Below are positions 1 to 64,000 of a stretch of 64,000 nucleotides of DNA, in pieces. The DNA comes from a virus (taxonomy: Duplodnaviria; Caudoviricetes). Below the pieces are notes generated by a model, which saw only the letters and a list, made by a program, of their open reading frames with translations, had not been told where the DNA came from and ran no database searches. The stretch covers positions 32,001 to 96,000 of IMG/VR virus record IMGVR_UViG_3300027563_000002; one strand, written 5' to 3'. Both the position numbers and the translations under genes were made by a program. Each line of letters starts with the position of its first letter. The stretch's first letter is position 1.

Positions 1-146
1 TCCATGGTAAGAATAGCCACATAAGGTTCGTTGTTCTCTGTGGCCAGCTGTTTGGCAGTTTTTTCTGGTGCTCGAGGCACACGAATAACTTTTTCTTTTT
101 CCTCTTTGGCAGGAGGCTTCTTTTTAAATCTATCAAAAATTCCCAT
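1..146 (-). CDS. Hypothetical protein, N-terminal part only (MGIFDRFKKKPPAKEEKEKVIRVPRAPEK...)
   Basis: ATG at 146 preceded by AGGA; frame open to the window edge; not in ORF track. Confidence 0.75.
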   Translation of the reverse strand, partial: MGIFDRFKKKPPAKEEKEKVIRVPRAPEKTAKQLATENNEPYVAILTM

Positions 147-154
147 GAGGTTCC

Positions 155-1030
155 TTAGGCCAAGCTGGCATATAAATGCATCTGCAAATTCAATTTGAGT
201 CCATGCTCAACACAGTAACGCCCTGTGTATTCGTGATTAGCTTGATTGGCTGAAAGATCCAACAAGCCAGGTTCCCAGAAGCTGATGACCTCATCCACTG
301 TGCTGCGTTCAGCCATGGTAATTGTGCCTTTTTCTGCTCGCAACAGTTTGATCCGTTGTGGGAAACTGTTGTACACATTCATTGGACTGCAATAGATTTC
401 CTTGTGAGGGTTTTGACGTTTCCATTCGTGTGCCCACTCGGGAATGTTGTTGTATGGACTGACAATATCTGCTGACATAACAAACTTCAAACAGTCTGCT
501 CGATCCATGATGGTTTTGCTGGGTGCAAGATATTTCACCGCAACACCGTTTTTCTCTATACATTTGGGACTGCATACCAGTGTAACACCTGCAGGTACCT
601 CAGTTTCTGGAATGCCATTGCTTTCCACCTGCACCGCCTTGAATCTTGGCAATTGACGACTCATAAATGCTGAAATATTTTCCTGCAACAGCGGTTCGCC
701 GCCGGTCATTACCAGGACCACTCCGGGATAATCATTTGTGTTGGCATTGACCCATGCAGGAGTTGCTCGGCCTTGTTTGTGCCAAAAATCATTAATGGCA
801 TCATGCATCTTGTGGTCCAGCTGATCAAAGGTCAACCAGTCGCCGTCATCAAAGAATGTGTCACAAAAACTGCAATCCAAATTGCACTTGGCCAAGCGTA
901 TGAACAGTGCAGGCTGACCTGCATACGGACCTTCGCCTTGCAGGGTAAAGAACATACTGGTCACAAACAAACTGTCTGCAGGTGCGTCCTTAAAATACTT
1001 CTTGCCAATAATTTCGTTAGTACCAAACAT
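155..1030 (-). CDS. queE: 7-carboxy-7-deazaguanine synthase (radical SAM)
   Basis: TLQGEGPYAG..FIRLAKCNLDCSFCDT (CxxxCxxC), TGGEPLLQ, VESNG, SPK, LQMH C-terminus; queD and folE nearby. Confidence 0.93.
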   Translation of the reverse strand: MFGTNEIIGKKYFKDAPADSLFVTSMFFTLQGEGPYAGQPALFIRLAKCNLDCSFCDTFFDDGDWLTFDQLDHKMHDAINDFWHKQGRATPAWVNANTNDYPGVVLVMTGGEPLLQENISAFMSRQLPRFKAVQVESNGIPETEVPAGVTLVCSPKCIEKNGVAVKYLAPSKTIMDRADCLKFVMSADIVSPYNNIPEWAHEWKRQNPHKEIYCSPMNVYNSFPQRIKLLRAEKGTITMAERSTVDEVISFWEPGLLDLSANQANHEYTGRYCVEHGLKLNLQMHLYASLA

Positions 1031-1042
1031 GTTGCATTGCCT

Positions 1043-1777
1043 TTATAGTCTTTTTATTCGAGCCATTCCTGAACGACAAGGATCTTTATTTAGATTCAAA
1101 CTTTCTTCATGTATTTTAACACGAGTTTCTGTCTTTGTCACCCAACCTGGTAACACTGCATCCAAATAGGCCAAATGTTCTGCAGGAGTAGGATGATAAT
1201 CTACCCTTCCTTCGGGGTATTGAAATCTTTTGTGTTGATCAGTATTCCAATATTCCTGCCCCAGCACTGTGGTAAAACTGGGCAATATATTATCAAGCGC
1301 ACTCTTGTACACATCAACTGCATCGTGATTTTGATACTGTGTTTGTTCCCAAAGATCCAGTTGTAGTATAGGGCACATGCTGATTGTTTTAAAAGTCACT
1401 GTGGATCTTGCTGACAACACATCATGGACAGCTTTGATAAACGCCAAGTCTCTAATCAAATTGCCTCGTTCACACACCGCATCAGTCACAAATTCTTTGG
1501 TAAAGATAGGTGTGGTCATGATATTGCCCAAGGTCACCCAATGATCTTTTATGTAACGGTCCTCGCGCATGATATTGGTCCAACACACTACTACTGTGTC
1601 GCCAGCACCAAACTGATGCCGTTGATCCGCTTCCATTAATGAGTTAAAAATGAAGTGATTGCCGCCGCCACTCTGCCCCCAGTTTTCAAAATAGTCAAAC
1701 TCCGGTGCAAGACAATCAGCCCAGGTGCTCCAACGATAGTTGGTAAAACTGCACCCAAACGCAAACAGTCTGCTCAT
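1043..1777 (-). CDS. SGNH/GDSL-like hypothetical protein
   Basis: FAFGCSFT, NWGQSGGGN and DYHP motifs; start at 1777 overlaps the upstream stop (ATGA). Confidence 0.65.
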   Translation of the reverse strand: MSRLFAFGCSFTNYRWSTWADCLAPEFDYFENWGQSGGGNHFIFNSLMEADQRHQFGAGDTVVVCWTNIMREDRYIKDHWVTLGNIMTTPIFTKEFVTDAVCERGNLIRDLAFIKAVHDVLSARSTVTFKTISMCPILQLDLWEQTQYQNHDAVDVYKSALDNILPSFTTVLGQEYWNTDQHKRFQYPEGRVDYHPTPAEHLAYLDAVLPGWVTKTETRVKIHEESLNLNKDPCRSGMARIKRL

Positions 1778-2553
1778 ATTTTTCTTGCCTTGACCAGCAG
1801 ATGCCAACCAAGATATTCCTTCACAGCTTGACGATGCGCATCTGACATGGCCTCAAACCATGGTTCCAATACATAACGGCCTTTTTTGTATTCTTCTACA
1901 TTGTACATGAAACAATGGTCTTGTCGCAGTCTCTCAATTGTCCACCCATCTTTCATTAGATTTTGAATTTCATCTTTACTGAACGCCTGTGCATATGGGC
2001 AACCTGCCTGAGCTTCAAACTGGTCCAGTCCCTTCTGGATCATGGCATACTTCCAGGAGTTTTTGGCATACACCATGTAACGAAATTCTCCATTGTGCTC
2101 CAGCACTGACTTTACATTGCAAATGATATTATCGATCCCAGGAAAGTGATGTATCACACCATAACTATAAACCAAGTCAAATTTGCCCAGTTTTTGCAAG
2201 GCATCACCATCGGTGACATCAACATTGTGAAATTCGCCAAGCAGCCCCAGTACTTCAAAACGTTGTCGACTCAGCGCAATACTTTGACTGCTGAGATCAA
2301 TACCCACATAGTCAGCACCATGCTTGGCAAATTCTTCTGCGTCTGATCCAATGCCACAGCCAATTTCCAAAACACGTTTGCCAGCCCACAGATGAAAGCC
2401 AGCAAATTCGGCAATATGTGGTTCAACACGATATCTTCTTTGACTTACTTCTTGAAAAAATTCTGGCGTGCCGATGTCACTAGTGCCATGTTTGATGTTG
2501 CATGGTTGGCTGTTCCAGTACTGTTTGATTTTTTCTTCTAGCTTAGAGTGCAT
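1774..2553 (-). CDS. Class I SAM-dependent methyltransferase
   Basis: VLEIGCGIGSD, GIDLS, FDLVYSYGVIHH motifs. Confidence 0.9.
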   Translation of the reverse strand: MHSKLEEKIKQYWNSQPCNIKHGTSDIGTPEFFQEVSQRRYRVEPHIAEFAGFHLWAGKRVLEIGCGIGSDAEEFAKHGADYVGIDLSSQSIALSRQRFEVLGLLGEFHNVDVTDGDALQKLGKFDLVYSYGVIHHFPGIDNIICNVKSVLEHNGEFRYMVYAKNSWKYAMIQKGLDQFEAQAGCPYAQAFSKDEIQNLMKDGWTIERLRQDHCFMYNVEEYKKGRYVLEPWFEAMSDAHRQAVKEYLGWHLLVKARKI

Positions 2554-3403
2554 GTAAAGGTTTCCTATCTCCAGACACTGCATATTTGACTGCATATTGC
2601 ATCATTTGTTTATTGACATCGTTGAGTTTGAGTTTTTCCCAAGGATCTTGTTTGCCGGCAAATACATTTCGGAAAAAGCTCATGTCCTGCCCACGTTGAG
2701 ATTCCAAATAGTCAGCAATCACATCACAATCTTTATGGCGTCGATCAATCTGTGAAAGATGATGAAAGTCCAAGGGATTTTGCGGATTTCCTTCCAGCAT
2801 GGGCCGATTCAAAAATGTTTCGTCGTTGTTGTTGCCAGTCAGATCATGTCGATCATGCAACACTTGAATATCGGTACGTTGCATGATGTCCAGCAGATAT
2901 GCCTGTTGACTCAGCCAAGCATCTGATATCTGATGCGGGCTTAGATAACCCAACAAATCCAACCAAGCTCTGGGCACAATGGGAAAAATACTATAAGGAT
3001 GACGGTGATGGGTGTCAAATGCCAACAGTTTGAATTGACCTTGCCAGGCCATGATCTGATCATCCCAGTCCTGTGTTTGCATCACAGCATCGTCATTCCA
3101 AAAAACCAACCAATGTGCATCACTGGCCAGAGCCAATGCATTCACATACTGATTGAGTCGGATGTAACCCATGGGTTCAAACTTCATGGCAGTGTAGCTG
3201 ACATCTTGTTGGTCCAACCAGGGCTGAACCACATTGACAAAATGTTTCATACCAATATCATCGTCATTGTCAAATCCAAACATCAATTGTACACGACTTG
3301 GATCCTGGGCCAGTGTGACCAAACTCTGAATGCTTTTTTCTAACATTTCTGCTCGCCCACGTGTGGGCAACAGTATAGCAATATCAAATTCTGGATTGTT
3401 CAT
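2543..3403 (-). CDS. GT-A (family 2-like) glycosyltransferase
   Basis: IAILLPTRGR, FDNDD, FWNDD (DxD-like); GAGGAG RBS before ATG 3403. Confidence 0.75.
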   Translation of the reverse strand: MNNPEFDIAILLPTRGRAEMLEKSIQSLVTLAQDPSRVQLMFGFDNDDDIGMKHFVNVVQPWLDQQDVSYTAMKFEPMGYIRLNQYVNALALASDAHWLVFWNDDAVMQTQDWDDQIMAWQGQFKLLAFDTHHRHPYSIFPIVPRAWLDLLGYLSPHQISDAWLSQQAYLLDIMQRTDIQVLHDRHDLTGNNNDETFLNRPMLEGNPQNPLDFHHLSQIDRRHKDCDVIADYLESQRGQDMSFFRNVFAGKQDPWEKLKLNDVNKQMMQYAVKYAVSGDRKPLHAL

Positions 3404-3436
3404 TGTCTCCTCTTTCATATAAATAATCCCATTTTA

Positions 3437-3886
3437 TTAAACTTCGTATATAGCTGAGTTAGCACCATGTTCAGCACATTCAACTCTGACACAATAACAA
3501 CGATTATTAGTTTTATCTCGAATCAGTTGGTTAGCAAAGTTAAAAGCATGTTCGGCAAACTTCTCTGCACCCACACCATCAAAGATGCGGATCTCAGCTA
3601 GATCCAATGCTTCTAGTTCTTGAAACTTGGCCAGGTATGGATCTGCCTTGTCTAAAGCCAACTTGTGATCAAAGTGATCTTCTAGCCAGGCTTTGATTTC
3701 TTTAAGACCGCCAAAGTCGACGGCCCAATTTTTATCATCTAGCTGATCACACCCAAATGTGAATGTGAACGCTAGACTGTAACCGTGTAGCAAGTGACAG
3801 TGTGAATGATCTGCGTTGGGTTGACGGAATACAGCACTCAAGCCAATGTTGTGCCCGTAGTGTTTTGTTGAGTAATATTTTGCCAT
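3437..3886 (-). CDS. queD: 6-carboxy-5,6,7,8-tetrahydropterin synthase
   Basis: CHLLHGY, VDFGGLK, FDHK, GAEKFA, VECAEHGANSA motifs. Confidence 0.9.
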   Translation of the reverse strand: MAKYYSTKHYGHNIGLSAVFRQPNADHSHCHLLHGYSLAFTFTFGCDQLDDKNWAVDFGGLKEIKAWLEDHFDHKLALDKADPYLAKFQELEALDLAEIRIFDGVGAEKFAEHAFNFANQLIRDKTNNRCYCVRVECAEHGANSAIYEV

Positions 3887-3895
3887 TGTAATTTC

Positions 3896-3918
3896 CCTAT
3901 GTTAGATTATAGCATAGG
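3896..3918 (-). promoter_or_regulatory. Extended -10 promoter (TGCTATAAT) inside a CCTATG/CATAGG hairpin that overlaps the queD RBS
   Basis: Minus strand CCTATG-CTATAATCTAA-CATAGG-GAAATTACA-ATG. Confidence 0.6.
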
Positions 3919-3920
3919 CA

Positions 3921-3957
3921 GCAGAGTTTGTATAGCGGGATGAAGCCAAAGGCCGCT
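3921..3957 (-). ncRNA. Candidate preQ1-I-like aptamer variant in the queD leader
   Basis: AGCGG-CCUUUGGCUUCAUC-CCGCU-AUACAAACUCUG: 5-bp stem, loop ending in C, A-rich tail, upstream of queD. Confidence 0.4.
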
Positions 3958-3966
3958 TAAAAATAT

Positions 3967-4371
3967 TTATACAGGCAGTTGATAGCCGTCTGCTTTGTAA
4001 TTGGCTTGCCCTACAATAACTCCACGCACACCACCTACAGGATCAGCACAGTCGCCCACACGGCGTGGTATCAAATGCACATGTGGGTACATCACAGTTT
4101 GTCCTGCTTCCCGACCCATGTTGATGCCAATGTTAAATGACGCACATTCGCCATCGGCTACCATTCGTCGACCTTCCTGCATGGCTGTTCGAAAACAATC
4201 CATGATCACTGTATCTGTGTTGTATTGTGGCACAAACAACAAGTGTCCCGATGTTACCGGATATCGATCTTGAAACACCGCTACACTAAATGCTGTGAGT
4301 CGTTCAACTGCCAAGTCCCAAGGTGCCACTCCTGCGGCTTGTGCTTGTTCTAATGTTTCGTACTTGATCAT
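3967..4371 (-). CDS. HIT family nucleotide hydrolase
   Basis: DRYPVTSGHLLFVP, FNIGINMGREAGQTVMYPHVHLIPR. Confidence 0.92.
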   Translation of the reverse strand: MIKYETLEQAQAAGVAPWDLAVERLTAFSVAVFQDRYPVTSGHLLFVPQYNTDTVIMDCFRTAMQEGRRMVADGECASFNIGINMGREAGQTVMYPHVHLIPRRVGDCADPVGGVRGVIVGQANYKADGYQLPV

Positions 4372-5066
4372 TCTTTTCTGCCGCCAAACAACTGCAACAA
4401 ATTCAAGAACAAGTTGATAAAGTCCATGTACAAAGTCAATGCGCCACGTACTTCTGCAGCCGCGCTGGTTTCCATTGAAAGTTCTTCGCGAATCTTTTGT
4501 GTATCGTAGGCAGTGAGTCCCAGAAAGATAATGATAGCCAATGCGGAGATCACCATCTGCATCACGGTGCTGCCAATAAAGATATTAACGATACTGGCAA
4601 TGCAGATGGCGATCAAACCCACAATCATGAACTTGCCCAGGCTATCCAAACTTTGTTTGGTAAAGTAACCATAGCCACTCATTACACCAAACAAGATGGC
4701 AGCGCCCATGAATGCACTCACAATTGATCCCATGGTAAACACCGCAAAAATCATTGCAAAGCTCAGGCCCATCAAGGCCGCAAAACCATGTAGACACAAC
4801 TGTGCCACTTGCTTTGACGGATCATTGGCCAACACGTAACTCACACCAAATATGGCTGCTAGTGGTGCAAAAATCACAATCCATTTCAACACCCCGGTAA
4901 AAAAGAATTGCAAAAGTTCCGGGGTAGTACCAATCCAATAGCTGACCAGCATGCTGACCAACACAGCAAGACTCATGTGCCCATACACACGACCCATGGC
5001 CGAATTGATTTCTTCTGCTGACCGATAATTTAAAACACCTTGACTGCTGTAGTTTGTACCAAACAT
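4368..5066 (-). CDS. yccA: Bax inhibitor-1/YccA family membrane protein
   Basis: About 7 hydrophobic segments; AYDTQKI and GALTLYMDFINLF signatures. Confidence 0.9.
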   Translation of the reverse strand: MFGTNYSSQGVLNYRSAEEINSAMGRVYGHMSLAVLVSMLVSYWIGTTPELLQFFFTGVLKWIVIFAPLAAIFGVSYVLANDPSKQVAQLCLHGFAALMGLSFAMIFAVFTMGSIVSAFMGAAILFGVMSGYGYFTKQSLDSLGKFMIVGLIAICIASIVNIFIGSTVMQMVISALAIIIFLGLTAYDTQKIREELSMETSAAAEVRGALTLYMDFINLFLNLLQLFGGRKE

Positions 5067-5076
5067 GATTTTTCCT

Positions 5077-5193
5077 TTAAGTTAATTCTACTACTCTATA
5101 CTGAGATGCAGGATAGTGTTCCTGCAACCACTCTAAAAGCCCTGGTTCCCAGTGAAATTGAATTTCACCTGTGATATTTGTAATTATGATCAT
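5077..5193 (-). CDS. 38-aa hypothetical protein (MIIITNITGEIQFHWEPGLLEWLQEHYPASQYRVVELT)
   Basis: Fills the folE-yccA gap; ATGA overlap with the folE stop; not in ORF track. Confidence 0.65.
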   Translation of the reverse strand: MIIITNITGEIQFHWEPGLLEWLQEHYPASQYRVVELT

Positions 5194-5885
5194 CTTGGTG
5201 CAAACTCCTGCTGTAGTTTAATATTGTCCATGAACTCTTTTTTCACACTGTCGTCTGTTTTGAAAGCACCTCGCAGCACAGTGGTCTGTGTAAGACTTGA
5301 ATGTGCCATGATGCCGCGATTCTCACAGCAACCATGTGTGGCCTGTATGTACACACCAACATCTTTTGAATCAGTCGCTGCCATGATCTCGTTGGCAATG
5401 TCTATGCACAGTTCTTCTTGTAGTGTTCCTCGACGAGCACACCATTGAGCAATCCGAGTATACTTAGATAAGCCAATGAGTTTGGCAGCGGCGATGATTC
5501 CAATATAGGCGACCCCACTAACTGGTTGATGATGATGACTGCACATACTACGAAGTTCACTTCTAACCACCAACATACCTTCGTAACGATCTTGTGAATC
5601 ATTGGGAAACGCTGTTGCATCTGGTGCTGGTTCATATCTTCCTGCCATTATTTCGTTATAGTACATCTTGGCCAAGCGTCGAGCTGTGCCTTTTGAGTTG
5701 GGATCCGTTGCACGATCAATCAGCAGTGCATCCAGCACGCCTTCAAAAGCCAGGGTAGCTTCGTCAATGAGCTTTTCTTTGATGGCATCACTCATGTAGT
5801 CACTAATGTTGTCGCCGGCCCAGAAGCGTTGACCTCGGGACTGCATTTGTTCTCTAAGCACCTGTGATAAATTTTTTTCTTGCAT
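5190..5885 (-). CDS. folE: GTP cyclohydrolase I
   Basis: SMCSHH, IGLSKYTRI, LQEEL, ATHGCCENRG motifs. Confidence 0.95.
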   Translation of the reverse strand: MQEKNLSQVLREQMQSRGQRFWAGDNISDYMSDAIKEKLIDEATLAFEGVLDALLIDRATDPNSKGTARRLAKMYYNEIMAGRYEPAPDATAFPNDSQDRYEGMLVVRSELRSMCSHHHQPVSGVAYIGIIAAAKLIGLSKYTRIAQWCARRGTLQEELCIDIANEIMAATDSKDVGVYIQATHGCCENRGIMAHSSLTQTTVLRGAFKTDDSVKKEFMDNIKLQQEFAPR

Positions 5886-5902
5886 TGTTACTCCAGTGTT
5901 TG

Positions 5903-5931
5903 ATTGTACACTATTTAGATTTGTGCGTCAA
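5903..5931 (-). promoter_or_regulatory. Sigma70-type promoter for folE with a TAAATA motif in the spacer
   Basis: TTGACG-N17-TACAAT; TAAATA at 5912-5917. Confidence 0.65.
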
Positions 5932-6518
5932 CTGACTATGGAAATTTGTCTGCAATCTGGATAGATAACCTTGCGTGGTGGTTGACTTTGATACTGACTC
6001 AGCAGTGCCAGCCCACATTGAGCCTCTTCAATTGTGGGACGATAATGATAGCCAACTCGAAAAGTTTGTTGTGAAACCCAGGGAGACACAGTCAAATCTC
6101 TGCCATCATAACGCATGGCCAACAAGGCACGATAAGCCTCAGCATCATCCAACAGTATGGCACCACCACGCCCAATGTTCAAAGGTTTGTCATGTCCAAA
6201 ACTTACGCATTGTATCTGTCCTGGTCGATACATGTTGTGTTCCAAACGTCGAGCACTGTCCCAGATTCTAGTTTTTCTAAAACGATACTCACCAATCCAT
6301 TGCGCAGGATCGTCCTCTTCATACACATACTTGATACCCAATTTGTGCATGAGCATGGGTATGCTCAAATAGGTGTATGGGGTGAATGCGCAAAACTCCA
6401 CACGGTCATACCTCATGCACAGTTCAATGGCATGAGTACAACAATCAGTCATTACCACATATTGAGCACCAGTGAACTGGGCTAGGGCTGTTTCAAACTC
6501 AAGAATTTTTTCGAACAT
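5928..6518 (-). CDS. Short DegT/DnrJ/EryC1-like PLP aminotransferase
   Basis: FETALAQFTG, CTHAIEL, DSA, SFGHDKPLNIGRGGAIL (PLP Lys), GYHY; about half the usual length. Confidence 0.8.
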   Translation of the reverse strand: MFEKILEFETALAQFTGAQYVVMTDCCTHAIELCMRYDRVEFCAFTPYTYLSIPMLMHKLGIKYVYEEDDPAQWIGEYRFRKTRIWDSARRLEHNMYRPGQIQCVSFGHDKPLNIGRGGAILLDDAEAYRALLAMRYDGRDLTVSPWVSQQTFRVGYHYRPTIEEAQCGLALLSQYQSQPPRKVIYPDCRQISIVS

Positions 6519-7455
6519 ACCAGTTCCAAGCGTGTTGTATCATGTTATCCAATTCAAACTGTCGCCAATCCTTGGCTACCTGACCAAATTTGACAGCACT
6601 GGCTGTGAGCACAGCCGGGTCTCCTGGCCTGGCCTCGCCCATGACAACTTTTAATTTCCGTCCAGTCACACGCTCAGCAGCAGTAATGATTTCTCTGTTG
6701 CTAACACCGTTGTTGGAACCCAGATTGTATATACCTGCGGGAACATCATGATAGATAGCCAGACTGTGTGCTCGAGCAATGTCATCCACGTGAACATAAT
6801 CACGAATGCAGGTGCCGTCGGCAGTGGCAAAGTCTACTCCATTTAGTGTGAATTCTGTATCGTCTCTAATAGCTTCCAACACTCGGGCAATGATGTGTGT
6901 GGCACCTGATTCTTGTCCGTGTCTACCTTGACTGTCAGCACCGCAGGCATTGAAATAACGAAATGCCACATAGTCTAGCCCATATGCACGATGATAACTT
7001 TCCAAGATCTGCTCCACCATCATCTTGCTTTCACCATAAGGACTGATAGGTTCACGGGGATCAACTTCGTGACATGGAGTCATAATAGGTTCACCGTACA
7101 CTGCTGCGCTAGAACTAAAAATAAATCTGGCTTTTGGCACAGCAGACATAGCAATGTTCAGCAGTCTGAGAGTCTTGACCACATTGTTGTCGTAGTATTC
7201 GCTGGGATGCAGTATGCTGGGCCCGACCAAGCTGGTGCCTGCACAGTGTACAATGGCGGTGGGCCACACAGAAATCAACTTGCAATAAGATTCCTCACTG
7301 TCAAAATCTGCTTGCACAAAGTCCATGACATCTTCAAGATGCTGCGGCAAGGGCCTACGATCGATGCCAATAACGGTGTGTCCCGAGTCAGCCAACATCA
7401 ATGCAGTTTGCCCGCCAATGTATCCAGCAGCACCGGTAACTATTACTGTTTTCAT
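6499..7455 (-). CDS. galE: UDP-glucose 4-epimerase
   Basis: VTGAAGYIG, FSSSAAVYG, SPYGESK, RYFNACGA, DGTCIRDYVHV. Confidence 0.92.
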   Translation of the reverse strand: MKTVIVTGAAGYIGGQTALMLADSGHTVIGIDRRPLPQHLEDVMDFVQADFDSEESYCKLISVWPTAIVHCAGTSLVGPSILHPSEYYDNNVVKTLRLLNIAMSAVPKARFIFSSSAAVYGEPIMTPCHEVDPREPISPYGESKMMVEQILESYHRAYGLDYVAFRYFNACGADSQGRHGQESGATHIIARVLEAIRDDTEFTLNGVDFATADGTCIRDYVHVDDIARAHSLAIYHDVPAGIYNLGSNNGVSNREIITAAERVTGRKLKVVMGEARPGDPAVLTASAVKFGQVAKDWRQFELDNMIQHAWNWYVRKNS

Positions 7456-8069
7456 GTTATTATCACCTGCGTTAATTGTTGTGTTATTGCGTCTAACATA
7501 CGTTGAGCTACTCTCTTGGGATCAAGAGCATTATTGTAATATGATTGCTCAATCTCATTAGCAGTTTTGGTGCCTTCAAAATTACGATAGCGCATATTAG
7601 TTTTAGTCAATGAAATCTTTGCTTCGAGTATTTTAATGTGAGTGGCTTCGGTGGCAATTAAGTCAAGTGAGAATTTGCTAGCCATTTTTGTTCCGCCGTA
7701 CACACTTTGATAGGTACTGGGAGTATCTATTGCATTAGAACTACACCAAACAAATTGTCCTTGCTTTCTAGAATTAGCGTAATGTTTAAATAAAAATAAA
7801 TTTGAAATATAATTTACATTAATTTGACTTAGTTGATTTTGCCAAGTGTTTTTTAAAAATCCTTGCCATGTGCCTTGGCTATGTCCGGCACAATTAACAA
7901 GAATATCATACGGAGTAAAATCACGCTCAAATATTTGTTCTGGATGATTGAGATCTAATTCTTTTGAAGACCATGGAGTAACTGTGTATTGTTTAGAGTC
8001 GGTCATTAGGCTGCCCAAGTTTGATCCTATCCCGCCCGAAGCGCCAATTAATAATACAGATGTTTTCAT
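7452..8069 (-). CDS. Short-chain dehydrogenase/reductase
   Basis: GASGGIG, DILVNCAG, YGGTK (YxxxK); AT-rich. Confidence 0.85.
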   Translation of the reverse strand: MKTSVLLIGASGGIGSNLGSLMTDSKQYTVTPWSSKELDLNHPEQIFERDFTPYDILVNCAGHSQGTWQGFLKNTWQNQLSQINVNYISNLFLFKHYANSRKQGQFVWCSSNAIDTPSTYQSVYGGTKMASKFSLDLIATEATHIKILEAKISLTKTNMRYRNFEGTKTANEIEQSYYNNALDPKRVAQRMLDAITQQLTQVIIT

Positions 8070-8103
8070 AAATTAATTACAAAAACTTCAATTAGTCTAA
8101 ACC

Positions 8104-9306
8104 TCAATCTTCAATCCTCCTCACGTGATACTTGTCTGTAGCCACATGATCTCTATATCTGTTGCCAGCACGATTCCATTGCTCACCTGCACCGCTTATG
8201 ATGTCTATCACACGATCGATGGTACCATTATTCCAATCACTAATCAAGCCCATGTTGTGATGTGGTTCACGCAGGAGATTTTGCATTTTGTGATAGGCAT
8301 CATCTATTGACCAAGGAACATAAAGCCTGTTAGGGTCATTAGAAAAAGTTTCAGGGAAAGACCTATAAGCAGGGTATAAAACATTACAGCCAAGAGTGTC
8401 TGCTTCACTGACTGTGTTGCTAACCCAATCTTGAAGGGCGCAATTAAACAGCACACGAGTATTATTAAGGTGAGCGTAGTAATCATTTTTTGTAATGTTG
8501 TCATAGATTTTGAGTTTGCCTTCCTGCTCGTACATTCTGGCACGGGTCACATATTCAGGATTGTTGCTGCGCAGAGGTCCACCTGAGTAGATCACAAATT
8601 CACAAGGCTCGCTGGTGAGCTGCTCATACATCTCAATCAAGTCCATAAAGAAGCCTGGTTGTTTCTCTTGATCCCAACGTGCAGCAAAGCCCACACGTCG
8701 CGGACGATCTGCAAATGGCTTGATGTTTGCACTGCCACCAATGCGTTCTAAAACTTCTTCTTTGCCAAATGCCAAGCCCGAAATGTTGTAGATTGGAGCA
8801 GTCCAGCCTGCGATTCGCATGTGAGCCACCATCTCTTCGTTGGTGGCCAGCACACCTGTAACAAACTGATTGACCATCTTTTCATAAGTGCTCATCCAGC
8901 CAGCCATGCCCCACACATGCACAAAGTCATCGGGATCAATGGCCTGTGCTAGACAGCGAACAAACACTTGTGGGCGTTGTTCTGCGGGAATCTGGTCCAT
9001 GATGTAGGGCAGGCTTTCAATGCCAGGTTGAAACATGTCTTCAAAGTAGATGACATCTTCCGCAGTTACTTCGCCATTCTTCATCAGCTGAACCAAGTTC
9101 ATCATTTGACTCATGGCAAAGTAACTGCGGCCATGTGCATCCAGCACCTGTCCAACACTGATGCTTTGTGTATTGTCAATGGTGACACCGGGCACATATA
9201 CCACATCTAGGCCACGACGCTCAAACACACGTCGATTCCATTCAGTTAGTTGTAGAGTGTAACGGGCCTCGTAACTTTCGAGACCCATGTAATAAAGTTT
9301 TTTCAT
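8104..9306 (-). CDS. GT-B fold glycosyltransferase
   Basis: FAARWDQEKQPGFF and VSNTVSEADTLGCNVLYP (GT4-like region); about 400 aa. Confidence 0.7.
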   Translation of the reverse strand: MKKLYYMGLESYEARYTLQLTEWNRRVFERRGLDVVYVPGVTIDNTQSISVGQVLDAHGRSYFAMSQMMNLVQLMKNGEVTAEDVIYFEDMFQPGIESLPYIMDQIPAEQRPQVFVRCLAQAIDPDDFVHVWGMAGWMSTYEKMVNQFVTGVLATNEEMVAHMRIAGWTAPIYNISGLAFGKEEVLERIGGSANIKPFADRPRRVGFAARWDQEKQPGFFMDLIEMYEQLTSEPCEFVIYSGGPLRSNNPEYVTRARMYEQEGKLKIYDNITKNDYYAHLNNTRVLFNCALQDWVSNTVSEADTLGCNVLYPAYRSFPETFSNDPNRLYVPWSIDDAYHKMQNLLREPHHNMGLISDWNNGTIDRVIDIISGAGEQWNRAGNRYRDHVATDKYHVRRIED

Positions 9307-9326
9307 ATAGTTTTTTCTTGGGAGAT

Positions 9327-9893
9327 TTACAAATTATACACAGTTTTAATAAATTTTGCAACTTCTTTATTGCCAATGGTGTCCAAATGATTAATGGATC
9401 CAGGATACCGTTTCCAAATAGAATGCAAATTAATAACGCTGTTGTTTTTTTCATTTTCAAAAAAAGTCAAATGCAATGATCGGTATTGCGAAGTCATGTC
9501 AACTATTTTTTCCACCAGTAAGCGGTAAACGGTGTCTGCTTCTTCTAGATTAAAAACATTTTCAAAGTACCATGCGACATTTTGAGTAAAGTTTGTTTTG
9601 GCTGCTGACTTTACATCCTGATAAATTAGATCACAATTTTGATGTGTTTGGCTGGCTGAATGCAATGGATTATGATCAATGTAAATTCTATAAGGACTAC
9701 TGTGTACAACAATCACATGACTAAATGTTGTTAGGTCAGTGTTGATTAATTTTTTATAAATTCGGTATTCACTACTGCCGTTGCTGGATAGATTTGTGAT
9801 TTTGCAGTCGGTTAACATGGTAGTCCAACTGTCAGAGCAGGTATCTGATGAAAAACTGTCTCCAATTATCAATATATTATTTGTGTTCATCAA
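9327..9893 (-). CDS. SGNH/GDSL-like hypothetical protein
   Basis: IIGDSFS, NLSSNGSS, INHLDTIGN; AT-rich. Confidence 0.6.
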   Translation of the reverse strand: MMNTNNILIIGDSFSSDTCSDSWTTMLTDCKITNLSSNGSSEYRIYKKLINTDLTTFSHVIVVHSSPYRIYIDHNPLHSASQTHQNCDLIYQDVKSAAKTNFTQNVAWYFENVFNLEEADTVYRLLVEKIVDMTSQYRSLHLTFFENEKNNSVINLHSIWKRYPGSINHLDTIGNKEVAKFIKTVYNL

Positions 9894-10596
9894 GAAATTT
9901 TAACACAGTTGGTTTTAAAAATTCTGCAAATAATTTATTACCGTTATAATTAGGATGCACTTCAAAAAATAAATTAGCTTTTTCTAATTCTTTCCAAAAG
10001 AAAAAAACGTCCCAAATTGCGTCTAATGCTGTTTTGTCTGGGTCAACAGTTGGATTTTCATGCAAAAATTTTTGCACATGTTCTGCACCCCAAAAATAAT
10101 TTAGACAATAATTTCCACCATCTGCAGGAGCAACATGCACAGTTTGATCGACCACTTTCATTCCAGCCTGCTCAGCCAGCCATAATTGCCAATTGTAATG
10201 GCCCACAGTGATATTTTTATATGCCTGGTCATTGACCCCAGCTACAGCACCTATCAATAATACAGGTCGATCAAGTGAGTCGATCTTGTCAAGACAGTGT
10301 TGATTGCACTGATTCCAGATAATTTTCCAGTCTTTGCTAGTGATAAACTCTTTATATGACATGCCTGTAATGGATTGTAAATCAGTTACTGGGTCATGAT
10401 AGAGAAAAACTATAGGTAATGTTTTATTAGGATGGTCACTAACTAATTTTAAGGACTCCAACACACTGATGGCAGTTTTTGACAAATTGTAATAAGGTAT
10501 ATTCCATTCTTTTGCCAAGCTGGTTTTGGGAGTTTGACCTGGATCGTAACTTCTATTAGCCCAACTGGACCCACCATACAAATACTGTGGTTCCAT
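9877..10596 (-). CDS. SGNH/GDSL-like hypothetical protein
   Basis: YGGSSWA, NLSKTA, VHPNYNGN; probable start MEPQY at 10596. Confidence 0.55.
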   Translation of the reverse strand: MEPQYLYGGSSWANRSYDPGQTPKTSLAKEWNIPYYNLSKTAISVLESLKLVSDHPNKTLPIVFLYHDPVTDLQSITGMSYKEFITSKDWKIIWNQCNQHCLDKIDSLDRPVLLIGAVAGVNDQAYKNITVGHYNWQLWLAEQAGMKVVDQTVHVAPADGGNYCLNYFWGAEHVQKFLHENPTVDPDKTALDAIWDVFFFWKELEKANLFFEVHPNYNGNKLFAEFLKPTVLKFLDEHK

Positions 10597-10597
10597 A

Positions 10598-10822
10598 CTA
10601 TCTGCGATCTCCGGCAAAGCGACGAGTGTCCTCATCCCACATGTTCTTGGCGTTCTTGCCTTGATGCCACTTGTTGAATTGTTGCCATGCATAACTCTTG
10701 AAGTTATACAAGTCGGACTCGCTATAGCGATAGCCATAGTCCTGACAGAATTCCAGGTAAACTTCAAGATCCTCTTGGATCTCTAGGACTTTGGGATTGG
10801 GTTTAAATGTGGGTCTTGCCAT
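10598..10822 (-). CDS. Hypothetical protein, 74 aa
   Basis: AAGGAAG RBS; fills the gap without overlap. Confidence 0.75.
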   Translation of the reverse strand: MARPTFKPNPKVLEIQEDLEVYLEFCQDYGYRYSESDLYNFKSYAWQQFNKWHQGKNAKNMWDEDTRRFAGDRR

Positions 10823-10838
10823 AATGCTTCCTTGATAA

Positions 10839-11552
10839 TTATAGTTTATAAAATTCTAGAGATTGACGGAACATCTCTGGATGGTCGACAAATATGTTTG
10901 GTAGTTTAGCTCTCAACATAAGATGACCAAACATTTCTGTATTTTCAAAATGGATAAAATTTTTAGATTTATCCTGTATCCATTCATCCAAAAACTCATC
11001 TGCAGAATGTCCAACATGATGAAAAAACATAGCCTGGTCTCCTACCAAAAATGGTACAAAATCATGTTTTCCTAACAACTCTTCACATATCACTTGCTCT
11101 ACCCCAGGCAAGTAATAATCATCCATGTGTAATATGGTATTTTTATGCATACAAGGCAAGCACTTATGTAAATCATTTAATGCATATTTGTAATCATGAT
11201 TGCCATCAATAGATACAAAATCATATTTTTCATTGCTGCTCAACTCAAGTTGCATACTGTCAATTTCGATAAAATTTATATTATGATTTCGAAAAATGTT
11301 TTCAAATATATGTCTCAAAGAAAAATCTATATCTATTGAAGTTATCGCCGAATCTAGACCAGCTGCCTCTATCATGATGCCTGTGCTTTGTCCTGCAAAA
11401 AACCCAATCTCTAATAGCCTTTTTGGATCAAAGTATTCAATAATTTTCCATAACAAGAACATATCAATTCGCTCTCTCATGAGCCCCGTTGGCATGTTGG
11501 AAACTCTAAAGTCATCTAGATTGGCTAATATTTGTGATTGATACAGTTTCAT
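10839..11552 (-). CDS. Class I SAM methyltransferase (Methyltransf_24-like)
   Basis: LEIGFFAGQS, SIDID, YDFVSIDGNHDY, MDDY; AT-rich. Confidence 0.85.
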   Translation of the reverse strand: MKLYQSQILANLDDFRVSNMPTGLMRERIDMFLLWKIIEYFDPKRLLEIGFFAGQSTGIMIEAAGLDSAITSIDIDFSLRHIFENIFRNHNINFIEIDSMQLELSSNEKYDFVSIDGNHDYKYALNDLHKCLPCMHKNTILHMDDYYLPGVEQVICEELLGKHDFVPFLVGDQAMFFHHVGHSADEFLDEWIQDKSKNFIHFENTEMFGHLMLRAKLPNIFVDHPEMFRQSLEFYKL

Positions 11553-11986
11553 TAGATGACAATGTTGAGGTTAGGTTTGGTTAATTCGTACCTGATCAGT
11601 GCGCCATTTTCGCCGTCTTCCGACACTTCGATATGTACCACACGACCAGGATAGCGATCAGCTATTTGTATATATAGGTCGTCTGCTATCATCTCACAAC
11701 TTTTGTAGTCGAGACTCAGTACGGAATTGTCACTGTTGTACAGCGACTCACACCAGCGTTTGAACTGGATAAACTCCACATCTCGATCGTTGTGGAACAC
11801 ATCAATCCACACTCGGAAATGGAAAATATGACGATGGGGATTGGCAAGAAATGACACATCGGCCAAGTTGGGATCTGTGGCGGCAGCAGGATACATGTGA
11901 ATGCCTTCACGTTGCCATGTGACCCAGATCTGGCGCTGGGCCGCTGACATCACACGTTCTGTTCGATCTCTGTCTAGTTGATTCAT
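11552..11986 (-). CDS. dpdL: QueD-like T-fold protein, probable DpdL (CDG decarboxylase)
   Basis: LANPHRHIF matches the LxxxHRHxF signature I recall for DpdL; SCEMIA and EVSEDGENGA parallel the QueD C-terminus. Confidence 0.7.
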   Translation of the reverse strand: MNQLDRDRTERVMSAAQRQIWVTWQREGIHMYPAAATDPNLADVSFLANPHRHIFHFRVWIDVFHNDRDVEFIQFKRWCESLYNSDNSVLSLDYKSCEMIADDLYIQIADRYPGRVVHIEVSEDGENGALIRYELTKPNLNIVI

Positions 11987-12534
11987 TCGTATAAGTCCTT
12001 GAAAGTTGAAGTTGCCATGTTTTCTAATTTTTCCATTGCACGGTCAGTCAGTCTAAAATCATAAGATCTAGACGTTTTGGGATTGGTACGTTCGAAATAG
12101 CCATATGGTCCACCAGATATGTAATTGCTGTCATCGCCTGCAACAATTTTTTCTCTAGCTGTTTCGTACGATTCTTCAATCTTTTGTTGTATGAAAGGAT
12201 TACTAAAATCATACATGTCGGCGCTGACAATGACCTGGTCTTGAGTCTTTACTCTGAGTTGTTGTTGTATTTTATCATGAATGGGAGATTCAGGATACGG
12301 TGTGATTTTGATGTCTTCGGGCAACATCTTGCCTATGCTTTGAGCCGACGTTGAATCTAGATCTCTGCTTTTTACTTCAAATCCATATGCGGGCACATCA
12401 ACTCCCTGCCCACGACGATCCATGGGCCAGCCATGCGCTGCCATTATTTCTTCTACTTCTCGTCCGGCTGCACCGTTGGTCTTTGGCGGCACTGACTGTC
12501 CTACCAAATGTTTGACTTGTTTGATTTTTGCCAT
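11983..12534 (-). CDS. PD-(D/E)xK restriction-endonuclease-like protein
   Basis: GAAGREVEE...GVD(x6)EVKS, similar to the MutH/Sau3AI/MvaI catalytic layout. Confidence 0.55.
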   Translation of the reverse strand: MAKIKQVKHLVGQSVPPKTNGAAGREVEEIMAAHGWPMDRRGQGVDVPAYGFEVKSRDLDSTSAQSIGKMLPEDIKITPYPESPIHDKIQQQLRVKTQDQVIVSADMYDFSNPFIQQKIEESYETAREKIVAGDDSNYISGGPYGYFERTNPKTSRSYDFRLTDRAMEKLENMATSTFKDLYE

Positions 12535-12535
12535 T

Positions 12536-12835
12536 TTAAGATTTCAAACTTTCAAATGTCACAATCTTAGCCAGTGCCGAACCAAGGTCTTGATCAGGAT
12601 GTACAATGTGTAACTCACAAGAGTGTTGATCCTTACGTTCGTCGTATCTGTTGTACTCTACCATCATGCCACCATTGGCACGATACACAGTAAAGTTCAT
12701 TCTGTGTTTGCTACTGCCAATGCTGGACACATCTTGTTTGAAAGAAGTCTCAAGATTACTTATTGTTGCTAATGTTTCACCGCGGTTTCTGAGATATTTG
12801 GCACGCCGTAATATCCAGTTGTCTAGCCATTTCAT
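12536..12835 (-). CDS. Hypothetical protein
   Basis: ORF coupled to neighbours (ATGA overlap). Confidence 0.75.
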   Translation of the reverse strand: MKWLDNWILRRAKYLRNRGETLATISNLETSFKQDVSSIGSSKHRMNFTVYRANGGMMVEYNRYDERKDQHSCELHIVHPDQDLGSALAKIVTFESLKS

Positions 12836-13328
12836 AATTCTCTGTCGCCTTTGTAATCATCCCAACTGGTAAATGTTTCACGGCTCATCAGGCTGTGTAG
12901 ACTGTGGCACCAGACGCCGGGATTGGTAGCGTCAAAGTCCTTGTCATCTATTTTTAACATTGTATTATAATTCCACAGTCGTGTATACGGCACACTTACT
13001 CGAATCTGTGGAATAAAGTTGCGATAATCACACAGGCCGCCATCATTGAATTCTTCCACATGTGTGACGGGAATGTCCAGGCTGCACAAATAGCCCAGGG
13101 CCAAAAAGTGTGAGACCATGCGTTCCCATTGTGCCCATTCTTCGGCCCTTTGCGGAGCAAAACTGTGATTGGCACCAAAAAATATGTGCTCACAATCTGC
13201 CATTTTGGCTGCAATATCAGCAATGGGTTGTAGCCCCACCACAAACATGTGCGTTTGCCAAACGCAGGTGTGCGTTCTACTTCTGTGCCTTTGAAAAAGT
13301 CAACGCTGTCATGTCCTTCACGCTTCAT
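12832..13328 (-). pseudogene. Hypothetical gene split by a 1-nt frameshift near 13248
   Basis: MKREGHDSVDFFKGTEVERTPAFGKRT in one frame continues as FVVGLQP...FFGANHSF in another; one extra T (ACA TTG TTT) joins them. Confidence 0.6.
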
Positions 13329-14992
13329 ACTGTGGTCTCCAAGTTGTCAAGTTTGCCGGAATCAAAATCTTCTTGTTCAGTTTGCTCGTATTCAAACAGC
13401 GCATTGAATTGGGGTTTAGAATTGGTAGTGTTCTTGCCTTTGTTGCCACGTGTGCCAACAATTTGATTCCAATAACCAGTCTTACCTGTGTAACCAGTTC
13501 GTTCAATCACAGCCATGGCGCTGGCTTTGTCTGGCGCTGAAAAAATTTCTTCTATAATGTTTTCAAAATACTCGTAATCGCCGCCGTTACGTTGCATCAT
13601 GGCAGGGTGTTCTCCTGCATCAAACCGACGATTGGCCTCTTGTACCGCAGTCATGTGCATCCAGACATTATGACCCATCAGCAGTGCATAACTAAAACTG
13701 TCCCAGGATGTCTTGCCTTCTTTGCCATTTTTGTTGACATCACCTGGACCATAAATGCAGACATCTTTCATTGTGAGCATGTTGCTGATGGGACTGTCCT
13801 GCCAGTTTTTAATATTGCTTGTGCTTGGTAAATCGGCCAACAATCCCACACTCCATTTGCGAGTATCTGTGGAATATTTTTTGTCATCCAACACCGGAGC
13901 CATTCTATAACTCCACTTTGAATCGTGCTCAAACACATTTTCATAGTACACCTGTCCGTTGGCTGTGGCGAGGAATGGGCTGGCACAATCAAAGGATATA
14001 GTAAAACTTGGATTAACGTATTTTCTAACAGCCCTTTGAATCACGGTGAGTAGCACAGCCCATTCCAACTTTGATGTTCCTAAAAAGTGCATCCAATCAT
14101 GTACGCCTTGCTGTAACAGATTGTCATAACGAAGTGCAACCAGTCGAGTCAGTATCAATTGCACATCACACATGTTCTGACCACCCATGGCCCAGCCGTC
14201 AAAGTGTGTGGCAGGATAAACCGCAGGATCACAAAACTCTTTCATTTCCTGATACCATGCCTCGGCACTGGCATGACCATCACCTTGCAACACATTCAAG
14301 AACCGTGCGCCACCTTCTTTGGCACCTCGACGGTGTGCCATAAAATACAAGTTGTTGTATTTGGTTGCTGCAACAGCTTCATCCAATGTAGTAACACCGC
14401 AGGCTTTGCTGGCTTTTTTATCATGTATGACCCAGGTAGGAATATCAAGAATCATTCCATAGTCTGCAATGCTGTCTAACCAACGCAACACTGCATCACG
14501 TTTTTTCTGGGCAGCATCCAACAACTTTTGATAGTCAGCAGCTGGATCTTTTTTGATTTTTTTACCTTTGGCATTGACCGTTTCGGTTGGGCCTTGCGCA
14601 ATCAATGCAGCCATTTTGTCTTGCACTCCCTGACTGGTTGGATCACGCCATTCACCTTCCCACAAGCCTTTGGCAATTTGGAATCCACCAGAGTCACCCA
14701 GCATGAACGTGCCTGGCTCACGATTGCGAACCATGTCTTCTGACCAGTCTGGCTTGTTTAGGTCTAAGTTGGCATGCCCAGCTGAATACAGGCTCCATCG
14801 GTAAGGAAACAATGCCTTTTGACTGTTGAGCCAGTTCATCTGTTCCATGTCAGTTAACCCTTGTGGAAATCTTGCAGGATCCACATACGGCTCGTTGCGT
14901 TGCTTGCCCACAAATGTGGCATAGAAACCTGATATGGCCGGCAAGAACACAGCATAGTCAAGTTGTTTGGCGGTTAGATTGTCTTGAGTCAT
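13325..14992 (-). CDS. dpdA: TGT-fold transglycosylase, DpdA-like
   Basis: LGDSGGFQI, MILDIP, NVLQG, GWAMGG, HFLG, SFDCASP follow the tRNA-guanine transglycosylase motif order; clustered with folE/queD/queE. Confidence 0.82.
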   Translation of the reverse strand: MTQDNLTAKQLDYAVFLPAISGFYATFVGKQRNEPYVDPARFPQGLTDMEQMNWLNSQKALFPYRWSLYSAGHANLDLNKPDWSEDMVRNREPGTFMLGDSGGFQIAKGLWEGEWRDPTSQGVQDKMAALIAQGPTETVNAKGKKIKKDPAADYQKLLDAAQKKRDAVLRWLDSIADYGMILDIPTWVIHDKKASKACGVTTLDEAVAATKYNNLYFMAHRRGAKEGGARFLNVLQGDGHASAEAWYQEMKEFCDPAVYPATHFDGWAMGGQNMCDVQLILTRLVALRYDNLLQQGVHDWMHFLGTSKLEWAVLLTVIQRAVRKYVNPSFTISFDCASPFLATANGQVYYENVFEHDSKWSYRMAPVLDDKKYSTDTRKWSVGLLADLPSTSNIKNWQDSPISNMLTMKDVCIYGPGDVNKNGKEGKTSWDSFSYALLMGHNVWMHMTAVQEANRRFDAGEHPAMMQRNGGDYEYFENIIEEIFSAPDKASAMAVIERTGYTGKTGYWNQIVGTRGNKGKNTTNSKPQFNALFEYEQTEQEDFDSGKLDNLETTV

Positions 14993-15723
14993 GTTTGGTA
15001 GAAGTTTACTGTGTTAAACAATTTATAGTCTTTTTTATAAAAACTTTGAAGTTTATGAAAATAATCTGGATTGCCCACGAGTCTTTCATTGATACGGTTT
15101 ACAATATTTTGTGCGGGCAGAATTTTTTTAGTAATATTAAACACATTGTCAGGATCTTGGTCGCTTGTTGTGATCTTAAATGGTGTACCAGTAAACTGTT
15201 CCATTATTGTTCCATAATTTTTGGCCAATGTGTGATCACACCGTAACCAGATGATCTTGGAATGATCAATACCTTTGATAAATTTACATTGTGGTCGTGT
15301 GTGACCATCAAAAACCACAGTGTCAAATATCATATCCCAATCAACGTTGTTTATGTGCAGTGGATGGCTTGAATCACCATCATATCCTTGCAGATATTGT
15401 GCAAGTCCGGTTATCCATCGATTGATAGGATCTCTAAGTATCACAACATACCGGGCATTTTGTAGAGCGGTGTTCAAAGTTGAAACATCAATATCATACA
15501 CTGTTTCATTATTTTCGCTGAATTTTTGTGTATGGTGGTTAAAAAAAAATCCCGGTGTATGCTGCTTGATCCAGCTGCTGGCATTTTTGGGAATATTAAC
15601 CCAAATCAAACATCTCAATGGATCGGGTCTAACAACGCAATAGCTGTGCCCATGCTCGGTTGGCATGGACCATGTTGGATCAACATAGTCGACAAATCTA
15701 GATGCTTTTGATTTTTTAGACAT
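14989..15723 (-). CDS. Sulfotransferase family 2-like protein
   Basis: IPKNASSW (5'-PSB-like), LRDPINRWITG (3'-PB-like), HTRPQ, YKKDYKLF. Confidence 0.65.
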   Translation of the reverse strand: MSKKSKASRFVDYVDPTWSMPTEHGHSYCVVRPDPLRCLIWVNIPKNASSWIKQHTPGFFFNHHTQKFSENNETVYDIDVSTLNTALQNARYVVILRDPINRWITGLAQYLQGYDGDSSHPLHINNVDWDMIFDTVVFDGHTRPQCKFIKGIDHSKIIWLRCDHTLAKNYGTIMEQFTGTPFKITTSDQDPDNVFNITKKILPAQNIVNRINERLVGNPDYFHKLQSFYKKDYKLFNTVNFYQT

Positions 15724-15724
15724 C

Positions 15725-16447
15725 TCACTTGCTTTGTGCCAACAAGATGTAGTTGTAAACAGCAATACCAGAATCCACTGTGATCATAGCAGCACCATCA
15801 TCACTGACGCGAACAGTTTTATCTCCGGTTGATTCCAAGATAGCCATAAACTGTGTGGCTGGCCACGACCAGGTGCGTTTCAATTGACCATTTGCGCCTG
15901 CATGGAACACAAAATTACCAGCATGTGTGCTATGATCACCAAAGAGAAACTTCAAGTCACCGTTTTCGGTCCGAGCCTGGAAGTTGGGAGTTTCTGCATT
16001 GGCCTGTGCCTGCATACGCAATCTTTGAATAGCAACCACAGTGGGTTCAAATTCAATGTGCCAGGTCACACCTTTGAACTTGGGTGTTTTGAGTTTGTCG
16101 TTCACAATCTCTGCTGTCATGAAACGATATGTGTTACGAAAGTCTCCCCCAACATTTTCAAACTCAATACCATCTGGAGCACCGGTGGCCTTCTTGGTCA
16201 ATTTTAACTTGGCATTTTCCTTGTACTCTTGCAGGTTCAACAAGATTTTTAACTTGTTCAAGTTGGGCATGCCAAATGTGCCCACAAAGTCTGGATGTGG
16301 ATTTTTGAATTCGCCTTCCAGTACCACACTCAAATCTTCTGCCACGCCCACAATGCTTGTGGCTTTGTCGTTGCCGGTGATCTTGACAAGGTCAATGCAA
16401 CCAAGATCGTGTGTGTGTTCTACCAAGTCTTTAAGATAATCTCTCAT
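15725..16447 (-). CDS. Probable sliding clamp / polymerase processivity factor
   Basis: 240 aa, repeated alpha/beta pattern, YNYILLA C-terminus, near the polymerase; context-based. Confidence 0.5.
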   Translation of the reverse strand: MRDYLKDLVEHTHDLGCIDLVKITGNDKATSIVGVAEDLSVVLEGEFKNPHPDFVGTFGMPNLNKLKILLNLQEYKENAKLKLTKKATGAPDGIEFENVGGDFRNTYRFMTAEIVNDKLKTPKFKGVTWHIEFEPTVVAIQRLRMQAQANAETPNFQARTENGDLKFLFGDHSTHAGNFVFHAGANGQLKRTWSWPATQFMAILESTGDKTVRVSDDGAAMITVDSGIAVYNYILLAQSK

Positions 16448-16467
16448 GTTTACTCCTATGTTGTATG

Positions 16468-16496
16468 ATTATATAGATTTTTTTACTGATATGCAA
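16468..16496 (-). promoter_or_regulatory. Sigma70-type promoter
   Basis: TTGCAT-N17-TATAAT followed by AGGAG RBS. Confidence 0.7.
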
Positions 16497-17421
16497 CTAT
16501 TTTGGCCAACACCTGGGCGGCTCGAATACTGGTCAATTCGCCCGAACGTCGCAGACCTATCCAGTGTAGATCACCATGATCATTGTGTTGTTCTACAATT
16601 TCAAATCCAATGCTTTGAGCATGACGCAAAATCATGTGTCCAGGGGTATAGCACATGAAATTTTTTTCTGCCAAAGCCACATTATGTGCCCAGTCACAGT
16701 CATTAAAGGTCATGATCAGCACACCCCCTGGTCTAAGTTTGTTTATCAACTCATTGAGATATTTTTTAATTATATTCAAGGGTTTGAAATTGAAATAGTT
16801 GTAGGCCAACACAAATCCAAATTGATTGTCTGCAAACTCATGCATGATGGTACCACCTTGCCAATCATTCACAGCATAGCAACGCAGTCGTCGTTGATAT
16901 GCAGGATGAAATCTTGCCACACAAGGTTCTAGCAATGCCAAATTGCTATCAACTAGATAAAGAGGATCCAGAGCTACCAAATCGTCAATCAATTTTTCTT
17001 GTGCTGGTCGAAATATTAGGCCAGGCCAGCGCCAGTCGGCCAGGCCACGACATCGACTCATCAAAACATCATAACATTTAGAGTTAGAAATCAATTGCCT
17101 GTTCAACACATGTTCATTGCCTTCCAGTCGCATCTCGTTTTGCCAAAAATTTTCACTTTGAGCCAGCAGCTCAGTTTCTCGCTGAGCAATGGTCTGAGTC
17201 AGCAATGTCTGCAGATTGGCCATGCCATGATCAAATTCGGCCAGACTGCGATGCACAGTTGACAATTTGTTGTCTAAATCTTCCAGATGCTCTGCAAATC
17301 TCAATGAATTTTCTTTGATGTGATGGACAAATCCGTCAATATATCTTTTGGTTTCGTTGCTGTGCCCAACATCAAACTGTTGCACTAGATTTTTGAGATG
17401 AACAATATCACTCAGTTTCAT
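16483..17421 (-). CDS. Methyltransferase-fold protein with N-terminal coiled region
   Basis: FGFVLAYNYFNF and KLRPGGVLIMT motifs. Confidence 0.6.
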   Translation of the reverse strand: MKLSDIVHLKNLVQQFDVGHSNETKRYIDGFVHHIKENSLRFAEHLEDLDNKLSTVHRSLAEFDHGMANLQTLLTQTIAQRETELLAQSENFWQNEMRLEGNEHVLNRQLISNSKCYDVLMSRCRGLADWRWPGLIFRPAQEKLIDDLVALDPLYLVDSNLALLEPCVARFHPAYQRRLRCYAVNDWQGGTIMHEFADNQFGFVLAYNYFNFKPLNIIKKYLNELINKLRPGGVLIMTFNDCDWAHNVALAEKNFMCYTPGHMILRHAQSIGFEIVEQHNDHGDLHWIGLRRSGELTSIRAAQVLAKIVAYQ

Positions 17422-20078
17422 TCAAAAGAAAATAAAGAATTAAAAGTGTTTTCAGTATTGGTAGCTGAGGCCAAGTCCCAATCCAACACTCCCAACAAGT
17501 TGTCAATCTTTTGATCCACCACTGTGGCCTCCATCTCTGCGTCGTCAAACGGCAAGTCCTTGAACCACTGTGGCAAGTGCATCTCGTCTGTGGGATAGCC
17601 AATGCTGGTCCAGCCCAAGGCATTGCTTCTTAACTTGCACACAATGGTCTTCATGCCGTCCACAATCTGCATTGAGTAGTTGTCCGAATTCATTCGTCTC
17701 AAGTTGTTCCAGTTCAAGGCCGCCCGTACATGCCCAGGCATGTTGGCTTTGCCCAGGCGTTCTTCTTCCCGACCGTACTTGGTCAAGTTGTTCACACGCT
17801 TGGGAGAGCCTTTTTCCCAGCCCGGCCGTTCTTTGAATTCATACTTGAACTCGCGCACACGTTCAATGATTTCATCGCGACCAGCGCCGGCCAGTGCTTT
17901 ATTTAGAATTTCCAACAGAAAGTCTTGAATAACTTTGGGTGTGTCACTGCGTTTTAGATCCAGGCCAGTGGCCTTGGTCTTGCCGATTGCTCCGTTCACA
18001 TCCAGGCGCTTGTTTTCAATATCAATGGCGTTGACAGCATAGCGTTTTTTGGTGATGAACAAGCCACGGTCTGCCACAGTTTCACGACCGGCCTTGATCA
18101 ATTCGCCCATGTCTCTGGGACAATGAAAAGCACGTTCCATAAAGCTCGGAAATGATTCATTCACTTGGTCAGCAATTGAGTCGTACAGCTGGATGCAAAT
18201 TTCTTTTGACCATGCCATACGACCTTCGGCAACTTCCTGCTTGAGCACAGGCCAGGCACTGAAGTAGCATGAGTCTGTGTCACCATAGATAACTGCCTTG
18301 CCCATATGATCATACTCACCTGTGATGCATTCATTCAGGTATGCATCCATGTGCCGGGCAATGCTGCGGCCTGTCAGTGTTGTGCTCTGTCCAATGCGCT
18401 TGTCAAAAAATCTGCAGCCAGAATTGAGAATGGCGCCATACAGACTGTTCAAGTTAATCTTCTTGACCAGTTGACGTTTGTCCCAGAACGCAATCTCTTT
18501 GGCATCCCGGGCATCTTTCTTCTTGGCCTGTAATTCTTGACGTTCACGATACCAACGTTCCAGCAGACCTGGAATCACACCTTTCTTTTCGTATGTGAAT
18601 ATGGTTCCATTGGCGCTCAAAATCCAAGGTTGATTAGAGTCAAACAACATGTACCAAATTTCAGCGCCTGAGTGTACAGTCTCTTCACCTGACTGCCAGT
18701 CTATGGTGATCTCTGTGCCACGTTGCTGTTCCATCACTGCTGTGTATTCCAAACTGGCAAACACACCTTCCCAGGCCGCTGCAAATGAATCACCCCGAGC
18801 CATTTTATCTTTGATGTATCGATCAGTCATCACAGGACGCAGTTGACCAATGATGGTTTCTGGACCCATGTTCAAGGCACGAATCGCTGATGGATACAGA
18901 CTGTTGATGTCCACTGATCCCACCCACTCGTGCATGCCCTTGCGTGGATATGCCACATAAGCACCTGCGGCCTGTGTGTCCTCGTCGGTGAGTCGTTGTT
19001 GACGATTGGGCACAACCATGCCGCGTTCGTGTGCTTCGTTGATGATGGCCTGTTCGGTCACGGCCACAGCACCCATGGTGGTGGCCAACAACACAGTATT
19101 GGCATGCGCCAGTTCGCTGGCCAGTTCCAGGAAGCGCAGTTTTTTGTCCAGTTTGTCCAGCAACAAGGTATCTTGCCTGTTGTATTCGATAAAGGTCCTG
19201 AAGTATTGGTTGTACAACTGATCCAGTGTGCCTTCAAACTGTGTCTTGCGCTCACTCAGTTCGTACTCGGCAATGGCATCCAGGCTGTAGCTATGTCGTT
19301 CTTCATAGGTGTATTTGCGATACAGTTGCATATAGTCCATATGCACACGACCCACCAGGTCATAGGTTTCGTTTTCAGCACCAAAACGTTCAAACACACG
19401 CTTCTTGGGAAACTGCCCCCATAAACAAAATCTGCGTGTGTCGTCTTTGCTGAGCACTCGAGTGATACGATTCACTGTGTAGGGTATGTCATAGCCTTCT
19501 GAGTTCCAACCGCTCAAGATATCTGCATCTTCGATCAGATCCAAGAACATCTTCAACATTTCTGTTTCGGATTCACACAGCACAGTGTTCTCAAATTCTC
19601 CACAGATCTCACGAGCAGTCTGCTCACTCATATGGCGCGGCGCCACCACCAGTGTGACCAATTGCTCCAACCAATTCAAATATACCGATATGGCAGTGAT
19701 GGGATTGAAAGGATCTGACACAGGCGAAAATCCACGCACTGAATCGAATGCAACTTCAATGTCAAAGAATGCTGTGTGCAAGGTGGGGGCATCTTGGTCC
19801 TTGTAGTTTTCTTCAAAGCAACGGAATATGGGATTGATATCCGATTCGTAGATCTGTCGACCGCTTTGTGCTCGAACTTCCTTGCGGAACTCTTTGTTGT
19901 TGCGTGATGAAAATCTTGACACAGGTGTGCCGTAGATGCTTTGGAACTTGCCTCGGGGGTCGTCGTAGTAGAACACATAATTGGCAGGATACTCCCGATA
20001 CTGCCTTTGGCCGTCGCGGCGTTCTACCACGTGAATGCGATCATGCTCACGATCAAATAGTGCGTCAATATAACTCAA
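17418..20078 (-). CDS. Family B DNA polymerase (T4 gp43-like)
   Basis: Exo FFDIEV, GWNSEGYDIPY, YNRQD; pol DINSLYPS, KINLNSLYG, YGDTDS, KKRY; TTG start. Confidence 0.97.
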   Translation of the reverse strand: MSYIDALFDREHDRIHVVERRDGQRQYREYPANYVFYYDDPRGKFQSIYGTPVSRFSSRNNKEFRKEVRAQSGRQIYESDINPIFRCFEENYKDQDAPTLHTAFFDIEVAFDSVRGFSPVSDPFNPITAISVYLNWLEQLVTLVVAPRHMSEQTAREICGEFENTVLCESETEMLKMFLDLIEDADILSGWNSEGYDIPYTVNRITRVLSKDDTRRFCLWGQFPKKRVFERFGAENETYDLVGRVHMDYMQLYRKYTYEERHSYSLDAIAEYELSERKTQFEGTLDQLYNQYFRTFIEYNRQDTLLLDKLDKKLRFLELASELAHANTVLLATTMGAVAVTEQAIINEAHERGMVVPNRQQRLTDEDTQAAGAYVAYPRKGMHEWVGSVDINSLYPSAIRALNMGPETIIGQLRPVMTDRYIKDKMARGDSFAAAWEGVFASLEYTAVMEQQRGTEITIDWQSGEETVHSGAEIWYMLFDSNQPWILSANGTIFTYEKKGVIPGLLERWYRERQELQAKKKDARDAKEIAFWDKRQLVKKINLNSLYGAILNSGCRFFDKRIGQSTTLTGRSIARHMDAYLNECITGEYDHMGKAVIYGDTDSCYFSAWPVLKQEVAEGRMAWSKEICIQLYDSIADQVNESFPSFMERAFHCPRDMGELIKAGRETVADRGLFITKKRYAVNAIDIENKRLDVNGAIGKTKATGLDLKRSDTPKVIQDFLLEILNKALAGAGRDEIIERVREFKYEFKERPGWEKGSPKRVNNLTKYGREEERLGKANMPGHVRAALNWNNLRRMNSDNYSMQIVDGMKTIVCKLRSNALGWTSIGYPTDEMHLPQWFKDLPFDDAEMEATVVDQKIDNLLGVLDWDLASATNTENTFNSLFSFE

Positions 20079-21103
20079 ACAGAAGTTGCCTTTTCAAAAA
20101 AATTATCAAAGAAGTTTGCGTTGTTGTACGCAGTTTTCCAAGATTTCAATAACTGACGATTATGTTGACTTTGATTATACAATGTTTTTGAATCAAAGTC
20201 AATGCTGTCCTCAACTAAGATTTGTAATAATTGTTGTTGCCGTTGTTGCCAAGGCAAATCATCAATTTTGTCAATGGCCGAATCAAACTCAAACCCAAGT
20301 GCTCGCAATTTGGCTATCCCATGTTTTTGTAAAAACAATAAAGATATGGTTGGAAATTGTATTGAGCGCAGAGATTTTTCAGTAAAGCACCACCGATTGG
20401 TATCATCTTCGAGCGCATAAGTTTCAAGCACCAGTGAGTATTTAGAATCCAGTATCAACGGTGATAGATTGTGAATTTCAGTAAAATTTCTGTAAGGAAC
20501 AATGGATCGAAGTTCTTGGTAGGCTTTTTCAAAATGGGGTAACTGATCAAGTTGATATTTGTAATGTATAAAATCAAACAACTCTGTACCGGTCAGATTG
20601 CTATAATCAGACAGTTGCTTCATCAGAACACTCACATACCCTTTGTCTAGTAGATTGTGATGATGTAAAAAATAAAACCAACTTTGTCTTGTTGAGCATA
20701 CACGTTGTATGAAACAGTTGTATAATTTTGAAGGGGGTGACACAATATCAATATTGTCACTGTATGACGCATGTATGCCTAACAGTTTAGGGTAACTAAA
20801 AAACTCAATACATGACAAGTTATTAAATTCAATAATGCTATCAGTAACAACCAATACTTTCTTACCATGCTGATGGCAGTGTTGATTTATGTTTTTCCAA
20901 TGTTCATAATTGCCAATTATATCAGACAGCACCATGTACACAATCACTGTGCTGTTGATATGTTGTACGTTGGTAGGTGATAGATTGAGAGTAAACTTTA
21001 TTTTATTTTTATCACAAAATTCTTTTATGTGATTGTATAGTTTAGCCCGTTGATCACGACAATTATGTTGATCAACACTGTCAATTTCTAATTGATTAAA
21101 CAA
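20075..21103 (-). CDS. Hypothetical protein with weak GT10-like C-terminal motif
   Basis: YSLVLETY...FTEKSLR; AT-rich; GGAG RBS and TTG start. Confidence 0.5.
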   Translation of the reverse strand: MFNQLEIDSVDQHNCRDQRAKLYNHIKEFCDKNKIKFTLNLSPTNVQHINSTVIVYMVLSDIIGNYEHWKNINQHCHQHGKKVLVVTDSIIEFNNLSCIEFFSYPKLLGIHASYSDNIDIVSPPSKLYNCFIQRVCSTRQSWFYFLHHHNLLDKGYVSVLMKQLSDYSNLTGTELFDFIHYKYQLDQLPHFEKAYQELRSIVPYRNFTEIHNLSPLILDSKYSLVLETYALEDDTNRWCFTEKSLRSIQFPTISLLFLQKHGIAKLRALGFEFDSAIDKIDDLPWQQRQQQLLQILVEDSIDFDSKTLYNQSQHNRQLLKSWKTAYNNANFFDNFFEKATSV

Positions 21104-21109
21104 ATCTTT

Positions 21110-21172
21110 CTCCGTTTGTGACCGGTGCGGTCTTGATACATGCTGCTTAAGGCAGCGACTCTTTGCTATTTA
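21110..21172 (-). promoter_or_regulatory. TAAATA motif plus two-hairpin leader of the polymerase operon
   Basis: GCTGC-CTTAA-GCAGC and GACCG-CAC-CGGTC hairpins, then GGAG RBS. Confidence 0.5.
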
Positions 21173-21177
21173 CATCG

Positions 21178-22254
21178 TTAATTTGGATTATCTAAAATTC
21201 CATGAAACCAAACACCAGGTAATTTTTGCACGGCAAGGATTTTTTCCTTAGCTAGTGCGTAATCTGGATGTGATGAATCAAACACATTGTGTTCATTGAA
21301 TTCTTCTGCAGACCAGGTCCCCCAGTTTGTTACTTTTGCATATTCAATTCGATCAACATCATAGCTTTTGCAAAAATCATAAAATTGCTGTATTTCTTGA
21401 TAGTTACGATTTTGTACCACCATTCTGGTCCTAAAATCAAACCCCAATTCGTGTTTTTTGTTTTGTAAAAATTCCATGGCAGAAATCAACTGCTGCCAGG
21501 TACCACCTCTTCTGACCACTTGATAAGTTTCTGCGGTAGCGGCATCAATTGAAATTACCACGTGTTGTATAGCTGATTCTAAATGGGATATTCTGTGCCA
21601 ATTTTTTTTTGCCAACAACCCGTTTGATTGTATGCATAGTTGAAAATTTGGCAAACGATTTAAATCAATTGTAGACAACAGATTTATCAGCAATGGGCTG
21701 GCAAATACTTCTCCAGAGCCACTGGTATGCACTACAATTTTTTTATCAGTTGGCTGAGAAAATAAGTTTTCAGTAATTATTTTACCTAATCGTTCTTGTT
21801 TTTTGATCTGACCGGGGTTTGGTTTTATAATGCCGGTCCTGCAACTGGGACAACTGAGATTGCAAACACTATCTCCCTGTATAGATATCCAATGCGGGAT
21901 TTCAAACAAGTTAGAATCAGTAATTAAGTGTTTGACATTGTCAGGCAAGGTGTCAATGGTATTAAGTTGGTTATTGGCCATAATACCACATTGCTGTTCA
22001 TTGCAATATTGATAAGAGCCATCAATAATGCTTTGTCTAATTCTTTTGGCCATCGGGGACGACAAAATTTCTTCGAGAGTGTTCACGGTCAAATTGCCAA
22101 CAGTTGATGGCATCCAACCACCGCATCCACAGAGCCTAACTTCGCCATTGAGTCCAACTTCGATCATTGTAAACGGAGATAGACAATACTGCCCCAACAA
22201 GGCCTTGTTGGGGAAGATTCCTGAACGTGCCTGGCGTATTGGAATTGTGGTCAA
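21178..22254 (-). CDS. Radical SAM protein with N-terminal SPASM/twitch-like domain
   Basis: CLSPF..GEVRLC..VGNL; CNLSCPSC; SGEVFAS; SIDAATAETY. Confidence 0.85.
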   Translation of the reverse strand: MTTIPIRQARSGIFPNKALLGQYCLSPFTMIEVGLNGEVRLCGCGGWMPSTVGNLTVNTLEEILSSPMAKRIRQSIIDGSYQYCNEQQCGIMANNQLNTIDTLPDNVKHLITDSNLFEIPHWISIQGDSVCNLSCPSCRTGIIKPNPGQIKKQERLGKIITENLFSQPTDKKIVVHTSGSGEVFASPLLINLLSTIDLNRLPNFQLCIQSNGLLAKKNWHRISHLESAIQHVVISIDAATAETYQVVRRGGTWQQLISAMEFLQNKKHELGFDFRTRMVVQNRNYQEIQQFYDFCKSYDVDRIEYAKVTNWGTWSAEEFNEHNVFDSSHPDYALAKEKILAVQKLPGVWFHGILDNPN

Positions 22255-22511
22255 ATAGTCTTGCCTACTGTTTCAAGTATGGTTTCCAACAGCTCTTGAT
22301 CTTGTTTGGTTTTTCCAAATTCGGCCTTGTGTGCCACACGAATGGCTTTTTTCAACACAGCCGGTTTGATTTCCAACTCTTCTGCAATGGCCCGGATGGT
22401 GTCGGTCAGGCCACCTTGCAAGGTATCAATCTCGTGCATCACAGCCATGCCTTCATTGATGATTTGGGTGAGTTTGATCTTTTGGTCGCCGTTAAAAGTT
22501 TTAGTATCCAT
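22251..22511 (-). CDS. Small helical DNA-binding protein (T4 DsbA/GapR-like)
   Basis: 86 aa coiled pattern IAEELEIKPAVLKKAIRVA; own promoter. Confidence 0.5.
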   Translation of the reverse strand: MDTKTFNGDQKIKLTQIINEGMAVMHEIDTLQGGLTDTIRAIAEELEIKPAVLKKAIRVAHKAEFGKTKQDQELLETILETVGKTI

Positions 22512-22531
22512 ATGGTTCTCCTATAATGTAA

Positions 22532-22560
22532 ATTATACATTATGAAAGTTGAAAGGTCAA
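22532..22560 (-). promoter_or_regulatory. Sigma70-type promoter
   Basis: TTGACC-N17-TATAAT, then AGGAG RBS. Confidence 0.75.
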
Positions 22561-23000
22561 GTGTTTTTGACTTCAAAATTCTGATAGCGCAAATATCCCC
22601 ATACCATAAACCAAGCAATAATTGGACTCAAGTACCACATGCGATACTGATGTCCAGTTTGGGCAAACAGTTGCTCTCTAGAAACTGCACGGCAAGTCCA
22701 GTTATCAAACCAAACATCACCGACCTGTGCTACCACATGATATTCACCGTTGTGTGTTTGAACTCGGTGCAGTTGATAGCGATGCAAGATCAACACATTC
22801 CATACAAACTGCCAGAATCCGCCACACAACAACCACAATACCGTGATTGAATAGTCATCACAATCACCCCTCATGACATTGTCTTGACTACGCATAACAA
22901 ACCAGTAGTCAGTAAAAAAACTTCTGGGATCAGCAGTGTATTGGAATTGACTGTTGACTGTAGAAATGGCTTGATCCAGGGTCATAATGTTGATTCTCAT
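22557..23000 (-). CDS. Transglutaminase-like cysteine peptidase (BTLCP-like)
   Basis: DYW...GDCDDYS...HVV...FDN catalytic triad pattern. Confidence 0.7.
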   Translation of the reverse strand: MRINIMTLDQAISTVNSQFQYTADPRSFFTDYWFVMRSQDNVMRGDCDDYSITVLWLLCGGFWQFVWNVLILHRYQLHRVQTHNGEYHVVAQVGDVWFDNWTCRAVSREQLFAQTGHQYRMWYLSPIIAWFMVWGYLRYQNFEVKNT

Positions 23001-23007
23001 TTGATTA

Positions 23008-23088
23008 ATGCTCACTTCAAGCCTTGCGGTAGCGAATCGCTCAGCCTGCCCAGCAGCCGGGCCACACGGTCCTAAGGTAGGTGTGATC
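23008..23088 (-). ncRNA. Candidate structured RNA, unassigned
   Basis: GC-rich, three adjacent stems (UCACAC/GUGUGG, GCCCGG/CUGGGC, AGGCU/GGCUU) plus possible pseudoknots. Confidence 0.45.
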
Positions 23089-24007
23089 GGTTGAGTGATT
23101 CATTCAGTCCTTGAATCACACGTTGTATTTGTTTTAATCGTTGATAATGTTGTTCAGATTCGCGCCCGCGATAGTAAGCACTGCCTTCGGCGTAGTTGTA
23201 ATCGGGATCACGGCGTTGCTCAGCATCAGCCACCAGTTCATCAATGTTGGGGTATCGGGCAGTCAAATCACGACGATGTTTTTCGGCATCATGTGCGGGA
23301 GGTGTGTATGGTTGGCGTCTTGCATCTGCACGTGCCAGGCCCCGCTCTCTTTTGGCAATGGTCTGATCGGCTGCTGCAACTGCGGCAGGATCGTTACGGT
23401 CAAAGAATCGGTTTGTCTGAGCCATGGCCCTGCTCATGGTGGCTTTTTTACCATAGTCGCCTAGGCTGACTTCCGCCACACCTCGTTTTCGTGAGTTAAC
23501 ATAGGCTTTGTATTCTTTTTGTGCCGCTTGATGCACTGCATGATTTGTAGTGAAATCTTTATACTTGTCGCCCTGCTTCAATACCCATGTGGCAAAGTCA
23601 AACCACTTGACCCCGGTATCATTATTTGCCTCCGCCACACCTTGCTCCGGCAATACGCCTTTAGGACCTGCCATTGGTTTTGTTTGAATTTGCTTCTTAA
23701 TTAAATCGTGCTTGTCTTGGTCAGGTCCAGCAGATGCCATTATATCATCAAAGTCTCGGGTGGCAACACGCAACCTCTCCATGTCTTTGTTAGTCCATTG
23801 ACGATCTTTCTTGCTGCCTTCCGCCATGCCTCGATCGGTACTTTCGCCACCGCCATCTCCACCGCCTTCACCAGATTCACCACTGCCATAGTAACCATAA
23901 CCTGGAAAGAAGTATCCACCCATTGCCCTTGAAGATTTTTTCTTTCTATTTTTCTTTGCCTCTTCAACACCTGGTTTTTTATTATTGAATAAATCGTTGA
24001 TGATCAT
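23072..24007 (-). CDS. Modular putative head-packaged protein (four GVAE-type junctions)
   Basis: MIINDLF start; PGVEE, RGMAE, QGVAE, RGVAE separate unrelated segments. Confidence 0.75.
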   Translation of the reverse strand: MIINDLFNNKKPGVEEAKKNRKKKSSRAMGGYFFPGYGYYGSGESGEGGGDGGGESTDRGMAEGSKKDRQWTNKDMERLRVATRDFDDIMASAGPDQDKHDLIKKQIQTKPMAGPKGVLPEQGVAEANNDTGVKWFDFATWVLKQGDKYKDFTTNHAVHQAAQKEYKAYVNSRKRGVAEVSLGDYGKKATMSRAMAQTNRFFDRNDPAAVAAADQTIAKRERGLARADARRQPYTPPAHDAEKHRRDLTARYPNIDELVADAEQRRDPDYNYAEGSAYYRGRESEQHYQRLKQIQRVIQGLNESLNRSHLP

Positions 24008-24009
24008 GA

Positions 24010-24942
24010 TTATCGTTCTTCTATGTAATCTGTGTCGGAGTTGCGTTGCTGTGCTTGGCGACGAGCTTGAAACAACTTCACGGCTATACCAGCATCATCC
24101 AGGCTGCGAAAGCGACTGGGCAATGTCTTGCCACCACGACGCAGTTCATATCCTTGATCATCATCGCCACAACATTCCAAGGCCACACCGTCGGCCATTT
24201 CAAATGTGGCCACAGGCGCCTGTGGTGCGCCAAGTTTGTTGGCCACATCCAGTTCAGCAGCATGTGCCACTTCGGTATCGCCAGGATCTGACGGACCTTG
24301 CATGGCAGCAGGATCTGTATCTATTTCTTCATTCAAATCCAATTCACTGTGTGGGAAAGCCATGTAACTGTTGCCATTCTCATCACCAGCACGTATTACA
24401 AATACCCCAGCATCATCATCACCGGACTCGTCTTGACCAATTTCCCAGCCCATTGCTGCCAAGGTGTCCTGTGCCTTGGCCATTTGTTGTTCTGTGCCGT
24501 TCCACCATTGCGCAGCTAGTTGACGCAGAATTTCTTCCTCATCAGGCTCACGGTCGTCTCCACCAGGCAACGCAAATTCATCAAGATCTTCTTCGGCCTT
24601 GCCCTTTTGTACAGCGTCAACTGCTTTGTCTTTCAAGTCACGGTCAACATGCACCTTCTTTTCCAACCGGTCCAGATATGTTGTGAGGTCTCGTTTGACC
24701 TTGCTGATCATGTCTTCTTCAATCTCGGCCATGGCTTCTTCCAGTGCAGTACGCTTGGGCTCCACGGAGTCGCCGACCATGTAGCCATCCATGGGATGAG
24801 CAGGGTCTGTTTTTGAGCCCAACGCACGAATGTTACGAGGCTTGAACAGTGCAGGCAACTGTGGTACCTTTTGTTGTGCTGGACTCAATCGGCCTTCCAC
24901 TGTGGCCAGTCGGTCTAAGATTGATCTGATGTCGTTGCTCAT
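24010..24942 (-). CDS. Acidic hypothetical protein, probable virion internal protein
   Basis: MSNDIRSILDRL start overlapping the dps stop; LDE/LNE sites; ends DYIEER. Confidence 0.7.
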   Translation of the reverse strand: MSNDIRSILDRLATVEGRLSPAQQKVPQLPALFKPRNIRALGSKTDPAHPMDGYMVGDSVEPKRTALEEAMAEIEEDMISKVKRDLTTYLDRLEKKVHVDRDLKDKAVDAVQKGKAEEDLDEFALPGGDDREPDEEEILRQLAAQWWNGTEQQMAKAQDTLAAMGWEIGQDESGDDDAGVFVIRAGDENGNSYMAFPHSELDLNEEIDTDPAAMQGPSDPGDTEVAHAAELDVANKLGAPQAPVATFEMADGVALECCGDDDQGYELRRGGKTLPSRFRSLDDAGIAVKLFQARRQAQQRNSDTDYIEER

Positions 24943-25379
24943 GCTCGTTGGTCTTTCAGATAACTGCGCAGTTGCCATTGATACTTGCCGTGTTGACCCA
25001 GGCGTCCTGCCACGAAGTCAGCAATGCCCTGTTGGTTTTCTTGTTCAGCAGCAGCAAAGCATTGGTTCAGTAGGTCGATCATTTGTTGGGTGTTGGCCAG
25101 CAGTTCTTCGATCATGAGTCGGGCACGTGGGATACGGCTTTGTTCATTAATCACAGTGAGTTCGGCAAAACGTTCCATGCTGCCGGGAGCGTATTCGTCA
25201 AGATATCTAATGTATTCTGCTGTTTGATCTAGTGCACCATAGGCGTCTTCGTAGATTTCCTGGAAAAAATTATGCAGTTCGCTGAAGTCAGGACCTTCCA
25301 CATTCCAATGAAATTGGTGTGCTTTGAGGTAGTAGACAAAATTAGTTGCCAATAGAGTTTTTAAATTGTCCGCGAGCAT
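24939..25379 (-). CDS. dps: Dps-like ferritin
   Basis: KAHQFHWNVEGPDFSELHNFFQEIY, DQTAEYIR, HGKYQWQLRS. Confidence 0.92.
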   Translation of the reverse strand: MLADNLKTLLATNFVYYLKAHQFHWNVEGPDFSELHNFFQEIYEDAYGALDQTAEYIRYLDEYAPGSMERFAELTVINEQSRIPRARLMIEELLANTQQMIDLLNQCFAAAEQENQQGIADFVAGRLGQHGKYQWQLRSYLKDQRA

Positions 25380-25560
25380 GTTTGTTCCTTTTATATTCCT
25401 TGGGCGTGTTAGGCGTAGGATCTAATGCAGTCGTATATTTACCTGTCAGCAAGGAACCGCCAGATCTTGATTGCATGCCTAATGCTGACTCAACAGGGGC
25501 AATACCGCCTGCTGTTGTGGCGCCCACTGACGCCGATTCCACAATTTCATGGGCTCTCAT
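25342..25560 (-). CDS. Small hypothetical protein (MRAHEIVESASVGATTAGGIA...)
   Basis: GGAG RBS before ATG 25560; internal-protein-like N-terminus. Confidence 0.7.
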   Translation of the reverse strand: MRAHEIVESASVGATTAGGIAPVESALGMQSRSGGSLLTGKYTTALDPTPNTPKEYKRNKHARGQFKNSIGN

Positions 25561-25843
25561 GCCATATCTCCAGTATGTTGTCTTTCCAAATACGTGCTGG
25601 ACCATGGACCACACGTATATTTCGAACTTTGAGTCCAGCCCCACTGCTGGTGATCAATTGGTACTCAATGGGGTACTGCCCAGGAGCGGCTCGCACAACA
25701 AATTCTTCTTCTAAGTAAGTATTTTGCCAAATCCATGTTCTTTCAGTAAACAGTTCTTCATTGACAAACAGTCGATACACAGGAGGTTCTTTGCTCCATT
25801 TGCAGTAAACATCACAAAGAACTGTTATATCATAGGTGTGCAT
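25547..25843 (-). CDS. Hypothetical protein
   Basis: ORF tiles between neighbours. Confidence 0.7.
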   Translation of the reverse strand: MHTYDITVLCDVYCKWSKEPPVYRLFVNEELFTERTWIWQNTYLEEEFVVRAAPGQYPIEYQLITSSGAGLKVRNIRVVHGPARIWKDNILEIWHESP

Positions 25844-25851
25844 ATCAAATC

Positions 25852-27015
25852 TCAGTGGAACATCAGGAATTGATTGGCCACGTCCAGTCGGCTGGCACCT
25901 AAATCACCGTGTCCTGCAGGGAATACCACAACGTTCCATTTGGGAGCAGGACCTTCGGGTATGCGATTCATCTCGTCATATGTGATCACAGTGTTGGGAT
26001 CAATATTGTACTTGGCACCCAAGTCTTGACGGAACTGCTGCCAGGCTCCTGCGCTCTTTACTTGTGTGCGGCCTTTTTCATCTTTCACATACTTGCCCTT
26101 GGCATCGGTCACAAACAAGTCACGGAACATGTCCTTGGGCAAGGTCACAGCGTCTTTCACATGCCGGCCAGCATCACGCTGTAGTTGAACTGTTTTGACT
26201 TCACGGCTCTTGGCACCTGGTGAGAACTGTTTGACCACGTTGTTGGGTGTGTCAGGGTCTGTTACTATTTCGCCCATCTTGGTGTAGAAATAGAATTTTA
26301 CATCAGGATTGTTCCGGGCCACATCCATCATCAAGTTGTAGTATTCTTTTGAAAAGAAGTCACCAGCGTCATGTATGCGCACCAACAGCTTGATGCCATT
26401 CTTGCTGGCCAATGCAGCGGCTTTTTTGACTTCACCGTCAAACTTTGCCATGTAGTCTGAAGGATGATTAACCAAGAAGTTCAAGGCCTGTGCCGCGCTC
26501 ATTGAGCTGGCTGGGAACATCACATAGCCGCCTTTTCTGGCATAGCAGTAGGTTTGGCATTCGCCAGCACCTGGGCAGGTGATCACTTCCACAAACTCAC
26601 CGGTTTCTTCATCTACCACAATGCCACTCAAGGCCGGCAGGGTCAAGTCATATGTGATGGCGCCTTCTTGTTTGCTCTTGGCCATTTTGGCATTGGTGCC
26701 CAGAATCTGTCTTGGCGGCTGCATGATCTGACTTTTCAGATCCGCCAGATCCCACTCTGTGCCACCGTCGTCTCGAGTGATGGCCTTGATATTGCTGCCG
26801 TGTATGATGGGCTTGAACTTGTCAGCCTTGGTCTTGGTGCCAGTCTTGATACGAGTGGCATAGTCTTGCATGTCTTGTTTTGACATCGCACGTTGAGGCG
26901 CATCCAGTTTGAGTGCTTCGTCTGTGGCGCCTTGTTCCACATTCAGTACTTTGATGGGAAATCCACCCAGGGTTGGGCCGCGTTCGGCAGCTTCTACAAT
27001 TTGTTGTATTCTCAT
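25852..27015 (-). CDS. Gp88-like Cys-motif protein
   Basis: LPA...TCPGAGECQTYCYARKG and RIHDAGDFFS, FYFYTK; MRIQQIVE N-terminus. Confidence 0.65.
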   Translation of the reverse strand: MRIQQIVEAAERGPTLGGFPIKVLNVEQGATDEALKLDAPQRAMSKQDMQDYATRIKTGTKTKADKFKPIIHGSNIKAITRDDGGTEWDLADLKSQIMQPPRQILGTNAKMAKSKQEGAITYDLTLPALSGIVVDEETGEFVEVITCPGAGECQTYCYARKGGYVMFPASSMSAAQALNFLVNHPSDYMAKFDGEVKKAAALASKNGIKLLVRIHDAGDFFSKEYYNLMMDVARNNPDVKFYFYTKMGEIVTDPDTPNNVVKQFSPGAKSREVKTVQLQRDAGRHVKDAVTLPKDMFRDLFVTDAKGKYVKDEKGRTQVKSAGAWQQFRQDLGAKYNIDPNTVITYDEMNRIPEGPAPKWNVVVFPAGHGDLGASRLDVANQFLMFH

Positions 27016-29978
27016 TTTCTTTTGGCCTTTGCTCTGCCGGCTTTCATGTTGGCCAGCCAGTGGGCCATGCGTTGCTTTTCACCTGATGAATTCTTTGCTG
27101 TTTTACGCAGACTGCTGACTGACGCTTTGGTATCGACTCCCGAGCGTTTGGCCAGGCCTTTGCGTCCAGGATTCTTACCGTCAGCAAAGTTTTCCGCTAC
27201 ACCTTGCTGTATTGTGCTTAGTCTAGCAAGTTCTTGTTCGCCTTCAGGAGTCAAAAACCAATAGCCGTCAGCATCTACAATCCATCCAGCATCATATAAA
27301 CTGTCATACACTCTGCTTTGAGCACGACTTAGGCTTTGACTATCTTCTTGAAATCCCAATCCATGATCATTTGCAACTTCAATAGCTTTGAGTAGCAAGG
27401 CCTTGCCATAACCTTTACCGCGCACATCATCAGTCACTTCTGCCTGATTGTGTACGTCATCAGTTTCGGGATCTCTAAAAAATGAAAAATGCCCAACATT
27501 TTTTCCATCAGCGATTGCAGTGACAGTAAAACTACTTTGATAATTGTCAGTAGATGCTGTTTGGAATTGTACTGTCGAAGCGTCAGCTTCATGAACCTGG
27601 TCTTCCGCCACGTCTTGCTTGTTGGACCAAAGCAATTGGCCTTCTTCTTGTGCTATGAGGTGTATGTTGTATCCTGGATGGGTGGGTTGTATGTCATAGT
27701 TGTCAAAGTGAGAAGATAATTTTTGTAATATTCTCACCACGCCAAGATACTGATCACCCACAAGATCATCAGGTACCACTACCAAGATATCAGTGTCACT
27801 GTTTTTACGATGTTTGCCTGTGGCACGACTGCCATGGAACCAAATTTCTTGTGCTATGGGCATGACTTTGAGTATGGCATCAACCACTGGCTGACCTGGT
27901 TGTTTGCCCTCCGCCACACCTTGTTTCAAATAGCCCCATTCGTCCTTGCTTGTACGATCACGCCTGGCAATGTCTCTGCCTTTTAGTTGATCTTCTCTGC
28001 GCTTGTCGCCCGCGGCACGTAGTTTAGCAACCTTGCCATCATCTTTATTAGCAAGACGACCTGCGGTATTGACCATGGCATTGCTTTCGCCTGCCGCCAC
28101 ACTTTCTTTGACCACAGCAGGCACTGTTTCGTCACCCAGCAGGTTCAACAAAAATGTTCTGTGATGTCCGTCTTGCAAGTGATATGAGCCATCTGGCAGG
28201 GCAGACACTGTGATGGGATTCTTTTGTACAAATTGTCGTAGGCGTTGTTGGGCAGCAGGATCGGCCTTTAGCGCATCCACCAGTTCGCGCATGCTCATGT
28301 CTGGAGACACCTGCATGCCAGCAGCATGAGTCAACACATCTGCTGCTTGTTCTATATTGACGCCTTGTGTGCCAATGGCACCATTGGCCCGGCGCACATT
28401 GGCAATGGGAAAATTCTCAATGTCTTCACGCAAGTTCACAGTCTTCATCAACAGACCAGGCTCGCCATTGCGACCTGTGTTCAAGGCCAGCTTGTTGGCT
28501 TCCCGGCCAGTCTGTCCAGGTTTGATATCCACACTCAAGGCCATGGCATACTGTGGCATGGCAGCTTCACGCTTGTTCTTGGGAATATATCCTGATGCAC
28601 CTTCGCCCAAGGCCGGCAATTCAAAATGTTCAGGATGACTGTTGGCCCAGTCACGCATGATGATGCCTGCTCGTGCATTGGCATCATTTTCCCAACGTGA
28701 TCCAGTTTCGCCCGCGTCGTCAGGCAAGCCGTTGTATTGTTGATTTTGACTGCAATGCACCAGTTCATGTGCCACAGTGCGCAACACATCCAGGATATGA
28801 CGATTGGGCATGCTGACATTGAGTGTGTGGCTGTCAGGATCGTAACGACCAAAACTGTGATTGCGTGTGCTCCATTCAGGATCGTTGTGCAAATGAATTT
28901 TGGGCATGGGATCAATGCCCAGTTCTGTGGCAGTGTGTTGAATAAACTCCTGTACCAGATTGGTTTCAGGAGAGGAATCTTCTAAAAATTGTTTGGTGCT
29001 GGCAGCCACGCCATCTTCTGAACTGTAGGGCTGACCTTGATGCCCTTCTTCAACTCCGCCAGTCCAGGGCTTGACAGGAGTTCGAGCTATCTTTTGAATT
29101 TTTTCTTGGCGTTCAGCTTCGCGCTGTTTTTTTACTTTTTCGTATTCATAGGGACTGCGAAATACTTCTTGTTTCGATGTTTTGGCATCAGCATCAACGG
29201 CTGCTCGCATGTCTGCCCAACTGGCTTCGTCAACTTCTGTGCCATAGCCATAACGAAATGGCCTTGCAGGAGTTTCACGCAGGCTGAGTTCTCGATCTTG
29301 TTGTGCGGTCATGGCATCTTTGAGCAACTTGATGCAACCACTGTTGCGCAACAACTTGAAAGAGATATTTTCACAACCAAATTCGCCTTGTTGTTCAAGA
29401 CCGCTTTGGCGCATGGTCTTGATCTTGTTCCACAGTGTGCTGATGGTTTTTAAATTGTGTGACTTGACGGCGGCATGTATTCTGGCATCCAGGTCTGCTG
29501 TTTTGTCACGCACACAGGTGTCATCTATCTGAGCACGTTTGCGCTGTGGTACTTGACGCCACTCTGAATCCTGGATTGAGTAAATGCCTTGGCTGTGATG
29601 TGGCTGATCTGCAGACTGCACATACAGTTCTACATCAGCGCCACCAATCCGTATGTTGTGCTCGTTGTTGTACTGATACTTCTTGGCTGTGAACAATTCC
29701 TGGTACACAGGATTGTCGGGCATTTCTACCACAAGATGCAGATCAATGTCTGAATTTTTTGTATAGGAGTAGGCTGCGTTTGAGCCTGATATGGTGATGT
29801 CTTGGATGTTGAGATTGTCAACACCCAAGAATTCTTGAAAGTCTGCTGCAATGGTCAGTAGCTTTTCACGCACTTCGGGCAGCAAGTGCTCGTCTCGCCC
29901 CCAAATTCTGGGGTTGAGACGGCGGTGAAATTTTACTGCGTCGCCAAGATTGTAGGAGTCCAACTCATGAATGTTCAT
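27012..29978 (-). CDS. Polyvalent protein: nucleotidyltransferase, HExxH metallopeptidase, ParB-like, second nucleotidyltransferase, GNAT, basic C-terminal module
   Basis: SGSN..SDIDLH; VAHELVH; LQDGHHR; HGSRATG..SDTDIL; RGKGYGKALL. Confidence 0.85.
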   Translation of the reverse strand: MNIHELDSYNLGDAVKFHRRLNPRIWGRDEHLLPEVREKLLTIAADFQEFLGVDNLNIQDITISGSNAAYSYTKNSDIDLHLVVEMPDNPVYQELFTAKKYQYNNEHNIRIGGADVELYVQSADQPHHSQGIYSIQDSEWRQVPQRKRAQIDDTCVRDKTADLDARIHAAVKSHNLKTISTLWNKIKTMRQSGLEQQGEFGCENISFKLLRNSGCIKLLKDAMTAQQDRELSLRETPARPFRYGYGTEVDEASWADMRAAVDADAKTSKQEVFRSPYEYEKVKKQREAERQEKIQKIARTPVKPWTGGVEEGHQGQPYSSEDGVAASTKQFLEDSSPETNLVQEFIQHTATELGIDPMPKIHLHNDPEWSTRNHSFGRYDPDSHTLNVSMPNRHILDVLRTVAHELVHCSQNQQYNGLPDDAGETGSRWENDANARAGIIMRDWANSHPEHFELPALGEGASGYIPKNKREAAMPQYAMALSVDIKPGQTGREANKLALNTGRNGEPGLLMKTVNLREDIENFPIANVRRANGAIGTQGVNIEQAADVLTHAAGMQVSPDMSMRELVDALKADPAAQQRLRQFVQKNPITVSALPDGSYHLQDGHHRTFLLNLLGDETVPAVVKESVAAGESNAMVNTAGRLANKDDGKVAKLRAAGDKRREDQLKGRDIARRDRTSKDEWGYLKQGVAEGKQPGQPVVDAILKVMPIAQEIWFHGSRATGKHRKNSDTDILVVVPDDLVGDQYLGVVRILQKLSSHFDNYDIQPTHPGYNIHLIAQEEGQLLWSNKQDVAEDQVHEADASTVQFQTASTDNYQSSFTVTAIADGKNVGHFSFFRDPETDDVHNQAEVTDDVRGKGYGKALLLKAIEVANDHGLGFQEDSQSLSRAQSRVYDSLYDAGWIVDADGYWFLTPEGEQELARLSTIQQGVAENFADGKNPGRKGLAKRSGVDTKASVSSLRKTAKNSSGEKQRMAHWLANMKAGRAKAKRK

Positions 29979-29993
29979 AAGTTGTATTTACCG

Positions 29994-30920
29994 TTACACT
30001 GCGGCAGCGGCTTTCTTGCTCTTTTTGCTTGATGCCATTACCACAGGTTCGGCTGTGGGCACTGGATCAACAGCCAGTTCATGTGCTGTGGCAGGCAGCT
30101 CAACAGCCGGCGCCGCAACAATATTGGGCTCAAACATCACTTTGAGATCCTTGTACAGTTGCTCGTGTGTGTTGTAGTCAAATGTGTATGAGCCCACATG
30201 ACGCAACAAAATGCGCTTGTCCACATACACTTTGCCGCCCAGATCACGCCAGTTTTCACAGAATGTCCAGTCTTCCGAGTAGTAGCGATTTTCGCGCACA
30301 GCAGTATCAAAATAGGTTTTCATGTAGGGATTCAGTTCTGCAGGCAGACCAATGTCGTTGTTGAAAGGTCTAGTGGCAGGATGCTCATTCAATTTCTCAA
30401 ACACATCACGCTTGATCAACAAGAAGCCTGTGCCTGTTTTTGTGACTTCAATCAGCTTGCCATCCGGTTCGTCGGGCTGTCCAGGAATGCCGTTCACACA
30501 CCATTTGACTGGCAGACTCTTCATGGGATACAATCCACCGATCACGTCTTTTTGTGCATCCAGCATGACCAACAGGTGCCAGGGTTCCCAGCCAATGTCA
30601 GCGTCAATAAACATCAAGTGTGTGCTTTCTTTGTTGTGCAAGAACTTGGCAGTAAGAGTGTTTCTGGCACGTGATATCAAGCTCTCATTGGTCATGGTTT
30701 CCACTGTCCAGTCAATGTTCAGTTGACGGCACATGTTGGCCCATTTGATATAGCTCATGAAACACTGTTCGGTCAACTGTCCACCATAACAAGGCATACA
30801 GATATGCACTCGTGTGGTACGCAAATAGTCAATATTTACTTGTATGTTGTTCTGATTTGTTTGTACAGGATCAGTTGGGGGTACAGTAGTAGGCACTGCA
30901 TCAGCTTGGGTGTCAGACAT
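29994..30920 (-). CDS. GT-A fold glycosyltransferase-like protein
   Basis: MPCYGG, ESLISRARN, FIDADIGW, GTGFLLIKRDVF, SEDWTFC, HVG. Confidence 0.8.
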   Translation of the reverse strand: MSDTQADAVPTTVPPTDPVQTNQNNIQVNIDYLRTTRVHICMPCYGGQLTEQCFMSYIKWANMCRQLNIDWTVETMTNESLISRARNTLTAKFLHNKESTHLMFIDADIGWEPWHLLVMLDAQKDVIGGLYPMKSLPVKWCVNGIPGQPDEPDGKLIEVTKTGTGFLLIKRDVFEKLNEHPATRPFNNDIGLPAELNPYMKTYFDTAVRENRYYSEDWTFCENWRDLGGKVYVDKRILLRHVGSYTFDYNTHEQLYKDLKVMFEPNIVAAPAVELPATAHELAVDPVPTAEPVVMASSKKSKKAAAAV

Positions 30921-30976
30921 GGGTTCTCCGTTAAAATGTGCTAGTATTTAAAGATTATAACAGAGGGTGTTATTTT

Positions 30977-31888
30977 TTACGACCGACGTTCTTCCACATA
31001 GTCTTCATAAGTGGCAGCCCAGCCTTGGTTTTCGTTTGTTTTGGGTTGACTACGAGCAATACTTATAGTGTATCCTTGCAGTCCTTTTTTGGATAATATG
31101 TTGTCCACAAATTCTACGGCTTCTTGAGAAGTGCTAAACTTGTTTCCAAGATCAAGGTGTTTAGTATCATTACCAATTTTTACAATAGCTATAAAATTGG
31201 GTCTGGCAATTTCCTGTGCGCCTAAAGCGCCAGCGGCAGCCATGCCCGCGGCAGCAGTTGTGCCTTGAAGGAATCCTCTGCGGCTGATGTCTTCTGCCAC
31301 GCCGCCAATGTTCTGATCAAATATACGCACAATATCCTGTGCGCCTGCTGGATCTTTTTGCGTTGAAGGATACAGGCTCATTACCAGAGCCATACGCCGT
31401 TTGGGAGTCAGCTGAGGCCAAGCTGCACGAATTTGAGAGGCTGATGTAAATGCGCCAGGTCCAAATTCTATTGTGGGCAAATACGCCATGTAGGCATGTT
31501 TGCCAAATGGTTCCAGTCGCTTGGCACCCAACAACGGCTGCAAATAACTAGCAGATCCGTCTTTTTTTACACCGCCAGCATGTGGAGGGTTAGCAGCATC
31601 TTTTTCTGACCGTACAAAGATAATTGTGTCACGATCGGGGTTGTATTGACTGGTAATTTCCATGGCCTGAAAAGGTGACTTGACCTGCACAAAGTGTCCA
31701 GGTTCTACACCTGCAGCATAGGCAATCTTTTGTTTTTCTGAGATATCAAAAGGCCTGTCACTTTTGTCATTGGTAGCAGCCACATACACTTCGGCATCAG
31801 GAAAAGCTCGTTGTGCCGATTGATACAGGGCCAAGTGTCCTGGATGAAAAGGGTGAAAACCCCCGGGCATGATTACTACAGTTGTCAT
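30977..31888 (-). CDS. Cytidylyltransferase-like (HIGH) protein with an appended Tat-motif cassette
   Basis: PGGFHPFHPGH, SASQIR; then GGVAE-DISRRGFLQGTTAAAGMAAAGALGA. Confidence 0.8.
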   Translation of the reverse strand: MTTVVIMPGGFHPFHPGHLALYQSAQRAFPDAEVYVAATNDKSDRPFDISEKQKIAYAAGVEPGHFVQVKSPFQAMEITSQYNPDRDTIIFVRSEKDAANPPHAGGVKKDGSASYLQPLLGAKRLEPFGKHAYMAYLPTIEFGPGAFTSASQIRAAWPQLTPKRRMALVMSLYPSTQKDPAGAQDIVRIFDQNIGGVAEDISRRGFLQGTTAAAGMAAAGALGAQEIARPNFIAIVKIGNDTKHLDLGNKFSTSQEAVEFVDNILSKKGLQGYTISIARSQPKTNENQGWAATYEDYVEERRS

Positions 31889-31903
31889 AAACTGTATTTA
31901 GCG

Positions 31904-32338
31904 TCACATGTTTTCCAGCAACCACAGATAAAAAGGTGTAGAAAATTCAAAACTGATTGTGCCATTGCAACCAGCTGTGCCAAAAAATTGATCTGATATT
32001 TCGGTCCGTGTGCCATTGAAATTGTGATGATATACCGACTTTTCGTAAATCACCTGATCAATATTGATGCCATCAACGGTGACATTAGATATTGTCAATG
32101 TGGCATCTTTGACAATATTTCCTGTTTCGTCAACCTCAGTATGATCAGCAGTTTTGCCTGACATCACAATTTGAAGGCTGTGAGAACTGTCATCATCGGC
32201 CAGCTCATGTTCAACATGACATAGACCTTCAACATTAGTATTGGTATAGAATATTTTGCCATCTAATAGAACTTGCACACCCAATGATGCCTGAGCATCT
32301 GAGGTGTTGATATCGAACTCAATTTTGATTTTGTCCAT
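31904..32338 (-). CDS. Hypothetical protein
   Basis: Beta-rich ORF ending PFYLWLLENM. Confidence 0.7.
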   Translation of the reverse strand: MDKIKIEFDINTSDAQASLGVQVLLDGKIFYTNTNVEGLCHVEHELADDDSSHSLQIVMSGKTADHTEVDETGNIVKDATLTISNVTVDGINIDQVIYEKSVYHHNFNGTRTEISDQFFGTAGCNGTISFEFSTPFYLWLLENM

Positions 32339-32346
32339 TTTGTCTT

Positions 32347-32709
32347 TCAATAAGTTATAGTAACAGCGTTGATGGTACCGCCCGAAAAGCCTTCAACTCG
32401 CACTCGCATCCAGGTAAAATTACCAGTCACAGTGGCAGGATGGTAATCAGTCAATGGAATGGTACTGCCGTCGCCATACACAAATGTTTCAAACCAATTG
32501 GCTTCTGCAGGATTGTCATCCAAACAGGCTTCCAGATACATGATACCTTCAAATTCTGCCACAGAAAAAAGCACAGTTTGTACACTGCCGCGTCCGCGAT
32601 AGTAGTTGGCGGCGGTGACAGGATCACTGGACCAGTCTTGGCTAGAACCGTCATAGTTGCCCGCGGGCGTACCATAAACGGTGGTACCAAGAATGATTTG
32701 TGTGGTCAT
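32347..32709 (-). CDS. Hypothetical protein, possibly structural
   Basis: Beta-rich; GNFTWMRVRV; TAATG coupling. Confidence 0.7.
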   Translation of the reverse strand: MTTQIILGTTVYGTPAGNYDGSSQDWSSDPVTAANYYRGRGSVQTVLFSVAEFEGIMYLEACLDDNPAEANWFETFVYGDGSTIPLTDYHPATVTGNFTWMRVRVEGFSGGTINAVTITY

Positions 32710-32873
32710 TAAGCCTTGTCCGCTTCCACAACAACACCTGCACCAGCCAGCTCTTCAGCTACTGATTGCAATGCAGCCACAATATCAGCAGTAGCAATTT
32801 CGCCACCAGCATCGTCATCTCGGATCAATTTTGATAGTTTGATCACAACTATTTCTTCGTGAATTTTTGCCAT
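32709..32873 (-). CDS. 54-aa hypothetical protein (MAKIHEEIVVIKLSKLIRDDD...)
   Basis: TAAATA 7 nt upstream; stop overlaps next ATG; not in ORF track. Confidence 0.75.
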   Translation of the reverse strand: MAKIHEEIVVIKLSKLIRDDDAGGEIATADIVAALQSVAEELAGAGVVVEADKA

Positions 32874-32879
32874 AGTGTA

Positions 32880-33578
32880 CTATTTAGTCGTTTCAATGGC
32901 CATGGTCTTTCTTACAATACCCGGCATCACCAGACTCAGCATGGTGCCTTCGTTGGGATGATCATGATCCACAAAATAATGGGCTCGAGAGTAGTTGCGG
33001 TTTAGAACATAACCAGACGACATGCCAATGGTCAACCATGCCATCAATGAGCCACAAGGCTGCAGGGTATCTTTTCTTGAGTTCAAAAAATTGGCCAGCA
33101 TGAGCCGTTGATCATAGGTGTATTTGCGTTCTCTAAAATAAGTTCTGTACGCATACTTTGATTCCTGCAACTGCACCACACCCACTGGGAGAGAAATTAC
33201 TGCTTGTCGTACCAGTCGAACCCTGACTCCATCGTTGTCTAAGTGGATCAATCGATCAGCCAGACCGCGGTGATTGATGTATATACTCACAGTGTTGAAA
33301 CTGACCACAGTTTTGAACGGTACAGTTTCACTCAACAATACCTCACGAGTTTCGCGCAGGGCAGTTTCTTTGGTAATGCTCCAGGCCCGATCAGTCCATC
33401 GATCATTCTCAGCCCAGTATTTGGCATTACGGATGGCTGCTTCAAATCTACCAGGCTCTAAGTTCCGCAGGCAAGCGGCCTCAGAAATGTTGATGGTTAT
33501 GCACCACTCGTACTGATTGTAGTACAAACTGCTGCGATGATCCAGCTCAACTTTATACAACAATGATTCCGTCGGCAT
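32880..33578 (-). CDS. Hypothetical protein
   Basis: 232-aa ORF following clpA. Confidence 0.7.
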   Translation of the reverse strand: MPTESLLYKVELDHRSSLYYNQYEWCITINISEAACLRNLEPGRFEAAIRNAKYWAENDRWTDRAWSITKETALRETREVLLSETVPFKTVVSFNTVSIYINHRGLADRLIHLDNDGVRVRLVRQAVISLPVGVVQLQESKYAYRTYFRERKYTYDQRLMLANFLNSRKDTLQPCGSLMAWLTIGMSSGYVLNRNYSRAHYFVDHDHPNEGTMLSLVMPGIVRKTMAIETTK

Positions 33579-35808
33579 TTACAGTGCTCACTTTGTCAAG
33601 TTCGATATCAAATTCCACAGCATCCGCCGCCATCACAGCAGTGATCACACAGTTCTCCAAGCGATCAAACAGCATCCGCTTGCTGAGTGGCACACGTATC
33701 AGTTCGTCAATCTTGCGGCTTAAAGGACGTGCGCCCATTTTTGAGTCGTAGCCTTTGTCTGCCAAGTGGTCAATCACCGGCTCGGTCAATACCAGTCTGA
33801 TGTTTTTTGTTGTCATGCTGGCCTTGAGCTCGTCCACAAACTTCAACACAATCTTCTTGATGGCCAAGGTGTCCAGTTTGTCAAACTTGCAGATACGATC
33901 AATACGATTGCGCAGTTCTGGACGGAAGAACTCTTTCATGGCACGATCTTCTTCACCGGTCTTTTCCATGTTGCCAAAACCAATGTTGTTGGCATCGTTG
34001 GCCTGTGCGCCCAGGTTAGACGTCATGATGATGATACAGTTTTTGACATCTACTCGTTTGCCGTTGGCTGACGTGATATGCCCTTCATCCAGCATCTGCA
34101 ACAGGATGTTGGTCACATCGCCATGCGCTTTTTCGATCTCGTCAAACAAGATGATAGCATAGGGATTTTTGCTGATGTCAGAGATCAACTTGCCGCCACC
34201 TATGTTGCCATCTTCAAAGCCCACATATCCAGGAGGTGCGCCAATCAGACTCGACACCGTGTGCTTTTCCTGATACTCACTCATGTCATAGCGCAACAGT
34301 TTCATTTCCAAGTGTTCGCTCAGCAGTTTGGCCAGTTCAGTTTTGCCTGTTCCTGTGGGGCCCAAGAACAAGAAACTGCTGATGGGACGTCGAGCATTGC
34401 CAATGCCAGCAAAGTTGATGTACACACGTTCCAGCACCGCATCTACCGCTGAATCTTGTCCGTACAGTTTCTGCTTGATATTGCTTTCAAGATCCACAAT
34501 TTTTGCACTGCGTTCATTTTGCAATCGATCCACAGGCACACCGGCCACACGTGATACCTGTGCTTGAATCATTTCTTTTGTGACAGTGACGGTGCCAGCA
34601 TCTTTCACACGCTCACGTGCGCATGACGCATCCAACAGGTCAATGGCTTTGTCGGGATTCTTTCTATCGTGAATGTAGCGATTGGCCAGTTCCACTGAAG
34701 CCATAATAGCATCAGTGTCGATCATGACATCATGGAATTTTTCCAGTCTTGGACTCAGGCCAATGAGAATTTTTTCTGTAGTTTCAGTATCAGGCTCATC
34801 AATTGAAATACGGTAGAAACGGCGCATCAGCGCACGGTCTTTCTCAAATGATTCGTAGTACTCTTCCCATGTGGTTGATGCAATCACTTTCAATTGTCCT
34901 TTGGTGATTGCAGGTTTCAGCATGTTGGCAAAGTCCAATGAACTTTGTGACCCTGCACCAGCACCTTTCATGGTGTGTGCTTCGTCAATGAACAAGATAC
35001 AGTTCTTTTTGGTTTCTAGGGCAGCAATCACGGCCTTGAACTTTTCTTCAAACTCACCGCGATACTTTGATCCTGCCAGCAGTGATCCAACTTCAAGACC
35101 CCATACTTCGTGGTCTTGTATAAATTTGGGCACACGTCCAGCCACAATTTCCTGTGCCAAGCCATCCACAATGCAGGTCTTGCCCACACCAGGGTCGCCT
35201 ACCATCAGCACATTGGCCTTGAAGCGCCGCGCCATCACGGTGATCATTTCGTGCAGTTCTGTCTGGCGCCCAATTAGTGGTTCCAGCTGATCTGCCTGGG
35301 CCTGGGCTGTCAAGTTGGTGCAGTATTCATTGAGTATGTCATTGGCCTGATTAGTGTTCATTTTGACTGAGTCAGCCGCTATGTAGTTCTTGCTGTAGAA
35401 CTCAGAAAACTCAGTTTTCTTCACACCATATTTGAGCAAAAAATAGTGTGCATGACTGTTGGTCTCGGCCATGATGCTTAGGTACAAATCCAACGTGGTC
35501 AAGGTTCTGCGCCCGGTGAACATGACCTGCACATTGGCACGATTGAACAGGCGTTCTAGAGTTTGTGTTTTGCGTGGCTGCACTTCGTCACCGGCCTGGA
35601 CCAGGTTCTTCAAACTGTCAAGATATGCATCAACTTCTTGGTCCAATTGTTCAACTTCCGCACCAAAACGGTCCAGGGTCTTTTTAAATGCTGCATGCCG
35701 GATCAGACTCAACAGCAGGTGTTCTGTGATCACATACTCGTGATGTTTGTCTCGTGCAATTTTGACTGCTTGATCTACAATATATTCGATTTCGGGATTG
35801 TTTTGCAT
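33553..35808 (-). CDS. clpA: ClpA-type AAA+ chaperone
   Basis: Clp N-domain (EHLLL), Walker A GDPGVGKT and GPTGTGKT, IGAPPGYVG, IGF loop, MGARPL; no ClpB middle domain. Confidence 0.92.
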   Translation of the reverse strand: MQNNPEIEYIVDQAVKIARDKHHEYVITEHLLLSLIRHAAFKKTLDRFGAEVEQLDQEVDAYLDSLKNLVQAGDEVQPRKTQTLERLFNRANVQVMFTGRRTLTTLDLYLSIMAETNSHAHYFLLKYGVKKTEFSEFYSKNYIAADSVKMNTNQANDILNEYCTNLTAQAQADQLEPLIGRQTELHEMITVMARRFKANVLMVGDPGVGKTCIVDGLAQEIVAGRVPKFIQDHEVWGLEVGSLLAGSKYRGEFEEKFKAVIAALETKKNCILFIDEAHTMKGAGAGSQSSLDFANMLKPAITKGQLKVIASTTWEEYYESFEKDRALMRRFYRISIDEPDTETTEKILIGLSPRLEKFHDVMIDTDAIMASVELANRYIHDRKNPDKAIDLLDASCARERVKDAGTVTVTKEMIQAQVSRVAGVPVDRLQNERSAKIVDLESNIKQKLYGQDSAVDAVLERVYINFAGIGNARRPISSFLFLGPTGTGKTELAKLLSEHLEMKLLRYDMSEYQEKHTVSSLIGAPPGYVGFEDGNIGGGKLISDISKNPYAIILFDEIEKAHGDVTNILLQMLDEGHITSANGKRVDVKNCIIIMTSNLGAQANDANNIGFGNMEKTGEEDRAMKEFFRPELRNRIDRICKFDKLDTLAIKKIVLKFVDELKASMTTKNIRLVLTEPVIDHLADKGYDSKMGARPLSRKIDELIRVPLSKRMLFDRLENCVITAVMAADAVEFDIELDKVSTVNADGIIVV

Positions 35809-35835
35809 CGGGGTCCTTGAGTTGTCCTATGGATT

Positions 35836-35864
35836 ATTATATGAGATTTTGTTATCGACCGCAA
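35836..35864 (-). promoter_or_regulatory. Sigma70-type promoter for clpA
   Basis: TTGCGG-N17-TATAAT. Confidence 0.65.
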
Positions 35865-35884
35865 CCTTGGCTGAGTCAAAATAT

Positions 35885-36652
35885 TTATTTGTGTTGTGTT
35901 TGAATGGCCGCCAGCAATTCAGGTGAAATCGAATCTGGCACAAAGGCCTGCACTCGCACCAGAATGTCACCGGTTGCGCCGGCTCGATTGGACAATCCTC
36001 GACCCCGGAGTCTCAAGGTCACACCAGGCTGACTTCTGGCAGGTATATTGGCACTCAGCACACTGCCAGTGATGGTGGTGATGTGCAATTCGGTTCCCAG
36101 TATCATATCCCAAATGCTCACACGAGTTTCGATTATCAAATTGAGATCTTGACGTTGCCACGTTCGGTCTGGTTGCACTCGATACTGTATCACAAGGTCT
36201 GAGCCGCCGGGACCAATGCCTTCATAATGCACATTGTCCCCGTCATTGATACCCAGTGGTATTTCAATTTCCACAGCACTTGTGCCTTGCGCAGTGCCCA
36301 GGCTCACAGTGCGTCGGCCACCTGTGGCCACATCGTTCAGTGTGATGGTCAGGGTCATTCTCACATGACCGCGTGGCCGTTGCTGTTGAGCAAACCCATG
36401 CCCAAACATGTTGAATATGTCATTGATGTTGACACTGCCGTTGAATCCTGAAAACTGTGGTCTGGGGTTGTTGTATTCAGCACGTTTTTGCTCATCACCC
36501 AGGGTGGCATAGGCTTCTTGAATGGCCTGAAACTTCTGAGTATCGCCACCTTTGTCAGGATGATGCTGGCTGGCCAGTCGACGAAACGCCCGTTTGATTT
36601 CGTCAGCAGTGGCAGTTCTGGGCACGCCTAGTGCGGCGTAGTAGTCGGTCAT
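35885..36652 (-). CDS. dnaJ: DnaJ/CbpA-type co-chaperone without zinc finger
   Basis: [15 protein letters not shown] (HPD), C-terminal LRLRGRG..GDILV. Confidence 0.9.
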
Positions 36653-36702
36653 AAGAAAGGTCCTGTATGTTTAATTATACAGGACCCAGTGGTGGCAGTC
36701 AA
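36653..36702 (-). promoter_or_regulatory. Sigma70 promoter overlapped by a 10-bp inverted repeat (terminator-like) covering the dnaJ RBS
   Basis: TTGACT-N17-TATAAT; GGTCCTGTAT-N8-ATACAGGACC-TTTCTT-ATG. Confidence 0.7.
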
Positions 36703-36930
36703 TTACTTCTTTTCAGGAACTTTGGTGCCTTCAAGTTTCTTGTGTACTTTGATTTTTTTGCAATCTTGTACTGGTTTTTTAGTTTTTGGGTTTACAATGA
36801 CTTGACCAGCTTTGTTTTTGAGATCTTTGCAAACTTCTTTGATTTCTGCGGCTGCATGCCCAAGGTTGGCAAACAACAACAGGCTGAGGCCCAGCGCAAT
36901 GGGCATGAGTGAGTATAGTCGAGTTTTCAT
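36703..36930 (-). CDS. Small secreted basic protein
   Basis: Signal peptide ending GHA-A; two Cys; Lys-rich. Confidence 0.7.
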   Translation of the reverse strand: MKTRLYSLMPIALGLSLLLFANLGHAAAEIKEVCKDLKNKAGQVIVNPKTKKPVQDCKKIKVHKKLEGTKVPEKK

Positions 36931-37052
36931 AAGGGATCCTTGTTTTTAAACGCAGTCATGATCTTGATCTGAATTCTTTTTGCAAACTCAGGTTGTGGAA
37001 AATTCCAACCTATGAAGGCTCCTAGCGCCAACCAAAATAGTGTTTCTAACAT
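36927..37052 (-). CDS. 41-aa membrane protein (MLETLFWLALGAFIGWNFPQPEFAK...)
   Basis: AGGAG RBS; ATGA overlap downstream; not in ORF track. Confidence 0.75.
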   Translation of the reverse strand: MLETLFWLALGAFIGWNFPQPEFAKRIQIKIMTAFKNKDPL

Positions 37053-37064
37053 GATTTATCTCCT

Positions 37065-37502
37065 TTAAATTTCTGGATAGTCAGGCTCAGGTGGTGCTTT
37101 TTTACCGCCAAATCCTGTGGTGATGGCTGCAGGAGCAGCGGGTTCAATTTTTGTGCTGCTTGGTGCAGGTGCAAATGTTACCGCTGGAGCAGAGGTTGGC
37201 AACGGTGTACCTGACAGTGTGGGATTCACAGCCGCGCCGGCCAGTTTTTCTTGTGTGCGACCAAATGCCGCAATACCCAGCACCGCACCCATGGCAATGT
37301 GGAACAGGCCTGCACCTTGCAAGGTGAGTGGCTGCCACTGTGTGATTGAGGTATTTTGAAACATCTGCAACAAAGCCCACAGTACCGGGAACACTGCCAT
37401 GTCCAGAGTACAGATACCCATGTACATCCATCCCATGGCAGGGCGCCATTTCTTCTGCATCCAATCTTCGTCTTTCTTTTCTGGTTTTTGTTCTTCTGAC
37501 AT
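37065..37502 (-). CDS. Holin-like protein (GTA 3TM holin-type)
   Basis: WRPAMGWMY, TM segments, GIAAFGRTQEK; in lysis region. Confidence 0.7.
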   Translation of the reverse strand: MSEEQKPEKKDEDWMQKKWRPAMGWMYMGICTLDMAVFPVLWALLQMFQNTSITQWQPLTLQGAGLFHIAMGAVLGIAAFGRTQEKLAGAAVNPTLSGTPLPTSAPAVTFAPAPSSTKIEPAAPAAITTGFGGKKAPPEPDYPEI

Positions 37503-37586
37503 GTGGGGCTCCTTTTGAATATTTATGTAGTTTGAGGTCAGATAACTGCTGTGTAATATTTAGGCACTAGGCATTTAAATAATAGC

Positions 37587-37730
37587 ATGGCCCAATCTAC
37601 CATTGATCAACTGTACAAATTTCTTTCTAATGTCAAACGTCCTTGTTTGTTTCTTGTGTCAGTGTTCGGCATGTTTCTAGTGATATCTATCATAGTATTG
37701 AGTGCTGTGTGGTTTTACGTTCGCCGTTAG
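37587..37730 (+). CDS. 47-aa single-TM protein (MAQSTIDQLYKFLSNVKRPCLFLVSVFGMFLVISIIVLSAVWFYVRR)
   Basis: TAAATA at 37576-37581, 5 nt before ATG; fills the gap. Confidence 0.55.
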   Translation: MAQSTIDQLYKFLSNVKRPCLFLVSVFGMFLVISIIVLSAVWFYVRR

Positions 37731-37733
37731 GGG

Positions 37734-38558
37734 TCAGTCACTGGATTCATTCAATTTTTTCTCGCGTTGACGTTGTTCCAAAAACTCTTGATATTCTTGC
37801 AATCGTCGTTGACGTTCAAACCACTCTTGTTTTTCCACTGCTTCTAGTGTGTCTCTGTATCTGGTGTCAGTTACACCACCCCAGCGACGCTGTGCATCAT
37901 GGGCAATGTACATGAACATGCCCATCATGGCAAATATCAACACAATTGATGCAATGCCCAGGGCAATCTCAAATTGATATTTCTGCATGCGTTGGCGTTT
38001 GCGATGAGCTCGTTCAAATTCACGGGCCATGAGCACTTTTTGTTCTTTGCCCATTTCTTTGGTCATACTTTCAACTTCGGTGAATAGCGCACCCAATTCA
38101 GGCGGGCTCTGATAAGTCATGAGTTCGCGCAGTTCCTTGCCCATGGCCTCAAGTTGCTTTTGCATCATCACACGTTTCAGCGCACGTTTGGCCAGACTGT
38201 CACCTCCGGAGTACACTTCTGTTTTTGATCGCTTTTCTTCATCTTCCAGCACTGCTAGGCACTTGAAATAGTTGTCGTAGTAGGTGCCCAGGGCATCGCC
38301 AATTTCGGTGTAGATATTGGTACTTTCTTCACTGCGTCGGTTGAGTTCGGTGACACGAGTTTTTTCTTCGTTGAGTTGTTTCACAGCCGCTGGTGGCACA
38401 GGCTTGCCATCGTACTTTTTGTGAAACTGATCGTCAAGATCTCGAAGCACACCTTTGACATCGCCAGCGGCTGATTTGATGTCCTTGTACAGTTGACATC
38501 CTTTTTTCACAGCCGCAACAGCCGTGTTGGCCAAGGCAAATAGTGTTAGTGGATCCAT
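37734..38558 (-). CDS. Coiled-coil protein with one TM segment
   Basis: MDPLTLFALA start; TM IALGIASIVLIFAMMGMFMYI. Confidence 0.75.
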   Translation of the reverse strand: MDPLTLFALANTAVAAVKKGCQLYKDIKSAAGDVKGVLRDLDDQFHKKYDGKPVPPAAVKQLNEEKTRVTELNRRSEESTNIYTEIGDALGTYYDNYFKCLAVLEDEEKRSKTEVYSGGDSLAKRALKRVMMQKQLEAMGKELRELMTYQSPPELGALFTEVESMTKEMGKEQKVLMAREFERAHRKRQRMQKYQFEIALGIASIVLIFAMMGMFMYIAHDAQRRWGGVTDTRYRDTLEAVEKQEWFERQRRLQEYQEFLEQRQREKKLNESSD

Positions 38559-38681
38559 TGTTCGTGCTCATGCCACTACGCTGGTGGCTAGAGTATTTAA
38601 CGGATCCTGGCGCTAGATTAATGCGCCGTTGTAGATAAAAGTTAACCTTGCCAGGCGCCGCCGGCAACGTTTATTGCCATA

Positions 38682-39296
38682 TTATACTCCCATAATGTGT
38701 AAGGCGTGTTCGTAGTGCCGGATACGATCCTCTAATCCAATGTATCCGCCATTGATCTTCTTGGTCATTTTCTTGATGTCGCCAGCATCGGCTTCCACAT
38801 TCAAGTTGTTTGTTTCCCAGAACCAGCAGGCTGATTGTGCGGCACCTTCGAATGTGCCCAGGTATTCTGCGGCTTCTTCGGGTGAAATTTCCAAGCTGGC
38901 AGCAAAGTTTTCATAGTTACTTCGGCCAGTCAACTGGATAAGTCCACGTCCGCAGTAGCGATATCCGTCCCCAGAGTGTTCGTCGCCGTTGCCCATGCGT
39001 GATGCATACACTCGGTTGGCAATCATTTCTGGCCGTTTGGCATAGGCATTGGCCAACACATCCGTGGGAAAATATTTGGCAAACACTGTGCGCAGACTGG
39101 CGGCTTTGTAGTTCAAGTTTTCTTTGATAAATCGAAATCCACCTGACTCATGTGCGCACTGTGCTATGAAGGCAGCAATGCGATGGGGTGTGTTGATTTC
39201 ATAGTCTGGCAGTAACTGATCCAAGGCTTCATACCAATGCTCAGCATGGGGGATGCCTGGTACCATTTGTTTTAATTGACCAATTGTTAGTTCCAT
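38682..39296 (-). CDS. Glycoside hydrolase family 19 endolysin
   Basis: AAFIAQCAHESGGF, ENLNY, YCGRGLIQLTGRSNY, TKKINGGYIGLEDR. Confidence 0.93.
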   Translation of the reverse strand: MELTIGQLKQMVPGIPHAEHWYEALDQLLPDYEINTPHRIAAFIAQCAHESGGFRFIKENLNYKAASLRTVFAKYFPTDVLANAYAKRPEMIANRVYASRMGNGDEHSGDGYRYCGRGLIQLTGRSNYENFAASLEISPEEAAEYLGTFEGAAQSACWFWETNNLNVEADAGDIKKMTKKINGGYIGLEDRIRHYEHALHIMGV

Positions 39297-39306
39297 GGGT
39301 GGCTCC

Positions 39307-39567
39307 TTATTTTATGTTGTTGAATATTTGTTGTTGTTTTTGATACCATTCAATCCAGGCATCTGTTTTGACCGCACACTCATAGTAGGTGCCATAGTTT
39401 ATTGTCACAGTTTTGGCAACATCACTTAGTTGAGCATCTTCGGCAATTTTTTGCAATTGTGGACAACGAGACAATGCAAGGCCACTGGGTGCGTCGGGAA
39501 ATGTGCTTGTGACAGGTACCACAGTGCCACATCCAGTCAACAACAATGATAACAGCAAGACTTTCAT
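39307..39567 (-). CDS. Outer-membrane spanin (Rz1-like lipoprotein)
   Basis: Lipobox LLTG-C, FPDAP, C...YYECA..WIEWY. Confidence 0.75.
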   Translation of the reverse strand: MKVLLLSLLLTGCGTVVPVTSTFPDAPSGLALSRCPQLQKIAEDAQLSDVAKTVTINYGTYYECAVKTDAWIEWYQKQQQIFNNIK

Positions 39568-40295
39568 CAGCAGTTCCAACGACGACGGGCTTTGCATATG
39601 GCCTTGTCAGGAGTCTTGGCACAACTGATGCTGTGCATTTTCATTTGTCCACGACTGCGGCTGCAATAACTTTTTCTACGCTTGGATGCCTTACTACCAC
39701 GTTTGAGTTTTGAGGGTTTGGTAGTCACAGCAGTTTTTAATTTTGAGCCAGGATTTTCTCTACGGTAAGCATTCACAGCCTTTTGACTCATGCCTGCAGT
39801 ACGATCACGCTTGTTGGCTTTTTGCCAATCTTCTGTTACACCTTGCTGACTGTACATATCCATTAGTTGTCGAACATAAAAATTATAAAAACCACGACGG
39901 CCGTTGTATTCTCTGTTTCCCAGCACAGTTTTTAGTGCGGCTACAGCATCATTTGATTCTGAACCCTGCATTATTTTTAATGCGTCAGTGACCAGCGAAT
40001 CAACTTGTTGTGTGTTTTCCGCTATGTCTTGTGATTCCATAATGGGCTCTGACGTCACAGCAAAAGCATACAGTTCATCTTCTGTGAGTGTTTCCAAATC
40101 CTCCCAGATCACTTCAGCATCCACACCGTTGTGCTCGGCCAGGCGTTCAATGATTGATTCAATAAGATCAAACTCTTGCTCAAGCTCTGCGCTTTCGTTC
40201 TTGGGCTTCTTGCCGGCTTTTTTCATGGCAATGGCAATGGCCGCTTGCTGCGGATGTGCCGACTTGGCTTCTGTTACAATTTCAGTTATTTTCAT
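39567..40295 (-). CDS. Modular putative head-packaged protein with basic C-terminal domain
   Basis: MKITEIVTE start; QDIAE and QGVTE flank an insert; YRRENPGSKLKTAVT..RRKSYC..RWNC. Confidence 0.8.
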   Translation of the reverse strand: MKITEIVTEAKSAHPQQAAIAIAMKKAGKKPKNESAELEQEFDLIESIIERLAEHNGVDAEVIWEDLETLTEDELYAFAVTSEPIMESQDIAENTQQVDSLVTDALKIMQGSESNDAVAALKTVLGNREYNGRRGFYNFYVRQLMDMYSQQGVTEDWQKANKRDRTAGMSQKAVNAYRRENPGSKLKTAVTTKPSKLKRGSKASKRRKSYCSRSRGQMKMHSISCAKTPDKAICKARRRWNC

Positions 40296-40738
40296 TTGGG
40301 CGCCTCTGCTGCATCATTGATGGCTTTGACAAACTCTCGAGGAAGTTCGCATTGCGCACCAGGTGCAAATTTTGTATCGTATTTTATCACTTCACGGTCA
40401 ACATATTTCACAATGTCTTCGCCGCGTGTTCGAATCACCTGGGTCTTGGTCACAACCCGGGTCTTCACAGTTTCATTGACTTTTTGTGATTCGGCCTTTG
40501 CTTCTGCAACTTTTTGTTCCATTTTGGCCACACGCTCGCGCCATTCCATTTCAATGCTGAGACCACCTCGAAAATACACGCCAGCAACCAACAGTGCGAT
40601 GCCCAGGACTTGTGTGGGCGTTCGATATTGGGCCAGCAACGGCAAAAAAGAAATGGTGGTGGTCACTATGCCGGCCAGCAACAATGCCGTAGTCACAAAC
40701 AAAATTAAAGATTCGGGTAAGAAGTGCAAGATCCACAT
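40292..40738 (-). CDS. Inner-membrane spanin-like protein
   Basis: N-terminal TM segments, coiled coil, C-terminal C-x-LP...NDAA. Confidence 0.65.
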   Translation of the reverse strand: MWILHFLPESLILFVTTALLLAGIVTTTISFLPLLAQYRTPTQVLGIALLVAGVYFRGGLSIEMEWRERVAKMEQKVAEAKAESQKVNETVKTRVVTKTQVIRTRGEDIVKYVDREVIKYDTKFAPGAQCELPREFVKAINDAAEAPK

Positions 40739-40815
40739 GCTGTTATTTAGTTGCTGTATCAAACATCCGCTGCTGGAAATGCCTGCTGCGGCCGGGCAAA
40801 ACTATAAGTACAGCT

Positions 40816-41958
40816 ATGAATGTATTGATTTTGACTCCTGATCGCACCGGAAGTTCTTTGTTGTTGAATTTGATCACTATCTATATGCAATTTCATGAAT
40901 ATGATCATCCAGTGCTGTCATATTATGATTTAGGCTATGGATTGGTCAAATACTATAGTGATGTCTTCAACAATGAAGTTTTAGACAGTGCAAGGCAGTT
41001 TGATGATTGTGATCAAACGCTGCCAGAAATACGTGATCTTTTGAAATCAGTTTATCATTATAAAACCAGCAGACTTAGTTTTGCCACTATTCAACGACGC
41101 CAAGACAGTGTGGCTGATCAAATGAAATTTTATCAGTATCTGAATGAAAATTTTTTTATTATCAGCGCAAGGCGGGAAAATTTATTTGAACACGCATTAA
41201 GTTCGTGCATAAAAATTCACACCAAACTCGGTAACGCATCTGATCCGCATCAAAAATTCAACCTATTTGCAGATGTTTATAAAAACAAAATACTGATCAG
41301 TAAAGAAAATATCCACAAACATCTTGACCAGTACCAACAATATTTAAAATGGTGCAATGATCATTTTGATATTGGCAGTTATTTTTATTACGATAAAAAT
41401 ATTTCAAACATTGAACAGTACATACTGCAACTCCCAATTTTTGACAACCAGCGTCAAAAAATTTCTTGGAAAAATAAGTTTGATATTGAATTCAATGAAT
41501 GGAACAAGGTCAATTATCTGATCAGTGATCTGAGTGGCTTGAGTCAGCAATTGTTATTGACTAACACTGATACACCACCGTTGACCGATCATGGTGAAAA
41601 TATACCTAAGTGGCAGTTGTCAGTGACTGAAAATCACAAAAAGATTGTGTCAAGTCTAAATCAAACAGATGTTGAATTTTTAAAAAAACACGCTAGAAAA
41701 TTTGTGCAGGCCAACAATAACCTAGATGAATTGATGGACTACAAGATACTAGAAAGACCCATGCAGGTCAAACTGCAGACCATGATCGAAAAGAAGCTGA
41801 GTATCAAAAACTTTGATCAATGTGTAGAATGGTATAATGAATGGGTCACTGCCAACAATTTTGGCCAAATCTATTCAGAGGACACTGCTTATCAATCCGA
41901 AATCAACGAACTCAAAAGTTGGCATGCGGCCAATATTTTAGAATATCATCAGCAATGA
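40816..41958 (+). CDS. Sulfotransferase-like P-loop protein, paralogue 1
   Basis: TPDRTGSSLL, RRENLFEHALS; AT-rich. Confidence 0.55.
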   Translation: MNVLILTPDRTGSSLLLNLITIYMQFHEYDHPVLSYYDLGYGLVKYYSDVFNNEVLDSARQFDDCDQTLPEIRDLLKSVYHYKTSRLSFATIQRRQDSVADQMKFYQYLNENFFIISARRENLFEHALSSCIKIHTKLGNASDPHQKFNLFADVYKNKILISKENIHKHLDQYQQYLKWCNDHFDIGSYFYYDKNISNIEQYILQLPIFDNQRQKISWKNKFDIEFNEWNKVNYLISDLSGLSQQLLLTNTDTPPLTDHGENIPKWQLSVTENHKKIVSSLNQTDVEFLKKHARKFVQANNNLDELMDYKILERPMQVKLQTMIEKKLSIKNFDQCVEWYNEWVTANNFGQIYSEDTAYQSEINELKSWHAANILEYHQQ

Positions 41959-41968
41959 TACCTACTTA

Positions 41969-43213
41969 ATGAACGTTCTAATTCTCACGCCAGATGCAGT
42001 AGGCAGCACTTTATTGCAACGCATGTTGACCATTTACATGCAATTTCATAATTTTGGCCGTCCTGTTATTAACCTACACGAACTGACCAATGGGCTTGCT
42101 AGATACTACAGCCCCGAATTCAATCAAGAATTGGTCAGTAAACATGCCTTAAAAAAATGGGGATATCATCAGTCACTGGAACAAGTGGTTGAGGTGTTGA
42201 GCAGTGTTGATCATTACAAAACATCAAGACTTGCACACTACCATATTGTTCAACGCGGGGACTCCCAGGCTCAACAAATTCCATTTTACAATTATCTCAA
42301 TGAGAATTTTTTCATAATTGCCTGCCGGCGTGAGAACGTGTTCGAGCATGCTGTTAGCATGACTCTCAATACTGTGACAAAGAAACTCAATGTGTACAAT
42401 GTGTATGAAAAAGTAGACACTTTTTATGACATGTACAAATCCGGGGTGGTATTAGATGCGGCAGTATTTGAGCGTAAGTTGGACGCATACAAGAAATATG
42501 TGATCTGGAGCGAACAGCATTTTGATATTGGTGCATATTTCAATTACGAAAAAGATGTGCCAAGACTTGAACAATACATCCTAAACCTGCCGGTATTTGC
42601 TGCACAGAACAATCTTGTGACCTGGGATCAAAATTTTGGGATTAGTTTCAATGACTGGAATCAAGTCCACTATATCCGCAGTGACCCGGCTGCACTGACG
42701 TGCATGCCCAGTCAGACCAGTGAAAAATTGTTGTTGACCATTGCAGACCCAGTGACCGAGTACCAACAACACAGTCGATTCGAAATGCCCGCTGTTAATT
42801 CAGCAGCGGACCTGGCGGCCTTGCCCCCGGATGTGGCCGAAACCTGGGCTAGTGACACAGTCAGTCGCATAGGACTAGTGCCTTTTCTTAACAGAGACTA
42901 TCAACTAAGACTAAAGAAATATCAAGCTGGCTACGAAAAGGCGCAGGCCACAATAGAGCAAATGAAGCAATTGGGCATAATATTCACTGGTCCACCCATT
43001 AAAAAACAAACCCTAGGTGACAAACACCGAATAATTAAAAATTTCGACGAATTGATCCAAGTCTATAATCAATGGCATGAGATCAATCCCGAATTTGGCC
43101 AGGCCATGAGCAGTGAAATCATGCAGAGTCAGATATCGCAAGAATATGACTTTTGGCATTCAATTACTAATTCAGCAGATTCTGCACCTGCTTTGCCACC
43201 CAGTCAGCAGTGA
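41969..43213 (+). CDS. Sulfotransferase-like P-loop protein, paralogue 2
   Basis: TPDAVGSTLL, RRENVFEHAVS; colinear with paralogue 1. Confidence 0.55.
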   Translation: MNVLILTPDAVGSTLLQRMLTIYMQFHNFGRPVINLHELTNGLARYYSPEFNQELVSKHALKKWGYHQSLEQVVEVLSSVDHYKTSRLAHYHIVQRGDSQAQQIPFYNYLNENFFIIACRRENVFEHAVSMTLNTVTKKLNVYNVYEKVDTFYDMYKSGVVLDAAVFERKLDAYKKYVIWSEQHFDIGAYFNYEKDVPRLEQYILNLPVFAAQNNLVTWDQNFGISFNDWNQVHYIRSDPAALTCMPSQTSEKLLLTIADPVTEYQQHSRFEMPAVNSAADLAALPPDVAETWASDTVSRIGLVPFLNRDYQLRLKKYQAGYEKAQATIEQMKQLGIIFTGPPIKKQTLGDKHRIIKNFDELIQVYNQWHEINPEFGQAMSSEIMQSQISQEYDFWHSITNSADSAPALPPSQQ

Positions 43214-44030
43214 CTATATCAAAGTGATGCCCGTCACGTGCTCGATCCAGATATTCCACTCTGATGACATCAGCTAGATACTTGGGATTTTGCTGTAGTA
43301 TGGTGTAGAATTCCAACAGTTGGTCTATATCTATACCATGCAGTGTGCGCAGTTCAGCCGCAATAGCAGAAGACAAATCTTGGAATTCTTCAAGAGTTGG
43401 CGGCAACAACTGTGGCCAACTGGGATCACGTATTCTTTTCCAAGCAGCGTCATCAAATGATGTAACAAAGTTGGGAATCACAAGTTCTATTATATTCGAA
43501 CTGGCACAGTATACGCGAACTTGTTTTCTACAGGAATAAAAATTTTCAAAATCTTGGAGCATGGTTGATCGGACAAAATGCAATCGTCGATTCAGGTCAG
43601 ACTGGTTACGGTTGACATTTTCTCTACGATGCGGATAACTCCACATCAGTACCATGTTGCGTGGTTGTGCCAGGTCATATGCATCACATGCCTGGCGAGC
43701 CATCCATTCATTGCTGGCTCCGTCCATGCTTACGTTGATCACACGACGCTGACTGTGTTGGCTCAGTACCTGGGACCAGGTGTGCTCAACACAACTGCCA
43801 AGGCCCACAGTGAAGCTGTCGCCAATGCACCACACAGCTGAATTCAAATCCTGAGGCCATTCCTGATCTCGAAATCCTCGGCTGTTGTAGTTGTAATTCA
43901 CAGGGTGCGGCCATTGACGAAATAAATTTTTGTCCAGGCACCTATTAAGACTGTCTATGCCAGAATTAGTAGACTGCTGGTTGACCAATTTTGATATTAT
44001 TAACTTGCTGATCTCTAATTTGTTATTCAA
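43167..44030 (-). CDS. SGNH/GDSL-like hypothetical protein
   Basis: YNSRGFRD, IGDSFTVG, NVSMDGASN, RDGHH. Confidence 0.65.
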   Translation of the reverse strand: MNNKLEISKLIISKLVNQQSTNSGIDSLNRCLDKNLFRQWPHPVNYNYNSRGFRDQEWPQDLNSAVWCIGDSFTVGLGSCVEHTWSQVLSQHSQRRVINVSMDGASNEWMARQACDAYDLAQPRNMVLMWSYPHRRENVNRNQSDLNRRLHFVRSTMLQDFENFYSCRKQVRVYCASSNIIELVIPNFVTSFDDAAWKRIRDPSWPQLLPPTLEEFQDLSSAIAAELRTLHGIDIDQLLEFYTILQQNPKYLADVIRVEYLDRARDGHHFDIVTADWVAKQVQNLLN

Positions 44031-44832
44031 GGCCTAGGCTTTTTCTTATATTGGTCGCAGAGATATTGGTAATGGCTTGATCAAATGATTCCTGCTCAAT
44101 CTTGTAACCTACGTCTCGACCATATGTGATGTTGACAATGTTGGGCACCACTTGAATTTCGTACTGTCCTTGATACATCATGTCTAGATCTCTGCGTATA
44201 TAATTCTTTACTTGATCAATGGCAAATGGATTTGATCCTTGCCAGCCCTGACAGTCTCTGATTTGTATCACAACTTGTCCGGTTTTGGCAATAGCACGTT
44301 CAAATAACGCACGATGGCCCGCATGCCAGGGCTGCCAGCGGCCCAGCATTTGCACAGTTTCCCGCTGCCAGTCAAACACAGGCCTACGACGATTGTCTAG
44401 AATATGCGCAGCAATGAATTCTCCCCATTTTTCACCATGTTGTTCGGTGATTCTAAAGTCGTAGACTTCGGGAGCAACAAAGGCCCGATTTGTGTCCTCG
44501 TAGCGGCCACGGTCAATGGTGTCAACCCATATGGTCCAGTCGGCTTTGAAGTTGTTGCGCATTTCTACCAAGGGTGCCACAAAGTCACAGATCACATAGT
44601 CTGTGTCTGTCATTGCATCTGCTAGACTACGCATACGCACACTTTGACGAATACGCCCGGCGTCGCTGAAATCCCAGTCGTTATGCTCTTTACGCACATC
44701 GTCGGCATTGAGCCAGCGCACACGTTTCTTTTCGGCCTGCAAGTGCTCGAGTATCTGCTGTGCCAGATAAGTTTTGCCTGCACCGGGCAAGCCCATGATC
44801 AAAATACGTTGTGTGATTTTTGTGTTACTCAT
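44023..44832 (-). CDS. cysC: Adenylylsulfate kinase-like domain fused to a HIGH nucleotidyltransferase domain
   Basis: GLPGAGKT, NADDVR, DFSDAGRIRQ; GRWQPWHAGH, ISATNIR. Confidence 0.8.
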   Translation of the reverse strand: MSNTKITQRILIMGLPGAGKTYLAQQILEHLQAEKKRVRWLNADDVRKEHNDWDFSDAGRIRQSVRMRSLADAMTDTDYVICDFVAPLVEMRNNFKADWTIWVDTIDRGRYEDTNRAFVAPEVYDFRITEQHGEKWGEFIAAHILDNRRRPVFDWQRETVQMLGRWQPWHAGHRALFERAIAKTGQVVIQIRDCQGWQGSNPFAIDQVKNYIRRDLDMMYQGQYEIQVVPNIVNITYGRDVGYKIEQESFDQAITNISATNIRKSLGLE

Positions 44833-44835
44833 AAT

Positions 44836-45636
44836 TCAAATATTGATGCCAATTTTTTCCAACAATTCTGTGGGGTGCAACTTTTTCCAATGGTTTATCA
44901 AATCTAGTTGTGGTTTATTTATGGGAGGAATACCCAGTATATCCACCAATGTGTTGCCATTGCTGTTGACCAAGTCTTGAAGTTTGATCACTGCATCAGC
45001 ATGGTGTAAAAGTGGTAACATAGCTTGATCTACCAAGGTGTTTTTGTATAATCCAGCGCCAAAAGGCACTCCGTCCAAGTAGTCAGACAACAGTTTTAAT
45101 ATATCTTGCGTGTACTCTGACTCAAGAATTTCTTTATAAATTGGAGCGGGCAGCTGGTGTAGACGCCTTGGACTCACACGAGATGGCCAACCGGAACTCC
45201 TTATACCACAGTAATGCATGTTCCATCGGTCAACCAGGTTTCCATATGATCTTCTTATAAAATTATGTTTGGGATAATTCTGCCACCACAATGATTTTTT
45301 ATAAAATGCCAAGTCAGCTTGACTGTGGATGTCTGTATATAATATTAAACTTTTTGCATGGCATTGAGTAAAAAGAAAATTATTTTCCAATCCCGGATTA
45401 CAAAAAAAATAAAGACGACCAGCTTGAGTGTCAGCAGATAATGTCCGTGAGTTGTTGGGACATGTTTCGGATTTTTTCCAATCACTGTGATTTTTTATAT
45501 CCCATTGACTGTTGATTATATTTTGCAAAGAATCATCAGAATCAAAGGCTGTGTAGAATTTGCCCGACAGTAACAACAGGTGCAGCAATAAAAATCCACC
45601 AGACCCACCACTGTAACCAATTTTTATATCTTGCAT
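44836..45636 (-). CDS. Hypothetical protein
   Basis: YSGGSGG N-terminal loop; AT-rich. Confidence 0.6.
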   Translation of the reverse strand: MQDIKIGYSGGSGGFLLLHLLLLSGKFYTAFDSDDSLQNIINSQWDIKNHSDWKKSETCPNNSRTLSADTQAGRLYFFCNPGLENNFLFTQCHAKSLILYTDIHSQADLAFYKKSLWWQNYPKHNFIRRSYGNLVDRWNMHYCGIRSSGWPSRVSPRRLHQLPAPIYKEILESEYTQDILKLLSDYLDGVPFGAGLYKNTLVDQAMLPLLHHADAVIKLQDLVNSNGNTLVDILGIPPINKPQLDLINHWKKLHPTELLEKIGINI

Positions 45637-45648
45637 TTTATTTTGAAT

Positions 45649-46308
45649 TTACAGCGGTAAATGTGCCAAAAAGTCATTTGTTTTGGCAGTGACAACACCA
45701 GTAAGCTGTAGTGTGACTCTGGCATGATGTCCAGCATTGGCCGTGCAGTGCGGAATATTGCGCCAGTCAAATGTGGTCACTGAGCCGGCACGCCATTGAT
45801 TCCAGTGGTGGTTACCATATTCCCAAAACTGTCCTGGCTGCCAGTCTGTGAGCTGGACGAAAATTCTCATCACACTCTCAGGCGCATCAGGCGCCCATTT
45901 GTACAACTTGTCAATGTGCAGATTCCACACCTGTCCTGGACGTTGCACATGTATGCGATTCATGCAATCCTCAAGGCCAAATGCGTCACTGATGGCCTGC
46001 AGTCGTGGTCCCAGGCGCCAGGACAAGTCTGTAATGACCACCTTGGGGTCAACACCCACACGCTCGAGATCATATTCTTCTTCGGCTAATTCGGGTCTGG
46101 GAATATACATGCCTTCGCCTTTGAAACCGCGTGTTTCCCAGGTGGCCGGCTGCGATTCAGACAAAATCTGTTGTAGTTCATCTTGCCAATCAGGCTCAAT
46201 GTGTCCCAATAAAATAATCACATCATCCCGAGCATCGACCTGGGCAGGATCAAAATGATAGGTGCTGTTGGCACGTAGTCGATCCCAACTGCTAGATTTT
46301 TGTGTCAT
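45649..46308 (-). CDS. 2-oxoglutarate/Fe(II) oxygenase-like protein
   Basis: LHID...PHCTAN...RVTLQ (HxD..H..R). Confidence 0.75.
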   Translation of the reverse strand: MTQKSSSWDRLRANSTYHFDPAQVDARDDVIILLGHIEPDWQDELQQILSESQPATWETRGFKGEGMYIPRPELAEEEYDLERVGVDPKVVITDLSWRLGPRLQAISDAFGLEDCMNRIHVQRPGQVWNLHIDKLYKWAPDAPESVMRIFVQLTDWQPGQFWEYGNHHWNQWRAGSVTTFDWRNIPHCTANAGHHARVTLQLTGVVTAKTNDFLAHLPL

Positions 46309-46925
46309 ATTACTGTTACCCTCACGTCTGATTGGCCATAGTTTTGATAATAATCAACTGGTGGTTTGATATTTAACGTTTTGGCCAACATCACATTGTC
46401 CAAAGGATTACAACCAGCTGAGTTCATCATGGCCTTGACAAGATTTTGATTTTGTTGTTTGATACGTTGAGCCATCACACGTAAATTTTGATAGTACTGT
46501 GCATAGTCGGGATAGGTAATGTCAAAGTGTCCGCACTTGACCCACCAGCCCAGACAAGCATCGTCGCCACGATGCACCAACACAATGGGTGCATCAGGCC
46601 AGGTTCTACGTAAAAAATCCAGATGATCGCAAAATACATGACTTTTCACAATACGAATTCCCTGGCCCTGAGAATCAAAAGGTTGATCAAACAGTTGTTC
46701 CAGTTGTTCTTTGCTGAGTGTGGTGATATCCTCAGGCAAGTGCGACTCCATGCCAGGGTCAAAATACGCACCCAGGTGCATGAGATCCATGTCACCGCCA
46801 GCATCATGATAATAGGTCCATTCATCTCTGTAGTCTGAACGATCAATGTCAGGACTGTAGTAGATGTTTTTGACCACACTGCTCCATTTTGAGCCCGGGG
46901 CACCGGCTACGAATATGTATTTCAT
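46305..46925 (-). CDS. Sulfotransferase-like P-loop protein
   Basis: GAPGSKWSSV, IVKSH, VLVHR; start 46925 overlaps upstream stop. Confidence 0.55.
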   Translation of the reverse strand: MKYIFVAGAPGSKWSSVVKNIYYSPDIDRSDYRDEWTYYHDAGGDMDLMHLGAYFDPGMESHLPEDITTLSKEQLEQLFDQPFDSQGQGIRIVKSHVFCDHLDFLRRTWPDAPIVLVHRGDDACLGWWVKCGHFDITYPDYAQYYQNLRVMAQRIKQQNQNLVKAMMNSAGCNPLDNVMLAKTLNIKPPVDYYQNYGQSDVRVTVI

Positions 46926-47497
46926 AATGAGTTTATCAAGTCTAGAATGTAGGGTCTTGTGTGGGTATTTACAGCACGTTCTGGATGCCATCCTATGCCC
47001 AGTTGGCGATTTGCTTTATGTATCACCAATTCCGCAATGCCAGCAGAATCTTGTTGTAATACTTCGAATCCTGATGCAAGTCGATCTATGCATATGGTGT
47101 GATGACACGTGACTTCAAATGCTGGCAATTGTATGCGTACATTATCATAAGGTTGATCCATCAACCTCACAGTGCCGCCGGATTCTAAGTTTAAAAAGTG
47201 GCTGCCTCTACAGATACCAATCAACGGAGTGCGCGATATCAAACATTGCCGAATCAACCGATGTTCAAACTCATCACGCAAGGGATACACATTGTTACGC
47301 CAGGTGTTGAACTTGACTGTGTCATTTCCACCAGTTAACACAATCAAATCAAATTCGTCTGTATTGGGCTCTTGACCATGACATGATAGTGGAACAATTT
47401 CGCGTCCAGCAAACAAGTCATACCATTCGTGATTTAAGGCCGCATGCCACGTATCACGTAGCACACGGGTCATTTCCATGCTGATACCTATTTTCAT
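46922..47497 (-). CDS. Class I glutamine amidotransferase / peptidase C26
   Basis: LTGGND, RDEFE, GICRG, WHPE. Confidence 0.85.
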   Translation of the reverse strand: MKIGISMEMTRVLRDTWHAALNHEWYDLFAGREIVPLSCHGQEPNTDEFDLIVLTGGNDTVKFNTWRNNVYPLRDEFEHRLIRQCLISRTPLIGICRGSHFLNLESGGTVRLMDQPYDNVRIQLPAFEVTCHHTICIDRLASGFEVLQQDSAGIAELVIHKANRQLGIGWHPERAVNTHTRPYILDLINSL

Positions 47498-48453
47498 TCA
47501 GGCTTGATTTTTATTGCAAAGGGCTGCCATTGTTGACGCAATTTTGTCATGGCAGCACGAATGCCTTGCGGGGTGTGCTCGTCTGGGCTGATAAAAATAA
47601 AGTGTTTGGCAAACTGTTCTTTGGCTTCTTTGCTACGAATTGCACTCACAAACTCTCGATGATACCAGTCTTGCACATCTTGTGGTGTGCCTTTGGGCAA
47701 CATCAAGTTCCAGCAAGCATATACATTCAAGCCAGGCACATGGTCCTTCATTAGAGGAGTGTTTTCTAATCCAGCAATGGGAACTTCGCTGGCCAAGCCA
47801 ATTAATTTTAGTTTGCCTGCCTGTACCATTGGTGCGCCCACTGCAATAGGGAACACACCAAACTCCTGGTGTTGGCCCATCACATCGATCATTGCCTGCG
47901 CTGGTCCCTTGTACATACTAGTTTCTACTGTGTCTTTGGCAGGTTTTACTCCTGCAACAAAGTATTCAACTGCTAACTTATGTGCTGCTCCGCCCACTGC
48001 AAATGAAATGGGACGCTGACCGGCCCGCACTTCTGCTATCAATTTCTGCGGTGTGTCAATATTGCTGGATGTCCTGGCATAGAATGCCAATGGTGCTTTG
48101 CCTATGTTGGCAACACCTTCCCAATCCATTGCGTTGAATTTAACACTGTTGGCATACCAAATTTCTGCTGTGACAAATGTTGATTGACATGAGGGCATGC
48201 CCGCATGATGGCCGTCGGCTGGCAGTTTATCAAAGTGATTCATGCCAATGTTGCCGTCGGCCCCGGGCTTGTATTCTGGGTGCCATTTAAATGATGGATT
48301 CTTTTCTTCTACAATTTTTGCTACAATGCGAAATGCTATTTCATTTCCTGCGCCCGGTGCGTTCGGAAACACAACAGTTACAGATTTTGTTGGTTGCCAT
48401 GCCGATGCTGACAAAGTGAATAATGTGAGTAGTACGCCTAATATTTTTTTCAT
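47494..48453 (-). CDS. tctC: Tripartite tricarboxylate transporter substrate-binding protein (Bug family)
   Basis: Signal peptide, WQPTKSVTVVFP, KPGADGNIG, PADGH, YKG, GKLKLIG, PKGTP. Confidence 0.85.
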   Translation of the reverse strand: MKKILGVLLTLFTLSASAWQPTKSVTVVFPNAPGAGNEIAFRIVAKIVEEKNPSFKWHPEYKPGADGNIGMNHFDKLPADGHHAGMPSCQSTFVTAEIWYANSVKFNAMDWEGVANIGKAPLAFYARTSSNIDTPQKLIAEVRAGQRPISFAVGGAAHKLAVEYFVAGVKPAKDTVETSMYKGPAQAMIDVMGQHQEFGVFPIAVGAPMVQAGKLKLIGLASEVPIAGLENTPLMKDHVPGLNVYACWNLMLPKGTPQDVQDWYHREFVSAIRSKEAKEQFAKHFIFISPDEHTPQGIRAAMTKLRQQWQPFAIKIKPE

Positions 48454-48469
48454 CTAATCCTCGTGTGTT

Positions 48470-48494
48470 AAAAAAGGGGAGTGATCGGCTCCCC
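48470..48494 (-). terminator. Rho-independent terminator
   Basis: GGGGAG-CCGATCA-CTCCCC-TTTTTT just after the ferritin-like gene stop. Confidence 0.85.
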
Positions 48495-48501
48495 GTACAA
48501 A

Positions 48502-49200
48502 TTACCAACCGTATGCGTCAGCCACTAGTTCTTTACCAGCAGCGGCAGTGGTAGTGTTCCGGCATGAAATTTCATACAAGTCTCGACGCATTGCAACAAC
48601 CAGTGTTTCAATGCGAGCTTGCTCTTCAGAAGACTCAACCAACTTGGCCAAGCTACGAGCACCGATGTTGCTGTGGAAACCTTCGTCTCGGGCAATCTTG
48701 CGATATGCGCCAGAGATGAATGAGTCTTCGATGCAGTCAGCCATGGTGTTCCAAACAGCTTCAGCACGGCCTTCAGCAACCAATTGATAAGCGGCCAATG
48801 CAGCAGCGTCGTCCTGTGCGTCATACTTGGCCAACAGACCAGCACCTTTGGCTGTGGGTCGGGCAGCTTCTTTTGCAATAGCAGCTTCAACATCAACTGG
48901 TGAGCCTTGGATGTGTTCAATGACTTCTTTTACCAAACGGAAGTGAACTGCTTCGTCGTGTGCTTGTTGTGTCAACAACTGTAGCTCAACTGGATCAGCG
49001 TCTGCTGGCATGTCGGCGATGGCACGGCTGATTTCAACCATGTTCATGCGCTCATTGACCATACGGCCAATAAAGTGATCAACCAATTCTGATTGAGCAG
49101 GTTTAGAATCAAAGTATGCTTTCACATTGTGTTGGCTGGCTTTGAATAGGGCTTGGTTGTCTTGAACCAATTTTTCTACAAACTGTTTTCCTGTAAGCAT
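48502..49200 (-). CDS. Ferritin-like di-iron protein
   Basis: E...DEAVH...AE...DEGFH ligand pattern; AGGAG RBS. Confidence 0.8.
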   Translation of the reverse strand: MLTGKQFVEKLVQDNQALFKASQHNVKAYFDSKPAQSELVDHFIGRMVNERMNMVEISRAIADMPADADPVELQLLTQQAHDEAVHFRLVKEVIEHIQGSPVDVEAAIAKEAARPTAKGAGLLAKYDAQDDAAALAAYQLVAEGRAEAVWNTMADCIEDSFISGAYRKIARDEGFHSNIGARSLAKLVESSEEQARIETLVVAMRRDLYEISCRNTTTAAAGKELVADAYGW

Positions 49201-49294
49201 GTGGTCTCCTTGGATATATACTTAACTAAAAACAAAGGAAGCTGCAAATTTTTGCTTTCTTTGTAAAATTATTTATCTAAAATGGAATTTTTTA

Positions 49295-50023
49295 ATGAAC
49301 ACCAAAATTTTTAATCTAATCTGCAAAAATTTGCAGGACTCTTTTAATTTACCCAAGTACGCCAACATCCAAATCGATGCTGATACTCGGGTACAGGACC
49401 TGCCCTGGACTCCTGCAAGATATCGAAAATTCAAAGACGCTGTAGACAACGAACTGAGTCTGCCTTGTGATTATGTGGGCACTGTACAAGACATTGTGGC
49501 AGATTTGAGCGAGCGTTACACCCATCGTTTCTTTGCTGAAATGTGGAAGCCCAGAACAGGGGATTATGACTACACTGGTTGGACTCTGGTAGACGAAGTC
49601 AATGCTCTCAATCCTGACTCTGTGCTAGATGTGGGCTGTGGATATCATCCTTTCAAGGGTCGCATACACAATCTTGTGGGCATAGATCCTTACAATAACT
49701 GCGCAGATTATGAAGTAGACATCTTGGATTACAAAGTGCGAGCCCAATCTCATGATGTGATCTTGGCTCTGGGATCAATCAATTTCAACTCACGTGACGA
49801 GATTGAACAGCGTTTTGCTCACTGTGTGGGACTGTTAAAGACTGGAGGCAAGTTTTATCTACGTGCCAATCCAGGGATTGCACATCGCAGCGGTCCTTAT
49901 GTGGATGTGTTTGCGTGGAGTTTTGAAGTTGTGAACCAGTTTGCAGAAATATACAACCTACGCCTGGACACTTTCAAACAAGATACCAATGATCGCTTGT
50001 ATTTTGTCTATACCAAGTTGTAA
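49295..50023 (+). CDS. Class I SAM methyltransferase with N-terminal extension
   Basis: VLDVGCG, GIDP, DVILALGSINF, LKTGG. Confidence 0.85.
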   Translation: MNTKIFNLICKNLQDSFNLPKYANIQIDADTRVQDLPWTPARYRKFKDAVDNELSLPCDYVGTVQDIVADLSERYTHRFFAEMWKPRTGDYDYTGWTLVDEVNALNPDSVLDVGCGYHPFKGRIHNLVGIDPYNNCADYEVDILDYKVRAQSHDVILALGSINFNSRDEIEQRFAHCVGLLKTGGKFYLRANPGIAHRSGPYVDVFAWSFEVVNQFAEIYNLRLDTFKQDTNDRLYFVYTKL

Positions 50024-50661
50024 CTGCTGATCAATTCAAAAGCGGCTTGATGCGCAGTTTCCAAGGGATGCTGGCCTGGATCGCTGATGGCAAAACAATT
50101 TTGGCGGCACCATTCAAGAAAATTTTTGTTGTCAAATGTGACCACATGTGGCTGAATGTGAGTTTGCAACAATTCTATAGCTGAATTGTAATGATAGCAT
50201 TTTTCAAACAACAAATCATCCAAGCATGTGATGATCATGCGATGACCGCCAGATATCACAGCATCTATCACGGATTTTATTGTGATCAAATCAGTCAGTT
50301 TGTCTAGATATTGTGAATGAAAATGCTTGTAGTAGTAGGCAGCTTCGCTAGACGTATCTGTGGGACAAACGGTTTTCCAATGTCCTGAAAATCTGCCTTC
50401 TCGGTCATAATCAAACCTGTCCATGTAGGTCCAATTGATCACGTACACGTTTGGTGCCTGATCGTGACCCACTTGTTGCAGCACCGACTCGGCAATGCGC
50501 AGGTTGCCGATGCCAGGAAATGCATGACACTGATACTCCAGACCATGATGCTGGGCCAACAAGCTGGGCCAGGTGTGTTGGCTGTGTTGATTTACAAATT
50601 CACCAGCGTCTGGTAAATCACTGCCAAAGGTAAAACTACAACCAAAACTTTTTAACATCAT
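50008..50661 (-). CDS. SGNH/GDSL-like hypothetical protein
   Basis: FGCSFTFGSD, PGIGN, WT..DR, QHPLETAH. Confidence 0.65.
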   Translation of the reverse strand: MMLKSFGCSFTFGSDLPDAGEFVNQHSQHTWPSLLAQHHGLEYQCHAFPGIGNLRIAESVLQQVGHDQAPNVYVINWTYMDRFDYDREGRFSGHWKTVCPTDTSSEAAYYYKHFHSQYLDKLTDLITIKSVIDAVISGGHRMIITCLDDLLFEKCYHYNSAIELLQTHIQPHVVTFDNKNFLEWCRQNCFAISDPGQHPLETAHQAAFELISSYNLV

Positions 50662-50692
50662 GCAGATATGTATCTGCTGCGGCCTGCGGAGA

Positions 50693-51253
50693 TTATTTTC
50701 CTGCTACTGCCAGGCCGGCGCCTTTGTTGAAACTGGGGCTCCAGGAATTGGCTTGGCGTAGGCCTTTCCTCTTGCTCCACTCATATCCGGCTCGGTGTCC
50801 CGAACAGTCTTTGGTGCATTCGGATCCTAAGAAGCTGAGTTCTCTCAGCTGATCGCGTGTCCACTTGTCAGGAATCACGCCGTGTTTGGCCACGAACTTG
50901 TCATGCAATTGCCGGCCGGTAATGCCGTGGTCACGAGCAATGGTCTGCATCATGTGATCAATTGCACTGTAGCTTTTGGGATTGTCAAGATCTTTTTCCA
51001 AATCTTCCACTGCACCTTCCGCCACTGTGTTTGTTTTGACTTTTTTGCCTTGTACCGCAGTGGTCCGGTTGGGTTCATCTGCGCTGTCTGGTCTGGCACT
51101 GGGCATGAACTGATTTATGGTTTTTTGAGTGAGTGGTCCCAGCACACCATCAACGTCTAAATTTGCGTTGAATCGGTCATTCAACATTTTCTGTATGCGG
51201 CGAATCGATTGTTTTTTATCGTCACCTTCCGCAACAAACTCTTGTGCTCTCAT
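50693..51253 (-). CDS. Modular putative head-packaged protein with peptidoglycan-binding-like segment
   Basis: MRAQEFVAE start; LDVDGVLGPLT; TVAEG junction; CTKDCSGHRAGY. Confidence 0.75.
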   Translation of the reverse strand: MRAQEFVAEGDDKKQSIRRIQKMLNDRFNANLDVDGVLGPLTQKTINQFMPSARPDSADEPNRTTAVQGKKVKTNTVAEGAVEDLEKDLDNPKSYSAIDHMMQTIARDHGITGRQLHDKFVAKHGVIPDKWTRDQLRELSFLGSECTKDCSGHRAGYEWSKRKGLRQANSWSPSFNKGAGLAVAGK

Positions 51254-52449
51254 TTTCTTGGTGGTTGAACTGCTGTGGGCACGTTTCGGTACACACGTTT
51301 GGCAGGATCGTACACAGTTTTCATGGGACCCAGTCCGGCCAGCTTTTTGACTCTAGCAACCATGGCATCGTATTCATCATCGTAGTCAACTTCTTCGGGG
51401 TCACGGTAGTCCGCGCCCTTTTGTTGCTCACCTTCTGCCATGCCTGGTTGTTGTGCACCACGAATGGCCTGCAACAACGCCCTAGCAACCACACGGTCTT
51501 TTTCTTTTTCTTCTTCAGGCAACTGAGCATAGTTTTGTTTCATCAACTGTGCTCGCTGTTGAAGTTTGGCTTCTAGTTTGCCGGCTGCGGCCAACTTTGC
51601 TGTGTCGTCAAACTGTTTGGGATCTTGTACAAATGCCTGTGCAGTGGTATTCCATCCTTTGTGGATGGCATCACTTATGGCTTCAATGTCTGTCACACCT
51701 TGATCGATCATCTGTTTGGCATAGGCAGCTGACTTCAAGTTGGCCTGCCAGCCAAATGTGTTGCCTGGTGTGCTACGACCGTAGCCGTATGCTTGATCCA
51801 ATGCTGTATCACTTATGGTGGCCAACTGTTGTACACTGAGTGGCTGACCGGCATTTTCTCCCACACTGCGGCGGAAAAGTTTGGCATCATTAGCATCGTG
51901 TTTGCCGCGTTCTAGACCTTTTTCCCACTCGTCGTATTTGCGAGCTTGTTTTGTGGCACTGTAAGGATTGTCCTTGATAGTTTTGCGTTCTTGGTATGCG
52001 CGGCGGCCAAGTTCGTAAGCCACACCTACTCCAGCCAGTTCATACTCTTCCGCCACACCTTGTCCCAACACTTGACGAACTAATAGTTCAGGAGCAAAGT
52101 CCATATCACCGGCTAGTTCTCTTGCAGCCATCAACACTGCTTGTTTAGTTGGCTGTAATCTTTTTTCTTCTACATCTCTACGAAGTTTAAAAATAAGAGA
52201 TTGTGCATCATACCCTAAATCTCTAACACCCTCCTCTACACCTTCTGACTTGTTGCCATAGTTGCCAGCACCTTTTTTGCGGCACTGTACCAAGCGTCCG
52301 GACGCATAGGCTGAAGGCCACACCTTGGCCGACGCTTTGACCTTGTAGTAACAAGCGTCTTTCTTTTCAGCCAGGATCAAGTCTGAGAAACTGATACCGC
52401 CGCATTCGGGGCATGGTTGCGGGGCTTCAAAAAGTTCGTCTATAATCAT
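51250..52449 (-). CDS. Modular putative head-packaged protein including a RyR-like module
   Basis: MIIDELFE; EGVEE, QGVAE, SVGE, PGMAE junctions; AIHKGW...YAQLPEEEKEKDR. Confidence 0.78.
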   Translation of the reverse strand: MIIDELFEAPQPCPECGGISFSDLILAEKKDACYYKVKASAKVWPSAYASGRLVQCRKKGAGNYGNKSEGVEEGVRDLGYDAQSLIFKLRRDVEEKRLQPTKQAVLMAARELAGDMDFAPELLVRQVLGQGVAEEYELAGVGVAYELGRRAYQERKTIKDNPYSATKQARKYDEWEKGLERGKHDANDAKLFRRSVGENAGQPLSVQQLATISDTALDQAYGYGRSTPGNTFGWQANLKSAAYAKQMIDQGVTDIEAISDAIHKGWNTTAQAFVQDPKQFDDTAKLAAAGKLEAKLQQRAQLMKQNYAQLPEEEKEKDRVVARALLQAIRGAQQPGMAEGEQQKGADYRDPEEVDYDDEYDAMVARVKKLAGLGPMKTVYDPAKRVYRNVPTAVQPPRK

Positions 52450-52793
52450 TTCTTTTTAGTGGCCACGTTGATGGCCTTTCCTGTACGGTTAGGGTTGGGA
52501 TCTTGTCTGCGCTTTCTTGCGGCTGCGCTCGCACGACCTTTTTTGCCCAGTGCATGTGCCTTGGCCTGTGGCAAACACTTGGGCTTGCCTTCTTTTGAAC
52601 TACCTCTTGCACAGTCTCCACGGATCTTGCCGTCGGGACCAAAACGCACCCATTTTTCTCGGAACCAGTCTCGAAGATTTTCTTCTATATCCTGCTCGCT
52701 GATCTTTTCACAACTGCCTTTGGAATACTCCGTAGTACCAGGTTTACGGCGATAGCCGTCCCAGCAGGCTTCAAGAATTTCTCGGTATGTCAT
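52446..52793 (-). CDS. Basic Cys-containing hypothetical protein
   Basis: MTYREILE; CWDGY; LRDWFREKWV..KPKCLP; TAAATA 7 nt upstream. Confidence 0.78.
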   Translation of the reverse strand: MTYREILEACWDGYRRKPGTTEYSKGSCEKISEQDIEENLRDWFREKWVRFGPDGKIRGDCARGSSKEGKPKCLPQAKAHALGKKGRASAAARKRRQDPNPNRTGKAINVATKKK

Positions 52794-52799
52794 AATTGT

Positions 52800-53375
52800 T
52801 TATTTATAACCAATCTTCATGTAGCGTGTGTAGCGAGTTTCGGGATCTCTCAGTCGGCGTTGACCCCAATACACAGTGGTTTCCAAGGGAAACTTTAGAT
52901 AAAACACGCCAGCACGTTCGGTTTCAATTCGGGGATCCACCAAGTTGTCTCGGCCCTGCATCACTGTAAGTGTGCCTTTAGGCACACGTTGCATCCAGGC
53001 GCGACTCATTTCATTGGTACTGGTGTTGATCACTGTGATACGTTTGTTGGGATACTCAATTTGTTCAGCACGACCCAGTACCAACTTCAGTCGGCCCGCA
53101 CGATACAAGGGTTCCAGCAGTTGCCTTGCTGTGGCCAACCGGCGTGAGTTGATTTCCACCATGATCAGTTGATCAAAATCAATGTTGGCCTGTTGTAAAA
53201 ATATGCCCAGATTACCGTACCATGAGCCCAGGATATAGATATCGCCGGCACTGCGACCGCCCAGTTCTTTTTTCAGTTGACTGCACAGCCAAGTCTTGCC
53301 GGTCACAAGATCTGGAGTAAAACTTCCTGCTAATGTGCTGGGACTGGCTTCGGCAGTAATTTCATAGTGTCGCAT
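52800..53375 (-). CDS. Methyltransferase-like protein
   Basis: ILGSWYG, VEIN, INTS, RYMKIG; MRHYEITAE start. Confidence 0.6.
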   Translation of the reverse strand: MRHYEITAEASPSTLAGSFTPDLVTGKTWLCSQLKKELGGRSAGDIYILGSWYGNLGIFLQQANIDFDQLIMVEINSRRLATARQLLEPLYRAGRLKLVLGRAEQIEYPNKRITVINTSTNEMSRAWMQRVPKGTLTVMQGRDNLVDPRIETERAGVFYLKFPLETTVYWGQRRLRDPETRYTRYMKIGYK

Positions 53376-53383
53376 GGCCGAGT

Positions 53384-53812
53384 TTAATCCGCATTTTTGT
53401 TCTTGTCTTTTTCAGTAATGGGACCACCAGTGATCCAGGCCTTGCATGATCGTGTGCCTGCACACTTGAAGTGCAAAAAATTGCAGTAGCCTAGGTCAGC
53501 CAGGTTGATACTGGCATTGGCATCCACCCCAGTGGCATCACCACGTATGCCCGCAGCAATACATTCTCTCATGCTGTTGCTCACATCAAATGCCGCACAG
53601 TTGCCACACTGCATGGTCCGTGCAGTAGCCACCGAAACATTGAAAATCTTGGCACTCTTGGTCCAGTAGTCTTCAGCACGGTCAGGATTGGCAGGACCAT
53701 AGTGATACTCATCTATGGCTGTTTGACGATTCTTTAGATTTTCATCTATGTCATGTGTGGCCAAGGGACAGCCGCGCTGCACTGCTTCAATCAAGTTGAT
53801 ATAGTTTCTCAC
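53384..53812 (-). CDS. Cys-rich hypothetical protein
   Basis: CP.AT, CGNCAAF, GYC..LHFKCAGTRSC. Confidence 0.75.
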   Translation of the reverse strand: MRNYINLIEAVQRGCPLATHDIDENLKNRQTAIDEYHYGPANPDRAEDYWTKSAKIFNVSVATARTMQCGNCAAFDVSNSMRECIAAGIRGDATGVDANASINLADLGYCNFLHFKCAGTRSCKAWITGGPITEKDKNKNAD

Positions 53813-53814
53813 AA

Positions 53815-54384
53815 TTACAAAATTCCAGCAGCTGATTGCAATTCACGCATGTCATTTTTGGTATCGTGTATCTGTTTAACTGGCAGGCCAGCGGCAGTGC
53901 GCCACTCATTTAGATCTGATTCGTGTGTGCGACGATAATCCGCAGGAGTCAGTGGCACAGTGCTGGCAAATGCTTCTTCTGAGAATGACTGTGTCCGACC
54001 ATTGTACCGCATGGTCCAGTCTTCAGATTCGTGCTCTGTGAGTGTGCCCAGGTCATCAATCAGCTCGGCCACATACTGTGGTGCTGCACTGCGACGACGT
54101 ATTTCCACATACACTAGATAACGGCTGGGTTTGATTTCGCCTGGTGAGCGATCAGCATCCAACACAAAGTCATAGCCCTTTTCAAACCAGGCCACCAGGT
54201 CCTTGGCAGCTTGTTTGTCACGCACAAAAAAGCTGATCACAATGATGTCTTCATCATCGCCCATTTTGCCTGAAAATTCATCCACGTGAATGGTGGGCTT
54301 CATCATGCCTTCTAGGTCACGATACTGTAGCCCTTCAAGCAGCGGGAACGGGCTGGAGGTCTTGTTCGAGGTTTTGTTGTGCAT
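53815..54384 (-). CDS. Hypothetical protein
   Basis: IHVDEFSGKMG, FEKGYDFVLDAD; start uncertain. Confidence 0.75.
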   Translation of the reverse strand: MHNKTSNKTSSPFPLLEGLQYRDLEGMMKPTIHVDEFSGKMGDDEDIIVISFFVRDKQAAKDLVAWFEKGYDFVLDADRSPGEIKPSRYLVYVEIRRRSAAPQYVAELIDDLGTLTEHESEDWTMRYNGRTQSFSEEAFASTVPLTPADYRRTHESDLNEWRTAAGLPVKQIHDTKNDMRELQSAAGIL

Positions 54385-54946
54385 CTTGGGCCTTTGCATC
54401 ACTTTGTGTGTCTTCTTTGTCTAGATCATTTTCATAGGCTGCATCTAGTTCACTCAGGTCAATGTCCTGATCTTCCATGTCTATGGCGCCTGTGCGGATC
54501 TCACTCATGAGTCGTTTGGGCATGACAATTTCCACCAGCCACACAGGTTTTTCAACAATGCGAGCTTTTTTGGTACCAGGAATGTAGTCCGACGGATCAT
54601 TGATCTGGATGGGAATCTTGATCTTTTGCTTTTTGTATGTGACCTTGCAATCAAATGGCAGTAGGCGTTTGCCGCCTCGGGGGTCGGGCATCATCTTTTC
54701 CGGCCACATGAATGTCACACCCACTGTGTATTTGTTGATATCCGGTCCGGCTACTAATTCACCAATTTCCCAGTTCTTGAATGCGTAGATATCCATTTCG
54801 TCCAGCACACGCTCAAAGTCCAGCAGCGTGGTTAGACTGCCATCGCTCATGTAGATATCACGAATGTTGTCGGCCACCTGCCAATAATCTTCGTGATTTT
54901 TAAACAGCTCTTTGTCGTTGATGCCGTGGATGTTTTTGCTTTGCAT
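54335..54946 (-). CDS. Hypothetical protein
   Basis: LLDFERVLDE, MPDPRGG, acidic tail; TAAATA 7 nt upstream. Confidence 0.78.
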   Translation of the reverse strand: MQSKNIHGINDKELFKNHEDYWQVADNIRDIYMSDGSLTTLLDFERVLDEMDIYAFKNWEIGELVAGPDINKYTVGVTFMWPEKMMPDPRGGKRLLPFDCKVTYKKQKIKIPIQINDPSDYIPGTKKARIVEKPVWLVEIVMPKRLMSEIRTGAIDMEDQDIDLSELDAAYENDLDKEDTQSDAKAQDAQQNLEQDLQPVPAA

Positions 54947-54971
54947 GATAGTTTATTTATGGACCCTGTGA

Positions 54972-56513
54972 TCAGTATCCAAATCTTGCCTTGTAGGCCG
55001 CGTATTGTGCCTGCATTTGTGCAGTACTTAATACACCAGTCCAAACTTTGACCATGCCAATATTGCCGGCCGCGCACTCATTGCCGTCACTCTTGCTGTA
55101 CAGTTTGAGTTGGTTAAATCCGCTGATGGTACTGCTGGTATTGGTGTATGTTGGTGTTGATGTGGGCTGGACTGTGGTGCTTGAATATATGTTGCCCACA
55201 GTCTTAGTAAATGTCACAAAATCTATGTGCCACACAGTGTCTCTGGCAGCACTGGTCAAATTAATAGTGACTCCATTAGAGAACCAGGCTTTGGGATAAT
55301 TTGAATATCCGCCCATGAGCCAGTCTGGGCTTGCGGTATTGGAGTTTAACAATCGACCGTAATTAGCAGTAGTACCAACATTTAACTTGTAGGCCATCAT
55401 CACTGTGTATTTTGTGGCAGCACCAATGTTTGGGCCACCAGTGATATAAGCGGCAATACCGTCGCCACTGAAATAGTTGCTGAATATACCGCCCTGGGTA
55501 CCGGCCCACGTGATTCTTGCACCTGTGATACTGGTTGATGACTGTGACACACTGGCGCTGATGGTATACGTACCTGTGCTGCCAGTGGTACCGGTCAGTT
55601 GATTCACGATGTATGTATTAGCTGGAATTGAACCGCCGGTTATGGTCATACCTGTGGTGACAGTGCCAGTCAAGCCGCTGGCCACTGTGAGTGTTGTGCC
55701 TGTACTACTGCCAGTAAATGTTGCCACAGGCAAACTGTATGTCAATGTATAAGTGCCGGTGACATCAGTGGTACCTGTTGTGAGAGCAGGCGCCGCTGTG
55801 GTTGTTGTGATTGTGCCAGTATTAGTTAATAAATAGTTATTCAAAGACATATCCATAAACGGTGCGGCGGTTAATGGTAGTAATGCAACTGTACCCGACA
55901 CAGCTCTCAGTGTAGTGGTTGGTGCAACAAAATTAGCAGTATAAATTCCTGTGCCTTTGATTATGCGGAAGTTTGAAATATATCCGGGCCAATAAGTATT
56001 AGCAGCCGCTGTCATGTCACGCCCAATACTGAGAACAGATGAACTATCATTGATATTATTGGTATCAGCATAGGTTGAACCTATTTGCGTTCCGTTTTGA
56101 TATACACTTGTTTGACCACTAACTCTCGAAATAGCAAAATGTACCCAAGTAGTCAAGTAACTAGATAGTACACTGCTAAATGTAAAATTACCATTTTCCC
56201 AAAAATAAAATGTGCCGCTTTCTATGCTGACTGCAACTGATGCAGTTGGGGAGGTACCAACTGAGAATACTCGCGGAAAGGTACCTGCGCCGGTCTGATA
56301 TTGCCACCATTCAATGGTAAAATCGCCCGTACCAAAGGCCCAATCAGTGCTGGCCGGTAATGTTAAATATTGGGTCGAACCGTCAAAACTGGCACTGGTT
56401 GTTATGCTGGTGCCAACTCGGCCGCCCAATGCGGCAGCATCTAGATTGTACACCAGCGTGGCTGGTGCATCAATGCTGTAACTGGATAACAACCCACCCA
56501 TTATTCCACTCAT
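54972..56513 (-). CDS. Tail/receptor-binding protein with ConA/LamG-like domains
   Basis: FGTGDFTIEWW, WVHFAISR, GYISNFRI; Thr-rich linker. Confidence 0.8.
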   Translation of the reverse strand: MSGIMGGLLSSYSIDAPATLVYNLDAAALGGRVGTSITTSASFDGSTQYLTLPASTDWAFGTGDFTIEWWQYQTGAGTFPRVFSVGTSPTASVAVSIESGTFYFWENGNFTFSSVLSSYLTTWVHFAISRVSGQTSVYQNGTQIGSTYADTNNINDSSSVLSIGRDMTAAANTYWPGYISNFRIIKGTGIYTANFVAPTTTLRAVSGTVALLPLTAAPFMDMSLNNYLLTNTGTITTTTAAPALTTGTTDVTGTYTLTYSLPVATFTGSSTGTTLTVASGLTGTVTTGMTITGGSIPANTYIVNQLTGTTGSTGTYTISASVSQSSTSITGARITWAGTQGGIFSNYFSGDGIAAYITGGPNIGAATKYTVMMAYKLNVGTTANYGRLLNSNTASPDWLMGGYSNYPKAWFSNGVTINLTSAARDTVWHIDFVTFTKTVGNIYSSTTVQPTSTPTYTNTSSTISGFNQLKLYSKSDGNECAAGNIGMVKVWTGVLSTAQMQAQYAAYKARFGY

Positions 56514-59500
56514 TATGTCAGTCCTGTTCCGTTGATGTACCACACTGTGCTTGTGACCTTGACCGCAGTGGCCATGGCATTGGCTGATAGTGTTCTTGTG
56601 CCTGTTGAGCCTGTGCCTGCCAGATACAGGGTGTCTGACGTGATGGCAATGCTGGTGGCGCTTGAAGCCGGTCCGGCAATGAATGTTATGGCAGTGCCTA
56701 TGGGGTACGCCACTGAACTGTTGGCAGGAATAGTAACTGTTTGACTGGCACCTGTGATGTAGACCAGTTTGCCAGCATCCACAATGGTCAGTGTACCTGT
56801 ACCTGTTACAGAACTCACTGGCAGGCCTATGTAACCCACACCGTTGGCAGGAGTTGCTGTGGTAGGTGCCAGCACGTTGGCCACAATACCTGTGTTGGCT
56901 ATGACCAACACGTTGGCATTGCCAGCAGTGCTGAACAGTATGTTTGCGCTGATAGTAGGAATACTGATGTTGCTGGTGCCATTGGCGTAGATACCAATCA
57001 AGTTACCGCCAGTGACATTGCCTGTGGCCGAGATCAATCCGCCAGTGCGTAAATTGCCACTCTGAACGTTGCCAGTCACACTGAGTACACCAACAGGTAT
57101 ATTGACATTGCCGGTTCCATTGGGGTTCAGGTTGATGTTGCCATTGGATGATGTATTGATCCACAATTCGCCTATGTCAACAATGTTACCTGTCAAGCTC
57201 AAGTTGCCTGCTGATGTGATGGTTCCTGTTGCAGATACGATTCCTGCTGTCAATAAGTTGCCACCGGTGACATTGCCTGTGCCATTAATCAAGCCAGGAG
57301 TTGTAATATTACCACCAGCAATGTTTGACGTTACGTTTAGATTGCTGACAACATTTGAGCTAAGACTCAGGCCAGCAGCATTTAGATTGCCGCCAGTGAC
57401 ATTGCCAGTGGCACTAACTAACCCACTTGTCAACACATTGCCACCAGTGATATTTGCTGCACTTGTGATAGTTGATGTTGCTGAAATCAATCCGCCTGTC
57501 AATATATTACCACCAGTAACGTTTGCACTTACACTTACTGTGGTACCTGTATGAGTAGTAGCATTGACATTGGCACCACCCAAAATGTTGCCACCTGTGA
57601 CATTGCCTGTGGCACTGATTAGGCCGCCTGTGAGTATGTTGCCAGCTGTGACATTACCAGTCACTACCACGGCATTAGGAGTGACCACAACAACATTGGC
57701 TGTGCCACCAGAAGATATATTGACATTTCCGTTGGCTGCTGGTATGTTGACATTGCTTGTGCCATTTGAATAGTTGCCAACAAACTGTGCGGCAGAAAGA
57801 CTTCCACCAACTGACACATTACCAGTTATGGTCATTGTTTCCAGCGTGTTCAGGGCAAAGATTGCGTTCATTGCCTTGACATAGGCACTACTGTTTACAC
57901 CCAACGTTGTTGTAATACCACCTGCTTGAGTACCAGTTACTCTAACTTTTACTGTTTGATTGGTTGAAGGAGTATAAACCAACTTGCTGATTATGTTAAA
58001 GTTATGCTGTGCATAATTATAGTTGTAACTATATGCTGTGGCGAATGATCCGCTATTACCATCTAATGCTGTGTTGGTAGAAGCATCAACCCAATCATAC
58101 TGAACATATGCATCATTGGAACTTCCACTAAAAGTCCAACTTGGAGTAAATGACAACTCATAAGTTGTACCAGCAACCAGTGTGTAAACACCAGTGCTGG
58201 TATTGTATGTGACTGAACTACCCACAGATTGGTCTGTTGTGTTTAGGATCACATCACCAGCACTTGTAAAAGTTTGGTTTGTTCCTGTTCTTGTGGTTGC
58301 TATGTAGTTTGTGGCAACGGTGCCAGTAGCAGTGGCTTGAACCGCTATGGCAGGATTGACCTGTGTGATTTCAATTGTGGCATAATTAGCACTTACAGAG
58401 ATTGTATTAACTGTGGTTTGTCTTAGTTCGTATGTGGTGTTAACACTGGGTGTGACATAGACAGTGGCCACATTGGTTGAACCGATTGCCGCTGAACCAG
58501 TTACTACTTCACTGAATCCTTCTATACCAACATAAGCGGCATTGGTCACATCATACCATCTAAATGCGCCCCAGGTTGAACTTGAAGTCAATCGTCTAAC
58601 AATGGCTTCTAATTTATAAGTATTACCGGCTGCCAGTGTCACCTGCGAGTTGCTGGTCTTGGTTATGATACTGCCATTGCTGGCATTTGTGGTCTGAAAG
58701 TTAACAACGCCATTTAGTCCCACTGATTGGTCAGTGGTGTTTTGTGCCAGTAGATATGCTCCATTGACATAACCATAAGTTGTTGGCTGACCGTTGACGA
58801 TAACACTGGTGGCAACCACATTACCAGCAGTGACGTTGCCGGTGACACTCACTGTGGTTCCTGTCAAGTTGCCCACAAACGAGTTGGCTGTGGTGATATT
58901 GCCTGTGGCAGATACTTGACCGGCTGTGAGTATGTTGCCGCCTGTAACATTAGCTGTGACGCTTACTGTGGTGCCTGTATGTGTGGTTGCATTGACATTG
59001 GCACCACCCAAGATGTTGCCACCAGTGATGTTGCCAGTAGCACTAACAACACCACCAGTTCTTACATTGCCACCTGTGATATTACCAGTTGCGCTGACAA
59101 CCCCAGTCACAAACGCACCTGTGGTGGCAAATTGCACAACGTTTGCAGTTCCGCCCACGCCCACAGTGATGTTGCCACCTGAGCTGACCACTGTGACATT
59201 ACTTGTGCCAGAGTTGATGTTGGCCACTGAAGTGATCACACCAGTCAGTAGTGCGCCATTGCCCAGAATGTAGTTGCCTGTGACATTGCCAGTGGCACTC
59301 ACTTGACCAGCAGTCACAACATTGCCACCTGTGACGTTGCCCACTGCACTGATGCCAATGTTGCTGTTCCAGGCCTGGGCGCTGTAGTTGTACAAGAAAG
59401 TGGCTTCATTGGTGTTGCCAACCACAAATCCAGCACCGTTGGCACTGATGCCTGTGGTGGCGTTGGCCAGGCCAAATACCAAATTAGTCGTGGTAATATT

Positions 59501-62500
59501 GGTAAGATTGTTGTAGGTCAAGTTGCCTTGAACTTGTAGATTACCAGTAACCACACCAGTTCCATTAATGGTCAGCCCACCTGCGGTAACATTGCCCACA
59601 GCACTGACATTGCCAGGAGCACTTAAATTACCAGTTTCATCAAATTTCCAAAGCTTCACAGTCGCAACATTACCTGAATCAGATTGTGCTTGTAGTATCA
59701 CCTTGGCAAGATTGTCGCCGGCTCTGTTAACAGCGACAGCCGCATACTGACTTGCCGCATTGGGATCTACAGTCCACGCTAGTGCCGCAGAACCACTATT
59801 ACCCTGTCCTTGAACGCTGAATAGCTTTCCAGAGTCTGCAATGATCTTAGGATACTGAACGTTTCCGTTATAATCAATTGATACACCAATAGGTAATGTT
59901 AAACTACCATCTGTGCCAAATGTCCATTGTGCTGAGTTTCCATTGGCATTATCGCTACCGATCACAACATTGCCGGTATTAGCCAGTTTTACATACTTGC
60001 CGTCATCACCAAAGTATTGGTCAAAATAAGCATTGTTGCCTGTATCAAGGTGTATGTGTGTGGCAACATCGCCACCACGCACTCGAATATATTGTAAATT
60101 GCCCACGCTTTCTGTGCCCGGAGCCAGGTACAGGCCACTGCCACCCACTTGATCACCAGTGCCTACCACAGCTTGATCGTCGAATGTGACATTGCCTGTG
60201 TTGCCACCACCTCCTCCAGCCGCAATCCAAGTTCCTGTGCCCGACAGCACATTGCTCACATTGCCATCTAGATTGATTGCAGCAACGTTGCCCAGGTTGT
60301 CAGCAATGATATTGCCAAACACCTGCAGTCCATCGTGTACAGACACCAGGGTTGAGTCATCGCTGGTGATGTTGTTGATCACAAGATTAACAGCTGACAA
60401 ATTGCCACCTGTGACATTGCCTGTGGCCGAAATCAATCCACCTGTTAAGACATTGCCGCTGGTGACATTACCTGTGGTTGATACTGGATTGCTACCTAAT
60501 GCGGCCAAGTTGGCCACAACGTCGGCATTGCCATATGTGGCGGCAATGCCAGTCAATTGACTTCCATTACCAATAAAAAAGTTACCAGAGACATTGGCAG
60601 TTGTGGTGATATTGGCTGCTGAAACCAGTGCCGACACAACATTACCTGACAAGCTGAGTCCGGTGGCATTTAAATTGCCACCATTGACGTTTGCTGCACT
60701 TGTGATAGTTGATGTTGCTGATATCAATCCACCTGTGAGTACGTTACCACCAGTTACGTTTGCACTAACTGACACAGTGGTGCCTGTGTGCGTAGTTGCA
60801 TTGACATTGGCGCCACCCAGAATATTACCACCTGTGATGTTGCCTGTGGTGCTGACTGGATTTGATCCCAATGCGGCCAAATTGGCCACAACATTGGCGT
60901 TGCCATACGTGGCTGCCAATCCAGTCAATTGTGAACCATTACCAACAAAATAATTGCCTGTCACATTGCCCACAGCACTGACTTGTCCTGCAGTGGTAAG
61001 ATTGCCAGTGGCTGTGTTCCCTGTAACATTTAGGCTAGTAAGAGTACCCACTGAAGTAATATTGGCCTGGGCTGCTGTGGTCACTGTGCCTGCTGTTGTG
61101 GCTGTGACTGCACTGCCAACTGCTATGTTTGACACATTGGCATCAGACACCACAATATTGGCCACCATACCACCATGAATACTACACTGATATTTGTAAT
61201 TGCCTGTTATGCCATAAGGCACTTTCCAGTACAAGGTGCCCGCTACCTGACCCTGTGCTGCACTGTCAGCCAGCACTGTGCCTGTGGTGGCCACATGTGA
61301 CAGGCCTGTGCTGTAGTTGGCACCAGCACTGTCTCTAATCAAGAATGGATGTCCAGACACATTTAGATTGAATGCCAGTGTCTGACCACTGGAAATATAC
61401 AACACAGGATTCAGTGTGCTGGTGCCATACTGATCAAAAATATACCCAGATGAGCCACTGGCTGTGACATTAAGTCTGGTTATGCCCTGCAGATACAATT
61501 CATCTGTGGTCAACCCTGCTGTGTTGAAAGTTGTTATGTTACCAAAAGTCAATGAGCCCAGAGCTGAACCATTGCCCACAAAATAACCAGCAGTGACATT
61601 GCCTGTGGTTGACACAGGGTTTGTGTCTAATGCAGCCAAATTGGCCACAACATTGGCATTGCCATATGTGGCTGCAATACCTGTCAGTTGTGAGCCATTG
61701 CCCAGGATGTAATTACCTGTAATATTGCCACTGGCACTGAGACTTGTGAGAATACCCACTGAGGTGATATTGGCCTGTGCATTTGAAGTAACTGTGCCAG
61801 CAGTTGTGGCCGAAGTAGCAGTGCCTGCTGAGGTAGCAAATGTGGCGTTGGCCACTGTGCCTGTGACATTGGCTCCGGTGATTGACGTCAAGGCTGCACC
61901 ATTGCCAATGATGTTGGCGCCGGTGATGTTGCCAGTGCTTGAGATTGTGCCTGTCACAACCATAGCGTTGGTGCCATAGTCAAATATAAAATTAGTACTG
62001 GCACCTGCATTGCCATTGGCGTTGTACAACACCTGAGTGTTTGAACCAGGCACTGTGAGGTTGCCAGAAATATTGCCAGCAAAAGTACCCACAAAATAAC
62101 CAGCAGTGGTTATGTTGCCTGTGGTTGATATGGTGTTGGCTGTGAGATTGCCTGTGTATGTGGGCAAGAAAGCTCCCACATTGGCATTGCCATAGTTGGC
62201 AGGCAGCCCAGTCAGCTGTGAGCCATTGCCAAATATATAACCAGCAGTGACATTGCCTGTGGTTGATACTGGATTAGAGCCCATTGCTGCCAGGTTGGCC
62301 ACAACATTGGCATTGCCATAACTTGATGCGGCTATGATACCTGTCAGTTGTGAGCCATTGCCCAGGATATAACCACCAGTGACATTGCCAGTGGTTGATA
62401 CTGTGTTACTTCCAAAATTACTCAGCAATGTGACCACATTGCTGTCTCCATACGAAGTACCGCCTGTGACATTTATTGTGGCCACAGCACCATTGGCAGT

Positions 62501-62905
62501 GACAGTGACACCTGTGCCTGTGAAATTGATTGCTGTGGAATTCTGTACCACAATCACTCCATTGGCCAGTACTTCAATATAGTTGGGAATATTGCCAGGA
62601 GTGATATTGGGACCAACTTCACTGGTGTTTGCAGTTACAGATTGAATTGCAGATGCGGCTGTGTTTGATGGAGGCAGCACTGGCACAACAGGCGCAGTGC
62701 CAGCATTAGCAGACTGTCCAGCCCCCGGTCCTGGCGGCACAGCAGGCGGCGCCAATTCAGGAGGCCCCACTGGAGTTCTTGCAGAGGCAATTTGTCCAGT
62801 CGTGCCCGGCCCTGGTGGCACAGCGGCCGGAGATCGATCCAGTGGTCTAACTACAGCTGATGTTAAGGTACCAGTATCTACAGGGGTGGGTCCTTGTGTG
62901 GCCAT
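56513..62905 (-). CDS. Long repetitive tail fibre (2130 aa)
   Basis: Many GN(V/I)TGGN repeats; C-terminal TIPANSSVAYPIGT..WYINGTGLT. Confidence 0.85.
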   Translation of the reverse strand: MATQGPTPVDTGTLTSAVVRPLDRSPAAVPPGPGTTGQIASARTPVGPPELAPPAVPPGPGAGQSANAGTAPVVPVLPPSNTAASAIQSVTANTSEVGPNITPGNIPNYIEVLANGVIVVQNSTAINFTGTGVTVTANGAVATINVTGGTSYGDSNVVTLLSNFGSNTVSTTGNVTGGYILGNGSQLTGIIAASSYGNANVVANLAAMGSNPVSTTGNVTAGYIFGNGSQLTGLPANYGNANVGAFLPTYTGNLTANTISTTGNITTAGYFVGTFAGNISGNLTVPGSNTQVLYNANGNAGASTNFIFDYGTNAMVVTGTISSTGNITGANIIGNGAALTSITGANVTGTVANATFATSAGTATSATTAGTVTSNAQANITSVGILTSLSASGNITGNYILGNGSQLTGIAATYGNANVVANLAALDTNPVSTTGNVTAGYFVGNGSALGSLTFGNITTFNTAGLTTDELYLQGITRLNVTASGSSGYIFDQYGTSTLNPVLYISSGQTLAFNLNVSGHPFLIRDSAGANYSTGLSHVATTGTVLADSAAQGQVAGTLYWKVPYGITGNYKYQCSIHGGMVANIVVSDANVSNIAVGSAVTATTAGTVTTAAQANITSVGTLTSLNVTGNTATGNLTTAGQVSAVGNVTGNYFVGNGSQLTGLAATYGNANVVANLAALGSNPVSTTGNITGGNILGGANVNATTHTGTTVSVSANVTGGNVLTGGLISATSTITSAANVNGGNLNATGLSLSGNVVSALVSAANITTTANVSGNFFIGNGSQLTGIAATYGNADVVANLAALGSNPVSTTGNVTSGNVLTGGLISATGNVTGGNLSAVNLVINNITSDDSTLVSVHDGLQVFGNIIADNLGNVAAINLDGNVSNVLSGTGTWIAAGGGGGNTGNVTFDDQAVVGTGDQVGGSGLYLAPGTESVGNLQYIRVRGGDVATHIHLDTGNNAYFDQYFGDDGKYVKLANTGNVVIGSDNANGNSAQWTFGTDGSLTLPIGVSIDYNGNVQYPKIIADSGKLFSVQGQGNSGSAALAWTVDPNAASQYAAVAVNRAGDNLAKVILQAQSDSGNVATVKLWKFDETGNLSAPGNVSAVGNVTAGGLTINGTGVVTGNLQVQGNLTYNNLTNITTTNLVFGLANATTGISANGAGFVVGNTNEATFLYNYSAQAWNSNIGISAVGNVTGGNVVTAGQVSATGNVTGNYILGNGALLTGVITSVANINSGTSNVTVVSSGGNITVGVGGTANVVQFATTGAFVTGVVSATGNITGGNVRTGGVVSATGNITGGNILGGANVNATTHTGTTVSVTANVTGGNILTAGQVSATGNITTANSFVGNLTGTTVSVTGNVTAGNVVATSVIVNGQPTTYGYVNGAYLLAQNTTDQSVGLNGVVNFQTTNASNGSIITKTSNSQVTLAAGNTYKLEAIVRRLTSSSTWGAFRWYDVTNAAYVGIEGFSEVVTGSAAIGSTNVATVYVTPSVNTTYELRQTTVNTISVSANYATIEITQVNPAIAVQATATGTVATNYIATTRTGTNQTFTSAGDVILNTTDQSVGSSVTYNTSTGVYTLVAGTTYELSFTPSWTFSGSSNDAYVQYDWVDASTNTALDGNSGSFATAYSYNYNYAQHNFNIISKLVYTPSTNQTVKVRVTGTQAGGITTTLGVNSSAYVKAMNAIFALNTLETMTITGNVSVGGSLSAAQFVGNYSNGTSNVNIPAANGNVNISSGGTANVVVVTPNAVVVTGNVTAGNILTGGLISATGNVTGGNILGGANVNATTHTGTTVSVSANVTGGNILTGGLISATSTITSAANITGGNVLTSGLVSATGNVTGGNLNAAGLSLSSNVVSNLNVTSNIAGGNITTPGLINGTGNVTGGNLLTAGIVSATGTITSAGNLSLTGNIVDIGELWINTSSNGNINLNPNGTGNVNIPVGVLSVTGNVQSGNLRTGGLISATGNVTGGNLIGIYANGTSNISIPTISANILFSTAGNANVLVIANTGIVANVLAPTTATPANGVGYIGLPVSSVTGTGTLTIVDAGKLVYITGASQTVTIPANSSVAYPIGTAITFIAGPASSATSIAITSDTLYLAGTGSTGTRTLSANAMATAVKVTSTVWYINGTGLT
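57453..60837 (-). repeat. Three internal copies of a GGNILGGANVNATTHTGTTVSV block in the tail fibre
   Basis: Copies near 57453-57600, 58937-59030 and 60690-60837; differences mostly synonymous. Confidence 0.8.
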
Positions 62906-63082
62906 TTTGTTGTCTTTCAGTTATGATACTGATATTTATCCGGACCAGGGATCAAACGTATCTAGTCTAGAAAACCGTCACCTGGTCAATATTTAGCAAC
63001 CAAAACATTGAAAATACCACTCCGTTATTGTCAAATCTTGCACCGTAAATACCTGGCCCTACAGGGCTTAGGAGAATCACAC

Positions 63083-63817
63083 TTGAGTAGACAAAGAGCA
63101 CAAAAAGCACAAAAACGTATGAACCTGGAAGTAGCAAACACCATAGCCTTTAACTCAGCGCCGCGAACACACACTCGCCGCATTGACTTGATCCCTCGCA
63201 CACGAAATCAAGAACGCTTGGTCATGGCTTTGCAAGATCCAGATCAACATATCGTAGTCACAGCAGGACCTGCTGGAACAGGTAAAACGTACCTGGCCAT
63301 GCTGGCCGCTGTTAAGAATCTAAAAGAAGGAGCATGCGATCGAATAGTGCTGACAAGACCCGCAGTGGGTGTGGAGGGAGAGAGTCATGGCTTTCTTCCA
63401 GGCAACCTAGTTGCCAAAATGGAACCTTGGACTCGTCCATTACTGGACGTCATGCGTGAATACTATAGGCCACAAGAAATCGTGGCCATGATTGAAGATC
63501 AGATTCTGGAAATATCTCCTCTGGCATACATGAGAGGCCGGACCTTCAAAAATTCGTGGATCATCGCAGACGAAATGCAGAATGCAACACCAGCACAGGT
63601 CAAGATGCTGATGACACGCATTGGACAAAACTCCAAGATTGTAATAACAGGAGATGTGGATCAAGCAGACCGTGTTCAGGGCGACAATGGCCTGTACGAT
63701 CTATGTGCAAAACTGACTCAAACGTCAGTGGCAGGAATTGCTGTGTGCGAAATGCAAACTCGTGATGTGCAACGCCACAGCATCATTGGGTCAGTGTTGA
63801 AACTCTACGCAGTGTAG
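63083..63817 (+). CDS. phoH: PhoH family ATPase
   Basis: GPAGTGKT, LTRPAV, GFLPG, AYMRGRTF, DEMQN, TGDVDQ; AGGAG RBS and TTG at 63083; TAAATA at 63046. Confidence 0.95.
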   Translation: MSRQRAQKAQKRMNLEVANTIAFNSAPRTHTRRIDLIPRTRNQERLVMALQDPDQHIVVTAGPAGTGKTYLAMLAAVKNLKEGACDRIVLTRPAVGVEGESHGFLPGNLVAKMEPWTRPLLDVMREYYRPQEIVAMIEDQILEISPLAYMRGRTFKNSWIIADEMQNATPAQVKMLMTRIGQNSKIVITGDVDQADRVQGDNGLYDLCAKLTQTSVAGIAVCEMQTRDVQRHSIIGSVLKLYAV

Positions 63818-64000
63818 GAGGTGATTATTGCATAGATTTCCCGCCAATTTTTAACTACAGGGTACGGGCACTCATGATTCATGTTGTGCCCGTGTTCCAT
63901 TAATATACTCTGCAAACCCAGACGATGTCCTAGGTCCGCATTTTCCGGCTTGTCCTCAATCCAGTGGAGTCCTGATCCTGCATAAGGTTCCAAGGCCGAG
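63805..64000 (-). CDS. HAD-like (5'-nucleotidase-type) protein, C-terminal part
   Basis: WIEDKPENA, HGHN, VKNWREI; runs off the window end. Confidence 0.6.
   Translation of the reverse strand, partial: SALEPYAGSGLHWIEDKPENADLGHRLGLQSILMEHGHNMNHECPYPVVKNWREIYAIITSYTA

Follow-up and report, generated by a model that had tools for sequence, protein, structure and literature searches.

Why should genes of a single phage carry the same short in-frame DNA sequence at the borders of otherwise unrelated protein modules? The question is raised by a 64,000-nucleotide stretch (the window) of IMG/VR record IMGVR_UViG_3300027563_000002, which we examined together with its parent fragment, a 110-kb contig that is 32% complete. 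The source is an uncultured, T4-related lake phage from a clade of freshwater phages with genomes of ~350 kb; its closest relative (G003/L019) shares 95% amino acid identity in PolB. A sequence-only reading had described six genes as strings of unrelated modules joined by a QGVAE-encoding junction. We give somewhat better than an even chance to the reading that these genes encode cargo polyproteins, in which the repeated word would be an in-frame crossover point and also a putative cut site for a gp21-type protease.

The description of the genes as strings of unrelated modules was borne out. Pfam and PHROG matches cover single segments, whose homologues in other phages occur alone or in different surroundings. 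The 988-aa polyvalent polyprotein (27012..29978, minus strand) was segmented into an NTase (aa 1-311), a segment with zincin-like HELVH and ParB-like DGHHR motifs (aa 312-629), a basic module of 61 aa (aa 630-690), an MNT-type NTase (aa 691-792), a GNAT domain (aa 793-929, Pfam Acetyltransf_1, 9e-6) and a basic 59-aa tail module, NFADGK... (aa 930-988). The protein matched Pfam NTP_transf_2 at 5e-11, PHROG 36119 at 2e-42 and ParB PHROGs at ~3e-4, with ParBc_2 and Tox-MPTase3 (13 bits, E = 0.09) as sub-threshold profiles. AlphaFold2, run with a 5-row alignment, gave a mean pLDDT of 42.5. The 311-aa polyprotein (23072..24007, minus strand) consists of five segments split by PGVEE, RGMAE, QGVAE and RGVAE and had no family matches; in other contigs its last module is preceded by GVAE or by a capsid-targeting leader (CTS; ILSE). 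The 303-aa gene (30977..31888, minus strand) has two modules, a cytidylyltransferase-like domain (Pfam CTP_transf_like, 8e-5) and, after GGVAE, a module opening with the Tat-like signal DISRRGFLQG... (31226-31291); the TAT_signal profile aligns over positions 1-21 of 21 from the first residue past the Glu, at 18 bits, which is below the cut-off.

The three remaining genes of the original six follow the same plan. On the minus strand, 39567..40295 encodes 242 aa with the CTS-like leader MKITEIVTE, an acidic module, QDIAE, a 62-aa module, QGVTE and a basic, Cys-rich DUF6321 module (Pfam, 5e-9), the last of which is found after GVAE, after a CTS or stand-alone in cyanophages and pelagiphages. The 186-aa polyprotein (50693..51253, minus strand) starts with the CTS-like MRAQEFVAE (51227-51253), followed by a 70-aa module, NTVAE and a 107-aa module. 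The 399-aa polyprotein (51250..52449, minus strand) runs from WPSAYASG (DUF5872-like) through EGVEE, small modules, QGVAE, an RMF-like plus NAGQPL part and PGMAE to a 60-aa tail module; PHROG 727, 3477 and 38880 match aa 27-73 only, and its cyanophage matches are single-module. A seventh gene joins the set, encoding a GP88-domain protein (25852..27015, minus strand; Pfam GP88, 3e-30) with the CTS-like leader MRIQQIVEAAE and a decayed linker, GATDE, at 26917-26931, where relatives have GVAE, GVGE or GLDE. In a megablast search of cultured phages the 988-aa gene had no match, and tblastn matched single modules only, in cyanophages, pelagiphages, Maribacter phages and Lak phages. The suggestion that several modules are more AT-rich than their flanks was not upheld, as their GC content, 0.40-0.42, ranks in the 14th-16th percentile among contig windows of equal size and is not significant. 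An assembly chimera was ruled out: independent Logan contigs from lake samples of 2019 and 2025 span three to four copies of the word with 0 mismatches.

Every motif copy listed in the earlier reading proved to be present at its given coordinate, in frame on the minus strand, and its looser copies are real, yet decayed in sequence. The canonical word CAAGGTGTGGCGGAG (QGVAE) lies at 27909..27923. Further minus-strand copies, 15 nt each, are exact or near-exact at 23471, 23630, 27192, 27603 and 52048 and peptide-level or decayed at 23819, 28092 (ESVAA), 40017 and 51017; the looser, decayed copies are PGVEE (23960), GGVEE (29046), GGVAE (31292), QGVTE (39831), PGMAE (51433) and EGVEE (52231). With up to three mismatches allowed, CAAGGTGTGGCGGAR has 13 matches compared with 2.9 expected, a count reached in 0 of 100 shuffles; all 13 are on the minus strand and most are in frame within the genes named above. 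At the peptide level, the 110-kb contig holds seven occurrences of GVAE (0.67 expected) and six of [QR]G[VM]AE (0.08 expected). The proposed enrichment of the Ala codon GCG, taken as a sign of nucleotide-level conservation, also stood up to comparison. GCG makes up 8.1% of Ala codons genome-wide; it is used at 10 of 12 [VIM]AE sites in the six genes versus 2 of 25 comparable sites in other genes, so this is no context effect (other xAE sites, 3/109).

In related contigs the linker takes the form of a ~19-nt word, AGCAAGGTGTGGCGGAAGG, constant at silent sites, with K/E-Q-G-V-A-E-G as its dominant peptide form. In 100 unique GVAE contexts, taken from loci found by protein homology and thus codon-unbiased, GGT is used in 91% (background 39%), GTG in 86% (26.5%) and GCG in 78% (7.4%). 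Conservation runs evenly from -5 to +14 and then ends abruptly. Exact 15-mers sampled from IMG/VR encode QGVAE within ORFs of at least 100 aa in 102 of 110 cases, with flanks that are all different. Two complete relatives contain two and seven copies of the exact 12-mer (0 for a control pattern), confined to polyprotein loci, a restriction that rules out a Chi-like or genome-wide role. All copies of the word are inside ORFs and in frame.

Could the fixed nucleotides instead act at the RNA or translation level, as an SD-like AAGGUG and a rare GCG codon pausing the ribosome for co-translational folding, or as the site of an RNA-binding protein or nuclease? The word does include AAGG(U)G plus a rare codon, in genes with GGA/GAG-type SD sequences upstream of their starts. 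However, its conservation has no focus on the SD-like core, neither GGT nor GTG is a rare codon, the word is not followed by a start codon at initiation distance, the contig's other strand has no complementary copy, and breaks in homology at the word would be left unexplained. We therefore consider such a role very improbable. Some contigs from RNA libraries are identical to parts of the genes, but this is no proof of transcription. A shorter sequence, TAAATA, lies 6-8 nt upstream of several starts; the canonical T4 late promoter TATAAATA shows no enrichment, with three matches versus ~1 expected.

Comparison with relatives strongly supports the interpretation that the word marks a crossover where modules have been gained, lost, duplicated and exchanged. 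Orthologues had been predicted to differ by modules at the motif, and their alignment agrees: in blastn against the closest relative, all eight breakpoints (28104, 27918, 27598, 27199, 51859, 51433, 51227 and 50842) fall at hydrophobic-x-Glu boundaries. The MNT cassette, which follows QGVAE in the 988-aa gene here, comes after the CTS of the gene-50693 orthologue in that relative, in place of the first modules. In a relative with 78% identity (L007), the GNAT module is exchanged for an unrelated module of ~400 aa with the linker on both sides; in the same comparison, an insert of 61 aa lies between ESVAA and QGVAE. Of the BLAST HSPs with 70% identity or more, 37-44% have their left end and 29-35% their right end at the motif, versus 3-6% by chance. 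Junction pairs with one common flank number 249, versus 2 with both, and the scarcity of junctions that keep both flanks is evidence of module turnover; vertical inheritance, seen as the same two flanks with diverged DNA, provided one usable pair. Independent lake assemblies reproduce the module arrangement of the window. One lake metagenome contig (X9) joins 27920 to 28104, lacking the 183 nt between two copies, and another (X7) diverges at 27196, within the linker copy 27192-27206.

The same data bear on a rival explanation, in which the linker is only a protease site or domain spacer: its DNA identity would be a by-product of hitch-hiking or gene conversion, the word being simply the conserved end of modules that spread recently, and borders would coincide with it as selection retains only those exchanges that are in frame and at domain borders, by whatever mechanism they recombine. 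Codon variation in the word is tied chiefly to the upstream module, with which the word travels, the break coming at or after GAA; boundaries also use many other hydrophobic-x-Glu variants. Moreover, the closest relative contains 0 exact 12-mers and still differs in module content, so the canonical word is not strictly required for shuffling. On the other hand, unrelated upstream modules end in the same 19 nt, three silent sites included, and the word keeps ~89% identity next to common flanks that have diverged to ~71-73% at the nucleotide level. CTS sites of the same presumed protease vary in both peptide and codons and lack such DNA fixity. Since the CTS is variable, the protease does not demand QGVAE, and the fixity of the linker points to DNA. 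A spacer alone thus seems fairly unlikely to us.

It is plausible, as we infer, that a T4-type prohead protease cleaves the linker after its Glu. In T4, gp21 cleaves after L/I-x-E, and IPIII needs no more than its 10-residue CTS to be packaged (PMC9026906). Boundaries here generally have Glu at P1 and a hydrophobic residue at P3, many of them being non-canonical hydrophobic-x-Glu variants; before the NFADGK module, P1 is Glu in 32 of 32 cases and P3 mostly V, I, L or M. Val at P3 of the linker differs from the textbook L/I of T4. The leaders of genes 50693, 39567 and 25852 end in hydrophobic-x-Glu like a T4-type capsid-targeting leader, and the start of the 988-aa gene, MNIHEL, is weakly CTS-like. 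In related loci, 135 ORFs have a CTS-like leader, with enrichment where internal linkers occur (odds ratio 3.4, p = 6e-7), and the same modules come after either the linker or the T4-like leader MRAxEF[IV]xE. Furthermore, 12 of 12 Tat-like signals start 1-3 residues past a hydrophobic-x-Glu, seven of them internally and the deepest at residue 1126. The leaders and the Tat signals just past Glu argue for cutting. The prohead protease gene is not on the contig; relatives that encode Peptidase_S77 (T4 gp21-type) have 71-86% PolB identity and include two complete genomes of ~350 kb, and in those with 82-86% the gene adjoins portal, scaffold and capsid genes.

Alternatively, the modules might be freed by another protease, such as the zincin-like HELVH segment of the 988-aa protein or a host enzyme, or might stay fused, with capsid cargo not required. 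Polyvalent proteins often have MPTase domains thought to be self-processing (PMC5512222). Gene 30977 has a linker and no CTS-like leader, and the polyprotein genes sit amid replication, chaperone and metabolic genes, head genes not being their neighbours. Yet T4 internal-protein genes are likewise scattered beyond the head clusters, a peptidase domain is missing from six of the seven genes, the zincin assignment is sub-threshold and T4-like leaders are enriched on linker-bearing genes. Glu at P1 with a hydrophobic P3 is, in addition, the signature of a gp21-type protease (PMC9026906). Release by another enzyme, or none, is quite improbable on these grounds.

How would the modules move? An analogy with integrons had been drawn, and in its enzymatic sense it is not supported. 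No PF00589 tyrosine recombinase matched in the five genomes searched, which include the contig and two complete relatives, while all control genomes matched; AGCAAGGTGTGGCGGAAGG, read directly, is neither palindromic nor a structured site. Integrons share with this system serial cassettes with a repeated boundary sequence, but they have IntI, structured attC sites and promoterless gene cassettes, whereas here we find neither enzyme nor attC-like site, modules joined in frame and a lytic-type giant phage. The extreme letter-level conservation of a ~19-nt word over hundreds of contigs could still speak for a dedicated nuclease or recombinase that recognizes it and moves cassettes as a true integron-like or homing system; with no tyrosine recombinase in the contig or two complete relatives, no structure in the word and no word-associated gene noticed in an unsystematic look, this is the least probable of the explanations. 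The lack of an integrase points to microhomology-type shuffling.

In the reading that we favour, small unrelated modules (enzymes, basic DNA-binding-like peptides and Tat-exported proteins) would be chained in frame as cargo and exchanged at the word within genes, between genes and between co-infecting phages. Exchange would depend on homology or microhomology and use the phage's general machinery, a RecA/UvsX homologue being encoded in relatives, with no site-specific recombinase involved. Letter-perfect copies would keep recombining and spread while mutated ones decay in place, which we propose as the reason for identity at silent sites. Against this, ~19 nt is short for RecA-type exchange, and a word moving mainly with its upstream module also fits a linker that is the tail of each module. 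With M-R/K-A-x-E-F-I/V-x-E as its N-terminal leader, the whole chain would enter the prohead core; there a gp21-type protease would cut after each linker Glu, and the separate modules would be packaged and then delivered to the next host by ejection. A bolder version, tentative and in our judgement well short of an even chance, is that the word is a dual-coded element kept for its purpose, both cut site and DNA crossover signal, maintained by molecular drive and perhaps a dedicated enzyme, and allowing an exon-shuffling-like re-assortment of ejected effector modules across genes and co-infecting phages of this giant freshwater clade.

Parts of this system resemble known ones. The T-even IPI, IPII, IPIII and Alt proteins carry a short N-terminal leader ending in hydrophobic-x-Glu (PMC9026906, PMC3012670) and depend on a gp21-type (S77) protease, also encoded in this clade. 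Their hyperplastic loci likewise hold diverse, fast-evolving cargo, including enzymes and small basic proteins, with the targeting and cut signal alone conserved. T4 internal proteins are, however, single-module genes, whereas here, as known from sequence, many modules share an ORF with internal, DNA-fixed linkers resembling cut sites. Polyvalent proteins (Iyer, Burroughs, Anand, de Souza, Aravind 2017, PMC5512222) have similar conflict-type strings of NTase, ParB-like, GNAT and, as a candidate here, zincin-like domains and are thought to be delivered with DNA and then processed into parts; the 988-aa protein, with NTase, ParB-like, MNT and GNAT domains, exceeds the two unrelated effector-type domains that define them. 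That study describes domain architectures with no shared linker (the word "linker" occurs 0 times) or DNA junction word, and proposes MPTase self-processing rather than a head protease. In the PeSL (promoter-early stem-loop) cassettes of T4-type phages (Arbiol et al. 2010, PMC2839356), short repeats at module borders also mediate recombinational shuffling, but PeSLs are intergenic regulatory cassettes (a sigma70-type promoter and terminator stem-loop) that shuffle whole genes, whereas the word here is coding, in frame and intragenic and would double as a peptide signal. We found no published description of the linker; a literature search for QGVAE gave only alpha-synuclein papers.

Some ejected modules may be exported again, into the periplasm of the cell just infected, as is hinted at by Tat signals that only cutting would expose. 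If the favoured reading is true, the word and the MRAxEFIxE leader would offer a handle for cataloguing capsid cargo in hundreds of uncultured giant phages, and a natural design for placing several foreign proteins in T4-type heads with a single targeting tag. It would also represent a viral route to multi-part cargo proteins by in-frame cassette exchange, with one sequence read by both recombination and the maturation protease, and would explain the fast diversification of polyvalent and ejected-protein arsenals.

Copies of the word encoding QGVAE exceed expectation in the window. The 15-mer CAAGGTGTGGCGGAR yields 13 matches with at most three mismatches, compared with 2.9 expected, and 13 of 13 are on the minus strand. 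All motif copies proposed by the sequence-only reading proved to be in frame, within the minus-strand ORFs 23072, 27012, 30977, 39567, 50693 and 51250. In the contig proteome GVAE occurs seven times (0.67 expected) and [QR]G[VM]AE six times (0.08 expected). The suspected preference for GCG as the Ala codon also held, as GCG occupies 10 of 12 [VIM]AE sites in linker genes compared with 8.1% of all Ala codons of the contig. Outside the linker genes it is found at 2 of 25 [VIM]AE sites and 3 of 109 other xAE sites, so the context of neighbouring codons fails to explain its use in the linker. The three modules taken to be AT-rich rank unremarkably in GC, at the 14th-16th percentile, and that part of the proposal was dropped. 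Mutated copies of the word, encoding ESVAA, GGVEE or QGVTE or carrying GCA, occur as well. One module of gene 51250 (51433-52047, minus strand) has weak similarity to the ribosome modulation factor RMF over residues 10-51 of the module (E = 0.011, below the cut-off); if real, it would represent an ejected ribosome-hibernation-like module.

Because 77 related IMG/VR loci were gathered by protein search with the 988-aa protein of gene 27012, without reference to the DNA motif, they provide an unbiased sample of codons. Across 100 unique GVAE contexts the codons were GGT in 91% (background 39%), GTG in 86% (26.5%), GCG in 78% (7.4%) and GAA in 82% (80.5%), with CAA preceding in 59%. By information content the word, AGCAAGGTGTGGCGGAAGG(C), runs from -5 to +14, with background levels beyond both edges. 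Among the 110 exact 15-mer matches listed in IMG/VR (80 loci), 102 are read as QGVAE within an ORF of 100 aa or longer, and the sequence context differs in essentially every listed match. The complete genomes G001 and G002 contain two and seven copies of the exact 12-mer, respectively, and no occurrence of the reversed 12-mer used as control. These copies are confined to polyprotein loci, which makes the word a property of one gene class and rules out its reading as a genome-wide signal.

Gain, loss and swapping of modules at the motif, as had been proposed, is borne out by orthologue alignments, which break at linker-type boundaries against both the related locus L007 and L019, a locus of G003, the closest relative. 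L007 (78% identity) is collinear with the window over the N-terminal NTase, zincin-like and ParB-like parts and again over the MNT module. An unrelated module of ~400 aa stands where the window has GNAT, the swap being bordered by QDVAE/QGMAE at one edge and by QGVAE/QGVTE at the opposite one. The window also carries a 61-aa insert with the decayed copy ESVAA (28092) at one end and QGVAE at the other. Against L019, blastn blocks of 80-88% identity end in the 988-aa gene at 28104 (ESVAA), 27918 (QGVAE), 27598 (QDVAE) and 27199 (QGVAE), and in genes 51250 and 50693 at 51859 (SVGE), 51433 (PGMAE), 51227 (the end of the leader MRAQEFVAE) and 50842 (QLRE). Thus, 8 of 8 block ends fall at hydrophobic-x-Glu boundaries. 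G003 has no exact 12-mer, yet its module content differs from that of the window.

The MNT cassette lies inside the 988-aa gene after QGVAE in the window, and directly behind the leader MRAQEFVAE of the gene-50693 orthologue in G003. The ParB-like part, fused in frame in the window, is a separate gene with its own leader (MRAHEFL...) in G003 (L019 9222-10526), so two near relatives differ by a gene fusion or fission at a module boundary. In L019 (11679-13315) the GP88 and ferritin genes enclose the orthologues of genes 51250 and 50693; in the window this pair (50693-52449) lies ~24 kb away, which means that the unit of two genes has been translocated.

Across 193 polyprotein ORFs, the HSPs of 70% identity or more had 37-44% of their internal left ends and 29-35% of their right ends at the motif, compared with 3-6% of random positions. 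Among junction pairs with a common 15-aa flank, 249 share it on one side only and two on both sides. Independent lake assemblies repeat the window arrangement over three or four word copies with zero mismatches. A contig from one lake metagenome run (X9) goes straight from 27920 to 28104 and so lacks precisely the 183 nt that separate two word copies; one from another run (X7) departs from the window at 27196, within a word copy. Contigs from RNA libraries match gene parts identically, which is no proof of transcription.

We infer that the QGVAE linker is a cut site of the head protease. In T4, gp21 cleaves L/I-x-E behind the Glu, and as little as the first 10 residues of IPIII will direct a protein into the head (PMC9026906); related giant-phage proteases likewise cleave after Glu (PMC5694885, PMC10052503). 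A Peptidase_S77 (T4 gp21-type) prohead protease is encoded by four related genomes (G001, G002, G004 and G005), in G001 among genes for portal, acidic scaffold, a second scaffold and a 405-aa capsid protein; one relative's copy spans 8563-9189 of locus L208. The gene was not found on the 110-kb, 32%-complete source contig. Glu precedes the widespread NFADGK tail module in all 32 distinct contexts, and two positions upstream of this Glu V, I, L or M predominate while the remaining positions vary. The start M-[RK]-A-x-E-F-[IVL]-x-E is present on 135 ORFs of related loci, and ORFs that contain internal linkers carry it more often than others (odds ratio 3.4, p = 6e-7). It is close to the T4 leader, MKTYQEFIAE. 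In the window such a leader is found on genes 50693, 39567 and 25852, and gene 30977 is without one. Since the WSQKYK, DUF6321, VSLGDY and MNT modules follow a leader in one phage and QGVAE in another, the two boundaries are interchangeable. Tat-like signals (RRGFLxGxGAA) in the window and the loci start 1-3 residues after such a Glu in 12 of 12 cases; seven are internal, the deepest at residue 1126. The Pfam TAT_signal profile also matches gene 30977, below the cut-off, with its alignment starting immediately behind GGVAE. For an internal Tat signal to make sense, the chain would have to be cut at that point.

The protease cannot be the reason why QGVAE and its silent positions stay constant, because the leaders, which it presumably reads too, vary in both peptide and codons and many module boundaries are of other hydrophobic-x-Glu forms. 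The most economical reading of the fixed DNA is that letter-perfect words serve as substrates of the exchanges that create new junctions; intact words would thereby keep being propagated while mutated copies (ESVAA, GGVEE, QGVTE and the GCA variants) would be dead ends. Word variants are linked to the upstream module, with codon concordance from -2 to Glu and baseline at +1, and pairs with a common downstream flank show concordance mainly at +1. The break is therefore usually at or just after GAA, with the word as module tail. This pattern fits the crossover model and is also compatible with the main rival, a weaker 'hitch-hiking tail' model in which the word simply travels as the tail of its upstream module. 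G001 and G002, the complete relatives, each have a RecA/UvsX homologue; a stretch of ~19 nt is short for exchange of the RecA type. A role at the RNA level is possible, given the SD-like AAGGUG and the rare codon, but leaves both the even conservation over 19 nt and the breakpoints unexplained. For exchange at intact words, the suggested analogy to integrons fails on enzymes, as no tyrosine recombinase was found in the five genomes checked, and on the site structure of the word.

The window covers bases 32001-96000 of a 110-kb IMG/VR viral contig (32% complete, CheckV) and is present in freshwater and lake metagenomes from ~18 studies between 2017 and 2025. In its family-B DNA polymerase (17418-20078) it shares 95% identity with G003 (225 kb), 86% with G004, 82% with G001 (352,754 bp with direct terminal repeats, rated 100% complete) and 71% with G002 and G005. 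The polyprotein region is not a head-gene cluster; its neighbourhood contains ferritin/Dps, ClpB-like, DnaJ, APS-kinase-like and TctC genes. The ferritin/Dps-like (24939-25379), ClpB-like double AAA+ (33553-35808) and DnaJ (35885-36652) genes, all on the minus strand, are a phage-borne stress/chaperone set. An unusual auxiliary gene at 47494-48453 (minus strand) encodes a TctC/Bug-family periplasmic solute-binding protein with signal peptide (Pfam 6e-17), a possible hint of a Burkholderiales-type host. Two paralogous plus-strand genes with no family assigned (40816-43213) are inside a low-GC (0.40) island adjoined by the APS-kinase-like gene (44023-44832, minus strand), and this region may be a sulfation or glycan-modification cluster. 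The T4-late-promoter-like TAAATA precedes four genes, among them the 988-aa gene and gene 30977 (29979-30000, 31889-31910, 52794-52812 and 54947-54965), at only 6-8 nt from the ATG, a spacing that suggests late, nearly leaderless transcripts; the full TATAAATA motif is not enriched within the window.

Capsid-targeting leaders with gp21 processing are known from T-even internal proteins, as are polyvalent proteins (PMC5512222) and recombination at short repeated cassettes (PeSL, PMC2839356). Our literature search found no description of a coding, in-frame junction word with fixed silent sites that resembles a head-protease site: full-text search for QGVAE returned alpha-synuclein papers only, and the polyvalent-protein paper (PMC5512222) makes no mention of a linker. 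The window contributes breakpoints mapped to the base against a very close relative, one cassette (MNT) that occupies different genes in the two phages, population variants from lake assemblies and the Tat-signal argument for cleavage. The cultured T4-like cyanophage S-SRM01 (MW015081.1; locus L213, 1513-3342) encodes, between its small terminase and tail sheath genes, a 610-aa 'hypothetical protein' built of the same small Cys-rich basic module families (WSEKYK, WPSAYASG, CWDGYKK, DUF6321). Its modules are joined without the QGVAE word of the window phage, at other x-x-E boundaries (for example VIDE and GLSE), a further point in favour of the cut-site reading. S-SRM01 may offer an experimentally tractable stand-in.
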